A stretch of DNA of 64,000 nucleotides, from assembly GCA_963664395.2 (NCBI GenBank), contig OY761159.2, forward strand, positions 1,600,001 through 1,664,000. The letters are read 5' to 3'. A program made the translations under genes and the position numbers. Below are positions 1 to 64,000 of the stretch, one piece after another. This stretch comes from Candidatus Binatia bacterium. Lineage in GTDB: Bacteria; Desulfobacterota; Binatia; Bin18. The notes beneath the pieces were generated by a model. It was not told the DNA's origin and made no database searches. It was given only the letters and a program-made list of their open reading frames with translations. Every line of letters begins with the position of its first letter. Within the stretch, counting starts at the first letter, position 1.

Positions 1-1
1 C

Positions 2-427
2 GTTCTGGCTGCAATCACCGATGGGATGCGGATTCTTCCCAATCCCGGCCTGCTCCTGGCCGTCTTTCTGGTGTCTCTGATGTTATGGTTCCTGCCTATT
101 TTGTCGAGCTACATCATGATCCGCGCCTTTGACCTGTCGGCTCCTTTCAGCGCGGCCTTGGTCATTTTTATTTTTATCAGCTTTGGAACGGCGCTGCCCA
201 ATCTGCCGGGCATGATCGGGCCGTATCAGTACGCGTGTCAGCTCGCACTTGGAATCTATGGGGTCAGTGAGGTGGACGGCCTGGCCTACGGCTTAGTCCT
301 CAACACCGTCCAGTTTCTGACCCTCATTGGTCAAGGGTTGATCGCCCTGCCCATTGCCGGGGTGAGTTTTTCTGATATTCGCCAGGCGGGCGCTCAGCTG
401 GCAAGGGAGAAAGCGGACGCGGGGTAG
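2..427 (+). CDS. Lysylphosphatidylglycerol synthase TM / flippase-like (UPF0104) membrane protein, 5'-truncated by window edge
   Basis: Frame is open from position 2; multiple TM segments; 'ALPNLPGMIGPYQ' resembles the family P-x-x-P-G-x-x-G motif. Confidence 0.7.
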   Translation, partial: VLAAITDGMRILPNPGLLLAVFLVSLMLWFLPILSSYIMIRAFDLSAPFSAALVIFIFISFGTALPNLPGMIGPYQYACQLALGIYGVSEVDGLAYGLVLNTVQFLTLIGQGLIALPIAGVSFSDIRQAGAQLAREKADAG

Positions 428-464
428 CGCACCAATTCTCTCCTCGCCCGGTGACAGTACGCCG

Positions 465-1823
465 TCAGAGCCAAATTTTCCCTGGATTAAGAATCCCGCC
501 TGGATCAAAGACGTGCTTAATACCCTTCATCAGCTCAAGCGCAGCACCGTGTTCTTGCGCCACATATTTCTGGCTGCCGAGACCAATGCCGTGCTCGCCT
601 GAAGCTGTTCCTCCAAGAGACAGGACAAGGGCGACCATCTCATCCTTGGCGTGGTTGGCGATTGTCCAGCGGTGTTCGTCTGCCGGGTCCTCACGCAAGA
701 GGGCGTGCAGAATGCCAAGCCCGGCGTGGCCAAAGGTATGCAGGACAACGCCGTGCCGTGCGGCAATCGCATAACTCTTTTCGATGACTTCAGGCAGACA
801 CGAGATGGGGAAACCCATATCAGTCCGAATCGTTTTGGCGCGCGGATTGAGAGCCTGAATCGCGCGGGTTGTAAAATGGCGAATCTCCCACGGGTTGCGT
901 CCTCCGGGCAGGAGTATCTGCTTGCCCTGGTTTTCTTCACACAGGCTGTGCGTCGTACCGAAAACTTCTTCAACCACACTCTCGGAACCGTGGACTTCAA
1001 CAAACAACGAGGGCAGCTCGGTGAGACCAAAATCCCGAAAGCGATTCAGGGCGGCGATGGAACGTTGGTCAAGAAACTCGACCGCGGCAAGATCAACCCC
1101 ATAGCGCAGCATGGACGCGATAGCGGTCACCGCTGCTTTTTCAGAAGGAAAGGTAAAAGCGCCTTGTTTCCGCCCCTGCGGCAGACCAACCAGAGAGAGC
1201 GTCAGTTCGGTCGCAATCCCCAACGTCCCTTCGGAACCAACCAGCAGCCCCAGCAGATGGTAGCCCGAAGACGTTTTACGGCTGCGCGTCCCAAGTTCAA
1301 GGACTGCGCCGGTGCCGGTCACCACGGTAGCGGCCTTGACGTGGGCGCGGGTCCCTCCGTATTTGACCGAGTAGATGCCACTGGCGTTGTTCGCCACCAT
1401 CCCACCAATTGTTGCAACATCAGAACTGCCACCGGGCGACGGAGGGAAAAACAGGCCGTGTGCTTTGAGTTGGTCATTCAGAGCATTGTAGACAATGCCG
1501 GGCTGAACCGTGACCTGAAGATCCTCGGCGTGCACGCTCACAAGGCGGTCCATACGGGAAAGGTCCAAAACGATTCCGCCTCGGACCGGAATAGGATTGC
1601 CCTCTAAACTTGACCCCGCTCCCCGTGCGGTCAGCGCCACATCCTGCGCATAGGCATAGCGCACGACCACCTGAACGTCTTCAGTCGTCTCCGGCCAGAC
1701 AACCACCTCGGGTAACGTGGGCGGACAGGCTGACTCATCGTGCGAGGCGCGTTCCAGGTCGGCGGGCTGGGTTGAGACCTGCCCTGGGGAAAGCAGCGCT
1801 GTCAGATCCTGTGTCAAAGACAT
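465..1823 (-). CDS. FAD-linked oxidase (GlcD / D-lactate dehydrogenase family)
   Basis: RGAGSSLEG, TIGGMVANNASG, GSEGTLG, GEHGIG and DP-GILNPGK motifs; probable start ATG 1823 just after typA stop. Confidence 0.9.
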   Translation of the reverse strand: MSLTQDLTALLSPGQVSTQPADLERASHDESACPPTLPEVVVWPETTEDVQVVVRYAYAQDVALTARGAGSSLEGNPIPVRGGIVLDLSRMDRLVSVHAEDLQVTVQPGIVYNALNDQLKAHGLFFPPSPGGSSDVATIGGMVANNASGIYSVKYGGTRAHVKAATVVTGTGAVLELGTRSRKTSSGYHLLGLLVGSEGTLGIATELTLSLVGLPQGRKQGAFTFPSEKAAVTAIASMLRYGVDLAAVEFLDQRSIAALNRFRDFGLTELPSLFVEVHGSESVVEEVFGTTHSLCEENQGKQILLPGGRNPWEIRHFTTRAIQALNPRAKTIRTDMGFPISCLPEVIEKSYAIAARHGVVLHTFGHAGLGILHALLREDPADEHRWTIANHAKDEMVALVLSLGGTASGEHGIGLGSQKYVAQEHGAALELMKGIKHVFDPGGILNPGKIWL

Positions 1824-1827
1824 AGGG

Positions 1828-3699
1828 CTACCCAAATTGACCGTTGGCAGCAGAGAGAGGGAGAGGTCCATCGTTCCGACGTTTGGGCCGCATGTTCCGG
1901 GCTAAGATCTTCTTGCGCAAGCGGATGGACTGCGGCGTCACTTCAACCAATTCATCAGCGCTAATCCATTCCAGGGCATCCTCTAAATCCATCGCTTTAT
2001 ACGGGACAAGGCGAACTGCCTCATCTCGACCGGACGCTCGGACATTAGTCAGCTTCTTCTCTCGACTCACATTCACATCGAGATCTTTATCGCGCGAATT
2101 TTCCCCGACCACCATGCCCTCATACACCCGAGTGCCGGCCGGAATAAAGAATACCCCGCGCTCCTGCAAATGAAAAAGCGAATACGGGGTCGCCGGCCCT
2201 TCACGGTCTGCGACCAGGGCTCCGTTAATGCGGTTCTGGATCGACCCGTGCCAGGGGGCATACCCGTTGAATAGGGTGTTCATAATGCCCGTGCCGCGCG
2301 TATCCGTCAGAAAACGCGAACGAAAGCCAATCAAACCGCGTGACGGAACAGAGAACTCCATACATACCCGGCCTGACTCCGGTGGAGCCATGTTTGTCAT
2401 GATCCCTTTACGCTGGGCCATGAGGTGAGAGACCTGGCCTACATAGTCTTCTTGGACGTCGATGAGTGAGAGCTCCATCGGCTCCTGGAGTTGGCCTTCA
2501 ATTTCTTTCACGATGACAGTCGGCTTGGACACCTGGAGCTCATAGCCTTCCCGACGCATGGTCTCAATCACGACCGAGAGCTGGAGTTCGCCCCGTCCCA
2601 GCACCCGAAAGGTATCAGGAGAATCGGTCTCTTCCACGTGCAGGCTCACGTTTTTATGCACCTCGGCGAAGAGCCGTTCGCGGATTCTGCGCGACGTCAT
2701 ATATTGCCCTTCCCGTCCCGCCCAGGGGCTAGTGTTCACCCCAAAGATCATAGCCAGAGTCGGATCATCAATCTGAATCGTGGGCAGGGCCACCGGATGT
2801 GCACTATCAGAGATCGTCTCTCCGATCTGAATCTCTTCAATACCGGCAACCGCGACAATGTCGCCGGCCTGCGCGGACGCTATCTCGTGCCGTTTGAGAC
2901 CCTGCCAACTATACAGCCGGGCGATTTTACACGGCACGAGGGAGCCGTCATCACGACACAGCGTATAGGCTTCCGTGCTCCGGAGCTCACCTTGGATAAT
3001 GCGACCGATAGCAATCCGGCCAACATAATCGTTATAGTCCAGATTATTCACGTGGAACTGAACGGGCCCGTCCACAGCATGGAACGGGCCCGGCAGGGCA
3101 GAGATAATCAGGTCAAAGAGCGGCTGAAGATTCTGCCCCTCTTCGGCCAGGTCGCGTTTGGCAATACCGGCCCGGGCGTTGGTGTACACCACGGGAAACG
3201 CAAGCTGCTCGTCTGAGGCATCCAGATCAATGAAGAGGTCGTAGACTTCATCCAGCACTGTGGCGACCCGCGCGTCCGGGCGGTCAATCTTGTTAATACA
3301 GACAATCGATGGCAGCCCGGCTTCCAGCGCTTTCTTCAGTACAAAGCGCGTTTGGGGCAGCGGACCTTCCGAGGCGTCGACCAAGAGCATCACGCTGTCA
3401 ACTATAGCCAGCGAGCGCTCAACCTCTCCGCCAAAATCCGCGTGACCCGGCGTATCGACAAAATTAATTTTCACGCCTTGATACGAGAGCGCGGCATTCT
3501 TGGCCAAGATGGTAATGCCGCGTTCGCGCTCCAGCACAAACGAGTCCATCACCCGCTCTGCTACCTGTTCATTGTCCCGAAAAGTGCCGCTCTGTTTGAG
3601 CAGGGCGTCAATCAGGGTGGTTTTGCCATGATCGACATGGGCGATAATGGCGACGTTTCGAATATCATCACGCCGGGGCGTGCCGTTGTGCAAAATCAT
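1828..3699 (-). CDS. typA: Translational GTPase TypA/BipA
   Basis: [57 protein letters not shown]. Confidence 0.98.
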
Positions 3700-3744
3700 A
3701 TCCTCCCTACACGTTTACTTTTTCTCTCACCAAAAGTTTAAAAT

Positions 3745-3780
3745 CTATACCGAGAATGTTCCCAGACCGTGGGCAATATC
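3745..3780 (-). repeat. Probable decayed copy of the SDR gene 3' end (7041-7076)
   Basis: Reads DIAHGLGTFSV* versus DIDGGMVKYMV*; 22/36 nt identical, ungapped, same stop position (manual count). Confidence 0.45.
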
Positions 3781-3812
3781 TCGGTTACGAGCTAGTTCCA
3801 GACTTCGGGCGG

Positions 3813-3837
3813 CCCGCTATCGGAAAGCCGTAGCGGG
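3813..3837. terminator. GC-rich hairpin downstream of vapC
   Basis: CCCGCTA-TCGG-AAAG-CCG-TAGCGGG inverted repeat; no clear U-tract. Confidence 0.4.
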
Positions 3838-3846
3838 TCAACCCGC

Positions 3847-4248
3847 TCACTCCCGTGCATCCAGCCGGCGTAACTGGCCGGCCCAGCCGAGAATCCGCCG
3901 GTCGGCAGTCACCAGTTGATGACCGCCCAGCAGTGCGGTCGCCACGATCAGACGGTCGGCAGGGTCGCCAGGCAGGCTCGCGAGCCCGGCGGCATGGGTA
4001 CCTATTTCGCCATCCACGGTAATCTCGACCAGACCGTCGTCCAGAAGAGTGCGACGCCACGCACCAATGTCCTGCAGCAAGGTCAACCTGCCCTTATCGT
4101 GTAGCATAGCGACTTCCCAGAAAGAGATCGCGGAGACCGCGACAGCTTGTGCTGTCCAGGACGGCTCCACCGCTTCACGAGTCCGCCGTCCGAGCCTCCG
4201 GTCACCAATGCGCAGCCAGAGCAGAACGTGGGTGTCCAGCAGGATCAC
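3847..4248 (-). CDS. vapC: VapC/PIN toxin
   Basis: ILLDTHVLLW, SAISFWEVAML, DPADRLIVATA, LVTAD; GTG start overlaps antitoxin stop (GTGA). Confidence 0.92.
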   Translation of the reverse strand: MILLDTHVLLWLRIGDRRLGRRTREAVEPSWTAQAVAVSAISFWEVAMLHDKGRLTLLQDIGAWRRTLLDDGLVEITVDGEIGTHAAGLASLPGDPADRLIVATALLGGHQLVTADRRILGWAGQLRRLDARE

Positions 4249-4526
4249 AGCCGTCCGCCCTGGTTCGTACCAGCCATTACCTCCCATTCCACATCAACCG
4301 GTTCCATGATGTCGCCGTGTATCTGAAGGACATCCCGATCCCGGCCAAAAGGCGTCTTCGGGGTCGGGAGGTAGGGCGCTAGCCGCGAGATCGGACGGCC
4401 GTTCTTGGTGATGATGATCTCGGCGCCGCCCTCTGCGACTTCGTCCATGAGCTTGAGACATTTGGCCTTGAACTCCGACGCTTTCATGGTCCGCGGGCTC
4501 CGCACTCTATCGGATCTCTCTTTCAT
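4245..4526 (-). CDS. Phd/YefM-family antitoxin
   Basis: MKASEFKAKCLKLMDEV...IIITKNGRPISRL; start may be 4487. Confidence 0.92.
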   Translation of the reverse strand: MKERSDRVRSPRTMKASEFKAKCLKLMDEVAEGGAEIIITKNGRPISRLAPYLPTPKTPFGRDRDVLQIHGDIMEPVDVEWEVMAGTNQGGRL

Positions 4527-4573
4527 TGGACGTCTTCTCTCGTGGCGATTTGTCTGATCGCATATATGGCTAC

Positions 4574-4606
4574 AGTTATACGGCTATAACTATGGTCATG
4601 ACCATA
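4574..4606. promoter_or_regulatory. Tandem palindromes, likely Phd-VapC autorepression operator
   Basis: AGTTATA-cggc-TATAACT (4574-4591) and perfect TATGGTCATGACCATA (4591-4606) upstream of the antitoxin. Confidence 0.65.
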
Positions 4607-4699
4607 TAATGCCGTGCGGCCCACCGCAACGCGGCCCGCACCTTAAACATTTTGCACCCACGATACTCCGCCCTCTGTACGCAGGCTCTTCTCGCTACT

Positions 4700-6270
4700 T
4701 TACGGGAAGCGTACAAAGCTGAAGCGGCTTTTCTTCAGATCAGCCAAGAATGGCTGATCCTCACTTCTGAGCGTTTTCTCTATCCACACCTGATAGATCA
4801 AAAGCCAAAGGCGGTCTTTTTCTCGGGGGTCCGCGCCTCTGAGCTTTTTCGACCGCTCTCGGATTACGTTTTGAATACTTTTGATTCCGTGTCGTTTTGC
4901 ATACTCTCGTAGCAACACCATCGAAACGCAGTCATCGATTTCGATAATCTTTTTGGTGATCTCCTTTTCGAGCTTGTCCTCCGACATGTTGAATTGGAGG
5001 CCATATTTGAGCGAGTAGTACAGCGCGTGGGCGATGGCATCCGGGTAAATCCTCTGAATCCCAATCGCGAGGAGTTCATCAGCGAACTCACGCATAACTT
5101 TCTCCATTCCATCATAGCGATGTTTGTCGAAAACATGCTCGTCCAGGAGTGGAGCAAGATACGGATATAGCAATGCCAAGTTGACAACGTGTTGAACAAA
5201 AAGTCGCTTCGCTCGACGGTTGAGACGCTTAGGAATCATCTTGATAGCATAGTTCAAAACGGCATAGGTCTCCGCTCCGTGCGATAGCTTCAACGCTAAA
5301 TCTAGTAATGCTTGAACCGGCCCAAAGCTGATTTTTCCTTTGCCCGGAAATCGGAAACTGTTTAATGCTTGAACCCAATCCTCTTCCAGCGGCACAGGCA
5401 TGGGCAGAATGTCAGTCTTGCGTTCGTTCAGTGTAAGCTCGTACTCGCGTAACTGTATCGCAAGGTCATGGATGAAGTTCTCAGCTTCGTTGTGGGTTTT
5501 GGCGTAGAAAGTGTAGTCGTCGATATTACGACTAAACCCTTCGTATCCCTTCTGGAGCATCTTATGATCAATTTGGGTCAGTATTATCTCGGAAATAACA
5601 TTGGATGTGTGCGGCCCGATCAGGAGCCCGTTTGTCTGCCCGTCTCGGGTATTCTGAGTGGCTTTATCCAAAAGATTTCCCAACAACGAGAGGCGGTAGT
5701 TCTTTTTTGACTTGCTACGCCCATGCAGTGCCCATGGGATCGAGTGGGTGTAGATGCTGGGAAAGTATTTCGAGATGTCGGTACGGACGACATAGTGCGC
5801 ACCTGTCATCATATGAATATCTACCTCTTCGTTCTCGAAGCGTTCCTTTCCTTTGTAATTCATATGGAAAATACGCTTGCTCGAAGTTTTGCGAGCAAAG
5901 ATGCGGCTCACGGGCGTCTTCGGTTTCGCGCAGTGACTTTTTATTTTCGCCCAATGTCGCTTCAGGGCTAAGCACTGGACAATGTGGCTTTTAGGGTGGG
6001 GAACCCCATCTGACGAGGGATGTTAACATCACGCAGTGCTTCATAGCGGATGAAATCGTGTCTTGTTTTAAGAAGATTTTTCAACCTATTTTCATTGTTT
6101 TCCGTGATTAGCTCTAGAAGATTTTCCGGTATGAGTTTGGAAAGTCCTTCGGAGGTAAAACAGGGTGGAAGCTTTTCACCGAATAGACCGTAGTCAACCA
6201 AGCCTACGAACGCCTCGTCCGCCGAAAGACCGCGCCCTGTTGTTTGTCGCATGGACGTAAGCTCACTCAT
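4700..6270 (-). pseudogene. UG/Abi-type (defence-associated) reverse transcriptase with helical C-terminal region, split by a 1-nt frameshift near 6004
   Basis: N-part LVDYGLFGEKLPPCF...IPRQMG joins in a shifted frame to PHPKSHIVQCL...DISKYFPSIYTHSIPWALHG...GLLIGPHTSNVISEIIL...RNIDDY; restored length about 523 aa. Confidence 0.85.
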
Positions 6271-6353
6271 GGCGTCGCAGTGTTCACCGGAGTAGGTCCT
6301 CTTTACCTCGGCATGGTGTTTGCCAGATGGAGGGTTACAGGCGGGCCTTCCGT

Positions 6354-6758
6354 TTACGAGCGAGACGGCGCGATAATGTCGCACCGAGGGCCGCTGGCAC
6401 GGCTGAGCCGGCGGTCCAGCGTCATCAGCGGGCAGTCGAGCGCCTCGGCGAGGGCTACATACCAGGCGTCGTAGCTGGTCAGGTTGGCCCGTAATGCCCA
6501 GACGCGCTCGGCAAACGGCGCGAAGGGGAAATATAACTCAAGGGCAAGCCGCAGCAAGTCTCTGTGTGCGCTCGTCGCCTCAAGACGCGATATTTCGCCG
6601 GCGTGCTCCAGGCGGCGCAGAATATTGCTGGCCTCAACCAAGGCCAACTCCGGCCCGGCCAAGGAACCTTCGGCAAGGGCCGCCTCCGCCCATTGCCCGG
6701 CCTGCCCCGCATCGACCAAGGCCGCGACAAGCACGGACGCATCAACGACTCTCGTCAT
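6354..6758 (-). CDS. vapC: VapC/PIN toxin
   Basis: VVDASVLV, LTSYDAWYVALAEAL, LMTLDRRL. Confidence 0.92.
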   Translation of the reverse strand: MTRVVDASVLVAALVDAGQAGQWAEAALAEGSLAGPELALVEASNILRRLEHAGEISRLEATSAHRDLLRLALELYFPFAPFAERVWALRANLTSYDAWYVALAEALDCPLMTLDRRLSRASGPRCDIIAPSRS

Positions 6759-6991
6759 GTTCGGTCCGCATCACGGGCGTGCAGAATACTGGCCGGTCGG
6801 ACACGAGTTCCTGCGGCGTCCTTGCGGTCGCGCACCCCCTGTAACCATTCGTCAACAGTGGGCCGGGACGCAATGCGCTCTAGCTCTCCGCGCAGGAATT
6901 CCTGCATGGACTGGTGCTGCTGTGCGGCACGCGCCGCAAGTATGTCGCGCACGGTCTCGGGGACGCCTCGTATCGTAATTTGGACTGGCAT
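6755..6991 (-). CDS. FitA-like ribbon-helix-helix antitoxin
   Basis: QITIRGVPETVRDILAARAA...SMQEFLR; ATGA overlap with toxin; TGACAGCA direct repeats at 6991 and 7011. Confidence 0.88.
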   Translation of the reverse strand: MPVQITIRGVPETVRDILAARAAQQHQSMQEFLRGELERIASRPTVDEWLQGVRDRKDAAGTRVRPASILHARDADRT

Positions 6992-7040
6992 GACAGCATT
7001 ACACCATCGTTGACAGCAGACTGCAATCGACCCCTTCTCC

Positions 7041-7814
7041 CTACACCATGTACTTCACCATCCCGCCGTCAATGTCATAGGCCGCACCCGTAATAAAACT
7101 CGCCCGCTCTGATGCCAGGAAGGTCACCAAGCTGGCAATCTCTTCGGGGCGGCCGAAACGACCCAGCGGGATATTCGCCTGCGCAAACCCTTCGATCATG
7201 CCATCCGGGTCTTCAGGGTTAATCATCTTTGCAGCGTTCTCCCACAACGGAGTACGAACCGGCCCCGGACACACGGCATTGACCAAGACGTTGTCTTTGG
7301 CGAGTTCATCGGCCAATGTCTTGGTTAGACTAATCACCGCCGCCTTGGTCGCGTTATAATCAATCATACCACCACCCGGTTGCTTCCCGAAAATCGAAGA
7401 GATGTTGATAATCCGACCCCAGCGCTGCTCACGCATGCGCGGCAGGGCGAGGCGGGAACAGCGCAGCACACTAAAAAGATTCGCGTCAATATTTTCCTGC
7501 CAGGCTTTATCAGGCAGATCGAGCAATTGACTTAAATGCATCCCACCGGCGTTATTGACAAGAATATCGAGCCGGCCGAACCGCTCGCCTGTTTGGGCAA
7601 AGAGTTTTTCGATGTCCGCTACTTGGGTCATATCGGCCTGTATCGCCAGCACCCCAGAGCCCAGCTCACGCGCTGTTTGGTCGAGCTGCTCCCGGTTGCG
7701 GGCACACAGCGCAACGTGCACCCCTTCTTGGACAAAACTCTCCGCAATTGCGCGGCCAATGCCATAACTTGCGCCGGTGATGATTGCCACACGGTCCTGT
7801 AAACCAAAATCCAT
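7041..7814 (-). CDS. Short-chain dehydrogenase/reductase (SDR)
   Basis: TGASYGIG, LVNNAG, YNATK, NAVCPG; GAGGAGG RBS before ATG 7814. Confidence 0.95.
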   Translation of the reverse strand: MDFGLQDRVAIITGASYGIGRAIAESFVQEGVHVALCARNREQLDQTARELGSGVLAIQADMTQVADIEKLFAQTGERFGRLDILVNNAGGMHLSQLLDLPDKAWQENIDANLFSVLRCSRLALPRMREQRWGRIINISSIFGKQPGGGMIDYNATKAAVISLTKTLADELAKDNVLVNAVCPGPVRTPLWENAAKMINPEDPDGMIEGFAQANIPLGRFGRPEEIASLVTFLASERASFITGAAYDIDGGMVKYMV

Positions 7815-8138
7815 ACGTTCCTCCTCACAGTGCCATATGCGAGATTGCCTGCGTTGGTTGTGCGCGCCTATTTTCCTGGCATTCAAGAGACTGTCAAGAG
7901 AGGAAAAATGAAAATCGGTCCAGTGATGTTTTGGCGGGCTGCTCTCAAAAGAAAGCCCATCCTCATACCATACCCGTATGCAAGAACCAATACCCAGCGG
8001 TTAGTGGCGGAACCGACCTCTCCATCGTCCGCAGCACGGCGGCGTTGCGCGTCACGCCCAGGAAGCGCAAGATGTATCCGAACTCGTTGAGGGGCAAGGA
8101 AGTGCGCCGGCTGGAATGCCGGCGTGACCAACGCTGCT

Positions 8139-8924
8139 ATGCTGAAAGCCGTCTTTTTTGACTTTGATGGAACCCTGGCTGACGACGGCGCAACGATTGA
8201 TCAGGCGCTCCACGCTGCATGTGCGGTGATATGCGAACGCTGGCCAGACCTCGGTGCGACGCCTCTTGAATCAACATACCGCCAGATCTCCGATCGCGCC
8301 TGGGGAGATTATGATCGCTACCTCCGCCCCCTCGGGTCACCTGAATCCATGCTCGCCTCCCTGTGGCAGCAAACCCTTGAACGGTTTGGTTACTATGAGG
8401 CAGGAGTCGCACACGACGCAGCCACGACCTATTGGCAACAGCGTTTACACGCCTGTCAACCGTATCCTGATGTTCTGCCCTTCCTATCAGACCTGACACA
8501 GCTCTTTCATGTGAGTCTGCTCACCAACGGTGCCCCCAGCATGCAGCGGGCGAAAGTGAAAGCAGCCGGTCTCCAGGAGTATTTCCGCGATATCTTCGTC
8601 GGGGGCGAGTTTGACCAGGGCAAACCCGCTCCTTTTATCTTCTCCGCCGCTCTCAAAGCCGCCACCTGCCATCCCGAAGAAGCAGTGTACATCGGAGACT
8701 CTCTCCTGCACGACGTCGTTGGCGCCCGCAAAAGTGGTCTGCACAGCGTCTGGCTCAATCGCAAGCGGCAGCACAAACAAGAGGTCATTCAAGCCTATGC
8801 GCGGAGCGGCAGGGCTGATACGACGAACGCTGCTCCGCAACAGCGTCAGCTTGAGCAGTTGGCCCAGCCCGATTTTGAGATTACACATCTCACCGCGCTC
8901 TCAGCCTGCCTGGAACAACTCTAG
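8139..8924 (+). CDS. HAD-family hydrolase
   Basis: FDFDGTL, LLTNG, KP, YIGDSLLHDVVGA. Confidence 0.92.
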   Translation: MLKAVFFDFDGTLADDGATIDQALHAACAVICERWPDLGATPLESTYRQISDRAWGDYDRYLRPLGSPESMLASLWQQTLERFGYYEAGVAHDAATTYWQQRLHACQPYPDVLPFLSDLTQLFHVSLLTNGAPSMQRAKVKAAGLQEYFRDIFVGGEFDQGKPAPFIFSAALKAATCHPEEAVYIGDSLLHDVVGARKSGLHSVWLNRKRQHKQEVIQAYARSGRADTTNAAPQQRQLEQLAQPDFEITHLTALSACLEQL

Positions 8925-8984
8925 GGATTTTCCGGACTGCTCTTCTTCTGCTCCCTTGTCCGAATAGTGTCCCACTGATAGCTG

Positions 8985-9575
8985 ATGCAGTATGAGGCAG
9001 AAGGGACCGGCATGGAAAAAAACGCCTACAAAATCCTGTTGTTCAATTATTATCGAGATGCCGAATTGCGCGGGGCAGACTTGATTCTGCGTCTTATCAA
9101 CCGTGCGGAGAATCAGAATATTCAAGAAAAGTTGACCCGTCATTTAGCCGATGCGACCAATCACGCCTGGCTCTGGACTGAGCGCATTCGGGCGCTTGGC
9201 GGTGAGCCTCTGCGGATTGAGAATGGCTACCATCGTCAACTCCGGCGCAAGGCCGGTCTGCCGGCTAATTTTCTTGACCTCCTGGCGCTCACCTGCGCCG
9301 TTGCCGAGCGGGCGCACAAACGGTATGCGGAACATGCCACTCGGCCCGATGTCGCTCCGGAGACGCTCACGGTTCTGCATGAGATGCAGGCAGATGAGAA
9401 AGCGCACCTGACCTGGATTATCGAAAAGATCGCTGAACTCGAAGCCAGAGAAGGCAAGGAAAAGGTGGACGCCGCCCTTCGGCATTATCGGGAGATAGAG
9501 GCAGCTGTTTTTGCCGACATGCAGCAAGAGGAGCAGCGCGCCTTAGCCCAGGTTGGGCCGGACGAAACCAGCTGA
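8985..9575 (+). CDS. Ferritin-like domain protein
   Basis: YYRDAELRG, HLADATNH and ADEKAH helical diiron-type pattern; start may be 9012. Confidence 0.7.
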   Translation: MQYEAEGTGMEKNAYKILLFNYYRDAELRGADLILRLINRAENQNIQEKLTRHLADATNHAWLWTERIRALGGEPLRIENGYHRQLRRKAGLPANFLDLLALTCAVAERAHKRYAEHATRPDVAPETLTVLHEMQADEKAHLTWIIEKIAELEAREGKEKVDAALRHYREIEAAVFADMQQEEQRALAQVGPDETS

Positions 9576-9597
9576 GGCCACCGGTCGGGCGAGCCGC

Positions 9598-11190
9598 TCA
9601 AATCTTCTTTTTTTGATTTGCGACATAGTCAACCAGGAGATATTCCCCAAGATTGTCCGGGCGGGTGTAAAAGGCACGGCCACGGTTCATCTTGGTCATT
9701 TTGTCCACAAAGGTCCGCAGGCTCGGACTGTCGTCGAGCATGAACGTATTAATCGTGACCCCCCGCTTGGTGACTTTCTCTACTTCGCGCAGGGTTTCCT
9801 GGGCCGCCCGCATACTGATCCCCCCAAAAGAGAGGGGCCATTCGCAATACAGCCGCCCCCGAGAAAAATACGCGGTGGGTTGGCCATCCGTCACCACGAT
9901 GATGTGTTGATTATGACCCGGGTGGCGGCGCAGCAGATCCCCGGCAAGACGCAGGCCGTCTTGTAGGTTGGTGAACGGGTCGCCCATATTCCAACTCGCC
10001 TCAGGCAAGTCTTTGATCTTGAGCTCCACCGCCCGCGTGAAAAAACCAACAATCGAGAAATAATCACGCGGATAGCGCGTCCGAATCAAACTCTCCAGCG
10101 CCAGCGCAACTTTTTTGGCGGCTCCGAATCGACCTTCCCAGCTCATGGACCAACTCATATCAAGGAGCAGGACGGTTGACGTTGTGGTCGTGTGGTCAGT
10201 ATCGAAGATCGTAAAGTCTTCCGGGTGGATAGACAGGGGGACGCCCGCGCTCCGCTGGATAGACTTTTTGAGCGTCCCGACCAGGTCGAGATGCATGGGG
10301 TCACCGTACTGGTACGGCCGCGTTTCGTCCATTTTGATCTCGGCAATACCGCGATGGTCTGTGGCGTGAGAGCCGTTCCGGTCGCGCAACAGATTGGCAT
10401 AGATGTCTTGCAGGGCGAGCTGGCCGATCCGCCGGACGCCTTTGGGCGACAACCGCACCCGGCCTTCGCGGGAGATCAGGAACCCGGATTCTTCTAACAA
10501 CGACTGCATCTGTTGGAGATTCTGAAAGTCCTGGCTGGCAGCCTGGCCAAGCAATTCCTGAAGCTGTTCCGGGTCTATCTTCTCCGGATGGCCTGACAGC
10601 AGGTTTTGCTCCATCTCCTGAAGCTGTTCCATTTCCTCCATCAGTTCCAGCGCCTCTTGATAGCTGAGCGGACGCGGTCCGTTAAACAGATCGTTGAAAC
10701 GGCGCTGAAAGTTCTCAAGCGAGTGAATATTGTCAAACTCCTGCATGAGCTCATCAAACGCGGCTTGCGCGGCTTCGTCCTCGAACGGATAGTCCGCCAG
10801 CTTCTCCATTTTCTCGCTCAGGCGTTGCGGCAACTGCTGGAGAAACTGCTCCTTCTCTTCGAGTGCGGGCTGCTGAGGCCGCTTCTGCTCCAGCGTGCGC
10901 TGCTCTTGATTCAGAATGGAGTCAAGACGCTCCTGCATCTCATCGAGCGAGGAGCGCATATTAGACTCACGGTAGCGTTTGCGCATCTCTTCGCGCAGGT
11001 CACGCACGAGATCGTCCAGACCCTTGAGCTTATCGTCCTCATCCCCCAGGCCCTGGCGCATGAGATGCTCAAGCGCCTGCTGCATATCATCCGTCGAGGA
11101 CAGATGTTCGGCCAGCTCTTCGAAGATTTTGTCGGCCGACAGCCGGACCCGTTGGCTGCCATCCCAGTCGGTATAGCGAATGGTGATCAT
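9598..11190 (-). CDS. vWA-domain protein (usual partner of the chelatase-like AAA ATPase)
   Basis: MIDAS DMSWS, TNLQDGL, VVTDGQPTA; N-terminal RYTDWDGSQ. Confidence 0.92.
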   Translation of the reverse strand: MITIRYTDWDGSQRVRLSADKIFEELAEHLSSTDDMQQALEHLMRQGLGDEDDKLKGLDDLVRDLREEMRKRYRESNMRSSLDEMQERLDSILNQEQRTLEQKRPQQPALEEKEQFLQQLPQRLSEKMEKLADYPFEDEAAQAAFDELMQEFDNIHSLENFQRRFNDLFNGPRPLSYQEALELMEEMEQLQEMEQNLLSGHPEKIDPEQLQELLGQAASQDFQNLQQMQSLLEESGFLISREGRVRLSPKGVRRIGQLALQDIYANLLRDRNGSHATDHRGIAEIKMDETRPYQYGDPMHLDLVGTLKKSIQRSAGVPLSIHPEDFTIFDTDHTTTTSTVLLLDMSWSMSWEGRFGAAKKVALALESLIRTRYPRDYFSIVGFFTRAVELKIKDLPEASWNMGDPFTNLQDGLRLAGDLLRRHPGHNQHIIVVTDGQPTAYFSRGRLYCEWPLSFGGISMRAAQETLREVEKVTKRGVTINTFMLDDSPSLRTFVDKMTKMNRGRAFYTRPDNLGEYLLVDYVANQKKKI

Positions 11191-11380
11191 GTCAGTCCGG
11201 AAGCACGGTCACGGAATGCCGGGATCATAGAGCAACCCGCCCGCCTTTACTATACCCACAGACCGGCGGGGCGGGGCAAAGGGGGCAGGGCTACTAGCTG
11301 GAGGGCCTGCTATACTGTCCTGTGGACATACGACGAGTTGATGAGCGGTAGACAGAGTCCACAAAGGAGAAAGGGTGAAC

Positions 11381-12016
11381 ATGAATTACGTCCTGATTGA
11401 CTTGGAAAATACGCAGCCGGAACACCTGAGTGTTTTAGCCGGGCAGAACTTCAGGGTTCTTGTTTTTGTGGGCCAGAACCAATCAAAGATATCGTTTGAT
11501 CTCGTATCCGCCATTCAGCATTTAGGGAAAAACGCCGAATACATCAAAATTCAAGGCAACGGACCAAACGCCCTTGATTTCCATATCGCGTTTTATATCG
11601 GCCAGTTTTCCACAGAAAACAGCGATTCCCATTTCCACATCATTTCAAAAGATAAAGGCTTCGACCCGCTGATTAAGCATCTTGAATCGAAAAAGATCCG
11701 GGTACACCGGCATCCGGCTATCAACGACATACCACTTACAAAGCCTGCAAAAGCGAAAAAAGAGCCTGCTCACGTTTCAAAACCTGCGAGTTCAGTAATA
11801 AAGGCGGAGAACATTCAGAAAATCGTTGAGTTCCTGATTGCCCGAGGGAATGCAAAACCAAGGAAATTGAAAACTCTGTCCAATTCGATCAATGCACTAT
11901 TTTCAAAAAGCTTAGCAGAGAACGAACTCGACGCTCTCATAGACGAACTGGTCAAGCGCGGCGTCGTTATTGTCAGCAGCAATCAGACCAGCGTGAGCTA
12001 TCAGTTGAAAGGGTAA
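11381..12016 (+). CDS. PIN-like (NYN/PIN_7-type) nuclease with C-terminal winged-helix-like domain
   Basis: VLIDLEN, NALDFHIAFYIG, IISKDKGFDPL. Confidence 0.8.
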   Translation: MNYVLIDLENTQPEHLSVLAGQNFRVLVFVGQNQSKISFDLVSAIQHLGKNAEYIKIQGNGPNALDFHIAFYIGQFSTENSDSHFHIISKDKGFDPLIKHLESKKIRVHRHPAINDIPLTKPAKAKKEPAHVSKPASSVIKAENIQKIVEFLIARGNAKPRKLKTLSNSINALFSKSLAENELDALIDELVKRGVVIVSSNQTSVSYQLKG

Positions 12017-12067
12017 TTGTTGAAGCGCTTCCCAATTGTGGTACAAAATGACCGAGAGTAATCGCTA

Positions 12068-12529
12068 ATGATACGTCATGTGTTTCTGAGCTTTTCTATG
12101 GGGGACGAGGGCATTGTCAACGTCTTTCGCGGCCAAGCGGCGAACAGGCAATCGGTCCTGGTGTTTCATGACTACTCCATCAAGGAAGCATTTGAGTCCA
12201 CTTGGAAAATGAAGGCGGAACGTCTCATCCGCGCCTGTAGTGTCACTATATGTTTGATTGGCAAAACAACGTATCGGAGCAAAGCTGTCGATTGGGAGAT
12301 CAGAAGGAGCGCGGAACTAGGGAAGACCGTCATGGCGGTTTCCATTGAGCCGACGGCGCCAAGAGTTCCGCCGGCCCTTACGGAACTGAACGTGCAACCC
12401 CAGCCGTGGGATATGGAGAGAATAATAGGGGAGTTGAATGACCTCGGAACCGAATACGGTCGAACAAGAGCTTTTCGGAGAGCACGAATCTGGAACGTTG
12501 AACGAGACCGAAGCCTCGACACTGCTTGA
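12068..12529 (+). CDS. ThsB-like TIR protein (MTH538/DUF1863 type)
   Basis: RHVFLSF, DYSIKE, SVTICLIG, VDWEI with the putative catalytic Glu. Confidence 0.85.
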   Translation: MIRHVFLSFSMGDEGIVNVFRGQAANRQSVLVFHDYSIKEAFESTWKMKAERLIRACSVTICLIGKTTYRSKAVDWEIRRSAELGKTVMAVSIEPTAPRVPPALTELNVQPQPWDMERIIGELNDLGTEYGRTRAFRRARIWNVERDRSLDTA

Positions 12530-12965
12530 ACAGTACAAACTCTTTGTGGGAACCTCGGAAGCTCTGGTCTCTCGTCGGCAGCAAGTCAATACTTTCTTCC
12601 TTTCTGTCAATTCCATCATCCTTGCGGCTACGGGTCTCCTCATACGTGAGAAAACGGCAAATAGCTTAGTCGGTCCCGCCCTCATCGTGCTCGGTATGGG
12701 CGGAATGGCTCTCTGTTTCGCATGGCGGCGAATGATATTGTCCTTTGGTCAACTCAACCGGGGCAAGTTCGATGTCATCCATGCCCTCGAACGCAGACTG
12801 CCAGCCCGGACTTTTACCGCGGAATGGGTCGCTCTGGGACAAGGTAAGGATCCGTCTAAGTACAAGCCGTTTACGCGAACAGAGTCGTTGACCCCGTGGA
12901 TATTCGGTATGCTTGAAACATTGGTGGTCGTTGCTGGAGTCGTTCTATGGTTCTGGCAGGGATAG
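12438..12965 (+). CDS. Three-TM membrane protein, RipA/octameric-membrane-protein-like
   Basis: LEQYKLFV...SRRQQVNTFFLSVNS, W...QLNRGKFDVIHALERRLP, EW..LG; three hydrophobic helices; family name recalled, not searched. Confidence 0.7.
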   Translation: MTSEPNTVEQELFGEHESGTLNETEASTLLEQYKLFVGTSEALVSRRQQVNTFFLSVNSIILAATGLLIREKTANSLVGPALIVLGMGGMALCFAWRRMILSFGQLNRGKFDVIHALERRLPARTFTAEWVALGQGKDPSKYKPFTRTESLTPWIFGMLETLVVVAGVVLWFWQG

Positions 12966-12969
12966 AATA

Positions 12970-13413
12970 ATGAGCACACATCAAATCCACGTTTTTATCA
13001 GTCACTCCTGGGCCTATTCAAATCATTACGACACTTTGGAGGATTGGATATTCAACCGGAAATGGAGTCGAGGTCAGGCATCTCTCGACTTTCGGGATTT
13101 TTCCGTTCCAAGGAATGACCCAATTCATAATGCACCCTCCGACCGAGCACTCAGAGAGGCAATCTTTAACCAAATAGTCAGGTGTCACGTGGTCGTGATT
13201 CCGTTGGGAATGTATGCCACTTACAGTAAGTGGATCAGGAAAGAAATCGACGGTGCTAAACGCTACACAAAACCAATACTTGGCGTAAACCCGCAGGGAC
13301 AGGAACATCGCTCCTCTATCGTGGCCAATGCTGCACAAGAAACGGTTGGTTGGAACAGTAAAAGTGTCGTCGGGGCCATAGCTTGTATCGTGATTAAGCT
13401 CACTTCCGGCTAA
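12970..13413 (+). CDS. Second ThsB-like TIR protein
   Basis: HVFISHSW, DFSVPRNDPIH, GMYATYSKWIRKEI, KPILGVNP, VGWNSKSVV. Confidence 0.85.
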   Translation: MSTHQIHVFISHSWAYSNHYDTLEDWIFNRKWSRGQASLDFRDFSVPRNDPIHNAPSDRALREAIFNQIVRCHVVVIPLGMYATYSKWIRKEIDGAKRYTKPILGVNPQGQEHRSSIVANAAQETVGWNSKSVVGAIACIVIKLTSG

Positions 13414-13432
13414 TAATTTCGAGACAGTCGTT

Positions 13433-13738
13433 ATGGTGGAACGTCCGGTCACACATTTGCAGAATCCTCCCCATCCGGGCGCAATCGTCAGACGCCAGTG
13501 TCTCGCGCCTCTCGGCCTGTCCGTTACCAGGGCCGCCAAAGGCTTGGGAGTCACGCGCCAAGCGCTCTCCGATCTCGTCAACGGCAGGGCTGGAGTCTCG
13601 GTCGAAATGGCGGTCCGATTGTCAAAAGCCTTCGGGTCGAGCCCGGAGACATGGCTCGGTATGCAGATGGCCTACGACCTCTGGCACGCGCGGGATAGAG
13701 TCGAGCAGATCACCGTCGAGAAGTTCGAGAGCGCGTAG
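13433..13738 (+). CDS. higA: Orphan HigA-family HTH antitoxin
   Basis: NPPHPG, LGVTRQALSDLVNG, SPETWLGMQMAYDLW; no upstream higB; start may be TTG 13457. Confidence 0.88.
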   Translation: MVERPVTHLQNPPHPGAIVRRQCLAPLGLSVTRAAKGLGVTRQALSDLVNGRAGVSVEMAVRLSKAFGSSPETWLGMQMAYDLWHARDRVEQITVEKFESA

Positions 13739-13760
13739 GCGTAGTTCCCGCATCCTCAAG

Positions 13761-13867
13761 AGGGCAATTCTGCGGCGCTTGGTCAAAGAGAGATTCGCGT
13801 GAAGCAAAAGGACTGTGAACGCTTGGTAAAAAGTGTCAAGCAGGCAGGAGCGATTCGCACGCAATGA
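13761..13867 (+). pseudogene. Remnant of a RelE-type toxin C-terminus plus HTH antitoxin N-terminus
   Basis: RAILRRLVKERFA* overlaps (GTGA at 13799) with MKQKDCERLVKSVKQAGAIRTQ*. Confidence 0.5.
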
Positions 13868-13901
13868 AAGAAGTTCCAGCAGGCGCGGATTGGAAGAGTG
13901 A

Positions 13902-14171
13902 CTATGCCGCTTTCCTTGCCCGCGCAGCTTTATCGAGATCGTAGGTTGCCTGGAGATTCAGCCACACCTTCGGCGTCGTGCCGAGAACGGCGGCGAGGTC
14001 CAGCGCCGCGGCGGCAGTGACGCCACGCTTTCCGCGAATGAGTTCGTTCAGTCGGGTCCTCGTCCAACCGACCTTCGCGGCGAATGCCGCTTGGCTTATT
14101 CCTTGAGGCGCGAGAAATTCCTCCAAGAGGATTTCGCCTGGGTGAAACGGATTCTTCGGTTGTCTCGCCAT
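13902..14171 (-). CDS. higA: HigA antitoxin
   Basis: PFHPGEILLEEFL, RLNELIRGKRGVT, WLNLQATYDL. Confidence 0.93.
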   Translation of the reverse strand: MARQPKNPFHPGEILLEEFLAPQGISQAAFAAKVGWTRTRLNELIRGKRGVTAAAALDLAAVLGTTPKVWLNLQATYDLDKAARARKAA

Positions 14172-14183
14172 TACGCCTGCTCC

Positions 14184-14474
14184 TTATAAATGGTAATCAA
14201 CGACTTGAACATTGAACGCACTCCCCGCACGCCATTGAAAGACCAGCCGCCATTGCCTGTCAATGCGGATCGAGTAGAAACCGTCCCATTCCCCTTTCAA
14301 CTTCTCCAGCCGATTACCAGGTGGGACCCGAAGGTCTCGTAAGTCAGCCGCGTCATGCAGAAAGAGCAGCTTCCGCCGGGCAGTCCGACGAAGCGACACT
14401 GGTAACGTCCGCACAGCGCGTCCGCTATCGTCAAACAGTTGCTCAGCCAGCGCGTTGCCGAATGTCTCAATCAC
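14184..14474 (-). CDS. higB: HigB toxin
   Basis: DLRVPPGNRLEKLKG, YSIRIDRQWRLVF, terminal DYH. Confidence 0.93.
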   Translation of the reverse strand: MIETFGNALAEQLFDDSGRAVRTLPVSLRRTARRKLLFLHDAADLRDLRVPPGNRLEKLKGEWDGFYSIRIDRQWRLVFQWRAGSAFNVQVVDYHL

Positions 14475-14509
14475 GTTTCCGCATTACCAGAAACCGATAA
14501 TGCGGAAAC
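14475..14509. promoter_or_regulatory. Probable HigA operator
   Basis: Perfect 12-bp inverted repeat GTTTCCGCATTA-N11-TAATGCGGAAAC abutting the higB start. Confidence 0.7.
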
Positions 14510-14669
14510 CCATCTCCCCACTATGCAGAAAAGAGTGTTAGAGGACATCCGGGAGCATTAGCCGCCTATCTGGAGAGCCTATACTTGATTCTTGATATAT
14601 TTATATATTATGATGGTCCTAATTTTTATTATAGTCATTTATTTTAGTAGCAATTAAGGAGGTGTTTCG

Positions 14670-15617
14670 ATGGAATATACAAACCAACAGCTCAACAACT
14701 ACGTCAACCGGATTAAGCTCACTCAGGAACAAAAATCGTCTTACGCGAATCAAATTGACAATTTGAAAGACAATGTTCTCAAAGCCGTTAATGGCATGGA
14801 GAACACTAAAGTAACGAAGGTCAAAAGAGCAGGTTCGTGGAAGAAAAGCACCGCTCTGGCACCAAAGGGAGACTATCCTCTCGATATAGACATGGTGTTC
14901 TACCTAGCCCTTAAAGAAGATGCTTCGTTTGACGCCGAGGAGCTTCGGGAGGAGATTATCAGCGTACTGTGCGAGGCATATCCTAACAAGGAAAGATCAG
15001 ATTTTACTGATGGTCAAAAGACTATTGGCGTCGTATTCAGGGGCTCCGGCCTTGAGGTGGATATTGTGCCGTTTATCCCGGAAAAGGGTAACACGACCTA
15101 TGGTAGACAACCTCGAAAAAAACTCAATTCAGGCGAGTTCAAAACCAGCGTTGACAAGCAATTGGATTTTGTAAGCAAAATAAAAGACAAGTGCTCTAAT
15201 TTCACTTCTATTGTTCGCATCCTGAAAAGTTGGAGAAACTATAAGGAGCTGGAACTTTCCTCTTTCTCCATTGAATTGGCAGTAGCCAATTTGATCCAGA
15301 CAGGGAGAATATCTGACTCTTCAATAAACCAAACAATTATCACTTTCTTCGAGTTTTTCGGTAACGGTACTCCCGTCAAGGTGTACTTCTCAGGGGCTAT
15401 CGGACCACAAACTGGCAGTGCTCCGTGGATAGCAGATCCAACGAACAACGAGAACAATACGGTCAGACTATCTGATAGCGAATGGGACGAGGTTATGGAA
15501 ATAGCCGAAAGCGGCTTTGAGAGCATTTCTTATGCACAAACCGTACAAGAGACCGGAAAAACATTGGATTTATGGAAGGAAGTTTTTGGACCAAGTTTCA
15601 ATATTAAGGAGGGATAA
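14670..15617 (+). CDS. cdnC: CBASS CD-NTase (CdnC-like oligonucleotide cyclase)
   Basis: AGSWKKSTAL, DID, VDIVP, SFSIEL, IADP, WKEVFG; AAGGAGG RBS; low GC. Confidence 0.9.
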   Translation: MEYTNQQLNNYVNRIKLTQEQKSSYANQIDNLKDNVLKAVNGMENTKVTKVKRAGSWKKSTALAPKGDYPLDIDMVFYLALKEDASFDAEELREEIISVLCEAYPNKERSDFTDGQKTIGVVFRGSGLEVDIVPFIPEKGNTTYGRQPRKKLNSGEFKTSVDKQLDFVSKIKDKCSNFTSIVRILKSWRNYKELELSSFSIELAVANLIQTGRISDSSINQTIITFFEFFGNGTPVKVYFSGAIGPQTGSAPWIADPTNNENNTVRLSDSEWDEVMEIAESGFESISYAQTVQETGKTLDLWKEVFGPSFNIKEG

Positions 15618-15623
15618 TACCTA

Positions 15624-16106
15624 ATGAGCACTATTACGCAGACATATACCAGAACAGATATCCGTAAAGCTTTTGAAAACTTCCAGGCAGACCTGCAAAT
15701 GCTTGCTGTAAGGACGCAAGCAATGGAATTAGATCATGCACAGAAGTGTACCTATGATGTCTGTTTAATGGCCCAAGCGGGGTGTTTGAGGCGCGTCCAT
15801 ATACAATTGTATGACTCCTATGGAAATCTCATAAAAGTTCATCGGTATTCCGTGAAAGAAGATATATTACCAGACTCCCAAAGGCCAGGAGGAAATAGAT
15901 GGCCATGCTTACCTGACGGTAGCCTATGCGTAATAGTGGAATACTCTGATAACCAAGAGGCGGAAAAGCTTCAAAGATCAAGGACGTTAAAACTACATTG
16001 GAGCCCTTCATCTTTGTCAACTAATTACTCTGGAATGCGAAACGATAGCGAAAGACTCTATTCCAGTAATAGCTACGGATTACGGCGCGACACATTCGTG
16101 AACTGA
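15624..16106 (+). CDS. cap7: CBASS bacterial HORMA protein
   Basis: Thr-rich N-terminus, C-terminal YSSNSYGLRR, size and position between CD-NTase and Trip13-like ATPase. Confidence 0.8.
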   Translation: MSTITQTYTRTDIRKAFENFQADLQMLAVRTQAMELDHAQKCTYDVCLMAQAGCLRRVHIQLYDSYGNLIKVHRYSVKEDILPDSQRPGGNRWPCLPDGSLCVIVEYSDNQEAEKLQRSRTLKLHWSPSSLSTNYSGMRNDSERLYSSNSYGLRRDTFVN

Positions 16107-16119
16107 ATAAGGCAAAACA

Positions 16120-17010
16120 ATGGTGCAAAGTACGTTTGATACTCAACGAGAACTCCCATCACGTGAGTTAGAAAGTATTGCCGAAACCCTTATCGGCTTC
16201 GAGAGGCACTATGAAGCATTGAAAAACCATCTAATGGCAGTATTGATGCCCGACCGTATAGATAAGTGGAGTAAGGAGCACCACAAACAAATTATTCCAT
16301 TATGTAAGGTAATCCGGCAAAGGTACCCACTTTTTCTCTTTAGCGGGGATGTTGGGACGGGAAAGACCGTGACGGCTGAGTGTGCCGCAAACCGGTTGAC
16401 AAAGGATATGGGCAAAGAGGGTTTTCTCCTTAAGCTGAGCACCCGGGTGAGAGGTAAGGGGCTGCATGGAGAAATGAGTCAGCTTATCCAGGATGCCTTT
16501 GAAAATCTGACAATCCAGGCGGGTAAAAAACGATTGTCCTTTCTACTGATAGACGAGGCAGATTCCATCGCCTCGCTTCGGTCTACCGAACAGATGCACC
16601 AGGAAGAAAAGGCTGCCGTCAATACGCTGATACAGAAAATTGATGAGATTCGCCAAGTAGGCGGTCGAGCGGTTGTGTTTTTGTGTACTAATAGAGCAAA
16701 TATCATTGATCAGGCTGTCGTTAGGCGCGCCGCGTTACACATAGAATTTTCTCGACCGAATAAAGAAGAGTGTCTGAAATTATTAGCACATGATCTTGAA
16801 GGAGTAGGTTTGACATCGGAAGAACTCAGTGAATTAGCGTCTCTCACTTCAGCAGGAGGGCATTATGGCGATAATGGCTATACATTCTCAGATTTCCGAT
16901 TGCGGTTTTTTCCAGAAGCTCTCACTCGATCCTTTCCAGACCGGGCGCTGACATTTGGTATCTTAAAAGAAACAGTGCTGGCTGTGAGACCGAGCCCTCG
17001 GATTGACTAA
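16120..17010 (+). CDS. cap6: CBASS Trip13/Pch2-like AAA+ ATPase
   Basis: GDVGTGKT, RVRGKGLHGEMS, LLIDEAD, HQEEKAAVNTLIQKID, CTNR, AVVRR. Confidence 0.9.
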   Translation: MVQSTFDTQRELPSRELESIAETLIGFERHYEALKNHLMAVLMPDRIDKWSKEHHKQIIPLCKVIRQRYPLFLFSGDVGTGKTVTAECAANRLTKDMGKEGFLLKLSTRVRGKGLHGEMSQLIQDAFENLTIQAGKKRLSFLLIDEADSIASLRSTEQMHQEEKAAVNTLIQKIDEIRQVGGRAVVFLCTNRANIIDQAVVRRAALHIEFSRPNKEECLKLLAHDLEGVGLTSEELSELASLTSAGGHYGDNGYTFSDFRLRFFPEALTRSFPDRALTFGILKETVLAVRPSPRID

Positions 17011-17011
17011 A

Positions 17012-17566
17012 ATGCAAGACGGCGATGTTCAATCAAGCCAGGAGCTTCTCAAAAAATTGAGAAGAAAAGCGGAACTTTGCCGATTTGCTCACTCGGAGTT
17101 AAAAGCAAAATATAGTAGGTGTCGAAGCCTGAAGGAATTTTCGGTTACTTTATTGTCTGTAGTTCTGGCAGGGCTAATCGGTTTTTATTATCGAAAAGTA
17201 TTGGAGGGTGATTTGATATTGTCGTTCATCTTCATCCTACCTCTTGCCACAACGCTAGTACAGGCGCTGGATTGCACTATATTTCAGTGGACACACAAAG
17301 TAGCCCGGCACGAGTCAGCAGTAGCAATTTGGGGAGATTGGATTAGAGAGGCAGATTTTCTTGAGAAGCGCATCCATCAGTATTCAAGTGATTTGGCGAA
17401 TGAAAAGATGCAGAATATACAAGAAAAATATAACGGTTGTATGGGTAATACAGAACAAATACCAAATAGCAAGTTCCTAATATACAAAAAGAAATTCAGA
17501 GCGTATGTGTTGAAATCCAAGGAAATTGATGAGATGTCCTTGGAAGATATAGATAGAGGGAAATAG
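17012..17566 (+). CDS. Two-TM SLATT-like effector
   Basis: N-terminal helix with AH, two TM helices, W...ARHESA and a helical tail; last core gene of the CBASS operon. Confidence 0.65.
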   Translation: MQDGDVQSSQELLKKLRRKAELCRFAHSELKAKYSRCRSLKEFSVTLLSVVLAGLIGFYYRKVLEGDLILSFIFILPLATTLVQALDCTIFQWTHKVARHESAVAIWGDWIREADFLEKRIHQYSSDLANEKMQNIQEKYNGCMGNTEQIPNSKFLIYKKKFRAYVLKSKEIDEMSLEDIDRGK

Positions 17567-17577
17567 AGAGAAAAAAG

Positions 17578-18417
17578 TTGAAAGAGCGTAAAAAAAAGTT
17601 ACCTGCCGCACAAGAAGAAAGACTAGAGTTCGTTGAACTCCTTGCCTATTTCAACGGCACAGTGAGTCGCGATGAAATTATGAATAGATTTGGCATATCT
17701 GCGGCATCCGCTACCAATATATTGTCGAAGTATAGCCAAATGGCTCCTGAAAACCTCGGCTATAACGTACACCTCAAACGCTATGAGATTGGCAAATCTT
17801 TCAAGCCGGTTTTCAATGTTCGCATGTTGATCGAGCGTATCCCTGTGTACACCATGCCTCAGTTACACAAACCGGCTGACAACGATGTGATTGAAAGAAT
17901 CGCCCTAATATCAAGAGCCATTCAGAGAACACAATCACTGGCCATCACCTACTCTTCTGCTTCTAGTGGAAGAAGCACGCGGCAAATTGTCCCTGTTGCT
18001 TTTGCTGATAATTGGCTGCGGTGGCATTTACGTGCATACGATAGAAAACGAGAACAATATGTCGATTTTGTTTTCAGAAGAATTTTAGAAGTGCGCCCAA
18101 TTGAAGGTGATACGATACAGGGTCACGAACACCCGAAGAATGACAAACAATGGCATTCGTTTATTGACTTAAGAATAAAAGCACATCCACACAATCTGGC
18201 GGATGTCCAGGCTTTTACTATGGGTACTGATATTCATCGTGTGAGGATTCGTGCGGCTATGGCTGGATATTTTCTTCAGCTTTGGAACGTCGACTGTTCC
18301 CCAGATGCGAATCTAAAAGGGAAGGAATATCAGTATGTTTTGGCGAATGTGGCGGAAGTCGCTAAAGTAGCGGATTTAGGGTTAGCCCCCGGCTATAATG
18401 GTGAAATACAAAATTGA
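17578..18417 (+). CDS. WYL-domain regulator (CapW-like)
   Basis: N-terminal wHTH (ERLEFVELLAYFNG..SR), Y.S.SSG...R.IVP, RWHLRAYDR, DFVFRRI, W.VDCS. Confidence 0.88.
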   Translation: MKERKKKLPAAQEERLEFVELLAYFNGTVSRDEIMNRFGISAASATNILSKYSQMAPENLGYNVHLKRYEIGKSFKPVFNVRMLIERIPVYTMPQLHKPADNDVIERIALISRAIQRTQSLAITYSSASSGRSTRQIVPVAFADNWLRWHLRAYDRKREQYVDFVFRRILEVRPIEGDTIQGHEHPKNDKQWHSFIDLRIKAHPHNLADVQAFTMGTDIHRVRIRAAMAGYFLQLWNVDCSPDANLKGKEYQYVLANVAEVAKVADLGLAPGYNGEIQN

Positions 18418-18494
18418 TACTTTGCCATGAGAGTCATTGTGAACAGTTTGTATGTACTCCTCAATTAGCTCCTGGGTCGTTGTGAGAGAACTGA

Positions 18495-18835
18495 TTACAC
18501 AAAGGGACGCAACATCGCCGGCAACAAAGCCTCCACATCTTCCCCCACACTTCCCCGTAGTGTCTCAACTTGCTGAACCTGCCTCTGCAAGCGGTCGAAC
18601 CAGTGTTGCCGCGCGCCTTGGCCTCGACCACCGCAATCGGAAAGTCGGGCCGGTAGCGCAACAGGTAGTCGGCGCGTTTCTGCTGGCCGCGGCGGGCCGT
18701 GCGGCCGACGAAGAAGATGCGCCCGTCGGTAAGAGTGCGCTGCTCGTTAATAGCGTGTGGAGGGGTGTCCCAGCCGGCGGCCTGGAGTGTGGGCACAACA
18801 AATGTGCGGCAGGTGTCGGCTTCAGTCAGCACCAC
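18495..18835 (-). pseudogene. hsdR: Collapsed type I RM locus: hsdR 5' end fused to probable hsdS 3' end
   Basis: TEADTCRTFVVP..GW..TDGRI..RADYLL..VVEAKA (18835 to about 18614), then in another frame RQHWFDRLQ..EALLPAMLRPFV* (18611-18495). Confidence 0.75.
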
Positions 18836-18880
18836 GGGCGCTCTTGCTGATGAGCGGGACGGTACGCCCGGAAACCGCGG

Positions 18881-20308
18881 CTAGGCGCGATAGGTGTGGC
18901 GTCCGCCCTGGCGTTCTTTGTTCAGCTTCTGATGCAAGTGCAGCCCTTCCAGGATGAACTCGGTTGCAGTGGAAATGAATCTGGGCTGGCCGGCAACGCC
19001 TAATACCGCCAGACTCTCCTGCATCCCTTGGATGTGTTGCACGCCTTCCAGGTATTCCTGAGACGGCATCATATCCGAAATTTCAACTCCCCCACCGTTC
19101 ACGAAATAGTCGATGACGGGCTTGAGATTTTCGATCTTGATATATTTGTCAAAAACTTTCTGGACGGCACGATTCACCAAACGCTCAATGAGGTCTCCAT
19201 CTTTCTGCTCTTCGCCCATGTATTCCAGCTCAATTTTTCCCGCAGTAGAGGGATAGAGCGCGTACAGGTCGCTGATGCGAGGCACCACATCGTGCTCGCC
19301 CAGGCGTACGGCTCGTTTCTCGGCATTACTGACCAGGCTCTCGAAGTTGTTGATCGTCATGCGGACACTCACCCCGGAGGATTGATTGATTTCGTTTGAG
19401 CCGCGCGCCTCCATGGTGAGTTGGGCACATATCTCTTTCATGAACCGTGGGGTGTCAACCACGAGGCCGTCATACGCGAAGCGGGCCGCTTCCTGCTCCA
19501 TAATGGAGATTTCTTCCTCAAGAGAGCGCGGGTAGTGGGTGCGAATTTGGACGTCAAAACGATCTTTCAGCGGAGTGATGATGCGCCCCCGACTCGTATA
19601 GTCTTCAGGATTCGCACTCGCCACAATAATGACATCGAGCGGCAGACGGACCTTGAAGCCTTTGACCTGAAAGTCTTGTTCTTCCATGAGATTGAACAGG
19701 CTAACCTGCACTTTCTCAGTCAGGTCGGGCAATTCGTTGACCGCGAAGATGCCGCGGTTCGTCCTGGGGATCAAACCGTAGTGGATGGTCTCCTCATCGG
19801 CCAGATAGCGCCCTTCGGCAACTTTAATCGGATCAACCTCACCGATGAGGTCGGCAACGGACACATCCGGCGTAGCCAGCTTCTCGGCATAGCGCTCGTC
19901 GCGTGACAGCCAGCTGACTTCAAGCGCCTCGCCGCGTTCTTCGGCGAGGCGACGCGCTTGTGGAGAGATAGGCGCCAGGGGATTCTCCGGAATTTCACTA
20001 TCACGAATAGTCGGCACATAGTCGTCCAGAAAGACTGTCAAGCCACGAATCACACGCGATTTTGCCTGCCCGCGCTCACCCAGAAAGACGATGTGATGCC
20101 CAGCCAGAACAGCATTTTCGATCTCTGGAATAACTGTCTCATCATAACCGATAATGCCAGGGAGCAAATTCCCCCCCACGGAGAGCCTACGGATCAAATT
20201 CGCCCGCATCTCTTCTCGCACGGAAAGCACTTGATAATCTACTTTCTTGAGGTCACCAACCGTCTGGACTTCACGACGGAGCGTTTCAGTTGGAATCGTC
20301 TGGTGCAC
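18881..20308 (-). CDS. Magnesium-chelatase-like AAA+ ATPase
   Basis: LGERGQAKSR, EKLATPD, NELPDL, ANPEDYTSRGRIITPLKDRF. Confidence 0.92.
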   Translation of the reverse strand: MHQTIPTETLRREVQTVGDLKKVDYQVLSVREEMRANLIRRLSVGGNLLPGIIGYDETVIPEIENAVLAGHHIVFLGERGQAKSRVIRGLTVFLDDYVPTIRDSEIPENPLAPISPQARRLAEERGEALEVSWLSRDERYAEKLATPDVSVADLIGEVDPIKVAEGRYLADEETIHYGLIPRTNRGIFAVNELPDLTEKVQVSLFNLMEEQDFQVKGFKVRLPLDVIIVASANPEDYTSRGRIITPLKDRFDVQIRTHYPRSLEEEISIMEQEAARFAYDGLVVDTPRFMKEICAQLTMEARGSNEINQSSGVSVRMTINNFESLVSNAEKRAVRLGEHDVVPRISDLYALYPSTAGKIELEYMGEEQKDGDLIERLVNRAVQKVFDKYIKIENLKPVIDYFVNGGGVEISDMMPSQEYLEGVQHIQGMQESLAVLGVAGQPRFISTATEFILEGLHLHQKLNKERQGGRHTYRA

Positions 20309-20440
20309 AATACTGCCTGCCTTTATTCAGAATTTCCGGTCCGTATCAAGATTTTCTATCGGGCTATTCGGAATGGAGCGCGGCCAAGGAAGTAAAGAGA
20401 AAGATGGGGACAGGGCCGCCGCGATTTGTCTCCTTCTACT

Positions 20441-20464
20441 GGGAGCGCGGGCAGCCTGCCCGCG
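20441..20464. repeat. REP-like palindrome
   Basis: GGGAG-CGCGGGCAG-C-CTGCCCGCG with perfect 9-bp arms; degenerate GGGCGGG..TGAAACC element follows at about 20483-20511. Confidence 0.65.
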
Positions 20465-20592
20465 AACGGGGCGCGACCGGATGGGCGGGAGGCCTGAAAC
20501 CTGTCGCGTACGTAACGGAGAGGGGCGGGAGCCGTCGCGTCGCCGGCATCCGGTGCTTTCCCAACATCCACAGCACTCCTGACACATGCGCC

Positions 20593-20934
20593 TCAATCTC
20601 GTCCGCCCGCGCCAGCTGTTTCAGGCTCGGTCTCCGGTTCGACCGCCTCAAGAGGCTGGCTGTCAACGCGGAGACGCAACTCTTTGCCGACCTTGAAAAG
20701 CGGAACTTTTTTTGCCGCAACGGCGACCACTTCCCCAGTTCTCGGGTTGCGCCCTTCCCGAGCAGGACGATGTTTGACAATAAAACTGCCGAATCCACGG
20801 ATTTCAATCCGCTCCGGCCTGGCCAGGGCCTCGGTCATACTGTCGAATACCGTATTGACCATGACCTCGGCATCCCGGCGTGAAAAACGAGGATAGCGCT
20901 GGGCGATTTCCTCAATCAAGTCTCTTTTCGTCAC
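20593..20934 (-). CDS. ihfB: Integration host factor beta
   Basis: RIEIRGFGSF, REGRNPRTGE, FKVGKELR; follows rpsA. Confidence 0.92.
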   Translation of the reverse strand: MTKRDLIEEIAQRYPRFSRRDAEVMVNTVFDSMTEALARPERIEIRGFGSFIVKHRPAREGRNPRTGEVVAVAAKKVPLFKVGKELRLRVDSQPLEAVEPETEPETAGAGGRD

Positions 20935-20961
20935 GTTGCTATCCTCTCCAGCAGGAAAGCC

Positions 20962-22845
20962 TTATGATTTCTGTTGGTCGCCGTCATCCCGATCAAGACG
21001 CAACTCTTCTCCCAAGATATCTTCAAAGGAGAACCGCGATCCGTCTCGTTCGCGCTGGAGATATGCCTCCATTTCCACTCGTTCTTCACTGCGTCGTAAT
21101 GCCTTTACACTCAGCCCCATTTTGTGTTCACGGGGATCAATATGGATCACCTCGGCCTCGACCTCGTTGCCGACCTCAAAAAGCGACGAGGGTTTCTCCA
21201 CTCGCTCCGTTGAGAGTTGAGAGATGTGAACCAGCCCCTCAATTCCGTCTGCAATTTCCACAAATACTCCAAAGTCTGTCACGCTCGTTACTTTTCCGTT
21301 GACCCGACTCCCCACAGGATGTTCTTGTTGGAGGGTGACCCAGGGATCGGCGCTTGATTGTTTAATACCGAGCGAGATTCGCTCGTTGTCGATATCAATG
21401 CCGAGAATAACGGCGTCAACCTCATCTCCCTTTTTGAACAGATCTGAAGGATGCTTAATTTTTCGGGTCCAATGCAGATCCGAGATATGCGCCAGACCGT
21501 CAATCCCTTCCTCAACCTCAATAAATACGCCAAAATCAGTAATACTTTTGACTTTGCCGTGGATGCGGCTGCCCACCGGGTGGGTGGCGCGTACAGTCTC
21601 CCACGGATTAGGAGAGACCTGTTTGAGCCCTAACGATATGCGACGGTGGGCGGGGTCAAGATCGAGTACCATGACTTCGACCTCATCTCCAACGGAGAGC
21701 AGTTTCGAGGGGTGAGAAATCCGCTTTGTCCACGACATTTCAGAGACGTGCAACAGGCCCTCCACTCCCTGCTCCAGTTCCACAAAGGCCCCGTAATCGG
21801 CCAAGCTCACGATCTTGCCGTGCACCCGACTGCCGGGCAGGTAGCGTTCTGTGACCGACCCCCACGGGTCGGGGGCGAGTTGTTTCAGTCCAAGTGAAAC
21901 ACGCTCCTTTTCCACATCAAACTTGAGGACAACGACCTGAATCGTCTCCCCAGCCTTGATCATCTCAGAAGGGTGACCGATCCGTCCCCAAGACATATCG
22001 GTGATATGCAGGAGACCATCCAGCCCCCCCAGGTCAACAAAGGCCCCGTAATCAGTGATATTTTTGACCATCCCCTCAAGGATGACACCTTCATCGAGAA
22101 CCTTGAGCGTCTCTCCCCGAAGCGAGGTACGTTCTTGCTCCAGCACTGCCCGTCGCGACACGACCACATTGGAGCGGGCACGATTGTATTTGAGGATGAC
22201 AAACTTACCGGTTTTCCCCAGGAATTGATCCAGGTCTCGGATGGGACGAATGTCAACATGAGAGCCAGGTAAAAACGCGGTCACCCCAATGTCGACGCGC
22301 AATCCGCCTTTGACTTTTCCAACGATTGAACCCTCGACTGGAGTATGACTGTTGAACGCCTCTTCGATGTCTCGCCAAATACGGAATTGTTCCGCTTTCG
22401 CTCGTGATAGAATGATCCCCTCTTGATCAGAGTCAGCCGAGTCGAAATAGACCTCTATTTCATCTCCTTCATTGACCGTTATCTGGCCATCACGCTGGCG
22501 AAATTCAGCCAGAGGAATATGTCCTTCTGATTTATAGCCGATATCAATTGTGACAAATTCCGGTCCGATATTCACCACACGCCCACCGACGATCTCACCC
22601 GGTTGAACCGAGCGCATGCTTTCTTCAAACATTTGGCCAAAGTCTTCTCCACCGCCTTTTCCCGGCTGGGCTGGTGCCGCCGGCGGGGTCTCACTGCCAG
22701 CCTCTACCGTCTCTGCCGGCTGGCTCTCGTGTGACGCTTGGCTCTCATTGTCAACGCTGCTTGTTTGGGCTTGCTCTGTGACCTCGCTGTGAGTTGGCGT
22801 GGTTTCTTCAACGTTGTTGTGTTCGTTATGTTCGTTATGTTCCAT
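20962..22845 (-). CDS. rpsA: 30S ribosomal protein S1 with acidic N-terminal extension
   Basis: Repeated S1 domains (DYGAFVDLGG.DGLLH); N-terminal EHN repeat from a 9-bp tandem. Confidence 0.98.
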   Translation of the reverse strand: MEHNEHNEHNNVEETTPTHSEVTEQAQTSSVDNESQASHESQPAETVEAGSETPPAAPAQPGKGGGEDFGQMFEESMRSVQPGEIVGGRVVNIGPEFVTIDIGYKSEGHIPLAEFRQRDGQITVNEGDEIEVYFDSADSDQEGIILSRAKAEQFRIWRDIEEAFNSHTPVEGSIVGKVKGGLRVDIGVTAFLPGSHVDIRPIRDLDQFLGKTGKFVILKYNRARSNVVVSRRAVLEQERTSLRGETLKVLDEGVILEGMVKNITDYGAFVDLGGLDGLLHITDMSWGRIGHPSEMIKAGETIQVVVLKFDVEKERVSLGLKQLAPDPWGSVTERYLPGSRVHGKIVSLADYGAFVELEQGVEGLLHVSEMSWTKRISHPSKLLSVGDEVEVMVLDLDPAHRRISLGLKQVSPNPWETVRATHPVGSRIHGKVKSITDFGVFIEVEEGIDGLAHISDLHWTRKIKHPSDLFKKGDEVDAVILGIDIDNERISLGIKQSSADPWVTLQQEHPVGSRVNGKVTSVTDFGVFVEIADGIEGLVHISQLSTERVEKPSSLFEVGNEVEAEVIHIDPREHKMGLSVKALRRSEERVEMEAYLQRERDGSRFSFEDILGEELRLDRDDGDQQKS

Positions 22846-22919
22846 AGTTATGGTTTACCCCCCTACGAAGCTCCCGTACCTTGCCACTGCATACTCCCCT
22901 CTCGGCTCGGTTGCAAGAG

Positions 22920-23633
22920 CTACGAGCCCGACTTTTCCTTTTTGCTTTCAATACTTGCATGGGCGCGGACTAATCCGGCCATACTGTCAACTACTTCAGC
23001 CTGGGTCAATGTGGTGGTATCGATACGCACGGCATCAGCCGCAGGTCGGAGGGGGGCATGAGCGCGTTCGCTGTCACGTCGGTCTCGCTCAGCCATCTCT
23101 TGGCGTGTCTGCTCAAGCGAAATATTGGCCGCCTCCCGTTGTTGCAGCTCAGCATAGCGCCGTCGACTCCGTTCTTCGATCGAGGCATCCAGAAATATCT
23201 TTATATCGGCATTCGGAAAAACAACCGTCCCAATATCGCGCCCGTCAAGGATTGCCGCTCCGCTCCCTCCGAGCCGACGTTGAAGCCCGAGAAGAGCGTG
23301 GCGGACACGCGGCTGAGCTGAGACTTTTGAGGCCATCTGACTCATTTCCGGGCGACGGATATCGGCCGTAACATCCCGACTTCCCAAAAGAATATGGGTT
23401 TCCGAGAGTACAATATCCGCGGTATCACATAACGCCGCCAGTCGCTCGCCGTCGTCAGGACTCACGCCCTGCTCCCAGGCGAGTAAGCCAATAGTCCGGT
23501 AGAGCGCCCCAGTATCAATATAGCGATAGCCGAGCCGTTCGGCCAAAAGACGGCTGACCGTACTCTTGCCTGCGCCGGCCGGACCATCGATAGCGATGAT
23601 GAGGCCCTTCTTCCCCTTCTTCGTCTCCGGCAT
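22920..23633 (-). CDS. cmk: Cytidylate kinase
   Basis: IAIDGPAGAGKST, DTGALYR, DGRDIGTVVFP; ATGA overlap with aroA. Confidence 0.97.
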   Translation of the reverse strand: MPETKKGKKGLIIAIDGPAGAGKSTVSRLLAERLGYRYIDTGALYRTIGLLAWEQGVSPDDGERLAALCDTADIVLSETHILLGSRDVTADIRRPEMSQMASKVSAQPRVRHALLGLQRRLGGSGAAILDGRDIGTVVFPNADIKIFLDASIEERSRRRYAELQQREAANISLEQTRQEMAERDRRDSERAHAPLRPAADAVRIDTTTLTQAEVVDSMAGLVRAHASIESKKEKSGS

Positions 23634-24958
23634 CAAACTGTCCCCAGATGGACTCCGGTCACCTCTTGTACCATGCGGTAATATCCGGGAAAGGAAATAG
23701 CAATGCACTCCGACTCTTCGACCACGACGCCCTCGTCTGAGCCGAGTCCGGCCACACTCAGCGCCATGGCGATGCGGTGGTCCCCCTGGCTGTGGACCGT
23801 TCCGCCCCACACGCGCGCCTGCCCGACGATCACCAGCCCATCCGGCAGTTCTTCAACCGTCACCCCGAGGGCAGCTAATGCGGCTGCCAGAGCGTGAATG
23901 CGATCGCTCTCTTTGACGCGGAGTTCCCCGGCCCCGCGAATGACGGATGTACCTTGGGCAAACGCCATGGCCACGGCAAGCAGCGGCAGTTCATCAATGG
24001 CTCGGACAACAAGCGCGCCGTCAATTTCTATCCCGCGCAAGGGGCTTGAGCGGACCACAATGTCCCCGCTGGGCTCCCCGCAGACGTCTCGTGCATTGTG
24101 TATCTCGATCCGTGCCCCCATGGCTCGAAAGATATCCACTATCCCCGTCCGGGTTGGATTAAGTCCAATATCGCGGATACACAACTCCGAGTGAGGCAGC
24201 AGGAGTGCTGCCCCGATAAAAAAGGCCGCAGAAGAGAAGTCACCGGGAACACTCACATCCTGGGCATGCAGCGGCGTCCCGCCTTCAATCGACACGGTTC
24301 GCCCCCGCACCTCAAGCCGCCCCCCGAATGCGGGTAACAGGCGCTCGGTATGATCACGGGAACGTTCAGGCTCTATGACCGTCGTCCGCCCGTTGGCGCG
24401 CAGACCAGCCAACAGGATGGCCGATTTGACTTGGGCGCTGGCCACCGGACTCTCATACGTAATACCGGTCAGTGTCCCGGCCCGGCCTGTAATCCGTAAA
24501 GGCGCACAGTGCTGTCCGCCTTCACTTTCAATCGCGGCGCCCATCAGCCGCAATGGCTCAATCACCCGCCCCATGGGGCGCCGCCGGAGCGACGCATCCC
24601 CGTCCAGACGGGACGCAAAGGAGCAACCGGCCAGGATACCGGAAAGCAGGCGCATCGTGGTTCCGGAATTCCCACAATCTATGCTGGCGTCAGCAGCGGT
24701 AGGCGGGTGTAGATGATCCCAGCCGGGGCTGCTCACGCTAACCGTTGTGTCCTGTTGTGCGATGTCAACTCCCAGCAATTGAACGGCCTGGAGCGTCCGC
24801 AGATTATCCTCGCCAAGCGAACAACCCCGGATGCAGCTTGCTCCTTTGGCCAAGGCCGCAAACAGCACGGCGCGGTGGCTGATGGACTTATCGCCCGGCA
24901 GGCGGACCTCGCCCCGTATTCCGTGAGGAGCGGGCGGGATCGTTACCGACGTACTCAT
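23633..24958 (-). CDS. aroA: EPSP synthase
   Basis: PGDKSISHR, GNSGTTMRL, SAQVKSA, RDHTER, ELRVKESDRI, DHRIAM. Confidence 0.98.
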   Translation of the reverse strand: MSTSVTIPPAPHGIRGEVRLPGDKSISHRAVLFAALAKGASCIRGCSLGEDNLRTLQAVQLLGVDIAQQDTTVSVSSPGWDHLHPPTAADASIDCGNSGTTMRLLSGILAGCSFASRLDGDASLRRRPMGRVIEPLRLMGAAIESEGGQHCAPLRITGRAGTLTGITYESPVASAQVKSAILLAGLRANGRTTVIEPERSRDHTERLLPAFGGRLEVRGRTVSIEGGTPLHAQDVSVPGDFSSAAFFIGAALLLPHSELCIRDIGLNPTRTGIVDIFRAMGARIEIHNARDVCGEPSGDIVVRSSPLRGIEIDGALVVRAIDELPLLAVAMAFAQGTSVIRGAGELRVKESDRIHALAAALAALGVTVEELPDGLVIVGQARVWGGTVHSQGDHRIAMALSVAGLGSDEGVVVEESECIAISFPGYYRMVQEVTGVHLGTV

Positions 24959-25857
24959 TTCCCCTCTCGCAGACGAGTGAGGCGCTGACGTTCTTGGCGC
25001 GCCCGCGCAATATCCGCTGAGAGTGTTTTCCCGTCCCCCTCAGCCAGCGCGACTTTCATCTGAGCCAGCGCGGCTTCAAAACTGGAAATAGCAGACAGCA
25101 ACGCCTCACGATTCTCAAGACAGATATCACGCCACATCTCTACCGGACTCGCCGCCACCCGAGTCAGGTCAGCAAACGCACTGCCCGCATACACAAGCGG
25201 ATCAAGCTGTTCTGACGGTGACCGGGTCGAGTGCGGAAACGCCTGCAGGAGTCCATTTATTACACTAAACGCGATGAGATGGGGCAAGTGGCTCACCTGG
25301 GCGAGGATGCTATCGTGGACCTCAGCATCCATCTCTTCGACGCGCATACCCACGCCTTCCCACAAGGCCCGGACCCGCGCCAGCGCGTGAGCGTCGGTCT
25401 TGTCGGTAGGCGTCAACACACATAAACGTCCCTCAAAGAGCGTTGCAAAGGCGGCCTCAGCCCCGGCGTTCTCGGTCCCGGCGATAGGATGCGCGGCCAC
25501 ACAGGGCAGCGAGGCGGGGACAAGAGCTTCGAGCGCGGCCACCACAGGCGCTTTGACACTGCCCGCATCCGTCACAATACAGCCTGGCGGGAGATAGGGT
25601 ATAAACTGCTGCATGACCGGCCCGGTCGCCTGAACCGGAACAGCCAGCAGGACGCCGTCGGTTCCCTGGGCCGCTTCGGCCGGATCAAACGTATAGGAAT
25701 CAATGAGGCCGCGGTCGAGCGCAATTTTCAGATTGGCTTCGGTCCGCCCAAAGCCTACCACCTCTTCAACCAGGCCTCGCGCTTTGGCCGCCAGTCCGAG
25801 CGAACCGCCAATCAGACCAACCCCGACGATAAGAAGACGATGAAATAAAAGTGGCAT
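24955..25857 (-). CDS. tyrA: Prephenate dehydrogenase
   Basis: GVGLIGGS, DAGSVK, HPIAGTE, SHLPH, TRVAAS. Confidence 0.95.
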   Translation of the reverse strand: MPLLFHRLLIVGVGLIGGSLGLAAKARGLVEEVVGFGRTEANLKIALDRGLIDSYTFDPAEAAQGTDGVLLAVPVQATGPVMQQFIPYLPPGCIVTDAGSVKAPVVAALEALVPASLPCVAAHPIAGTENAGAEAAFATLFEGRLCVLTPTDKTDAHALARVRALWEGVGMRVEEMDAEVHDSILAQVSHLPHLIAFSVINGLLQAFPHSTRSPSEQLDPLVYAGSAFADLTRVAASPVEMWRDICLENREALLSAISSFEAALAQMKVALAEGDGKTLSADIARARQERQRLTRLREGK

Positions 25858-25873
25858 AGTGTATGCGGTCCGC

Positions 25874-26959
25874 CTACGAGTGCAGCTTCTCCAGAGCCGC
25901 AATAAAGCGTTCGTTTTCCTCAGGAAGACCCACACTCACGCGGGCGTAGCCGGGATAGCCATAGCCCTCCATGGGCCGAATAATAATCCCCTGGGGCAGG
26001 AGCTGTTGCGTCACGCCGGGACCCACTTTCACCAGGAGAAAATTCCCCCAGGTAGGAGCGTATGCCACCCCGAGGCGGTCCAACTCCCGACGCAGATAGG
26101 CAAGCCCGTGCCGATTATTGTCCTGGGTCTTGCGTATATGCTCGGTATCATCCAGCGCCGCTAACGCGCCCACTTGGGCGAGCGTATTCACATTAAAGGG
26201 CTGGCGGATACGGTTGAGCGCATCAATCACTTCCGGTGAGGAAATGCCGTAGCCAACGCGCACGCCGGCCAGACCACAGATCTTGGAAAACGTGCGCAGG
26301 GTGATGAGCGCCCGCCCATCCGAATGATAGTCAAGCGAATTGGGGTAGTCCGCATCTTCGACAAATTCAAAATAGGCTTCGTCGACGACGATCACCACAG
26401 CCGGGGGCACTTTCTCCAGAAAAGCCTCCCAGTCCGTCTTGGTGTAGATCGTCCCAGTGGGATTATTGGGGTTATCCAAAAAAATGATGCGTGTATCGGG
26501 CTCAATTGCCCGCGCCATGGCGTCCAAATCAAAGGCAAAACCGGTATGCGGAACGGTAATGGTGCGGCCGCCGGCCGCGTGCACACACAGATGATAAATG
26601 GCAAACGCGTGCTCCGCGGCGACAATCGATTCACCCACACGTAAAAAGGTCCGCACGATCATTTCGATTAATTCGTTCGAGCCGTTGCCAATAATAATCC
26701 GCCCACGGTCCAGCCCGAATTTCTCGGCCAGACGGTGTTTGAGATAAAAGGCATCGCCGTCAGGATACAGATTGAGCTGCGGCAGCGCTGCCCGAATCGC
26801 CTCAAGCGCTTTTGGAGACGGTCCCAAGGGATTCTCGTTTGAGGCGATTTTCACCGAGTTGCTGATACCGTATTCCCGCTCCACCTCTTCAATCGGCTTT
26901 CCAGGCTGATACGGGGTAAGACTCAAGACCCAATCCGGTACATATTTTCGGATATCCAT
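25874..26959 (-). CDS. hisC: Histidinol-phosphate aminotransferase
   Basis: YQPGKP, SNENPLG, NPNNPTG, DEAY, RTFSK. Confidence 0.96.
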   Translation of the reverse strand: MDIRKYVPDWVLSLTPYQPGKPIEEVEREYGISNSVKIASNENPLGPSPKALEAIRAALPQLNLYPDGDAFYLKHRLAEKFGLDRGRIIIGNGSNELIEMIVRTFLRVGESIVAAEHAFAIYHLCVHAAGGRTITVPHTGFAFDLDAMARAIEPDTRIIFLDNPNNPTGTIYTKTDWEAFLEKVPPAVVIVVDEAYFEFVEDADYPNSLDYHSDGRALITLRTFSKICGLAGVRVGYGISSPEVIDALNRIRQPFNVNTLAQVGALAALDDTEHIRKTQDNNRHGLAYLRRELDRLGVAYAPTWGNFLLVKVGPGVTQQLLPQGIIIRPMEGYGYPGYARVSVGLPEENERFIAALEKLHS

Positions 26960-26965
26960 ACTCGT

Positions 26966-28090
26966 TCACCGTTTTTGTTGCACCGGCACAAAGGACGCAT
27001 ACGAACCCAGCACTTTGACCGACATACAGCGGGGTTCGATCTCTCGCAGTGCGTCGGCGAGAGCCCGGTCACTCGCATGTCCTTCAATATCGATAAAAAA
27101 GACGTATTCCCACGGGCGACCTTTGAGGGGCCGGGATTCGATCCGTAACAGGTTGATACTGTGATCGGCAAACGGCTTCAGCACCTGATACAGCACGCCC
27201 GACTCATCCCGGACAGACAGCACCAAAGAAGTTTTGTCATCCCCGGTTGGTTTGCCGGTCTGTGGGGTCCGGCTCAGGATGGCGAAACGGGTGTAGTTCG
27301 CCGCTTGATCCTGGATATCCGCCTCTATGATATTGAGCCGATAGCGCGCCGCGGCCAGCCGTCCGGCAATCGCTGCGGCCTGTGGATCGCTCCGCACCAG
27401 CTCGGCAGCGCGGGAATTGCTCGATGCCGCCTGCGTGGGAACACCCGGCAAATGCGTGGCCAGCCAGTGCTGACATTGCGCCAGAGACTGCGGATGGGCC
27501 AGTACGCGCTGAAGCCGCTCTCGCTTTGTCGCGCGGCTGAGCAGACAGTGCCGAATTTCCAGCGACCGTTCCGCAATAATATGCAGATTCGTTTCAATAA
27601 AGAGATCAAGCGTGATGGCGACCGAGCCTTGACTCGAATTCTCGACCGGCACGACTCCGTATTCGACCTGGCCACTTTCAACTGCTGAGAAAATCTGAGG
27701 AATCGTCTCTACCGGGACAAACTCAGCGTTTGACCCAAACTGCTCTTCACTCGCCATATGGGCATAACTCGCCTCCGGTCCAAGATAGGCAACCCGCAGG
27801 GACGTTTCGAGCGCGCGTGAGGCCGAAATAATCTCGCGATAAATGACCCGAATGGATTCGTCCGGGAGCGGCCCGGTGTTCAACTCAGCTAAACGGGCGA
27901 GAATGGCCCGTTCCCGGCTCGGCACATAGACCGCGCTTGTCTTCCCTTTCTTCTCTCCAATCTGTTGAGCCAGACGGGCGCGGCGATTCAACAGGGTAAG
28001 GATGTGTGCATCGATACGATCGATTTTCTCTCTGAACGCATCTAACGTCGCTTGTGCTGCGTGCGAAGAGGAAGAATGTTTGTGCGCCAC
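26966..28090 (-). CDS. pheA: Chorismate mutase/prephenate dehydratase
   Basis: N-terminal CM domain, VAYLGP, PVENS, NYTRF, IESRP. Confidence 0.97.
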   Translation of the reverse strand: MAHKHSSSSHAAQATLDAFREKIDRIDAHILTLLNRRARLAQQIGEKKGKTSAVYVPSRERAILARLAELNTGPLPDESIRVIYREIISASRALETSLRVAYLGPEASYAHMASEEQFGSNAEFVPVETIPQIFSAVESGQVEYGVVPVENSSQGSVAITLDLFIETNLHIIAERSLEIRHCLLSRATKRERLQRVLAHPQSLAQCQHWLATHLPGVPTQAASSNSRAAELVRSDPQAAAIAGRLAAARYRLNIIEADIQDQAANYTRFAILSRTPQTGKPTGDDKTSLVLSVRDESGVLYQVLKPFADHSINLLRIESRPLKGRPWEYVFFIDIEGHASDRALADALREIEPRCMSVKVLGSYASFVPVQQKR

Positions 28091-28121
28091 ACGGCGTTTC
28101 TTACTATGATTTACCGAGCCA

Positions 28122-28153
28122 GTCTATGCGCGTGGGTCTATGCGCGTGGGTCT
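28122..28153. repeat. 14-bp tandem repeat
   Basis: GTCTATGCGCGTGG x2 plus GTCT between accA and pheA. Confidence 0.85.
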
Positions 28154-28179
28154 CTCCATCCAAACGATACGGCTGAATT

Positions 28180-29193
28180 TCAGAGCGGTCCGCCGACTCC
28201 ATTGACTTCAGTTTTCAGCTCCGCTGCCTTATCGACAATGCCAATTTCTCCCATCCGACGGAATTTCGCGTAGCGTTGCTCCATGAGTTCGGCGACGGAC
28301 AAGCCGCGCACCGTTTGCAGGTGCCGGGCGATTGCTTCTCCAACGTCGATTATAGCTGCTTGGGCATGACGGTGGGCTCCGCCTGGTGGCTCGGCGATCA
28401 CCTCATCAATCACACCTAAAGAAAGCAAATGCGGAGCCGTCACCTTCAGCGCCTCGGCTGCCCAGGCCGACCGTTCCGGCGTGCGTTCTCCAAACAGAAT
28501 CGCCGCACAGCCTTCGGGAGTAATGACCGAATAGCAGGCATTCTCCTGCATCAGGAGCCGGTCGCCAACACTGAGGGCCAGCGCGCCGCCACTCCCCCCT
28601 TCTCCAATAACCGTGACAACGATGGGTGTCTTGAGGCCGGCCATTTCCTGGATATTCCTGGCAATGGCTTCGGCTTGGCCGCGCTCCTCAGCGCCAACGC
28701 CGGGATAGGCGCCTTGGGTATCAATAAAGCTCAATACCGGCCGCTGGAACCGCTCGGCGAGATGAAAGAGACGCAGCGCTTTGCGATACCCCTCGGGACG
28801 GGGCATCCCAAAATTTCGGTGGACTTTTTCAGCCACCGTCTTTCCGCGCTGATGGCCGACAACAACAACGGGCGTGCCACGAAAACGCGCCAGACCGCCG
28901 ATAATTGCCGGATCATCACCAAAGACTCGGTCGCCGTGCAGCTCTACGAATTCGGAGCAGAGGGCCTCAATATAATCAAGCGTGTAGGGCCGGTCCGAGT
29001 GTCGAGAGAGTTGCACCTGTTGCCACGGCGAGAGTACGGCAAACACCTCTGTCTCGCGTTGCCGGAGCTGTTCTTCCAGTGCGGCCAGTTCAGTCTGTTG
29101 CGCTGCGGACCGGATTTCCAACTGGGTGAGGTACTGAACCTGATTGTCCAATTCCTCCAGAGGTTGCTCAAAATCGAGATAGGTTGTCTGCAC
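28180..29193 (-). CDS. accA: Acetyl-CoA carboxylase carboxyltransferase alpha
   Basis: YLDFEQP, RPYTLDYI, NFGMPRPEGYRKA, GEGGSGGAL. Confidence 0.98.
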   Translation of the reverse strand: MQTTYLDFEQPLEELDNQVQYLTQLEIRSAAQQTELAALEEQLRQRETEVFAVLSPWQQVQLSRHSDRPYTLDYIEALCSEFVELHGDRVFGDDPAIIGGLARFRGTPVVVVGHQRGKTVAEKVHRNFGMPRPEGYRKALRLFHLAERFQRPVLSFIDTQGAYPGVGAEERGQAEAIARNIQEMAGLKTPIVVTVIGEGGSGGALALSVGDRLLMQENACYSVITPEGCAAILFGERTPERSAWAAEALKVTAPHLLSLGVIDEVIAEPPGGAHRHAQAAIIDVGEAIARHLQTVRGLSVAELMEQRYAKFRRMGEIGIVDKAAELKTEVNGVGGPL

Positions 29194-29266
29194 AATTGCT
29201 CCTTCATAAAGAGGGCGTGAAACGGCGGGAGTAAAACGGCACAAAAAATCTCTGCCTGCTCACCCA

Positions 29267-30199
29267 TCACGTTTTACTCGCCCGTCCAAAGAACTCCTGA
29301 ATCACGCGGTCAATATCTTGCTCTTGCGTTCGCGCATACCACTGCACCGCCGGTTCCGCTCGCAGCCAGGTCATCTGCCGTTTGGCCAGCCGGCGTGTTT
29401 CCTTGGCCATGTGGGCGACGGCTTCCTCCAGTGTGCAGCGTCCGTGCAACAGGTCCCCAATCTGGGCATAGCCTATGGTGCGGAGGGTGGGAAGCTGCTC
29501 ACCAAACCCCATATCCCAGACCCGACGGACCTCGTCAACAAGGCCCTCACGAATCATCTGCCGGCAGCGCTGTGTAATGCGCTGGGCCAAGACCTCCCGC
29601 TCCATGACCAGGGACACCAGGAGCGTCGAAAATGGTCGCTCTTGGAAGCCATGCTCTCGCTGCCAGGCACTCAGTGGCTTGCCACTCAACAACCAGACTT
29701 CCAGGGCCCGAATCAGCCGGACGCGGTCGTTTGGATGGAGCCGGCGGGCTGCGTCCGCATCAACTTGGTGCAGCTGGCTATGGAGAAAACCAGGGCCATG
29801 CTCTGCCTCCTGTGCGGCCAGACGTTTACGCAGCGCAGGGTCAGACTGCGGTCCGACAAAGAGCCCACGGGTGAATGCACGAATATAGAGTCCGGTTCCA
29901 CCCACAACAAAAATACGCTTGCCGCGCCGGGTAATATCGGCAACCGCTTCGTGCCCAAGTGTCCGAAATCGTGCCACATCAAAGTGTTCATCCGGATTGA
30001 CCACATCAATCACATGATGCGCAACCTGGGATTGCTCTTGTGTTGTTGGTTTTGCGGTACCAATGTCCAAGTGCCGATACACTTGACGTGAATCCGCACT
30101 GATAATCTCGGCGTTATAGCGTTGGGCGAGGGTGAGCGCGAGCGCTGTTTTTCCCGTAGCTGTCGGTCCGGCAATAACAACGATCTGCGGCTTTCCCAT
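29267..30199 (-). CDS. miaA: tRNA dimethylallyltransferase
   Basis: GPTATGKT, SADSRQVY, IGTAKP, VGGTGLY, AKRQMTW. Confidence 0.98.
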   Translation of the reverse strand: MGKPQIVVIAGPTATGKTALALTLAQRYNAEIISADSRQVYRHLDIGTAKPTTQEQSQVAHHVIDVVNPDEHFDVARFRTLGHEAVADITRRGKRIFVVGGTGLYIRAFTRGLFVGPQSDPALRKRLAAQEAEHGPGFLHSQLHQVDADAARRLHPNDRVRLIRALEVWLLSGKPLSAWQREHGFQERPFSTLLVSLVMEREVLAQRITQRCRQMIREGLVDEVRRVWDMGFGEQLPTLRTIGYAQIGDLLHGRCTLEEAVAHMAKETRRLAKRQMTWLRAEPAVQWYARTQEQDIDRVIQEFFGRASKT

Positions 30200-30265
30200 A
30201 TGTCACCGTGAGTTTGTGAGACGCACGCGCAAGCGGCGGCGTATGGATACGACCGGTTCGCACAG

Positions 30266-30381
30266 CCCCCTCACCCCAGCCCTCGCCCGCCAGACGTGTG
30301 ATGCCCATGACCCTGAGTTCCGGCCAGACTGGCTGTGGCCGCCGGCCAGGAGGCAACCGCTGCCCTGCCCCGTGGTTGCCT
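30266..30381. repeat. CCCCCTCACCCCAGCCCTC-type intergenic repeat plus hairpin
   Basis: CCCCCTCACCCCAGCCCTCGCCC at 30266-30288; AGGCAACC..GGTTGCCT hairpin at 30351-30381. Confidence 0.5.
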
Positions 30382-30428
30382 GCGGCACGGCGTGTTGCAT
30401 CACACGGTCTCTTGCACGGTCTCTTGGC

Positions 30429-31106
30429 TCATCCCGACGACGGATCAACCCCAAGGGCAGGTAAAACATCCAAATCCTGCAACGCCTGATAGGTATGCGT
30501 CGCGGTTGGCTTTGAGGCAAATAGCTTGAGGTCTTCAACCGAATCAATGTCAAACGCAATACGCGGAGCCTCAATCACTCGGCAGGCGACATTTCCTTCC
30601 CGAGCCTGGACCTGGTGGGCGTTGAGGCTCGGTCCGCCAAAGCAGGTTGGGATAACGAGCGGCGGCGTGCGCAAGAGCGCATTGGTGCCCTCGCCTTCTT
30701 TGCACGTCACCAGCAAGACTTCGGGCTCATCCGTTGCTTCACACAAGAGCAGGTCAATGTCTTCAGAGGTGACCAGCGGCAGGTCTGACAGCAGGACCAG
30801 GAGCGTTGTCCCGCCCTGTTGCAGACAAAATTCGGCACCAATAGCAACGGCCCCGTTGAGCCCCCGCGGGTGGCCCTCATCAATGGCCTCAGCACCTAAA
30901 CCACGCGCGATGTCCAGTAAGATGTGGTCCGAGGTCACGACGCCGAAGCGGTCTACCGTAGCCGCCCGGCGCAGCTGCGCCAGAACGTCACGCAACATGG
31001 CCTGAGACAGGCTATACCGCTGTGCATCGGACAAGAGGGCTGCCAAGCGACTCTTGCCTTGGGCTAACGCTTTTATAGGAACGAGAACAAAGTTCACGTG
31101 AGCCAT
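30429..31106 (-). CDS. cofC: F420 biosynthesis guanylyltransferase CofC/FbiD
   Basis: VPIKAL..GKSRL, GLNGA, SDLP, GTNAL, FDIDSVEDL. Confidence 0.93.
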   Translation of the reverse strand: MAHVNFVLVPIKALAQGKSRLAALLSDAQRYSLSQAMLRDVLAQLRRAATVDRFGVVTSDHILLDIARGLGAEAIDEGHPRGLNGAVAIGAEFCLQQGGTTLLVLLSDLPLVTSEDIDLLLCEATDEPEVLLVTCKEGEGTNALLRTPPLVIPTCFGGPSLNAHQVQAREGNVACRVIEAPRIAFDIDSVEDLKLFASKPTATHTYQALQDLDVLPALGVDPSSG

Positions 31107-31194
31107 CCTGAAGAAATTCTCCTTGCAGAACAAGAGGGAATGTGGATATAGTTGGGCCTCTATCACCCACTGCCTATCAAGAAGGAGGAGCCCC

Positions 31195-32412
31195 ATGAGA
31201 GAAGTTGCCCTGGTTGGTGCGGGCATGACCCGTTTTGCCAAGCATCTGGATAAAGGCATGAAAGAGTTGTCCCGCGAAGCCGTTGAGGGGGCGCTTAAAT
31301 CCGCCGGGGTTGAGGCGCAGGCGCTAGAGGCGGTCGCGGTTGGGAACGCCATGGCCGGCCTGATTACCGGTCAGGAATGCATCCGCGGGCAAGTGGTCCT
31401 GCGCGAAATGGGTATTGGCGGCATTCCGGTCATCAACACCGAAAACGCCTGCGCCAGTGCGGCAACCGCGTTTCATCTCGCTTGGTTGTATGTTGCGTCA
31501 GGCATGTATGACGTCGTGCTCGCCCTGGGCATGGAAAAGCTCTACCACGAGGATAAAAAGAAATCGTTTGCCGCTCTTGGCAGCGCCATTGATGTTGAGC
31601 TGATGCAAGAAACCTTGGCGGATATGAAAAAGTCAACCGAGGAGAAAGGCGGAGGAGCCGAGGCAGGCAAGTCACGCAGCATGTTCATGGACTTTTACGC
31701 TGAGTTTGCACGCAGCCACATGCGTAAATACGGCACGACCAAAGAGCACTATGCACAAATTGCAGCCAAGAACCACACCAATGGCAGTCTGAACCCACAC
31801 GCCCAGTTTCAGACCCCGCGCAGCATGGAAGACGTGCTCGCCTCGCCCATGATCGCCGATCCGCTGACCCGGATGATGTGCTCGCCTATTGGTGACGGCG
31901 CTGCCGCCCTGGTGCTCACCAGCGCAGAGAAAGCGAAAGAACTCACCACCAAGCCGGTCTATGTCAAAGCCTCGGTGCTGGGTTCGGGTAAAGACCGTCA
32001 GCCTGGTGACCCCGGCGTGACAGAGCGCATGGCGAAGAAAGCCTATGAAGTCGCGGGGATCGGCCCTGAAGACCTTGATGTGGCTGAAGTCCACGACGCT
32101 TCGGCGCCGGCAGAACTCATCATCTATGAAGAGCTCGGCCTGTGCCAACAAGGCGAAGGGGGCCGCCTGATTGACGAAGGGGTGACGGCGCTCGGCGGGA
32201 AAACTCCGGTAAATCCCAGCGGCGGTTTGCTGGCCAAAGGCCATCCCGTCGGTGCCACCGGCACGGCCCAGATTGCCGAGATTTTCTGGCAACTCCGCGG
32301 TGAAGCCGGTAAACGCCAAGTCGAAGGAGCCAGAGTTGGGCTGACCGAGAACGGTGGCGGTATGGTCCGGGGCGAAGCGGCCGCTTTGGCCGTTCACATT
32401 CTCAGCGTCTAA
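31195..32412 (+). CDS. SCP-x-type thiolase
   Basis: ENACASA, AEVHDA, NPSGGLLAKGHPVGATG. Confidence 0.93.
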   Translation: MREVALVGAGMTRFAKHLDKGMKELSREAVEGALKSAGVEAQALEAVAVGNAMAGLITGQECIRGQVVLREMGIGGIPVINTENACASAATAFHLAWLYVASGMYDVVLALGMEKLYHEDKKKSFAALGSAIDVELMQETLADMKKSTEEKGGGAEAGKSRSMFMDFYAEFARSHMRKYGTTKEHYAQIAAKNHTNGSLNPHAQFQTPRSMEDVLASPMIADPLTRMMCSPIGDGAAALVLTSAEKAKELTTKPVYVKASVLGSGKDRQPGDPGVTERMAKKAYEVAGIGPEDLDVAEVHDASAPAELIIYEELGLCQQGEGGRLIDEGVTALGGKTPVNPSGGLLAKGHPVGATGTAQIAEIFWQLRGEAGKRQVEGARVGLTENGGGMVRGEAAALAVHILSV

Positions 32413-32976
32413 ATGCGGATTATCTCCGGCTCGGCAGGTGGGCTTACACTCACGGTGCCCAAGGGACACAAGATCCGGCCCACTGCCGACCGAGTCAGAG
32501 AGTCTGTATTCAACATCTTGGCCAGTCGATTGTCTCTCATTGATATAGACGTTCTTGATCTGTTCGCCGGCACAGGGGGGCTCGGCATAGAAGCCTTAAG
32601 CCGAGGCGGACGCTCGGCCGTGTTCGTTGATGCCAGTCCGGACGCGCAAAAAGTTATCCGCACCAACCTCAAAACAACCAAGTTGCTCCATCGTGGCCGT
32701 ATGCTTCGGGCCACCGCCCTCACAGGTATTCGCATCCTGGAAAACCAAGGGCTCCGTTTCGGCGGGGTGTTTCTTGACCCGCCGTATCAGGAAGGCTGGG
32801 TGGACAAAACCCTGCGGCGTTTGGCTCGGAGCTCGGTACTCCTCCCCGGTGCCTGGGTGGTTGTTGAGCACGCGCGGCAGGAAGCCGGAGCCGACTCCTA
32901 CACCTCGTTGGTATTGACGGACCGTCGCCGTTACGGCACAACCGGGGTGTCTTTCTACCAGTATGAGCCAGCATGA
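32413..32976 (+). CDS. rsmD: 16S rRNA m2G966 methyltransferase
   Basis: MRIISG, RPTADRVRESVFN, LDLFAGTG, DPPY. Confidence 0.96.
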   Translation: MRIISGSAGGLTLTVPKGHKIRPTADRVRESVFNILASRLSLIDIDVLDLFAGTGGLGIEALSRGGRSAVFVDASPDAQKVIRTNLKTTKLLHRGRMLRATALTGIRILENQGLRFGGVFLDPPYQEGWVDKTLRRLARSSVLLPGAWVVVEHARQEAGADSYTSLVLTDRRRYGTTGVSFYQYEPA

Positions 32977-32991
32977 AAATGAGGAATCCGA

Positions 32992-33486
32992 GTGAAACGC
33001 CGCGCCATATATCCCGGCTCTTTTGACCCACCAACGTGTGGCCATGTAGACATCGTCCGGCGGAGTCTTGAGCTCACCGATGAAGTGGTTGTCGCTGTCG
33101 TGTATAACCCCCAAAAAGAGAACTACCTTTTCACTCCCCAGGAACGGCTCGACATGTTTCGCGAGGAGTTGCAGGAGGCCGGAGAGCGGGTGATCTACGA
33201 CAGCTTTCATGGCCTACTGGTTGATTACGTCGAGCGCATGCAATCCAAGATTATTATCCGGGGTTTGCGCGCGGCCTCAGATTTTGAATACGAGTTTCAG
33301 ATGGCCCTCATGAACCGCCATATGAAGCCCGAGATTGATACGGTTTTTCTGACGACCGGGGCGGCACATTTTTACACTGCGGCCCGCTTGATCAAAGAAA
33401 TTGCCAGTCTGAACGGTTCAGTGACGGGCCTCGTTCCGCCCCATGTCGAAAAGCGCCTTCGCGAGAAATTCGCGCAAAAGGCCTGA
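32992..33486 (+). CDS. coaD: Pantetheine-phosphate adenylyltransferase
   Basis: YPGSFDP..GH, IRGLRAASDFEYE. Confidence 0.97.
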   Translation: MKRRAIYPGSFDPPTCGHVDIVRRSLELTDEVVVAVVYNPQKENYLFTPQERLDMFREELQEAGERVIYDSFHGLLVDYVERMQSKIIIRGLRAASDFEYEFQMALMNRHMKPEIDTVFLTTGAAHFYTAARLIKEIASLNGSVTGLVPPHVEKRLREKFAQKA

Positions 33487-33580
33487 ACGCGGACTATCAC
33501 AGGCTCACATGACCGTTTCACGTCGTTGTATGAGCCACGTGCAGACCGTGCATGAGACAAGAGGAGTGTAGGGTAAAATC

Positions 33581-34780
33581 ATGCGTCTTGCAGCACGTTT
33601 GGATCAGGTCAAACCATCGCCGACCCTCATGGTCACAGTGAAAGTCGCGGCGCTCCGCCGTGAGGGGATTGAAGTGATTGATTTTGGGGCTGGCGAGCCC
33701 GACTTTGATACCCCGGAGCATATTAAAGACGCGGCTATCGCGGCCCTCAAACAAGGCAAGACCAAATATACGCCGGTGGGCGGAACGGCGGACGTCAAAG
33801 AGGCCATCATCGCGAAACTCCGGCGAGACAATAGTCTCGAATACACACTCCCGGAAGTCACAACCGGTTGCGGCGGGAAACATATCCTCTTCAACGCCTT
33901 TCATGCCTTGGTCGGTCCCGGAGATGAAGTCCTCATCCCAGCGCCCTATTGGGTCAGCTATTCCGACATCGTGATCCTGGCCGGTGGCACACCGAAACTC
34001 CTTCCAACGACGGAAGAAACGGGTTTCAAAATCACGGCCGCCCAACTGCAAGACGCAATCGGCCCGCAGAGCAAAGTGCTGTTACTCAACAGCCCGTCCA
34101 ATCCGACCGGCGCCGCCTACACGGAAGACGAGCTCAGCCGGATTGCTGACGTGATCGAGTCCAGCGACCTCTTCACCATCTCTGACGACGTATACGAAAA
34201 GTTTTTGTACGACGCGCCGCGCTGCGCCCATTTGCTCGCACTCAAGCCCCAACTGCGCGACCGGGTGCTCGTGGCCAATTCGGTTTCAAAAACCTACGCC
34301 ATGACAGGCTGGCGTTTAGGCTATGCAGCCGGACCGCCGGAGGTCATTAAGGCGATGGAAACCATCCAGAGCCAGAGCACCTCAAACCCGAACTCAATCG
34401 CCCAGGCCGCGGCGATTGAAGCCCTGACCGGCGACCAGGAACCGGTCGGCGTCATGGCTGGAGAGTTTGCCAAGCGACGCACTTACGTGGTTGACCGACT
34501 CCGGGCTATCCCAGGCATCACCTGCACGCTGCCGGAAGGCGCGTTTTATGTTTTTCCACGGGTCTCGGGTTGCTTCGGGTCCCAGTGGCAGGGCAAAACC
34601 ATTGCGTCGGCCATGGACTTCTCGCTGTATCTCCTGGAAGAAGCCAAGGTTGCGCTTGTCGCAGGTGAGGGATTTGGCTCTGCGGAGCACGTCCGTATTT
34701 CGTATGCCACTTCCATGCAGAATCTGGAGCAGGGCCTCAATCAGATAGAGGCGGCGCTCCAGCGCCTGAGCGGAGCGTAG
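33581..34780 (+). CDS. aspC: Class I/II PLP aminotransferase (AspC-like)
   Basis: GEPDFDTP, NSPSNPTG, SKTYAMTGWRLGY, RISYA. Confidence 0.93.
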   Translation: MRLAARLDQVKPSPTLMVTVKVAALRREGIEVIDFGAGEPDFDTPEHIKDAAIAALKQGKTKYTPVGGTADVKEAIIAKLRRDNSLEYTLPEVTTGCGGKHILFNAFHALVGPGDEVLIPAPYWVSYSDIVILAGGTPKLLPTTEETGFKITAAQLQDAIGPQSKVLLLNSPSNPTGAAYTEDELSRIADVIESSDLFTISDDVYEKFLYDAPRCAHLLALKPQLRDRVLVANSVSKTYAMTGWRLGYAAGPPEVIKAMETIQSQSTSNPNSIAQAAAIEALTGDQEPVGVMAGEFAKRRTYVVDRLRAIPGITCTLPEGAFYVFPRVSGCFGSQWQGKTIASAMDFSLYLLEEAKVALVAGEGFGSAEHVRISYATSMQNLEQGLNQIEAALQRLSGA

Positions 34781-34790
34781 CGCCAAATCC

Positions 34791-35678
34791 TTACAGCGCC
34801 CTTAGCACCCTGTCCGCATCGAAATTATACCCGGCTGATTGCAGTTCCTTGACAAGGTCCGTTTTCCAGGCTCGGTCGTCCAGCGGAATGTACACAACCC
34901 CAGCGTAATCCGATGGTATCTCCACCTCTCCCTTGATCAGGGCGCAGACTCGGTTTCGACCAAGTTTGCCGATAAAGAAGCCCAACTCGAAAATCACGTT
35001 CTGTCTGGCACGAGGATTGAGCGTATTGCTGTCATCCTGAAGCGAACCGGTATCATCCGGCGTCAGTAAAGCTACCGCGAATCCGACCTGTGCGTGTTGC
35101 TCGAATTTCTCAATGATGGTACGTCCCCGGCTCGGTTGTTCGGCTAATATCACCGGATTGAGCTCTAATTGCTCAAGGAATCTCGCGACAGTGTTCTTCG
35201 TGCCTTCATCTCTACCATGGATGACGAAGACTTCATTCGTGTTCGTCCGTTTATTCTCTTGGGCAGCGGAAGATGGCGGTGTCTGGTTTTCTTCTTCCTC
35301 CTCCTCTTCCTCCTCTTCTTCCCCCTGCATACTGAAAGCCTCTAACACGCCTTTTGCTGTCACCGGCTCCCAATACTCCTCAATCTCCTCAATCATCGAT
35401 TCGAGGATCGCCGCCGCGGATTCCAAGCCTTCCACATATGCTTTCTGCTCTTCCCAATCAGAAGCGTTTATGATCATTGACCAATAGCCGACACGGTCGA
35501 AGTCCTTGATATGGCGTGACTTGTCCCCGAACGTACTGGTAATGGCGATCTGTGTATTTCTTCTCCACTTCTTAAGTTCTGGAGAACTGCTTCGGTCCTG
35601 CAATTCCCTCAATTCGGGTATTGCATCCAGTGCTCTCCGTAGACGCTCCAATGCCTTGGCTTTGCTCGGTTTCGCCAT
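34791..35678 (-). CDS. Cap12/Pycsar-type TIR domain protein with helical N-domain and poly-Glu linker
   Basis: VFVIHGRD, GRTIIEKFE, LLTPDD, RARQNVIFELGFF, PSDYAG. Confidence 0.88.
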   Translation of the reverse strand: MAKPSKAKALERLRRALDAIPELRELQDRSSSPELKKWRRNTQIAITSTFGDKSRHIKDFDRVGYWSMIINASDWEEQKAYVEGLESAAAILESMIEEIEEYWEPVTAKGVLEAFSMQGEEEEEEEEEEENQTPPSSAAQENKRTNTNEVFVIHGRDEGTKNTVARFLEQLELNPVILAEQPSRGRTIIEKFEQHAQVGFAVALLTPDDTGSLQDDSNTLNPRARQNVIFELGFFIGKLGRNRVCALIKGEVEIPSDYAGVVYIPLDDRAWKTDLVKELQSAGYNFDADRVLRAL

Positions 35679-35760
35679 CACTCCAACTCCACAATCTTCA
35701 AGCTCTCGGTCCTCCGATAGTCCGCAATCTTGACCGCCGCCTGATGATGCTCGTCGGCCC
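35678..35760 (-). pseudogene. Probable C-terminal remnant of an RM DNA methyltransferase-type gene
   Basis: ADEHHQAAVKIADYRRTESLKIVELE* resembles the recalled AAVKIVDDRGIESLK tail; TGATG-coupled to the TIR gene. Confidence 0.45.
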
Positions 35761-35843
35761 CAACCAGCCTTGAGCTTGCGCGCTAGCTTGGCTCAGCCGT
35801 CTTTGGGAGCCGGCTATGGGTAAAGAACACTTGGCGGGGAAAC

Positions 35844-35880
35844 AGAGGGCTTTGCGCCTTCGCTGGCGCGTCAGCCCTCT
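35844..35880. terminator. Hairpin downstream of the DUF1330 gene
   Basis: AGAGGGC..GCGCC-TTCGCT-GGCGC..GCCCTCT. Confidence 0.5.
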
Positions 35881-35892
35881 ATCGGAATTGCG

Positions 35893-36189
35893 CTAGAGCC
35901 CTTCGACCAGGACAATCTCGGCCTCGGAGCCGGTCTGGCGCAGCTTAATCAGTGGGGCGTACTCCGGGTCGTTATACCAGGCCCGGGCGGCCTCCAGGGA
36001 CGGGAACTCAACGACGACCATCACCCGGCCGGCCGGCGTCGTGCCTTCCACGACATCCATCTCCCCGCCGCGCACCAGGTAGCGTCCGCCGTGCTTCTCC
36101 ACCAAAGCCTGAACTTTCGGTCCATACTCCTCCACCCAGGCAGGATCACTCACATCTACTCCACCAACGAGATAGGCTGGCATACTCAT
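35893..36189 (-). CDS. DUF1330 protein
   Basis: HGGRYLVRGG, VVEFPS.EAARAWY..PEY. Confidence 0.92.
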   Translation of the reverse strand: MSMPAYLVGGVDVSDPAWVEEYGPKVQALVEKHGGRYLVRGGEMDVVEGTTPAGRVMVVVEFPSLEAARAWYNDPEYAPLIKLRQTGSEAEIVLVEGL

Positions 36190-36304
36190 ATTCTCCTTTG
36201 TCTTTACTATAATCTCATCTCTCCGAGTGCTTCTATCACACCGGGTACGCCGTGGTCACCCGTACCCCAGAGTCGTGCTCCGTTCTGTTTTTCCCCCTCG
36301 GGCT

Positions 36305-37900
36305 TCAGCCGTTGACCAGTTCCCAGGCCAATTTTTTTGCCGTCTCAAGGTCGGACACGAAATGCTCTGAAGGAATGCGGTCATGGATACCGAACATCCG
36401 TAGCGCTTCCTCAGCCGAACCGGACAAGCCAACGACAACACAGCCCTTGGCCTCCGTTTGGGAGACCGCGGCCAGGTCCTCGATGACCAGGGCCGCGCTA
36501 TCGTCCATATACGTCACGTCCGAAAAGTCGAAGATGACCACCTCGTGGTCCTTGATGTCCGCCCCGACCGACCGGGCCAGTTCCCGCGCAGACGCCACGG
36601 AAAAGTGGCCGGGGAGGGCGACGAGCCCGACGCGGGCTTCGTAGGATTTCTCTGCCTCCGGAGAGACCACTGCATCCAGAAGCGGTACCGATACCACCTT
36701 CTTCAACTCTTCGGGCTCCAAGCGACGCGCAGACACGAAGCCGGCCATAATCAGCCCCACACCAACCGCCATGATGAGATCGACAAACACGGTCAGCACC
36801 AGCGTCAGCAACATGATGATCACGTTTTCTGTCGCCGCCTGGTGAATCCGCAGCAGGAAGCGCCAGTCGATGATGTCCCAGCCCACCTTCATCAGGATGC
36901 CGGCCAGGCAGGCCTCCGGGACTCGCGCGACGAACGGGCCGAGGCCAAACATAAAGGCCAGGAGGATCACGGCGTGTAAGGCACCCGATAGCGGCGTTCG
37001 CCCCCCGACCCGCACGTTGAGCAACGTTCGCATGGTGGCACCCGCCCCAGGCATGACACCCAGCAGACCTGCTGCCACGTTGCCCATACCCTGACCGAAC
37101 AACTCCCGGTCCGAGTTGTGTTGTGTCCGGGTCATGGAATCGGCAACCAGGGAGGTCAACAAACTGTCGATGGAGTTCACCAAAGCGAGAATCAGAGCCG
37201 GCTCCAACATTTTGGACAAAAATCCTCCGGCCAGCACTGGCCATTGCGGCTCAGGCAGCCCGGTGGGGACTGCGCCAATCACCGGCGCGCTAGGCAACCA
37301 GAGCTCTGCCACGACCGTCCCGAGAAGCAGGGCCGCGAGCGGCGAGGGCAATATGTTGTGTAACCGCCGGGGCCAGAATATGCCAACCGCGAGCGCTACG
37401 CTGGCGATAACCAGGGCATCCGGATTGAGGTTGGCCAGCGCCGCAGGCCACGCCCGGACGGCGTCGAGCGGTCCGCCCGCCGCTGATGTACCCAGAAAGG
37501 GCAAGGTCTGAAGGAGAATGATGATAATGCCGATGCCGGACATAAACCCCGAGACAACGGAATACGGCGTATAGGTCACGAACCGTCCGAATCTGAGCAG
37601 GCCGAAAGCAATCTGGAACAGCCCGCTCAATATGACGATTGTCGCGACCTCGGCCAGATTGTCGGCATGCTGGGTGACGATGACCGCCGTGGCAATGGCT
37701 GTTGGCCCGGTGGGCCCGGATATCTGCGCCGGCGTTCCACCCAGCACCGCGGCCAAGAATCCGACCACGATTGCGCCGTATAATCCGGCGACCGGCCCCA
37801 AACCGGACGCCACGCCAAAGGCCAAGGCCAGGGGCAAGGCCACCACGGCCGAGGCAATACCTCCGAAGATGTCCCCGCGCAGGGTTTTCAGATCAAACAT
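36305..37900 (-). CDS. SulP-family anion/bicarbonate transporter with STAS domain
   Basis: VALPLALAFGVASG, QISGPTG, ELFGQG.GN, GAGATMRT, FDFSDVTYMD. Confidence 0.95.
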   Translation of the reverse strand: MFDLKTLRGDIFGGIASAVVALPLALAFGVASGLGPVAGLYGAIVVGFLAAVLGGTPAQISGPTGPTAIATAVIVTQHADNLAEVATIVILSGLFQIAFGLLRFGRFVTYTPYSVVSGFMSGIGIIIILLQTLPFLGTSAAGGPLDAVRAWPAALANLNPDALVIASVALAVGIFWPRRLHNILPSPLAALLLGTVVAELWLPSAPVIGAVPTGLPEPQWPVLAGGFLSKMLEPALILALVNSIDSLLTSLVADSMTRTQHNSDRELFGQGMGNVAAGLLGVMPGAGATMRTLLNVRVGGRTPLSGALHAVILLAFMFGLGPFVARVPEACLAGILMKVGWDIIDWRFLLRIHQAATENVIIMLLTLVLTVFVDLIMAVGVGLIMAGFVSARRLEPEELKKVVSVPLLDAVVSPEAEKSYEARVGLVALPGHFSVASARELARSVGADIKDHEVVIFDFSDVTYMDDSAALVIEDLAAVSQTEAKGCVVVGLSGSAEEALRMFGIHDRIPSEHFVSDLETAKKLAWELVNG

Positions 37901-37952
37901 CGTTGCTTCCCCAGAGTTCTCGTTGGGGGTGGCCGTTGGTCGCCTCCGGGCA

Positions 37953-39110
37953 TTATCCTGCCAACTTCTTCTCCGTCGTCAACCAGGTAAACACCAGCGT
38001 TCCAACGCCACCGGCAACCGCACCAAAACCAAATAAAGGCCGCAGGCCGACAACATCCGACAGCAGTCCGGCCAATACCGGGCCGAGCATCATGCCGACG
38101 CTCAGCGCCATATTCAGCACGCCCATAACCGCCCCCATCCCACCCTGCTTGCCCTCCCCCACGGCCAGGGCAGTTAAGGCCGGTCCGGCGAGCGCTCCCA
38201 GCATTCCAGTGAATCCACCGATGAGCAGCAGCTCCCAAAAGCTCTGGGAAAAGATGATGGTCACAAAAGCGACGGAGGACAGGTAGCCACTGACGATAAT
38301 CAACAGCCGCTTGCTATAGCGGTCGGCCAGACGGCCAAACGGGACCTGGACGAGGCTGCTCACCAGCATATACGTGGCCATGATGATACCGATGCGAGAT
38401 TGGCTGAGGAACAGGACTTCTACGGCGAGCAGCGGTAAGAAAGAGAACCATAATCCCATCTGAATGGCCGTCACCATACGAAACAGGGTAATCCCGCGTA
38501 CACTCGGTCTGCGCAAGAGTTCGCGGTAGGACGGCGGTCGCGGCCTCTCCTCATGAGGAGAACGGGCCTCATCTAAAAAGAAGAGGACAAAGAGAAGAGC
38601 CAGGACGTTCAAGCCGCCCATCAAATAAAAACTGATAGCCATGCCATACGTATCGCTCAGCCAGCCCCCGGCCAGGGGGCCGACTCCGATACTGCTGGTC
38701 AGTGCCAGATTGAAGATGCCCATCAGCTCACCCCGCTTTTCTGCGGGAGCAAGGTCACCGACATACGCGGTCGAGATGGGAATAATGAGGGCCACCGCAA
38801 GCCCCTGGAAAAATCGGCCCAGGGTCAAGTACACGATATTCGGGGCCCACACATAGACGAGCGACATCAGGCTGCTGAGGAGCAGGCCAGCAGCAATAAA
38901 CGCCTTGCGTCCGCGCTGGTCGGACAGGCGCCCGATGGTCGGCATGAACAGTATCTGAGCTAAGGGAAAGCTGGCAAAAAAGACCCCGATACTGACTCCG
39001 GTCGCACCCAGCGTCTTGGCGTAAATCGGCATGAACGGAATCACGATACCCATGCCGAGCATGGAGGTGAAAATCGCGAGGTTCAGAATATAAAAAACGC
39101 GCCAGTTCAA
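37953..39110 (-). CDS. MFS transporter
   Basis: GRLSDQRGRK motif A and about 12 TM helices. Confidence 0.93.
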   Translation of the reverse strand: MNWRVFYILNLAIFTSMLGMGIVIPFMPIYAKTLGATGVSIGVFFASFPLAQILFMPTIGRLSDQRGRKAFIAAGLLLSSLMSLVYVWAPNIVYLTLGRFFQGLAVALIIPISTAYVGDLAPAEKRGELMGIFNLALTSSIGVGPLAGGWLSDTYGMAISFYLMGGLNVLALLFVLFFLDEARSPHEERPRPPSYRELLRRPSVRGITLFRMVTAIQMGLWFSFLPLLAVEVLFLSQSRIGIIMATYMLVSSLVQVPFGRLADRYSKRLLIIVSGYLSSVAFVTIIFSQSFWELLLIGGFTGMLGALAGPALTALAVGEGKQGGMGAVMGVLNMALSVGMMLGPVLAGLLSDVVGLRPLFGFGAVAGGVGTLVFTWLTTEKKLAG

Positions 39111-39300
39111 AATGCGGGTCCCGGAGCGGAAGGCTCAGTGGATAGATTTCTTGTTTCATACGGCTCCTCATCCGACAAGGAAGTGCGCCCGCTTTCCTCT
39201 GCTTGCCGCTTTCTGCTAAGAAAATACCCGTAGGTGTGTTCACCGCACCTCAAGAAGCGTGGGCAGCGCCCACCGACCTCTCAACTATGGAGGACCAGCT

Positions 39301-40449
39301 ATGTTTAATCATCCGGTCATTTCCGCTGATGGTCATATGGACATCCCGTGTTTGCCGGCCGCTCTTTTCACCGAGAATGCCCCGGCTCACCTCAAAGACA
39401 AAATGCCTCGGGTGGTAGACACGCCAGAGGGGAAAACCTGGGTCACGCACAATGGGACAAGTATGGGTCTGGTGGGCGGGATGGGCTCGGGCGGGCGGCA
39501 GTATATCCCAGGCCAGATTCATCGTGCCGACCGTATGGCCTCAACCGGCCTGTACGAGGATCAAAGCAAGGGTATCATGCGCACGACCGTCCCCGCGCTG
39601 CGGGTCAAGGACCAGGAACGTGACGGGGTCGTTGGAGAAGTCGTCTACGGCATCCTCGGCGCGGCCTTTCGGATTGATGACCCCGAAGTGACCGACACAG
39701 TGGTAAAGATCTATAACGATTTTGCCGCTGACTTTTGTCGAGCGGAGCCCGGTCGTTTTGCCGCGGTTGCGAGCCTGCCGGCTTCGTCTCCGGAGAAAAC
39801 AGCTGAGGAAGTGCGACGCTGTGCGAAAATAGGCCTCAAAGGAGCCGAGCTTCCCGTCCGTCACGACATGATGCCGCTGTGGCATCTCGACTGGAACCCG
39901 GTCTGGGAAGCCTCGCATGACACCGGCCTGCCGATTCATCTGCATACCATCGGTCCCAAGCTTGACATGACCTGGGCCACAGACCATCGCTCCAAACGCA
40001 TGTGGCTAGCCACCGTTCTGACTGAGTTTCAAATTGCCACCGCCGGCTTTATCGGGGCCGTCATCTATGGCGGTGCCTTGGAGCGCTACTCCCAGTGCAG
40101 AGTCGTTATTGGTGAAGCCGGGATAGGCTGGATTCCCTACGTCCTGGAACGTATGGACTATGAGTGGGAAGATCAGTTTCAGGACCTCGAACTCCGCATG
40201 AAGCCGAGTGAGTATTGGTACCGGCAGATGTACGCAACCTTTCAGCAGGATCAGACCGGCCTGGATATGATCGAGCGCGTCGGCGTCAACAACGTGATGT
40301 GGGGCTCGGACTTTCCGCATCCCGATGGGGTATGGCCGGATTCACAAGAATTTCTGCAAAAGCAGCTCGCCCATCTGTCCGAAGACGTTCGCCGCAAGCT
40401 CGTTTACGAAAACGCGGCGCAGCTGTATGGCTTTCCGATGGAGCAGTAA
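39301..40449 (+). CDS. Amidohydrolase_2-family protein
   Basis: ISADGH, IHLH, EAGIGW, WGSDFPHPD. Confidence 0.92.
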   Translation: MFNHPVISADGHMDIPCLPAALFTENAPAHLKDKMPRVVDTPEGKTWVTHNGTSMGLVGGMGSGGRQYIPGQIHRADRMASTGLYEDQSKGIMRTTVPALRVKDQERDGVVGEVVYGILGAAFRIDDPEVTDTVVKIYNDFAADFCRAEPGRFAAVASLPASSPEKTAEEVRRCAKIGLKGAELPVRHDMMPLWHLDWNPVWEASHDTGLPIHLHTIGPKLDMTWATDHRSKRMWLATVLTEFQIATAGFIGAVIYGGALERYSQCRVVIGEAGIGWIPYVLERMDYEWEDQFQDLELRMKPSEYWYRQMYATFQQDQTGLDMIERVGVNNVMWGSDFPHPDGVWPDSQEFLQKQLAHLSEDVRRKLVYENAAQLYGFPMEQ

Positions 40450-40459
40450 GGAGAGACGC

Positions 40460-41236
40460 ATGAAGATTATTCCTATCCCCGTATTGTCCGATAATTACGC
40501 CTATGTGCTTATTGATGAAGCGACCAACGAGGCCGGCGTTGTTGACCCATCCGAGGCCGGTCCGGTTGCAGCCGCGGTCAAACGCGAGGGCGTGAATTTT
40601 ACGACCATCATCAATACCCACCACCACTGGGATCATGTGGGCGGGAATAAAGAGCTGGTGCAGGAATTTCCGCAGCTCAAAGTCTACGGCCATAAGCGGG
40701 ACGAGACGCGCACGCCGTGCATTACCAACATGGTCGATGAGGGCGATACGGTCCGGATTGGCAATCTCGAAGCGCGTTTTCTCTTTATCCCGTGCCATAC
40801 CAGCGGCCATATTGCCGCCTATTTTGAAGCGGAAAAATCGGTTTTTACCGGCGATACGCTCTTTATTGCCGGTTGTGGACGTCTGTTTGAGGGAACAGCC
40901 GCAGACATGCACAACAATATGGTCACGCTGATGCAGTTACCGGACGACACCAAGATTTACTGCGGGCATGAGTACACCGTCAACAATCTGAACTTCGCCC
41001 TCAGCCTGGAGCCGGGCAATGTGAAACTCCAGGAAAAGTTACGCTGGGCCGAGGAACTGCGGGCCAAAAACCAGCCGACCATTCCGGGCACGGTAGGTGA
41101 AGAAAAAGAGATCAACCCGTTTGTGCGGGTAGACAGCCCTGAGTTGCAGGAACATGTGCAACAGTCCTTCCCTGGGCTCGCCCTCGACCCCGTGTCAGTC
41201 CTGGAAAAGACCCGCCATCTGAAAGACAACTTCTAA
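40460..41236 (+). CDS. gloB: Hydroxyacylglutathione hydrolase (glyoxalase II)
   Basis: DNYAY, THHHWDHVGG, CHTSGH, GDTLFIAGCGR, CGHEYT. Confidence 0.96.
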   Translation: MKIIPIPVLSDNYAYVLIDEATNEAGVVDPSEAGPVAAAVKREGVNFTTIINTHHHWDHVGGNKELVQEFPQLKVYGHKRDETRTPCITNMVDEGDTVRIGNLEARFLFIPCHTSGHIAAYFEAEKSVFTGDTLFIAGCGRLFEGTAADMHNNMVTLMQLPDDTKIYCGHEYTVNNLNFALSLEPGNVKLQEKLRWAEELRAKNQPTIPGTVGEEKEINPFVRVDSPELQEHVQQSFPGLALDPVSVLEKTRHLKDNF

Positions 41237-41242
41237 CTTTAG

Positions 41243-41289
41243 GGTCTGTTGAGTCTGTTGAGTCTGACCCAAAGGACCCAACAGACTCA
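41243..41289. repeat. GTCTGTTGA tandem with inverted copy (REP-like hairpin)
   Basis: GTCTGTTGA x2 plus GTCTG, then AACAGACTCA pairing with TGAGTCTGTT. Confidence 0.6.
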
Positions 41290-41309
41290 TTCGGAGCACG
41301 GCATAAGGT

Positions 41310-41762
41310 ATGTCCACCGCGTCTTCTTTTGTGCTTTCCCTGGGGCTAGGTGTATTCCTGACCTCGTGTAGCCTGTTCGACACTACCGTCCTCGAACAAC
41401 AGCGCGCGGAGATCGAACGTTTACGCCAGGAAGCCGAGCAGTTGCGGCGAGATACTGAGGCCCTCCAGCAACAACGTACCCAGCAGCAACAGCAAACCGA
41501 GGCGTGCAACCGGGCGTTTAGTGACTTTGATTCCGCCAGAAAAGCGACCGATGATGCGGCCGCGGTGGCCTATTATAAAGCCGGCTTAGCCATCTGTCCG
41601 AGCGATGATGTTGCCCATTATGAGCTGGGAGAAATCTATGTGCGCCTTGGTCAGACGGAGGCGGCGCGGGCCGAGTTTGCCGAGGCGCTGCAAATCAATC
41701 CCGGTTTTTCACGTGCACAGCGCCAACTGGATAGCCTGGGGGGAGCAATTTCGTCTCCCTAG
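41310..41762 (+). CDS. TPR lipoprotein with coiled coil
   Basis: Lipobox LTSC, Q-rich coil, TPR AHYELGEIY...ALQINP. Confidence 0.8.
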   Translation: MSTASSFVLSLGLGVFLTSCSLFDTTVLEQQRAEIERLRQEAEQLRRDTEALQQQRTQQQQQTEACNRAFSDFDSARKATDDAAAVAYYKAGLAICPSDDVAHYELGEIYVRLGQTEAARAEFAEALQINPGFSRAQRQLDSLGGAISSP

Positions 41763-42736
41763 CTATACAACACGTCCTGCACCGCGCGGACGACTTTTTC
41801 AACACTTGGTAACACTTCATGTTCCAGGTTTTTGGCATACGGCATGGGCACGTCTTCACCAGTCACCCGCACAACAGGCGCGTCCAGATAATCAAAGCCC
41901 TCTTTCATAATGCGGTAGGCGATCTCAGCCCCAAGACCGGCAAACGGCCAGCCTTCCTCCAGGATAATACAGCGGTTCGTCTTTCTGACTGAATCAAAAA
42001 TCATCTGGTCATCAAGCGGGCGTAGAGTCCGCGGATCAATCACTTCGAGTTCAATGCCTTCTTTTGCCAGTTCTCTTGCCGCATCCAGAGCGGTATGCAC
42101 CATCTTGGACCACGCCACAATGGTCACGTCCGTGCCGCTGCGTTTGACCTCGCCCTGGCCGAGTGGAATGCGGTACTCCTCCTCCCGGACCTCACCTTTT
42201 CGGCCGTACAAGACTTCACCCTCAATAAAGATCACTGGGTTTTCATCTCGGATGGCCGTTTTCAGCAGGCCCTTGGCATCGGCAGGAGTTGAGGGCGCAA
42301 CGACCTTCAGTCCCGGTACATAGGCGTACAGGCTCTCGACTGCTTGGGAATGCTGAGCGGCAAGCTGGTGAGCGGCCCCGCCCGGCCCGCGAAACACGAT
42401 GGGCAGGGTAATTTGTCCACCCGACATATAGCGCAGCTTGGCCGCGTTGTTGACTAATTGGTCATAGGCGCACAGCGAAAAATTCCAGGTCATAAACTCA
42501 ATGATAGGTCGCAGCCCAACCATAGCCGCCCCTATCCCAACCCCCGCAAAGCCAGTTTCTGCAATAGGCGTATCCACCACTCGGCGTTCACCAAAACGGT
42601 CGAGCAGTCCCTCAGAAACTTTGTACGCCCCATTATAATGGCCGACCTCTTCGCCCATGAGGAAAACGCGCTCGTCACGTTCCATCTCCTCAGTCATGGC
42701 CTCTCGCAAAGCCTCTCGGTATGTCAGCTCCCGCAT
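41759..42736 (-). CDS. pdhB: Pyruvate dehydrogenase E1 beta
   Basis: GEEVG.YNGAYK, DTPIAE, EFMTWNF, AAQHSQ, PMPYA. Confidence 0.96.
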   Translation of the reverse strand: MRELTYREALREAMTEEMERDERVFLMGEEVGHYNGAYKVSEGLLDRFGERRVVDTPIAETGFAGVGIGAAMVGLRPIIEFMTWNFSLCAYDQLVNNAAKLRYMSGGQITLPIVFRGPGGAAHQLAAQHSQAVESLYAYVPGLKVVAPSTPADAKGLLKTAIRDENPVIFIEGEVLYGRKGEVREEEYRIPLGQGEVKRSGTDVTIVAWSKMVHTALDAARELAKEGIELEVIDPRTLRPLDDQMIFDSVRKTNRCIILEEGWPFAGLGAEIAYRIMKEGFDYLDAPVVRVTGEDVPMPYAKNLEHEVLPSVEKVVRAVQDVLYS

Positions 42737-42782
42737 ATGTTTGCTCTCCGCTTCCCTCTCCCTCAGAGAGAGTGTCCTGCTC

Positions 42783-43805
42783 TTACGCGCTCGCCTGCTG
42801 ACGGCGCTTTTCGAGCGGCACGACCTTTTCGTCCTGCTCATGTTGGTCTGGTTCGTAGTAGATGGCATCGAACAGTGTTGATACGTCGGGCGGCGGCGAT
42901 TCATCGGCAAATTTCACTGCCCTGGCTACTTCCTGTTTGGCCTCTTCGTCAATGGCTTTGAGCTGTTCTTCATTGGCAATACCCAAGGCGTAGATACGTT
43001 CGGCCAAAAGCCGGATGGGATCACGTTTCATCCACTCTTTGACTTCTTCTTTGGTTCGGTACTTCGCCGGGTCGGACATGGAGTGGCCCCGAAAACGATA
43101 CGTCTTGGCTTCAATGAGAATGGGCAGGCTTTCCGTGCGGGCGCGTTTGGCCGCATGGCGGATGACTTCCCGGACTTCGAGCACATCGTCGCCGTTCACA
43201 ATCTCCTGCGCCATGGGATAGCCCTTGGCCCGCACGGCGACATCCTCAACCGCCAGGGTCCGATACAACGGCGTACCCATGGAATATAAATTATTCTCGC
43301 AGATAAAAACGACGGGCAGTTTCCACAGCGCAGCCAGTGACAGGCCCTCGTGAAAGGCGCCCATATTCGCCGTGCCTTCTCCAAAGAAGCAGAGGGTGAC
43401 ATCCGACTCGCCCCGATATTTCGAGGCAAAGGCAATACCCGCGGCTATGGGCACATGACCGCCGACGATAGCATGGCCGCCCATAAAACGTTTGGCGATA
43501 TCAAAATAGTGCATGGAGCCACCTCGGCCTTTGGCACAACCATCGACTTTGCCAAACAATTCCGCCATGGCCGCATTCATATCCCCAACACGGGCCAGGT
43601 AATGGCCATGATCCCGATACGTCGCAACGATGTAATCGGTGGGCTTAACCGCCGACATGGCGCCAACCGCAACCGCCTCTTGGCCATTATACAAATGCAG
43701 AAAGCCACCAATCTTGCCCCGCGAATACGAACGGGCCGCTTCTTCTTCAAAGCGCCGAATGCGAATCATGTCGCGGTAGAGTGAAAGCATAAGGGTCTTA
43801 TCCAT
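42783..43805 (-). CDS. pdhA: Pyruvate dehydrogenase E1 alpha
   Basis: GGFLHLYNGQEA, GRGGSMH, FGEG..ENN, TYRFRGHSMSDP. Confidence 0.96.
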   Translation of the reverse strand: MDKTLMLSLYRDMIRIRRFEEEAARSYSRGKIGGFLHLYNGQEAVAVGAMSAVKPTDYIVATYRDHGHYLARVGDMNAAMAELFGKVDGCAKGRGGSMHYFDIAKRFMGGHAIVGGHVPIAAGIAFASKYRGESDVTLCFFGEGTANMGAFHEGLSLAALWKLPVVFICENNLYSMGTPLYRTLAVEDVAVRAKGYPMAQEIVNGDDVLEVREVIRHAAKRARTESLPILIEAKTYRFRGHSMSDPAKYRTKEEVKEWMKRDPIRLLAERIYALGIANEEQLKAIDEEAKQEVARAVKFADESPPPDVSTLFDAIYYEPDQHEQDEKVVPLEKRRQQASA

Positions 43806-44029
43806 ACTGATTCCCTCGCTATCGATTGTTCCGTCTTTTGACGATCCTTGCCAGGGTAGGCCACTCTGCGGTCCGGTTGCAAGCGGGTTAAGACAAAATG
43901 TCTGAGCGCTCAATATGGGCGAACGCTGGATTCTGGACAGTGGGAGAGCCAGAGAATCTGGAGAAAGAGGCGCGAGATCCAGCCTAGGAACCGCTAGCAA
44001 TTCGTGCCGTCGGAGACGGGCTTGAGTCA

Positions 44030-46231
44030 TTACGTTTGGTGCATGAACGCCCGCACCAGCCGGATTTCCTCATAGGTGTAGTCTTCGCCCAGCATCGCTT
44101 TGACCGGAGCCAGGGCGGTGGCGCCGGAGCGGTCTATCGCGCGTCTAATGGCCTCCAGACGGTCCGCCGCCGGTAGCAATGGGCGGAGGTCAACGTCCTC
44201 GCCGTCGGCGACTAGCTTTTCAACATGGCCCACTACCGTGCGGAGAGAGAGGCCGCGTTCTTCTGCGACCTCAGCAAGTGACCGGCCCTGCTCAAGCAAC
44301 TGTTTCGTTGCAATATGCGTTGAACCTTGTCGACTCACCTTACTGCCTTGCGACTCTCTGCCACGTCGCAGGACCGGTACAGAGCGCTCCGCAAGACCCT
44401 GCTCATCGGCGTGCGAACGAATAACCTCCAGAAACGCCTCGCCCCACTGCTCCAGTTTCGCCGCGCCCACCCCCGAGATATGAGACAGGCTGTCGCGGCT
44501 CTGGGGCAAATAGGCCGCCATCTGCCGCAGCGTCCGGTCGCCGAAAATGACGTACGGCGGCACGTTGCGTTCCGTGGCGAGCCGGCGGCGTAGCCCGCGC
44601 AGCTTGTCAAACAACGCCGGGTCGTAGGCATCCTCAGCCTCGCTTGCCGGCGCGTCACGTCTGCGCCACGCCAGCGCCGGGTCGGAGCCGGTACGGTGTG
44701 GGGCCGGTTCGTCCCGTTTGGCGCGCGTGAGGGTCAGATTCTCTCGGTTCTTGAGGAACTTCCGGCCCGCCGCGGTCACGCCCAGGGTGGCATATTCGCG
44801 GCTGTTCTTGCCAAGCAAGCCCTTGGCGAGCAAAAGCTCGGCCAGTTCTTTGAGGTCGGCATCGGACAGGTCGGCGACGATACCGTATACGCTTAACTTG
44901 TCGTGCCGCAGCTCCCGCACGCGTTTCGTGTCAGCGCCGCGCAGTACCTGGCTCACGTGGGCGAGGCCGAAGCGCTCGCCCGTACGCACCACTGCCGACA
45001 GGATTTTTTGGGCGATGAGGGTGGCGTCGAACTCCTCGCGGGGCGTGAGGCAGACGTCGCAGCCCGCGCAGTTGTCCTGCGGCCAGTCCTCGCCGAAGTA
45101 GGTCAACAGATATTTTCGGCGGCAGGTCTGCACACCGCAGAACTCAATCATCCGCGCCAGCTTATCCTGCGCGTTGCGCCGCTCCGCCGCGTCCTCTATC
45201 TGGTCGATGAAAATATCCTGTTTCACCTTGTCGCCGTAGGAGTAGAACAGAACACACTCGCTGAGCAGGCCGTCGCGTCCAGCGCGGCCCGTCTCCTGGT
45301 AGTAGCCTTCGATTGACTTGGGCAGGTCATAGTGCACGACCAGCCGGACATCCGGCTTGTCTATACCCATCCCGAAGGCGATGGTCGCCACGATGATGAG
45401 CGCGTCGTCGCGGATGAATTTCTCCTGAGTCTCGCTCCGTACTGTATTGTCCAGGCCGGCGTGGTAGGGCAGTGCGGAAAGACCCCTGTCACACAGGCTG
45501 GCAGCCAGGTCTTCCGTGCTCTTACGGGAAAAGCAGTACACGATGCACGACTCGCCCCGGTACTTGTGCAGCAGGTCCGCCAGCGCAGCCACGGAGTTTC
45601 GCTTGGGCCGCACGGTGTAGGTCAGATTGGCACGGTTGAAGCTGGCGATGAACTCTTGCGACTGGGTCAATTCGAGTTGTTCGGCAACGTCACGGCGGAC
45701 CAGCTCGGTCGCGGTGGCGGTCAGGGCGATGAACGGGACGCCCGGCAGGAGACGGCGCAGATCAACCAAGTTGCGGTAGTCGGGCCGGAACTCGTGCCCC
45801 CACATGGAGATGCAGTGCGCCTCGTCCACGGCGACGAGGCTGACCTTCAGCTCGGCCAGGAAATCCTGGAAGCCGGATAACGCCAGCCGCTCCGGGGCGA
45901 CGTACAGGATTTTGACCGCGTTCCGCCGGACGCGCGTCCGCACGCTGTTCAGTTCCGGGTAGGTCAGGCTGCTGTTGATGAACTCCGCGGCAATCCCGTT
46001 GGCCTTGAGCGTATCCACCTGGTCTTTCATCAGGGCGATCAGTGGCGAGATCACCAGCGTCAGCCCGTCGAAGCGCAGCGCCGGCAACTGATAGCACAGG
46101 GATTTCCCGCCGCCGGTGGGCATCAGGACCAGCGTGTCGCGCCGTTCCAGCACGCTGGCGATGATCTCGGCTTGTAGCGGACGGAACTCGTCGTAGCCGA
46201 AATGTTTCTTGAGCAGGTCCAGCACGGTCAC
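44030..46231 (-). CDS. recQ: RecQ helicase (RQC, HRDC, C-terminal HTH)
   Basis: MPTGGGKSLCYQLP, DEAHCIS.WGHEFRP, ATIAFGMGIDK, QETGRAGRDG, PPYVIF. Confidence 0.97.
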   Translation of the reverse strand: MTVLDLLKKHFGYDEFRPLQAEIIASVLERRDTLVLMPTGGGKSLCYQLPALRFDGLTLVISPLIALMKDQVDTLKANGIAAEFINSSLTYPELNSVRTRVRRNAVKILYVAPERLALSGFQDFLAELKVSLVAVDEAHCISMWGHEFRPDYRNLVDLRRLLPGVPFIALTATATELVRRDVAEQLELTQSQEFIASFNRANLTYTVRPKRNSVAALADLLHKYRGESCIVYCFSRKSTEDLAASLCDRGLSALPYHAGLDNTVRSETQEKFIRDDALIIVATIAFGMGIDKPDVRLVVHYDLPKSIEGYYQETGRAGRDGLLSECVLFYSYGDKVKQDIFIDQIEDAAERRNAQDKLARMIEFCGVQTCRRKYLLTYFGEDWPQDNCAGCDVCLTPREEFDATLIAQKILSAVVRTGERFGLAHVSQVLRGADTKRVRELRHDKLSVYGIVADLSDADLKELAELLLAKGLLGKNSREYATLGVTAAGRKFLKNRENLTLTRAKRDEPAPHRTGSDPALAWRRRDAPASEAEDAYDPALFDKLRGLRRRLATERNVPPYVIFGDRTLRQMAAYLPQSRDSLSHISGVGAAKLEQWGEAFLEVIRSHADEQGLAERSVPVLRRGRESQGSKVSRQGSTHIATKQLLEQGRSLAEVAEERGLSLRTVVGHVEKLVADGEDVDLRPLLPAADRLEAIRRAIDRSGATALAPVKAMLGEDYTYEEIRLVRAFMHQT

Positions 46232-46237
46232 GTTTCC

Positions 46238-46315
46238 CTATCCCCGCCGCGCGTCTTCAGGCATTTCGCGGGCATGACGACGTGCTTTCGGTGTGATCTC
46301 TCCGCCGTCCAGCAT
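46238..46315 (-). repeat. Diverged duplicate of the last 26 codons of recN (48820-48897)
   Basis: MLDGGEITPKARRHAREMPEDARRG* versus MLGGVEITPEARRHAREMLEGARRG*; 58/78 nt identical, ungapped (manual count). Confidence 0.92.
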
Positions 46316-46500
46316 TGATAAAATTGTTTAATGAAACGCCCTGGCGGTGGGCGAGGTCTTGAGCTTTACGCTTCAAGTCATCGCGCATACGAAGGGAAAG
46401 CATCGCCATAGTATCGTCTCCTGTCTCTTACAGATAACGAGCCACTAACTCCTGAGGCGTCATCACCCGCCATCCCAATTGGGGCAGATCGGCCGAGCCG
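46316..46500 (-). pseudogene. Truncated TA pair: PIN-type toxin tail and RHH antitoxin head
   Basis: ..LPQLGWRVMTPQELVARYL* (stop 46428), AGGAG RBS, then MAMLSLRMRDDLKRKAQDLAHRQGVSLNNFI cut at the recN copy. Confidence 0.65.
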
Positions 46501-46576
46501 GAATGCCTACAATGAGCTGAAACATTTTTTCCCGCAAGTCGTTCTTGCAATCAGGGAGGCGAAAAACGATCCCGGC

Positions 46577-46607
46577 TTGACAAGCGGACAAAAATGTCCG
46601 TTATAAG
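46577..46607 (+). promoter_or_regulatory. hicAB promoter with operator
   Basis: TTGACA, CGGACA-AAAA-TGTCCG palindrome, TTATAAG; probable leaderless GTG at 46612. Confidence 0.65.
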
Positions 46608-46611
46608 AGTT

Positions 46612-46818
46612 GTGACGGGTAATGAATTCATCCGCAAAGTGAGAAAACTGGGTCGAGCAAATAAAGTGACGATTCGGTTTGTTGCCCGTCGCGGAAAAGG
46701 TAGCCACGGAACATTATTCTATGGTTCACAGTTCACAATCGTTCGGAACCCCAAGGCTGAGCTCAAAACAGGAACGCTTCGGGCTATGCTTGACCAACTC
46801 GGTATCAACGACTTGTAG
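46612..46818 (+). CDS. hicA: HicA toxin
   Basis: RGKGSHGTL, ELKTGTLRAML.QLGI. Confidence 0.9.
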   Translation: MTGNEFIRKVRKLGRANKVTIRFVARRGKGSHGTLFYGSQFTIVRNPKAELKTGTLRAMLDQLGINDL

Positions 46819-46827
46819 GAGACGCCT

Positions 46828-47265
46828 GTGCAAAGCTTCATTTATCCTGCCAGACTGAAACCCGATAGAGTGGATGGTGGCTTTGTTGTCACATTCACCG
46901 ATCTGCCTGAAGCCATTACTCAGGGAGAAGCTGTTGAAGATGCCCTCAACGAGGCGGCCGACTGCCTTGACGAAGCCATTGTCAATCGGATTGTCACGGG
47001 CCTACCTATCCCCCTGCCGTCTGTTGTCAAGAAAGGGTGCTATCCGGTGCCGCTGGCTGCGCACAGTGCGGCCAAGGCCGCGCTCTATCTCGCTCTCCAA
47101 GAGGCCCGGGTGACAAAGGCAGACCTGGCAAGGCGACTGGACTGTGACGAGAAAGAGGTACGTCGTTTGCTGGACCCCCGCCATCCGTCGAAACTGCCTC
47201 GGCTTGAGGCTGCCCTGGCAGCAATAGGCCGGCGTTTGATTGTTGGGTTCCAAGCAACTGCTTGA
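46828..47265 (+). CDS. hicB: HicB antitoxin
   Basis: FVVTFTDLPEAITQG, C-terminal HTH LARRL..KEVRRLLDP. Confidence 0.92.
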   Translation: MQSFIYPARLKPDRVDGGFVVTFTDLPEAITQGEAVEDALNEAADCLDEAIVNRIVTGLPIPLPSVVKKGCYPVPLAAHSAAKAALYLALQEARVTKADLARRLDCDEKEVRRLLDPRHPSKLPRLEAALAAIGRRLIVGFQATA

Positions 47266-47435
47266 GACGGGCGGGCATTCCCGATCACATCCGATCATTC
47301 TCTTACCAACTGAAAAGGCCCAGGAAGCATAGAACATTTGCGCTCGCTTGGGGTACCGCCAAACGTGTCACTCCCTTGCCTTCCTTAACATCTTCACGGC
47401 CTTCGCTTCCTGGCGCAACTCTCTGTCGTTTCAGT

Positions 47436-48453
47436 CTAACCATTGCCATGATCGTCATCATCTGAATCATCGTCATCATCTGCATCGTCATCATGATCGT
47501 CCTCATGGTCATCCTCATCGTGGCCGGCAAAACCGGACGGAACGAGCGCTCCGCCGAGTACCCAACTCCGAATGATCTCAATCTCCTCATCGGACAAAGG
47601 CGGCATATCCCGAGGCATACGACGACCGCGGGTGGGCGCATCCACGATCTTCTCTACGAGATAACTCTCATCCGGACGACCCGGATTGATAAGCAGGGTT
47701 CCATCAGAGAGCTGACCGCTTCTGGCAGCGATCGTATTCCGTGGCATATTCTCTTCGGCCAAATCCAGGTTCGCGGCAGGGCCGTTCTTGTAGTCGCTCG
47801 AATGGCAGCGGAGACACTTCGCGTTAAAAATTGCTTGCACCGCGTCCAGGTCGTCACCAGTTGTTTCGTCCTCATTGTAGGCCTCAACGATGCCGGTGTT
47901 CTGGGTGGGCAGGGAATAATCCACTCGCAGATTGGCCGCACCCATCTCAGCCCCAGTTGTTGCGTTAATAATAAGTACCTGGTCATTGAGCACATCCACA
48001 CCCGTCCACGACTCCTCAAAGCTGAAGGCTTCATTAAATTCGACGTTCCCAGGCACGGCAACCGTAACGGTATGCTCAATAATAACCGCCTCGCAGTCTT
48101 TAGCCCGAATCTCGACGCCAACGGTATGCTCACCAGAACCCAAGTGGGCATAGTTTATTACGCCGGAATAGCTCGTATTGAGGGGGGCGCCCTCTACTTT
48201 CCGCTGCACGTCTTCTCGTGGACCACAGCACGGAAGGGAGTAGTCGTGCTGGGTGGTTCCATCAATCCGAAGGTAGACTGACACGGGGGCATCATTTGTT
48301 GCAAAGGCCCAGCCGTGGACCGTTTCAATCCCAGCAACGCCGGGTCTTGTTGGCAGGGCTATCCAAGAACGCTGTAATGGTGTCTGCCCATGCTGCTGAC
48401 GCTGTCAAAATGAGTATGCCAAGAGCGACCGCCAGGGTTCGGTGTTTTTTTAT
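47436..48453 (-). pseudogene. Exported c-type cytochrome domain protein with His/Asp tail; ATA start and a frameshift near 48343
   Basis: AAGGAGG then ATA-KKHRTLAVALGILILTASAAWA signal peptide; frame switch to GVAGIETVHGWAF; CLRCH, PG.PDESYL, RMP..PL. Confidence 0.75.
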
Positions 48454-48626
48454 CGTTCTCTTCCTCCTTCTATTTTACAGACAGTCCGACCGGGTGCCTC
48501 CACACGATAGATTCGGCGGAAATTATCGTAGAATCCCAGACAAGGGTCAAGTTTTTATCTCTGCTCGGGGAGTTTTATATTTGACCGCTGTTACAATAGG
48601 TCGTGACCCGCACTCCAGGAGGATCC

Positions 48627-48815
48627 ATGAAGCGTATAGCGATTGTGCTCATTGCAGGGGTTGTCGTGTCAGCGCTGCTCGCCTTGGCCATTGTGCTTGG
48701 CGCTCCCCAGCCGCCCCCTCCGCTGGAAAGTATCAACACCCCATTCCGGAGCGTGGACTTCTCCGACCTTGCTCAGCTCAAGCGCTATCCCGCTCGGGAC
48801 GGGGAAAGCTCTTAG
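48627..48815 (+). pseudogene. N-terminal fragment of a membrane-anchored alpha/beta hydrolase
   Basis: TM anchor, PPPLESINTPFRSVDFSDL..YPARDG, then stop 4 bp from the recN stop; GGAGG RBS. Confidence 0.6.
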
Positions 48816-48819
48816 TCCC

Positions 48820-50535
48820 CTATCCCCGCCGTGCCCCCTCAAGCATCTCGCGCGCGTGGCGGCGGGCCTCGGGCGTGATTTCCACACCGCCCAGCATACG
48901 GGCGAGTTCTTGGAGGCGTTCGCGCTGGGTGAGACGTTGGGCTGAAGAGATCGTGCGACCTCTGGTTGTTTTTTTGGTCACGGTGTAGGCATGGTCGGCA
49001 AACGCCGCGATCTGCGGCAAATGCGTAATGCACAGCACTTGATGTTGGTCGGCTAAGGCTTTGAGCCGACGCCCGACGACCTCGGCCACCCCACCGCCGA
49101 TGCCCGCGTCCACTTCGTCAAAAATCAGTGTCGGCGTCGCTTCCGCCGCTGCACTGAGTGCCTTGAGGGCGAGCATGAGCCGCGAGAGCTCTCCTCCGGA
49201 TGCGGCCTGGATGAGCGGCAAGAGCGGCTCACCGGGATTTGCAGACAGATAAAATTCGACCTGATCACAGCCGCGCCCTCCGAGACGCCGGCCCTTTTGC
49301 GTAAACGGAGAACCAGTCGCCCCCTCGGTTCCATCCTCCTGATGTTGCAGAAATCGGACGTCAAAGCGTGCGCCCTGCATGCCGAGTTGGCTTAACTCGG
49401 TTTGGATGCTTTTCTCAAGATTCCGGGCTACCTCACGCCGCTCTTTCGACAGCTCTTGCGCCCAGGACCACGCCGCTTGCGCAGTCTGGACAACTTCTTG
49501 TTGTAGTGTGGCAATCGCCTCTTCACCGCCTTCGATGCGTTCCAGCTCTTGTTCCAGAGCGACCTGCCGGGCCAGAATCGCCTCAATACTCCCTCCATAT
49601 TTTTTCTTGAGACGCGAGATATGCATAAGGCGCGTATCAATCTCTTCCAAACGCTCAGGGTTCGGACTGAGGCGCTCGCCATATTTGCGTAAGAAGAGCG
49701 CCGCCTCTTCGACCTGGGCCAGCCCATCACTCAGGAGCGCTACCACTTCGTTCAGGCTTTCATCCACCCGGACCAGTTCCCGCAGTTGCGCCACCAGGCG
49801 CCCAAGCTGATCCGTTACCGCGCCGTCGCTGTCAGTGAGTACCGCTTCTCCACCAGACGCCGCCTGATACAGCTTTTCGGCGTGAAGGAGAATGGTACGT
49901 TCTTGGCGCAACTGCTCTTCTTCTCCGGGCTGTAGGGCGGCGCGGTGAATTTCCTCGACCTGAAAACGGACGAAGTCCTGGCGGACCTCAGCCGCTTCCT
50001 TGTCCTCGGTCAGCAGGCGCACGCGCTCCCATACCCGCCGGAGGGCATGATAGCGCGTTGCCATTTCCTGGACGTGCGGAGTCGCGTCAGCGAAATCGTC
50101 AAGCAGCTGGAGAGCAGAATCGGCTTCGCGTAAGACCTGTTGTTCATGCTGTCCATAGATGTGTATCAGCCGGGCACTGAGCTGACGCAACAGCGTAACT
50201 GTGGTCAACCTGCCGTTCAGATACACCCGGCTCCGCCCACTAGCCGCAATCACCCGGCGGACGAGGAGTTCCTCGGCTTCGAGCAGTTCCTGTTCCGCGA
50301 AGAGGGGGGCGAGGCGCGCGTGGTCGAGGCTGAAGACTGCCTCGACCACGGCTTCTTTGGTATCCCGGCGAATCAGGTCGACGGTCGCTCGGCCGCCCAG
50401 GGCCAGGCCGATGCCGTGCATGAGCAGGCTTTTGCCCGCGCCAGTCTCTCCGGTGAGCACATTCAGGCCGGACTCGAACGATAGTTCGAGATCATCGATC
50501 AAGGCTAAATTTTTAACGTGCAGATGACGCAGCAT
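48820..50535 (-). CDS. recN: DNA repair protein RecN
   Basis: LTGETGAGKS, ASGGELSR, IFDEVDAGIGG, CITHLPQIAA. Confidence 0.98.
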   Translation of the reverse strand: MLRHLHVKNLALIDDLELSFESGLNVLTGETGAGKSLLMHGIGLALGGRATVDLIRRDTKEAVVEAVFSLDHARLAPLFAEQELLEAEELLVRRVIAASGRSRVYLNGRLTTVTLLRQLSARLIHIYGQHEQQVLREADSALQLLDDFADATPHVQEMATRYHALRRVWERVRLLTEDKEAAEVRQDFVRFQVEEIHRAALQPGEEEQLRQERTILLHAEKLYQAASGGEAVLTDSDGAVTDQLGRLVAQLRELVRVDESLNEVVALLSDGLAQVEEAALFLRKYGERLSPNPERLEEIDTRLMHISRLKKKYGGSIEAILARQVALEQELERIEGGEEAIATLQQEVVQTAQAAWSWAQELSKERREVARNLEKSIQTELSQLGMQGARFDVRFLQHQEDGTEGATGSPFTQKGRRLGGRGCDQVEFYLSANPGEPLLPLIQAASGGELSRLMLALKALSAAAEATPTLIFDEVDAGIGGGVAEVVGRRLKALADQHQVLCITHLPQIAAFADHAYTVTKKTTRGRTISSAQRLTQRERLQELARMLGGVEITPEARRHAREMLEGARRG

Positions 50536-50597
50536 ACGGCTGTTTCCCGGTCGCTCTTGTCGCCAGCTTCCTCCATCCGTCGCTGGAGTTGCGCCCC

Positions 50598-53363
50598 TTA
50601 CGTCGCCCCGCGTCGAGATGCTTCGTCCAAACGATCACTCAAAATCTTGGCGATATTCAGGAATATCCGGGCGCCAATCCGTGGATAGCGCTTTTGCATG
50701 CGTGACAAAAAGCGCTCGTCCACGACAATCGCTTCAGCGTCGTCTACGGCAATCACGTCCGCGGTCCGCCGGTTCTGACGAATGAGGGCCATCTCGCCAA
50801 TCACATCGCCTCGGCCCATGGTCCGGAGCAGTTTTGACTCGCCATCAATATTGAGCCGGGCATCTGCCCGGCCATTGATCAGCACGAACATCTCTCGACC
50901 CAGGTCTCCTTGCTTGACGATAAGCTCCCCTTTGGCAAAGGTCCGAAATTCGCCCATCAGCGTCACAATTTTGGCTTGCACCGGCCGGAGCCCTTCAAAG
51001 AGGGGAATCGTCTTATGCGGGTCACGTCCGAGTTTCAGGTATAACACTTCCCACAGGGTGATGATCTTCGTGGTGGCAAGCAAGGCCGGCAGCAAGAGGA
51101 CATCAGCCCCAAAGGCAACGACTATGGTTGCAGCCGAGAGCATACCAAATTCCCGGATCGGGACAAAAGTCGAGAAGTACAACACCAGAAAACCGAGAAA
51201 TAATATGACGGAGGCATACAGGCTGGGCTTGCCCACTGTCTCGATGGTTTGGAGCAGTGCCGTCTCCTGGTCCGGCGCCACATGCACCTCGGCGCTCAGC
51301 CGGGTCATCAGGTGCACGGTATTATCCACCGCAATGCCGAGCGCGATGGAAGCGATAATGCTGGTCCCCAGGTTGAGAACCGCGCCGGATATACCCATCA
51401 GTCCGAAAAAAATCACAATCGGAAAGATGTTGGGGATCATGGCGATCAGACCAACTCGCGCAGACAGAAACATGGCCGACATAATGAGGAAGATGACGCC
51501 GGCAGCCAGAGACAGACTGCGGATTTGGTCGGTAATAATATCGCCGGTTGTCTTGGTCAGGAGAATGAGATTGCCGGTGGGACGCACCTGAAGATCAGGC
51601 GGAAAGCGCTCTTGGGCGTAGGCCGTAATATCCTCCGCGAGCGCGGAAATCTCCTTTGAGCCTGAGAGCGTTGTACGGACTAAGATATTCGAGCGCATAA
51701 AATCCGGGCTGGCGACTGACCGAAAACTGGTCGGACTTCCGGCTATAAGTTGCATGACGGCGCGGAGTTGAGACGGCTCCTGCCAGAAGGTTGTCGGGTT
51801 TTCTGGAGGCGGAGCCACAATAATTTCGCCACCCGGACCGACCGTCATCTCACCGCCGCCAGACTGCACTCCTCGGTCGAGCATCTCACAGTAGTCGACA
51901 AACGAAACGGTTTTATCCACACCGGGCAGGCCATTAATATAGGACTGGAGGTCTTTGATCCGGCGTAAGGTATCCCACTGTTTCATCACGTCTTTTTCTT
52001 CGCCATCAATGACGACATAAAAAGCCATGCTGCCGACCAGATGTTCGTTAATGGCGTCGGTGGCTTGGCGAATCGGATCGTTGGGGCGGAAGAACGACTG
52101 AAAGTTCGAATCGACCTGAATCGAGAAGAGATTCCATATTGCCACACCGGCGCAAAGCAGCGACGCGCCAATAACGGCCAGGCGGTTCCGGATGGCAAAG
52201 CGTCCGATATGCCGAAGACCCGTGGTGACCCCAGGGGCAAAATCTTCTGCCGGCTTGGACGGAAGGCCCAACTGCATGAGCAAGGCCGGGACAAGAATAA
52301 TAGACAAGAGAAAAGCAATCAGAATACCGACCGACGAGAAAATGCCCATGTCTCGAATACTGCTGAGCGGATTCACGCCCAAGGAGAGGAAACCCAGCAC
52401 GGTTGTAAACGCAGTAATAAAAATCGGCGGGCTGGTTTTCCTGAGGGTCTCCAGCACAACGTCCCGCACCGATCCAGCCGGCTGGGCCAGCTCATAATAC
52501 TCGGCCACCACGTGGAGCGAATAGGCCGTACCCAACACCAGAATCAGGGGCGGCAGGGCAATACTCCCCAAGCTGAGGCTGCTCCCGGCGAGCACCATAA
52601 TTCCCAGCGTCCAGATCAAACTGACAATAATCGTCAGGGCCGGCAACAAGACACCCCGGAGGGAGCGAAAGCTGAAGAAGAGCACAACCACAATAGCCAA
52701 GAGGGTCAGTGGGACGAAGCGGGTTACATCGCTTTGCATGGCGTGCGCGGAATAGACTTTGAAGCGAGGTAAGCCGGTATAAAACAGCCGTTCCGGTCCA
52801 GTCTCCCGTTCTTTCTCTATAATGGCTTGGATCTGCTCATCGATAGCCCGCTGCATAAATTCATCGTCGTCCATATCGGCGAAAAAGATATTGATGGCGG
52901 CAGCTTTCCCATCTTCCGAGACCAGATTTTTAATATAAATGGGACGGTCGGCCAGCGTATCCCGGAGCGTCTCCAGACCGGCCTGATCGGTAGGAACCTG
53001 CTTGATCAGAAGCGGCGGCTCGACCACATCGGCAATAGGGTCAACCGCATTGGCCAGACTGAGCACCTCCTGGACACCCCCGATTTTCTCCAGCGCTTCG
53101 GTCAGCCGCATAATTTTATGCAAGACATCGGCAGTATAGATGTCATCGGCAAGCAGACCGACCACCCCAACTTCATCGCTGCCAAAGAGCTGGCGCACTT
53201 CATCGTAGTACCGGCTGTCCGGGTTGTCTTGGCTGAGGAGACTTTCGACCGAGCCGTCCAGACGAAGGTCTTTTGCGTACAAGCCAAAAACACAGGTGAG
53301 CAGGAAGAGAAGAACGAGGAGGGTCTTCGGCCAGGTGACGACGAGCAGATAGAGCCGTTCCAT
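50598..53363 (-). CDS. MMPL/RND-family transporter with C-terminal cNMP-binding domain
   Basis: Two MMPL repeats (LGIAVDNTVH), then KQGD.G.EMF..GEMAL..RRTADV; start ATG 53363. Confidence 0.9.
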   Translation of the reverse strand: MERLYLLVVTWPKTLLVLLFLLTCVFGLYAKDLRLDGSVESLLSQDNPDSRYYDEVRQLFGSDEVGVVGLLADDIYTADVLHKIMRLTEALEKIGGVQEVLSLANAVDPIADVVEPPLLIKQVPTDQAGLETLRDTLADRPIYIKNLVSEDGKAAAINIFFADMDDDEFMQRAIDEQIQAIIEKERETGPERLFYTGLPRFKVYSAHAMQSDVTRFVPLTLLAIVVVLFFSFRSLRGVLLPALTIIVSLIWTLGIMVLAGSSLSLGSIALPPLILVLGTAYSLHVVAEYYELAQPAGSVRDVVLETLRKTSPPIFITAFTTVLGFLSLGVNPLSSIRDMGIFSSVGILIAFLLSIILVPALLMQLGLPSKPAEDFAPGVTTGLRHIGRFAIRNRLAVIGASLLCAGVAIWNLFSIQVDSNFQSFFRPNDPIRQATDAINEHLVGSMAFYVVIDGEEKDVMKQWDTLRRIKDLQSYINGLPGVDKTVSFVDYCEMLDRGVQSGGGEMTVGPGGEIIVAPPPENPTTFWQEPSQLRAVMQLIAGSPTSFRSVASPDFMRSNILVRTTLSGSKEISALAEDITAYAQERFPPDLQVRPTGNLILLTKTTGDIITDQIRSLSLAAGVIFLIMSAMFLSARVGLIAMIPNIFPIVIFFGLMGISGAVLNLGTSIIASIALGIAVDNTVHLMTRLSAEVHVAPDQETALLQTIETVGKPSLYASVILFLGFLVLYFSTFVPIREFGMLSAATIVVAFGADVLLLPALLATTKIITLWEVLYLKLGRDPHKTIPLFEGLRPVQAKIVTLMGEFRTFAKGELIVKQGDLGREMFVLINGRADARLNIDGESKLLRTMGRGDVIGEMALIRQNRRTADVIAVDDAEAIVVDERFLSRMQKRYPRIGARIFLNIAKILSDRLDEASRRGAT

Positions 53364-53372
53364 AATAGAGGG

Positions 53373-53397
53373 AGGGGCGGGTTTGAAACCCGCCCCT
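53373..53397. repeat. REP-like palindrome
   Basis: AGGGGCGGGTTT-G-AAACCCGCCCCT with perfect 12-bp arms; second copy at 53727-53747. Confidence 0.85.
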
Positions 53398-53522
53398 GAT
53401 TGGAACGGCATATATCGGAAACGGGCGACAAGTGCGAGGGGCAAATCAAGCGCATAGCCGCGTGGCAGCGCGGTTGGCAATTCCGGCGGCCACCGCTATA
53501 GAGCTATGAGGGCGGGATAGGT

Positions 53523-56500
53523 ATGCAGTGCACGAGTTGCGGTTTTGAGAATCAGGTTGGGATGAAGTTTTGTACCGAGTGTGGCACCCGGCTGGCCAAC
53601 CTGTGTCCGGGCTGCAATTTTGAGAATCCGCCGCAGGCAAAATTCTGCGGTGCATGCGGGCAGGCTCTCTCTACACAAGTCTTAGCGTCCTCTCAGGCCG
53701 TATCGGACCAAGCCGCAGCCGTAACAGCGGGTTTGAAACCCGCCCCTCCCGAGCGGCAGCCCGCCGCCGGAGACCGGCGTCAAGTCACCGTCATGTTTTG
53801 TGACCTGGTTGGTTCGACGCCGCTGTCCGAACAGCTCGACCCTGAGGAGTGGCGCGATGTGCTCGGCGCGTATCATGCGACCTGCACCCAAGTCATTGAC
53901 CGTTTTGGCGGTCATATTGCCAAGTATCTCGGCGACGGCCTGCTCGTGTTCTTTGGCTACCCGGCCGCGCACGAAGACGACGCGCCCCGTTCGCTGTACG
54001 CCGGTTTGGGCATACTCCAGGAGTTGCAGCAACTCAGCACCCGGCTCAACCAGCCGCTTGCGGTCCGCATCGGCATTCATACCGGCCTCGTGGTGGCCGG
54101 CGAGGTTGGCAACGCCGCCATGGATATTGTCGGGACAACGCCGCATATCGCCGCACGGCTCCAGACCCTGGCCCGGCCAGGCACGCTGGTAGTCAGCGCC
54201 GATACCTGTCAGCTCGCCCCCGGACTGTTCACGACCGTCAGTCTCGGCCCGCAGACACTCAGAGGCGTGTCCGAGCCCATCCCCGTCTACCGAGTCGTGA
54301 GGGCAAACGAAGCCCGCCATCCGCTGGAAGCCCCGGCTCAGAGCGGCCTTACGCCGCTGACCGGGCGGGAGAAAGAAGCCGGCCTGCTGCTCGAACGTTG
54401 GGAGCAGGTGCAGGAGCGGCGCGGTCAGGTCATCCTGTTGAGCGGCGAAGCCGGCATCGGCAAGTCGCGACTGATTCAGGCCCTGGCCGAGCAAGCCGCG
54501 CAGACATCCTCGGCCACGCTGATCGAGTACCGTTGCTCACCCTATTATCAGAGCAGCGCCCTGTATCCGTTGATTGATTTCCTGCAACGCATCCTCAACT
54601 TCAAGCTAGATGAAATGCCCCACCAGAAGCTCGACAAACTGGCCCGGGCGCTTGACCGGCAGGGCTTCCCGCGAGACGCCGTCCTGCCCCTGTTTGCGGC
54701 TCTGTTGTCGCTGCCCCACCCCGAGGGCTGTCCTGCCCTGGTCGGCACTCCGCAACAGCAAAAGCAGAAAATGCAGGAAACGCTCGTGATCTGGCTGCTG
54801 CAGGAAGCCGAGCGCCAGCCCCTGCATTGCGTGGTTGAAGACCTGCACTGGGCCGACCCGTCTTCGCTCGAATTTATCAGCCTGCTGATCGATCACATTC
54901 CCAGGGCACGTATGCTATTGCTGCTGACGTATCGCCCCGAGTTCCAGCCACCTTGGGCGCTGCGCTCGCATATGACCCAGATGATGCTCAGCCGCCTGCC
55001 CCGCAAACACATAGAGGTCATGATCGCCAACGTCACCAAAGGGAAGACCCTGCCGGCCGAGGTCGTAGAACAGATTGCCCTCAAAACGGACGGGGTTCCT
55101 CTCTTTGTCGAAGAACTGACCAAGATGGTCGTAGAATCGAATTTTCTGAGAGAGGAAGCTGAGGGCTATACCTTGATCGGACCGCTCCCCAACCTGGCCA
55201 TTCCAACCACGCTGCAAGACTCGCTCATGGCGCGCTTGGACCGACTTGCGCCCGTCCGGGAAATCGCCCAACTCGGCGCAACCCTGGGGCGGGAGTTCTC
55301 ATTTGAGCTCATCAAAGTCGTCTGTCCGTTGTCGGAACCGGAGCTCCAACAGGCGCTCGCGGTGCTGGTCGAGGCGGAAATCCTGTACCAGCGCGGGATT
55401 CTGCCCAATGCCGAATACACCTTCAAACACGCCCTGATCCAGGATGCCGCCTACCAGTCCCTGCTGAAGAGCAAGCGCCAGCACTATCACGAGCAGATTG
55501 CGCGGACGCTGACCGCGTATGTCTCGGTCAGCGGCGATATCCATCCCGAATTACTGGCCCATCACTACACCCAGGCCGGACTGACGGAAGAGGCCCTGCC
55601 GTATTGGTATCAGGCCGGAGAACGGGCCGTTGGGCGGTCTGCGAACGAGGAAGCCATTCGTCACCTGCAGACCGGCCTCACCCTGCTGGACACCCTGCCC
55701 CCGACCCCGCCGCGCGACCGACACGAATTAGCGTTCCGGACAGCCTTGGGTACGGCCTTCATGGCCGTCCGTGGCTCGGCTGCACCGGAAGTAGCCCAGG
55801 CGTATGGCAGGGCCCGGGAGCTGTGTGAACAGATTGGGGATTTGGGCCAACTCTTCACTATTCTGCGGGGGTTCTGGGTCCATCATCTTGTACGCGGCGA
55901 TCTCCACCGCGCTCGGGAACTCGGCGAAAAACTGTTGGCGCTGACCGCGGGGACGACGGATGCACTGTTCCACGCCGAGGCGCGTTTTGCCTTGGGCGGC
56001 ACTTTTTTCTGGCTCGGCGAACCGGAATCCGCCCGCACCCATATCGGCCAGGGACTCCGGCATACCCAACGTATAGACGACGCTGCGGCCTATATGTTTG
56101 GCCAGCATGTGGAGGTCGGTTGTCTGAGCTACGAAACCTTGAGTCTGCTCGTGCTGGGCTATCCCGAACAAGCCCGACAGGAGCGGAACCGCTCCATGGT
56201 GGACTATGCCAAGGAACGCGCGCATCCCTTGACGCTCGTCTATGCTCATTTTTTCGAGGCCGCGGTGTCACAGCTCCGACATGAGGCGAACGCCGTTCGC
56301 ACGCATGCACGCGCCATGATTCAGCTCTCGCAGGAACAGGGCTTTCCCTATTGGCTGTCAATGGGAACTATTCTGGAAGGCTGGGCCCGCTCTGTGCAAG
56401 GAGAAGTTGGAGAAGGCACTGAAGGGATTACCCAGATCCAACACGGGCTCCGGGAGTTTCGTAAGACCGGCGCGGCCCTGGCCGTGTCCTATTTTCTGGG

Positions 56501-57005
56501 ACTGTTAGCCGATGCCTGCCTCCAGAAAAACCAGGGAGAAGGGCTGGACGAGACCTTGATTGAAGCCGGCCTGACCAGCCTGGCCGAAGCCCTCTCCTGT
56601 AGTGAGCGGACAGGAGAACGCATCTATGCGTCCGAGCTGCACCGGCTCAAGGGAGAACTGTTATTCCGCAAAGCCGCAGGCCGGGCTTCACACGCCCTTG
56701 CCGCCCTCCCGCCTGGCTCTGTCGTCCAAATAGAGCAGTGCTTTCAGCAGGCTCTCAGCATTGCGCGTCGCCAGCGGGCAAAATGGTTTGAGCTGCGGGC
56801 AGCCATCAGTCTGCACCGCTTTTGGCAAGAATATGCAGCAGAGTATCCGACGGCGCAGCAAAAGCGGCAGGCTGCCCGTAGAGACCTGCAACAGGTCCAT
56901 GATTGGTTCACAGAGGGCTTGGACACAGACCTGCTGCGCAAGGCCCGCGGGTTATTAGATCACGACGCCCCCACTGCTGCGTCGGCATTGCGCGAAGGGA
57001 CCTGA
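53523..57005 (+). CDS. Double zinc ribbon + class III nucleotide cyclase + AAA/STAND ATPase + TPR protein
   Basis: Four CxxC pairs, MFCDLVGST, KYLGDG, RIGIHTG, GEAGIGKSR, EDLHWAD, GVPLFVEE, FKHALIQDAAY. Confidence 0.93.
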   Translation: MQCTSCGFENQVGMKFCTECGTRLANLCPGCNFENPPQAKFCGACGQALSTQVLASSQAVSDQAAAVTAGLKPAPPERQPAAGDRRQVTVMFCDLVGSTPLSEQLDPEEWRDVLGAYHATCTQVIDRFGGHIAKYLGDGLLVFFGYPAAHEDDAPRSLYAGLGILQELQQLSTRLNQPLAVRIGIHTGLVVAGEVGNAAMDIVGTTPHIAARLQTLARPGTLVVSADTCQLAPGLFTTVSLGPQTLRGVSEPIPVYRVVRANEARHPLEAPAQSGLTPLTGREKEAGLLLERWEQVQERRGQVILLSGEAGIGKSRLIQALAEQAAQTSSATLIEYRCSPYYQSSALYPLIDFLQRILNFKLDEMPHQKLDKLARALDRQGFPRDAVLPLFAALLSLPHPEGCPALVGTPQQQKQKMQETLVIWLLQEAERQPLHCVVEDLHWADPSSLEFISLLIDHIPRARMLLLLTYRPEFQPPWALRSHMTQMMLSRLPRKHIEVMIANVTKGKTLPAEVVEQIALKTDGVPLFVEELTKMVVESNFLREEAEGYTLIGPLPNLAIPTTLQDSLMARLDRLAPVREIAQLGATLGREFSFELIKVVCPLSEPELQQALAVLVEAEILYQRGILPNAEYTFKHALIQDAAYQSLLKSKRQHYHEQIARTLTAYVSVSGDIHPELLAHHYTQAGLTEEALPYWYQAGERAVGRSANEEAIRHLQTGLTLLDTLPPTPPRDRHELAFRTALGTAFMAVRGSAAPEVAQAYGRARELCEQIGDLGQLFTILRGFWVHHLVRGDLHRARELGEKLLALTAGTTDALFHAEARFALGGTFFWLGEPESARTHIGQGLRHTQRIDDAAAYMFGQHVEVGCLSYETLSLLVLGYPEQARQERNRSMVDYAKERAHPLTLVYAHFFEAAVSQLRHEANAVRTHARAMIQLSQEQGFPYWLSMGTILEGWARSVQGEVGEGTEGITQIQHGLREFRKTGAALAVSYFLGLLADACLQKNQGEGLDETLIEAGLTSLAEALSCSERTGERIYASELHRLKGELLFRKAAGRASHALAALPPGSVVQIEQCFQQALSIARRQRAKWFELRAAISLHRFWQEYAAEYPTAQQKRQAARRDLQQVHDWFTEGLDTDLLRKARGLLDHDAPTAASALREGT

Positions 57006-57064
57006 GGATACGGGCGGAGTCGCCGTCTTGACCCACCCGCAGCACCTGCGCTAAGCCGACGAAA

Positions 57065-58210
57065 GTGGCCCAAGAACCGACATATGACCCTGCGGCGACA
57101 AACCAGCTCATCCACAGCATGGGGGTGAAGTTCCGGCAGGAAATCCTCCGTCCGGTCGGTCCCAGCCCAACACGTCTGCCGGTCAACCAATCTTTTTCTC
57201 TCGCCGCCACCCATCTTTTTTGGACGCTTCCGAATCGCGTTCGACGCTTTTCTTCTCGGGTCACACCACAGGCGATTGCGCAGCGCAGCAGCCGGCTTGA
57301 CACCAGCGTCTCTCCGTTGGCCATCTGGATGTTTGGCTACTCCTTTCTGGTCGGACGAGAGATATTGCTTGATTTCGGGGTGATCAAAGCAGCCGACTAT
57401 GCCGAAGATATCGGACTTGTCCTAGACTGCTGGAACCGGTGCGCAACCGCCTCGCGCACCGACGGACATACGGATAACAGCGAGGCCGGCGGGGCGAATC
57501 CCTATCTCCCAAGCGCCACCATTCAGCAACTGTCTGACGCGCTTATTCCGGTTGATGCCGAACTGCGGCGAGTGGCGGATCAATTCCTGGCTGCGCTCGA
57601 ATCCTATACCTTTCTTGTGAATGCTGAGGCACATCTCGGGACCATTGATTCCGGCCCCTACCCGCTGAGGACGAATCGCCTCCTTATCGTTCGTCACTTT
57701 TTTGACCTGACCGGTCGGTGGTATCCGTGGCGTACCCGCGCGGTCGGGTTTCCGTACCCGGCCTGCACCTTGGCTTTTACCCTCGACCCGGAGGAGTTTC
57801 GGACTATCGAGTTCAGCGACCGCGCGGCCCTGCTCACCTCACCGATAAATTATCGAGAGCGTATCCGGGAACTCGTTTTGGTCAGGCTCGACCGTACCTA
57901 CCCCCGGCCACTGCCCTTTACCGATCTGGACCGTCTCACGCGGGCCGCAAAAAAAATAGAGCCGCGCGTCCTCGCCTGGTTCCAGAAGCAATCGCCCTAT
58001 GCAACCATCCTCTATTGCGCGCAACCCTGGGCCGTCAGACCAGCCGCAGTGGTGGTCCCTTCGGAGGAATGTTTTGCTTGGCAGCCTGCCCCAGCTGCGC
58101 TTGAACTCCTCTCCCACTACGCCCAGGACGATGCCCTGGCCGCCCACTGGGCCCTGGAGCGCTGTTTGACGCCAGGTCGTTCGTCCGCCTTTGTCCCCTT
58201 AGAGGGCTGA
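57065..58210 (+). CDS. Hypothetical protein
   Basis: 381-aa ORF with protein-like composition (DSGPYPL..LIVRHFFDL..YPW); function not recognised. Confidence 0.7.
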   Translation: MAQEPTYDPAATNQLIHSMGVKFRQEILRPVGPSPTRLPVNQSFSLAATHLFWTLPNRVRRFSSRVTPQAIAQRSSRLDTSVSPLAIWMFGYSFLVGREILLDFGVIKAADYAEDIGLVLDCWNRCATASRTDGHTDNSEAGGANPYLPSATIQQLSDALIPVDAELRRVADQFLAALESYTFLVNAEAHLGTIDSGPYPLRTNRLLIVRHFFDLTGRWYPWRTRAVGFPYPACTLAFTLDPEEFRTIEFSDRAALLTSPINYRERIRELVLVRLDRTYPRPLPFTDLDRLTRAAKKIEPRVLAWFQKQSPYATILYCAQPWAVRPAAVVVPSEECFAWQPAPAALELLSHYAQDDALAAHWALERCLTPGRSSAFVPLEG

Positions 58211-58225
58211 CCTTCCCACAAAAAA

Positions 58226-58310
58226 TCCCCTCCTTGGAGGGGTGAGCCTGAGCTTGTCGAAGCCTGTCCTGAGCAGAGCGGAGCGAAGTCGAAGGGGGCC
58301 GGGGTGGGTA
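58226..58310. repeat. Nested REP-like repeats
   Basis: CCCCTCCTTGGAGGGG..GGGGTGGGT enclosing CCTGAGCTTGTCGAAG and CCTGAGC..GTCGAAGG. Confidence 0.65.
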
Positions 58311-58607
58311 GCCTTCCACCCAGCCAATCCAGCAGTACGCAGGACGTACTCAATGAGGCCGGGGCAGTTATAGCCCAGGAATTAGCCCCTCGGTATCTTC
58401 TTGCCGGGCTTGACGTATTTCGACACGGTGCGAGCGCTGGCAACTGTGTCATCAAGAACCCCCGTTCTCTGTGTGAAACGGCTCGTATTATCTTCTCTAT
58501 GTAGCTGTCAAAGAACGGAAAACTCGGCTTCGAGCGCTACCAGCGAAACCGGATGGTGGCCAGTCCGGGACTTGAACAGTCTGAAGTCAAAGGCCATATT
58601 AGTCTTT

Positions 58608-58837
58608 ATGATAACGGTGTCCATTTCCGAGTTGAAGGCGAATCTCGCGCATTACGTTCGCGAGATTCGCCGTGGCGGCGAGGTGCAGGTCCTCGATCGC
58701 GGTGCGCCGGTCGCGAGGACGAAATCGAGGAAATCCGCGACTTCACCTCGACGATCGTTCCCGATGGGAAGGTTGAACCGCCGCGACCGGACGTGCCGGG
58801 TGCACGAAACAACGCCGCCGAAGACGATGATTCGTAG
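58608..58837 (+). pseudogene. Phd antitoxin head fused to the tail of an unrelated gene
   Basis: MITVSISELKANLAHYVREIRRGGEVQVLDRGAPVAR ends near 58718; another frame reads EDEIEEIRDF..AEDDDS*. Confidence 0.6.
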
Positions 58838-58846
58838 GCTTCGCGC

Positions 58847-60592
58847 ATGTCCGGCCCGTCAAATTTAATGAGTACAAACGAAGGAATTCTGTCGGCAAAC
58901 GCCGAGGGGACCTTACTCAGCGCTATTGCCTCGACCCCGTATGACGAAGACGATTTCCTGGCAGGCGCGCTTGCCGAACTCCACAATGCCGGTACGCTCG
59001 ACGTCCTGAAGGCTTTCCGATCCGATCAACTGGATGCCGTATCCGGTCATTCGTTCTTCAGGCTTCAGCAAGTGTTCCGCCGAACCTTGCCGCAGATCGA
59101 GTGTCCGGCAGCAGATGCCGCAGCTGCCTGCAAAATCCTTTTCGAAAAGGCCGGCAACAACCTCACCGCCGGCTTGGTTGACGACGCTCTCCGCGAGTGG
59201 CTTCAGCATAGCCGGAAGCGCGCTGAGGAAGGTTTGGATTTGATTCGGCACGACCTGGGCATCCAAACTGGGATTACCCGGCATGTGCTGATGGCAGGTG
59301 CGGCACATGACCCGAGGCGATTTGCCGAGGAAGCGCTCAACCTGTCGCATCAGCCGCAATCGCACATTCGACTGGATGCACTCTTCGCGCTTGGAAGAAT
59401 GGCGCTGGAAGAGGATGACCACATTCTTACTCGGGTTACCGAACGCCTCGACCAGGCGATTGAGTCACCGATTTCCGATCACGATGCGGCCATTGCGATC
59501 GAAGCAGCTCTGCAACTGCTCGACCGGTTCGGCGAAAAACTCGTGCATGTCGTGGAATCGCTCCTGGCCAAGGCCTGCAAAAATCCGCCGCCAATCACGC
59601 GTCATGCAATTGCGGTCGGCCTTCAGTTTGGTCGCAAAAACTATACGGAGGCGATGATCGACGCCAGCTTTTCAGCAATCCAGCATGCGGACAAACATGC
59701 TCCCGACACGATCAACGAGATCGACTTGATGCTGTATCAGTGGAATCTGGACGGGGACCGGCAGCGCGTTCTCCGCCTTTTGCGTAATTTGCTCAGCCAT
59801 AGCGACGACGCTATTGGTCTCGAAGCTCTGGACAGCTTCCGGCATAAGCTCACCAACGAGCCTGGCGGCCTATTGGGATGGTATGTCGTGTCGTTGCTGT
59901 TGACCGGCGATCTTCGGCTCAGCGTCGCTGCCAACGGGTTGTTGCCCTACAATAAGGCTCCTGTCGGTCTCGATATCGATCTGACGCCGTTCGCTCTGGA
60001 TCCCGCATGGGTTCCGTTTCTGGCCCGAAAAGTTCTCGGATACTGCCTCGTCAATAGAGCAAGTGCATCGGCGTTGCTCCTATCCTGCCTCCGAGCTGTA
60101 TCCAACGAGAACCGCGCCGATCTTGAGGAACTAGTTCTGTATTATTTTCTGATCAATTATCCGGGCGCCATCGAGTGGTTTGAAGCGGCCGTCTCGCCAA
60201 ACGATCCCGCAGGGATGTCCGTGAAACGCCTCTCGTCCACACTAGAGGCGTATCTCGAAGAACTTCACCGAACCGATCTCTGCGCCGCGTTCCGACCGAG
60301 CGACCGGGAACGCCAGCTTCAAGGCTATCGGCAAGCCCATTTGTTGCGAAACATTCAGAAAGAAGCCGAAAAACGCTCAGTTCTGTCCCAACTCGTCCAC
60401 CGTTCCGTCCTGCTTTACGGCACAGGCTCGATTTATTACGTGCATACGGACGAGGGCTGCGACCCGCATCGGCAGGAGATGTCCCTGGCGAGTTTTCATC
60501 AGACGATCGAGATTCCGAGGCTTGAGGTGATCGACCCAGTTGGCCTCCAGTACGCGATTTACCGCTTCCGGTCGGAGGCTCCGCCGAAATGA
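58847..60592 (+). CDS. Large alpha-helical (HEAT-like) protein, putative defence component
   Basis: 581 aa, Leu/Ala-rich; ATGA-coupled to the nuclease gene; start may be 58868. Confidence 0.75.
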   Translation: MSGPSNLMSTNEGILSANAEGTLLSAIASTPYDEDDFLAGALAELHNAGTLDVLKAFRSDQLDAVSGHSFFRLQQVFRRTLPQIECPAADAAAACKILFEKAGNNLTAGLVDDALREWLQHSRKRAEEGLDLIRHDLGIQTGITRHVLMAGAAHDPRRFAEEALNLSHQPQSHIRLDALFALGRMALEEDDHILTRVTERLDQAIESPISDHDAAIAIEAALQLLDRFGEKLVHVVESLLAKACKNPPPITRHAIAVGLQFGRKNYTEAMIDASFSAIQHADKHAPDTINEIDLMLYQWNLDGDRQRVLRLLRNLLSHSDDAIGLEALDSFRHKLTNEPGGLLGWYVVSLLLTGDLRLSVAANGLLPYNKAPVGLDIDLTPFALDPAWVPFLARKVLGYCLVNRASASALLLSCLRAVSNENRADLEELVLYYFLINYPGAIEWFEAAVSPNDPAGMSVKRLSSTLEAYLEELHRTDLCAAFRPSDRERQLQGYRQAHLLRNIQKEAEKRSVLSQLVHRSVLLYGTGSIYYVHTDEGCDPHRQEMSLASFHQTIEIPRLEVIDPVGLQYAIYRFRSEAPPK

Positions 60593-62283
60593 AACTGATA
60601 TTCGTGGAATATCTGGCGTCTCTGAAAGAACGCGGCGAACTCGACGTCATTATGCCCGATCTCCTCAGCGAGATCGGCCTGTCGGTCATATCAAGGCCGG
60701 CGATCGGAACGAAACAGTACGGCGTCGACGTGGCCGCGGTCGGCGATTCCGACGGCGTGCGCAAGGTTTTCCTTATCTCGATCAAGCCCGGAGATCTCAG
60801 GCGTTCCGGTTGGAACACCGGCGAACAATCCCTTCGGGCGTCACTCGATCAGATAGAGGACGTGTACATCCCGAAACTCTTGCCCGGCCGTTACAAGCAC
60901 CTTCCGGTGGTCGTCGTTCTTTGCCTGGGCGGAGAGCTGCATGAAGACGTGCGGACAGACGTCGAAAGTTATATTGACGGGCACACGCGCGAAGGCGTCG
61001 CATTCGAGGTCTGGAATGGCGACATGCTGGCCGATCTACTGCTCTCGGGCGTGCTTCGGGAGAACGCCCTGCCAAAAACATGGCGGTCGGATTTCCGCAA
61101 GTCCGTGGCGCTGGTCGACGAGCCCGACCTTAGTTTCGCGCACTTTTGCCGTTTCGTGAACAACATCGCTAGCGCGTGCAAGGCGACCAGACCGGCACGC
61201 CTCACGGCGATTCGCCAGATCTACCTGGGTCTTTGGACGCTTTACGTCTGGGCTCGCACCGCCGGCAACACCGAAGCGGCCTACCTGTGCAGCGAGCGGG
61301 CCGTTCTTATCGCGTGGGCGCTGGTCAAGGATCATCTCGCGGGCAAATCGAAAGCGGCGCGGCAACTCGAACAATCAATGGAACGCCTCATCGCGCTGCA
61401 TGTTCTGATTGCCGACGACTACATTGCCAGCTACGTCGAGCCGAGGGCTAAAATACGTCACGGTTTGAGTTCCGCAGTGCCAAGCCATGCGTCCCTCGAT
61501 GTGAATCTCAGACTGTTTGATCTTGTCGGGCGCATGGGGATCAGAGGGCTTTGGCTCTTGCAACTTGCCGACCGCCTTGGCCAAGACGGCAAGGAGAAAG
61601 AAATCGTTGAAGGTGCCCTGCAACGTATGGCCCGGCTTCTCACGGATGTGATCCCGAACAACCCTATTCTATTCACCCCGATCAAGGACAACCAGGCGAT
61701 CGACATCAACATTGCCTGCCTCTTCCTGGACAGGGCCGGATACTGTGATGTGATCCAACACTGGATCGGGCAGGTTGCCCGAGCAACGATATTCGCCTTT
61801 CAGTTTCAAGGCCCTTACCCGTGCATTTACGGTGAGTATCGCGATCTCGTCGATCACCCGAGGGACGATGACGAGTATCGCATTGAGGCCACCGCCGGCA
61901 GCCTGCTGGTGCCTACGCTTGCGGTCTGGGCCGCCATCACGGCCGATCCAGCAACGTTGAAACTGTTGGCGGATTTCACAGCGGGTCCCTATAACCATTC
62001 GACCCTGCAACTCTGGTATCCGGGTTCCGACACTGAAGCCCACCTTTATCGTGGCAGCGCCAATCACGGGCTGGCTGCCACCGGGATCCATATCCAGCGC
62101 TCCTGCAAGGCTATGCTCTCTCCCATCAAATCGGAATGCGAAGCTAGTGCGGCGTTCACGTCGTTGTCTGCCGTCAGCCACGGTCTGTGGCCATTGGTCA
62201 TTCTGGCCTGCCGCCACCACCGCGTTCCGGTGCCTCCGCATTTCTGGCCACTTTCAGGCCCGACGATTGATAGCGCAGGCTGA
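60589..62283 (+). CDS. Protein with N-terminal Mrr-like PD-(D/E)xK nuclease domain and helical body
   Basis: ERGELD..DLL..G..QYGVDVAAV..FLISIKPGD. Confidence 0.75.
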   Translation: MKLIFVEYLASLKERGELDVIMPDLLSEIGLSVISRPAIGTKQYGVDVAAVGDSDGVRKVFLISIKPGDLRRSGWNTGEQSLRASLDQIEDVYIPKLLPGRYKHLPVVVVLCLGGELHEDVRTDVESYIDGHTREGVAFEVWNGDMLADLLLSGVLRENALPKTWRSDFRKSVALVDEPDLSFAHFCRFVNNIASACKATRPARLTAIRQIYLGLWTLYVWARTAGNTEAAYLCSERAVLIAWALVKDHLAGKSKAARQLEQSMERLIALHVLIADDYIASYVEPRAKIRHGLSSAVPSHASLDVNLRLFDLVGRMGIRGLWLLQLADRLGQDGKEKEIVEGALQRMARLLTDVIPNNPILFTPIKDNQAIDINIACLFLDRAGYCDVIQHWIGQVARATIFAFQFQGPYPCIYGEYRDLVDHPRDDDEYRIEATAGSLLVPTLAVWAAITADPATLKLLADFTAGPYNHSTLQLWYPGSDTEAHLYRGSANHGLAATGIHIQRSCKAMLSPIKSECEASAAFTSLSAVSHGLWPLVILACRHHRVPVPPHFWPLSGPTIDSAG

Positions 62284-62490
62284 GTGCGCCGGCGCTCCGC
62301 GCCACGATGTCCTGGTCGACAAGGAGCACCCGTCCGAGGCACGCGGACCCAAGCTTCTGGCCCCGAGACTGACCGCCGAACGAGAAACCTCCCAACCTTG
62401 ACGGGCCGACTTAATAGTCTCTAAGTCTCTAGGGTGATCGGTGATACTCACGCTGACGAGACACAATGCCGAGAAGGGAGCGAGTGCGAG

Positions 62491-63485
62491 ATGGCTGACG
62501 CGGATGAGAAAACATTGGTCTTCAGTTTCGACGGTACAGGGAACGAGCCCAGCGATGCCGATGAATTCCAGGAAGATGAGAGTATCAGCAACATCTTGAA
62601 GCTCCACATTAGCTCCAAGATTCGGCGATGCCCGAAGAATTTTGAATGAGGCCATGAAGGACTTCAAAGAGGCAGACTACCAGTCCGGTGATACCCTTGC
62701 CATATTCGGCTTCAGCCGCGGCGCTGCGCTGGCCCGGAAATTCGCCAGTATGGTCTTGGAAGAGCATGCACAGTGCCGCGTATCCTTATCTGGGCGTGTT
62801 CGATACTGTCGCCGCGATGGGTGGTATGCACCGCAAAGGCGAACGCATCAGCAGCCATGTTGTCTTTGAGAACGGCACCTTGAATGAACGCATTGAACGG
62901 GCGGTGCATATCGTGTCGCTCGACGAGAGTCGGGTGTCGTTCGAGCCAACGCTCATCAACAAAGACGACAAGAATCCGAACCGTATTCTGGAAGTGTGGT
63001 TTCCCGGCGTCCATAGCGACATCGGCGGAGGCTACTGGTTTGACGGACTGTCTGACGTGGCGCTGACGTTCATGATTGCTGAATGCAAGAAGACGCTTGG
63101 CGACCGGATTAGTATTAAGGAGGGGAACTACGCGGACATCCACGGGCTGCTGGAATCCCAGAAAAGCGAGTTGGCCGATTTGGAAGTTGACGACATCGCC
63201 ATCAACCCTCTGGTCCATGGCATACTGCACGCAAACTCGGGAGTGACGACAATTCCTGGCCAGGAACCACGAGCGGTATATGTCAGCGACAATGACGCTC
63301 CGAGCCGCAATACGGATGACCTCCCGATTGTGCATTATTCGGTGAAGGAGCGATTCCACTCTGTCGCAGGCTATCGACCGGCAGCGTTGCGTGGGCGGAT
63401 ATTCAAACTGTTACGAGACGGAAGGATCAGTGAACCGCTACATGGTATCAGTCAGTTGCGAGGGGAAGTTCAGTTTCCTTCCTAA
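62491..63485 (+). pseudogene. DUF2235/Tle1-like alpha/beta hydrolase, disrupted
   Basis: FDGTGN..SNILKL, then FGFSRGAALAR, then LGVFDTV..EVWFPGVHSDIGGG, spread over three frames (breaks near 62610 and 62786). Confidence 0.85.
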
Positions 63486-63686
63486 AAATCTTGATTAAGA
63501 AAAGCGCACACCCAGCGCTCCGTCGCTTGGCCACCAAGTGGTACGCTGGGCTGTCGGTGTATGGGGGAAAGTCCGCCCTCAATCTGCCCTGGACTTGCCG
63601 TCTGACCACCCTTCGGGCCGACGGGATATCTGGCATCAGCGACGGGGGTTGGGTAGAGTGTCTTCAATCAAGACAAAAGGTACCTC

Positions 63687-64000
63687 ATGGAAGAAAGAGA
63701 GTGGTATCAACAACTGATTGAACCCCGCCGCCGGGCTTTGGAGCAGCTTCGTCTCGAACTTGATTTCTTCTTGAGAGACGTTGGCGACATCACCATATAC
63801 AATGTTCATCATCGCATGAAGGAGTTTGAGAGTGCGCATAGAAAGTCCTCTGCGAAAGGTGTTTCAATAGAACAACTAGATGACCTTGCTGGTCTCAGGG
63901 TCATTGTCGGTACAAAGAAAGAAGTGCCCATAATTGAATATTTTTTAAAACGACAAGAAATTGGCAAAGACCTTAAAGTATTGGAACGTGAGGAATTGGA
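63687..64000 (+). CDS. RelA/SpoT synthetase-domain protein, 3'-truncated by window edge
   Basis: Manual translation: MEEREWYQ..HRMKEFESAHRK..LDDLAGLRVIV; absent from the ORF track because there is no stop. Confidence 0.75.
   Translation, partial: MEEREWYQQLIEPRRRALEQLRLELDFFLRDVGDITIYNVHHRMKEFESAHRKSSAKGVSIEQLDDLAGLRVIVGTKKEVPIIEYFLKRQEIGKDLKVLEREEL

Follow-up and report, generated by a model that had tools for sequence, protein, structure and literature searches.

How do toxin–antitoxin (TA), defence and transport genes come to lie directly behind housekeeping genes that stay intact, with no recombinase beside them? The question arose from a 64,000-nt stretch of the genome G000, referred to here as the window, for which an initial annotation had described, at up to four loci, a core gene, then cargo, then a decayed copy of the 3' end of the core gene. 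A general, integrase-free route of gene capture was proposed, with only the recN case taken as secure. The recN/recQ locus is laid out as follows.

48820–50535, minus strand: recN, the intact core gene (Pfam SMC_N/AAA_23)
48818–48897, minus strand: functional copy of the repeat, the last 77 nt of recN with the stop codon and 2–3 further nt (self-BLAST)
46316–48817, no strand assigned: cargo, a mosaic of modules 80–97% identical to those of other species at the same site
47436–48284, minus strand: cytochrome c-like ORF
46828–47265, plus strand: HicB-like gene
46594–46818, plus strand: HicA gene
46428–46550, minus strand: 3' part of a toxin gene whose counterpart in the relative G002 is longer (alignment with L040)
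46316–46409, minus strand: 5' part of a HicB-family/RHH antitoxin gene, some 33 codons long (Pfam HicB PF05534 on the ORF 46257–46409)
46236–46315, minus strand: remnant of the recN 3' end, in frame and with a stop codon (self-BLAST and translation)
44030–46231, minus strand: recQ, the core gene beyond the insert (recN adjoins recQ directly in G013)

Self-BLAST of the window aligned 46236–46315 with 48818–48897 at 75% identity over 80 nt (E 4.4e-9), and the score of this repeat, 40, was reached by none of 500 shuffles. The remnant has kept its reading frame (MLDGGEITPKARRHAREMPEDARRG versus MLGGVEITPEARRHAREMLEGARRG, each closed by a stop codon) and stops 6 nt short of the recQ start. The junction is spanned by contigs of two further studies (X10 record 9 and X1 record 3) and is therefore not an assembly artefact. 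The copy claimed at recN is confirmed on all these counts, and recN is the sole cited locus that is secure from the sequence alone.

The truncation claimed for the distal cargo gene was also found. The antitoxin fragment, full length in G002, is joined out of frame to the recN remnant, and its homology breaks directly after ...ATCAATGC, with a 4-nt overlap (ATGC) with recN; this is the only junction that could be read, and an overlap of 4 nt may be due to chance. The neighbouring toxin-gene fragment (46428–46550) had no Pfam match of its own, and our reading of the translated G002 ORF suggests a toxin of the PIN type. As a side observation on contig coverage, run X9 leaves 46221–46541 without contig cover, and one X1 contig omits 46241–46511 (30-nt side).

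RecN itself shares 82–86% amino acid identity with 11 orthologues from the genus; four others reach 68–78%, and the most divergent full-length orthologue 55%. Its remnant matches the functional alleles of the genus at 51–61 of 78 positions (58–61 for most of them) but older remnants of other species at only 40–44 of the 75–78 positions compared, and was thus rejected as an orthologue of the old remnant present in most species. A simple event of one-sided homology at recN predicts a patch of foreign sequence; neither recN nor the first 440 nt of recQ shows one. G011 carries a young event at its recN end, two identical 48-nt copies separated by 10 nt.

The second cited locus lies between a gene for a short-chain dehydrogenase/reductase (SDR) and typA.

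7041–7886, minus strand: SDR gene, the intact core gene, with its stop codon inside the 10-mer at 7037–7046
3713–7036, no strand assigned: cargo, with modules that occur in different combinations in other species
6354–6991: FitA-like antitoxin and PIN genes
5968–6384: ORF
4700–5911: reverse transcriptase gene
3847–4526: Phd and PIN genes
3703–3712, minus strand: second copy of GTGTAGGGAG, which supplies the ribosome-binding region of typA

Judged from the window alone, the SDR copy is not significant: the best downstream same-strand score is 12, a value that the wrong strand reaches in 61% of genes. The 10-mer that holds the SDR stop codon, however, occurs exactly twice in the window (at least two copies in 0 of 100 shuffles), and in five of 28 genus genomes SDR adjoins typA directly, with the 10-mer present once. 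Together these observations show a genuine insertion site whose duplication is short, 10–19 nt (15 of 19 nt match), rather than the 36-nt copy that had been claimed. Comparative data are needed for this insertion to be secure.

The remaining two cited loci fared less well.

33581–34780, plus strand: aminotransferase gene, the intact core gene
34791–35681, minus strand: TIR effector gene of the CAP12/Pycsar type, an insertion that only G012 and G031 have as well
35755–35840, plus strand: candidate decayed copy (weak) of the last ~48 nt of the aminotransferase gene and the original spacer
37953–39110, minus strand: MFS gene, for which the claimed 3'-end copy is unsupported

The evidence for the aminotransferase copy is weak: the empty-site sequence of G018 matched the far flank of the cargo with a score of 18, reached by 5 of 1000 shuffles, but the gene's own tail gave a match that was not significant (136 of 1000). 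The TIR insertion was found beside this gene in only two of the 27 other genus genomes searched. The MFS copy was rejected as a chance similarity, since its score was reached by 304 and 470 of 1000 shuffles and SulP, its supposed cargo, is present in most of the genus. The observation that started this work is therefore only partly confirmed within the window: firmly at recN, on a small scale at SDR, weakly at the aminotransferase gene and not at the MFS gene.

The initial annotation had also proposed a genome-wide search for matches to a gene's own 3' end, with recN to be regarded as a one-off if no excess was found. We carried this out on the 3446 genes of at least 450 nt among the 4227 called in this one genome by a simple purpose-built ORF caller, comparing same with opposite strand and upstream with downstream, with mid-gene segments as further controls. 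Partial copies of the 3' tail lay downstream on the same strand for 28 genes and upstream for 6; on the opposite strand there were 1 and 2, respectively. The excess is clear. It is not peculiar to 3' ends, for copies of 5' heads mirrored it (upstream of 19 genes, downstream of 7), while mid-gene controls gave 3 and 3. Outward copies outnumbered inward ones by 47 to 13 (p 6e-6). Twenty of the 28 downstream 3'-tail cases were kept after curation by hand, and the single genome holds about 20 plus 10 cases of gene-end copies. Repeats longer than 30 bp were found at recN (80 nt) and 19 further loci (44–253 nt), the SDR repeat being short (10–19 nt); inserts range from 255 to 11249 nt, many of them being only 250–850 nt long. 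Many other same-strand matches in the scan were paralogues or internal repeats (45 and 39).

Domains of TA, restriction-modification (RM), CRISPR or Abi type were found in 14 of the 20 curated cargos, the other six being without a defence or TA domain. Most of the cargo consists of TA genes, RM genes, type I-F CRISPR-Cas, Cas9 or TIR genes, and some of it is non-defence genes. R and M genes occur together at four loci (L015, L017, L069 and L072) and at none of the four loci cited in the window, which carry TA, TIR, reverse transcriptase and cytochrome genes instead. The same footprint surrounds cargo without nucleases, namely an FMN-binding protein, cupin/glyoxalase genes, an orphan antitoxin, an FAD oxidase and the cytochrome c-like ORF.

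As the initial annotation had stated, no recombinase accompanies the cargo: no integrase, resolvase or transposase was matched among the 62 window ORFs scanned or in the inserts of 25 loci (108 + 56 ORFs). Genome-wide there are five Phage_integrase matches (tyrosine recombinases) and one resolvase fragment, none of them inside cargo. An IS1595 fragment, the one exception, is situated beyond a remnant, outside the cargo. No motif was shared by the starts and ends of the 20 cargos, none occurring in more than 4 of 20 junctions. ComEC, a ComEA-like protein, DprA and RecA are encoded in the genome; the same families are present in 10–14 of 14 control genomes, and their presence therefore says little on DNA uptake.

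Several of these loci lack their cargo in relatives from the genus, some of which are single-contig assemblies. An empty site with the repeat in a single copy was found at L009 in G011 and G012 (overlapping matches), at L004 in six genomes, at L015 in eight and at ureD/ureE (L072) in 14 of 28; at L009 in G013 and G017 the gene adjoins the downstream flank, the overlap not being seen in the matches. In other genomes the type I RM operon of ureD/ureE sits at a locus unrelated to this one, and no ure sequence accompanies it. The remnants of one gene end start at different positions in different genomes (−76, −64 and −19). The recurrent, recombinase-free placement of TA and defence genes beside intact housekeeping genes, with the gene-end copy left past the cargo in the same orientation, thus holds in this genome and in the genus.

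The term 'decayed copy' covers part of the story only. The repeat at L004, identical at 140 of 141 nt, represents a young event. Mismatches between copies are concentrated at third codon positions, as the initial annotation had suggested checking (67, 44 and 149 at the first, second and third positions), a bias above a rough expectation for in-place decay (p 2.5e-5). At one locus the remnant is nearer to the functional alleles of other species than to its own gene. These two observations indicate that the copies in many cases act like distinct alleles and not like one copy that decayed on the spot. At the Rieske locus, neither the final 100 nt nor the downstream flank resembles the nearest relative (81% and 87%, against 93–96%), and the non-native stretch begins near the repeat start. 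A diversity-generating retroelement was rejected as the source of the differences, there being no adenine bias (A at 9 of 20 mismatches in the distal copy of recN, with similar or lower values for the others); the recN cargo holds no reverse transcriptase.

The footprint, which the initial annotation did not know as a described genome-wide system, is not new. Insertion with long target duplication was reportedly described for RM genes by Nobusato et al. in 2000. The parts of Furuta, Abe & Kobayashi (2010, PMC2853133) available to us give that name to direct repeats longer than 30 bp, variable in length, around an insert of less than 20 kb without mobility genes; the repeat is single-copy at the empty site of a related genome and often covers the start or stop codon, leaving the target gene intact. 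According to the same parts, the cases concern RM genes only (nine intraspecific ones and some from a repeat screen of many genomes) and are attributed to a property of RM systems (PMC2853133). Our loci agree in repeat length at recN and 19 others, though not at SDR, in the empty sites with a single repeat at L009, L004, L015 and L072 and the direct recN–recQ contact in G013, and in inserts of 255–11249 nt whose cargo is without mobility domains. They depart from the RM cases, as far as these are described there, in carrying TA genes, type I-F CRISPR-Cas, Cas9, TIR and non-defence cargo, in involving both gene ends, in copies that are often allelically diverged and in sites that are genus-wide hotspots with mosaic cargo. 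The known RM footprint is here extended to many cargo types and to both gene ends. We found no description of the same footprint with TA or defence cargo in the literature searched, subscription journals and supplements lying outside the search.

Two other known systems resemble the pattern in part. Homology-facilitated illegitimate recombination and displacement arrays are reportedly treated by de Vries & Wackernagel (2002), Prudhomme (2002), Meier & Wackernagel (2003) and Jackson (2009). In the arrays of T6SS, Rhs and CDI genes, as the available text of Kirchberger et al. (2017, PMC5361080) presents them, incoming DNA is anchored by a conserved part of a gene and joined illegitimately at its opposite end, the former 3' end moves downstream as an orphan, no integrase takes part, and arrays grow by successive events; what is displaced there is a working, variable toxin tip together with its immunity gene. 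Unlike those arrays, so described, our loci involve ordinary housekeeping gene ends, 5' ends among them, and recN has no foreign patch. Core defence hotspots carry variable anti-phage cargo between fixed core genes, and at many of them no mobility gene can be detected; the accessible part of Johnson et al. (2023, PMC10250203) proposes that they spread through recombination in the conserved flanks, treats the building of hotspots as an open question and, unlike our data, reports no gene-end scars.

We consider it probable that the gene-end copies are scars left where foreign gene cassettes were inserted, independently of any recombinase, at the edges of intact genes, in events of the class 'insertion with long target duplication'. 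What was observed is the repeats with their outward bias, the make-up of the cargo, inserts free of integrases, sites that are empty in relatives, junctions that vary, one perfect duplication of recent origin and one junction with microhomology; how enzymes make the first join, how the DNA enters and what part selection plays we infer. DNA of a TA, restriction, CRISPR-Cas or other cassette would be joined to the chromosome by host replication or repair, whether by template switching, by fill-in of a staggered break or by homologous pairing at one end and an illegitimate join at the other. Between 10 and about 250 nt of the target would be duplicated in the process, and survivors would be those in which the duplicated piece holds a stop or start codon, one copy completing the flanking gene and the other staying past the cargo as a remnant. 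The block may then spread and be reshuffled within the genus by homologous recombination in the conserved flanking genes, which would make the sites hotspots with mosaic cargo and the copies allelically different. Modules in combinations that differ between species are seen in the recN/recQ and SDR/typA cargos, and the codon bias, being above the rough expectation for in-place decay, means that a pure target-duplication model needs later allelic exchange. Several sub-mechanisms of the first join fit equally well.

On this reading the remnants are physical scars of the step by which defence islands and hotspots are built without mobile-element genes; in this genus TA, restriction, type I-F CRISPR-Cas, Cas9 and TIR genes would have been added beside intact core genes without a dedicated recombinase, and the footprint known from restriction genes would be independent of cargo. 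Any genome can be screened mechanically for such scars, for dating and counting events, locating hotspots and designing transformation experiments that test the mechanism.

A rather unlikely alternative is that the gene-end repeats are working attachment sites: integrase-free cassettes, as circles or linear pieces carrying a host gene end, would integrate by a single crossover that depends on RecA, come out again as loops via the two repeats and re-enter other genomes of the community by host RecA. The repeat lengths of 44–250 nt are within the range sufficient for RecA pairing; RecA is present, the two copies behave as different alleles, and the non-native Rieske stretch starts near the repeat start. 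At recN the remnant looks foreign and the functional copy does not, as would follow from a crossover at the repeat's right-hand end. Were this true, sponge-associated bacteria would possess a genome-wide, homology-addressed exchange system for defence and TA genes. Yet no circle or excision junction was seen, the 10-nt SDR repeat is too short for RecA, the perfect 48-nt repeat of G011 encloses only 10 nt, and since the ureD/ureE operon lies elsewhere without ure sequence, homology was not required at that site for the first insertion at least.

Integrase-mediated islands in the 3' ends of tRNA or protein genes, and cis-mobilisable elements, likewise duplicate a gene end as a direct repeat (att sites): the incoming element restores the end and the original is displaced. 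It is unlikely that our loci are remains of such elements, with the integrase deleted or acting in trans, even though a restored gene end with a displaced original is their usual outcome and the copy divergence looks allelic. The examined inserts hold no integrase, the five tyrosine recombinases of the genome lie outside cargo, and there is neither a shared core nor a shared junction motif; crossover positions vary at the same gene, distal cargo genes are truncated, many inserts measure just 250–850 nt, and 5' ends are targeted too.

Insertion driven by the cargo, in which RM or TA nucleases cut the chromosome and the resulting break takes up the cassette (the selfish-element model for RM), appears very unlikely: many cargos are RM genes or nuclease-type toxins, and the available part of PMC2853133 proposes a shared RM property such as double-strand breakage behind the insertions, but the same footprint surrounds the non-nuclease cargo and also flanks the 10-nt filler in G011. 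Chance similarity, tandem paralogues or assembly artefacts are extremely improbable and already largely refuted, for although two of the four cited loci are at chance level in the window alone, paralogues and internal repeats abound among same-strand matches and the G000 assembly has 14 contigs and an estimated contamination of 5.4%, the opposite-strand and mid-gene controls are near zero, empty sites occur in single-contig relatives and independent contigs bridge the recN junction.

One further site in the window lies between a VWA gene (9598–11190) and a MoxR gene (18881–20308).

11191–18880, no strand assigned: defence island between MoxR and VWA

Its border repeat, a weak similarity of ~13 nt with about 10 of 13 nt matching, was not counted among the cases above. 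The island comprises PIN7, two ThsB-type TIR genes, 8xMP, HigBA and CBASS (SMODS, HORMA, AAA and WYL) genes, and the site is empty, with a gap of 14–18 nt, in G009, G015, G036 and G037.

Pfam annotation of the 62 ORFs of the window revealed a backbone of core genes interspersed with small TA and defence blocks, and no integrase, resolvase or transposase domains were found among these ORFs.

Gene content of the window (Pfam)
Core genes: typA, SDR, MoxR/VWA pair, rpsA-cmk-aroA-tyrA-hisC-pheA, accA, miaA, aminotransferase, SulP, MFS, recQ, recN
SDR-typA block: FitA-like antitoxin and PIN, reverse transcriptase, Phd and PIN
MoxR-VWA block: PIN7, two ThsB-type TIR genes, 8xMP, HigBA, CBASS operon
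Block 3' of the aminotransferase gene: CAP12-type TIR gene
recN-recQ block: HicAB, cytochrome c-like ORF, TA fragments

The PIN7 gene, the two ThsB-type TIR genes and the 8xMP membrane protein are grouped at 11375-13413, adjoining HigBA (13902-14474); no ThsA-like partner was present among the scanned window ORFs. The CBASS-like operon (14670-18417; G+C 42-46%, against 57% for the genome) encodes a SMODS nucleotidyltransferase, a bacterial HORMA protein, an AAA ATPase, a WYL regulator and a 187-aa ORF without Pfam match, which is possibly the CBASS effector. The reverse transcriptase ORF (4700-5911) aligns only to positions 61-192 of the 205-position RVT_1 profile, and an 83% identical copy is found at a different locus in another genome of the genus, G001. 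T6SS Tle1-like phospholipase domains lie on partial or split ORFs at two places in the genome (window 62688-63485 and L005:7766-8936).

The initial annotation proposed that at four loci (recN, SDR, aminotransferase and MFS) cargo genes had been captured between an intact core gene and a partial copy, or remnant, of its 3' end. At recN this is borne out. Self-comparison of the window yielded one direct repeat of this kind, 46236-46315 against 48818-48897 (75% identity over 80 nt, E 4.4e-9), with a score reached by none of 500 shuffles. In the distal copy both the reading frame and the stop codon of recN are preserved, and 6 nt separate its end from the recQ start; 15 of its 20 mismatches occupy third codon positions (p 1.7e-4). 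The distal cargo gene is truncated, as had been claimed: an antitoxin gene that is complete in the related genome G002 breaks off here after ~33 codons, and a 4-nt overlap connects it to position -77 of recN. The junction is not an artefact; two other studies have runs whose contigs span recQ, the remnant and the cut antitoxin gene. A third run contains the entire window with no differences, and this DNA may originate from it. One contig of run X1 omits 271 nt at 46240-46512 and would lack the remnant and TA fragments, which may reflect a population variant or another species. Parts of the window are also present in runs labelled sponge metagenomes.

Across the 28 genomes of the genus compared, recN and recQ are adjacent, separated by ~9 nt in G013 and by up to 2.7 kb elsewhere. 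The intervening DNA is a mosaic whose modules recur between species at 80-97% identity, and in most species an older, more decayed recN remnant, distinct from that in the window, adjoins recQ. In G011 two identical 48-nt copies in direct orientation, 10 nt apart, lie at the recN end (L020:3153-3258) and alter the last protein residues; the duplication is young and arose in situ.

The other three loci fared less well. When the last 100 nt of each gene was matched downstream on the same strand, the best scores for SDR, aminotransferase and MFS were 12, 14 and 14, values reached on the wrong strand by 61%, 20% and 20% of genes, respectively; from the window alone, these matches are at chance level. 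Comparative data nevertheless rescue the SDR locus. Within the window, GTGTAGGGAG has exactly two occurrences: one includes the stop codon of SDR, and the other lies just 5' of typA, at 3703-3712, where it recreates the ribosome-binding region of that gene. In 5 of the 28 genomes SDR abuts typA with a single GTGTAGGGAG. In this empty arrangement the stop codon of SDR and the ribosome-binding region of typA overlap; therefore, an insertion keeping both genes functional must duplicate this stretch. The TIR gene 3' of the aminotransferase is indeed an insertion, common to two other genomes, but the gene-end copy is weak: the similarity between the far flank and the empty site of a relative has a score that 5 of 1000 shuffles reach. 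The MFS claim fails, and SulP, its supposed cargo, is found in most of the genus. The phenomenon described in the initial annotation is real and recurrent, but of its four examples one was secure and three were weak.

The pattern was examined in the entire genome (5.04 Mb, 14 contigs; 4227 genes called with our simple hexamer-scored ORF picker). Each of the 3446 genes that reach 450 nt supplied three queries: its final 100 nt (+10), its initial 100 nt (+10) and a 110-mer from its middle. These were searched against the ±15 kb around the gene, keeping hits with scores of at least 28 and separating off paralogues and large copies. Copies with homology over <35% of the gene and ≤500 nt were counted as fragments.

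Fragment copies by gene part and direction
3' tails: same strand, 28 outward (downstream) and 6 inward (upstream); opposite strand, 1 and 2
5' heads: same strand, 19 outward (upstream) and 7 inward (downstream); opposite strand, 1 and 2
Mid-gene control: same strand, 3 outward and 3 inward; opposite strand, 1 and 0

Outward copies of gene ends exceed inward ones (47 versus 13, p 6e-6), and gene ends exceed mid-gene segments (odds ratio 5, p 5e-6). Eight of the 28 3' cases were removed by hand as tandem or internal repeats, IS-like ends or larger block duplications (gene starts 50117, 1805273, 2167418, 2311011, 3257051, 3263402, 3274775 and 4609005). In the 20 curated loci the repeats are 44-253 nt long and 75-99% identical and lie 255 nt to 11.2 kb apart; counted from the end of the stop codon, they terminate anywhere from -9 to +40 nt. 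Therefore, the gene-end pattern is real; the predicted 3' excess was found, but it is not specific to 3' ends. In many very large ORFs of this genome a unit of ~450-460 nt is repeated internally close to the 3' end, giving recurrent same-strand upstream matches ~360 nt away.

Annotation of 108 ORFs at 17 loci of the 3' type showed that 14 of the 20 curated cargos carry domains of TA, restriction, CRISPR or Abi type, the remaining six having other domains or none. The 5'-type cargo was annotated at eight loci (56 ORFs).

3'-type cargo (Pfam)
RelB/YafQ
HI1420-type antidote, 3' of fmt
VapBC-type PIN pairs, 3' of Zn-dehydrogenase and 3' of UvrD-like helicase
TumE
AAA_21
DUF2283, presumably linked to TA systems
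T5orf172/DUF4041
Eco57I-like methylase
Type III RM
MmeI-type genes, with nested remnants
Cas9 gene, 3' of Nramp gene
Complete type I-F cas operon, 3' of lptE
HicAB, at recN
Orphan antitoxin

5'-type cargo
Type IIG RM, 5' of MaoC gene
10.9-kb island with type I RM and reverse transcriptase (L072:7163-8869), ureD-ureE
Metabolic genes, other sites

Among the 108 and 56 ORFs annotated, none that lies inside a cargo encodes an integrase or transposase, upholding the view that no recombinase accompanies the cargo. A single IS1595 fragment lies beyond a remnant, and the five Phage_integrase matches and one resolvase fragment of the whole genome all fall outside the inserts. At one locus (L017; contig C1, 4086864-4091478) the end remnant of an MmeI-type gene (4091258-4091395) is followed back to back by that of a core CMD-family gene (4091396-4091478), which indicates two successive insertions.

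Empty sites with a single copy of the repeat are found in relatives at L004 (6 genomes), at the Rieske locus (8 genomes) and at ureD|ureE (14 of 28). The Zn-dehydrogenase locus is empty in G011 and G012, where overlapping matches mark a single-copy repeat, and the gene abuts the downstream flank in G013 and G017; its remnants start at -64 (three genomes), -76 (one) and, for a second remnant, -19 (one). Several other genomes carry the type I RM operon of ureD|ureE elsewhere, at a locus unrelated to it, with homology beginning ~20 nt 5' of the first start codon; therefore, at least the ureD|ureE insertion cannot have used flanking homology. At L004, YcjX/DUF697 genes lie downstream of the hydrolase and RelB/YafQ block in this genome and upstream of it in G034, and a 75-nt sequence located 5' of the hydrolase gene is found again beyond the TA pair, an arrangement that looks like circular permutation. 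The same locus carries a ~230-nt repeat (L004:6092-6321; C1 ~1150095-1150324) with at least 8 further copies in the genome (86-94% identity) and others in the genus. This repeat may represent a miniature mobile element or encode a small RNA.

This integrase-free footprint belongs to a known class, and the initial suggestion of an undescribed system does not hold. It is the same as the 'insertion with long target duplication' described for RM genes in PMC2853133: the repeats exceed 30 bp and often cover a start or stop codon, leaving the target gene intact; mobility genes are absent, and a related genome shows the empty site. The authors of that paper link the footprint to a feature of the RM systems themselves. 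One-sided homologous capture displacing the old 3' end has been proposed at T6SS and Rhs loci (PMC5361080). Core defence hotspots that lack mobility genes have also been documented, and PMC10250203 calls their building step an open question. Among the open-access main texts searched, none reported the footprint with defence cargo such as TA or CRISPR-Cas. In the one genome scanned, it appears unusually frequent; it is independent of cargo type, present at both gene ends and tied to genus-wide hotspots.

Over the 20 pairs of copies, 260 mismatches are distributed 67/44/149 at codon positions 1/2/3, a wobble bias of the kind that the initial annotation had suggested testing for; this departs from uniformity (p 5e-16) and from a neutral remnant beside a constrained gene (0.29/0.27/0.44, our own rough approximation; p 2.5e-5). 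Compared with the functional gene ends of other species, the Rieske remnant shows 82-88% identity for the 16 closer species and 71% for two divergent ones; with its own gene it shares only 77%. The body of that gene is nearest to G039 (93-96% in most windows), while its last 100 nt and downstream flank are 81% and 87% identical to G039. Often, therefore, the two copies are distinct alleles, which fits import of whole blocks by homologous recombination or one-sided homologous capture, and fits pure duplication followed by decay less well. Against this reading speak the young events, in which the copies are identical.
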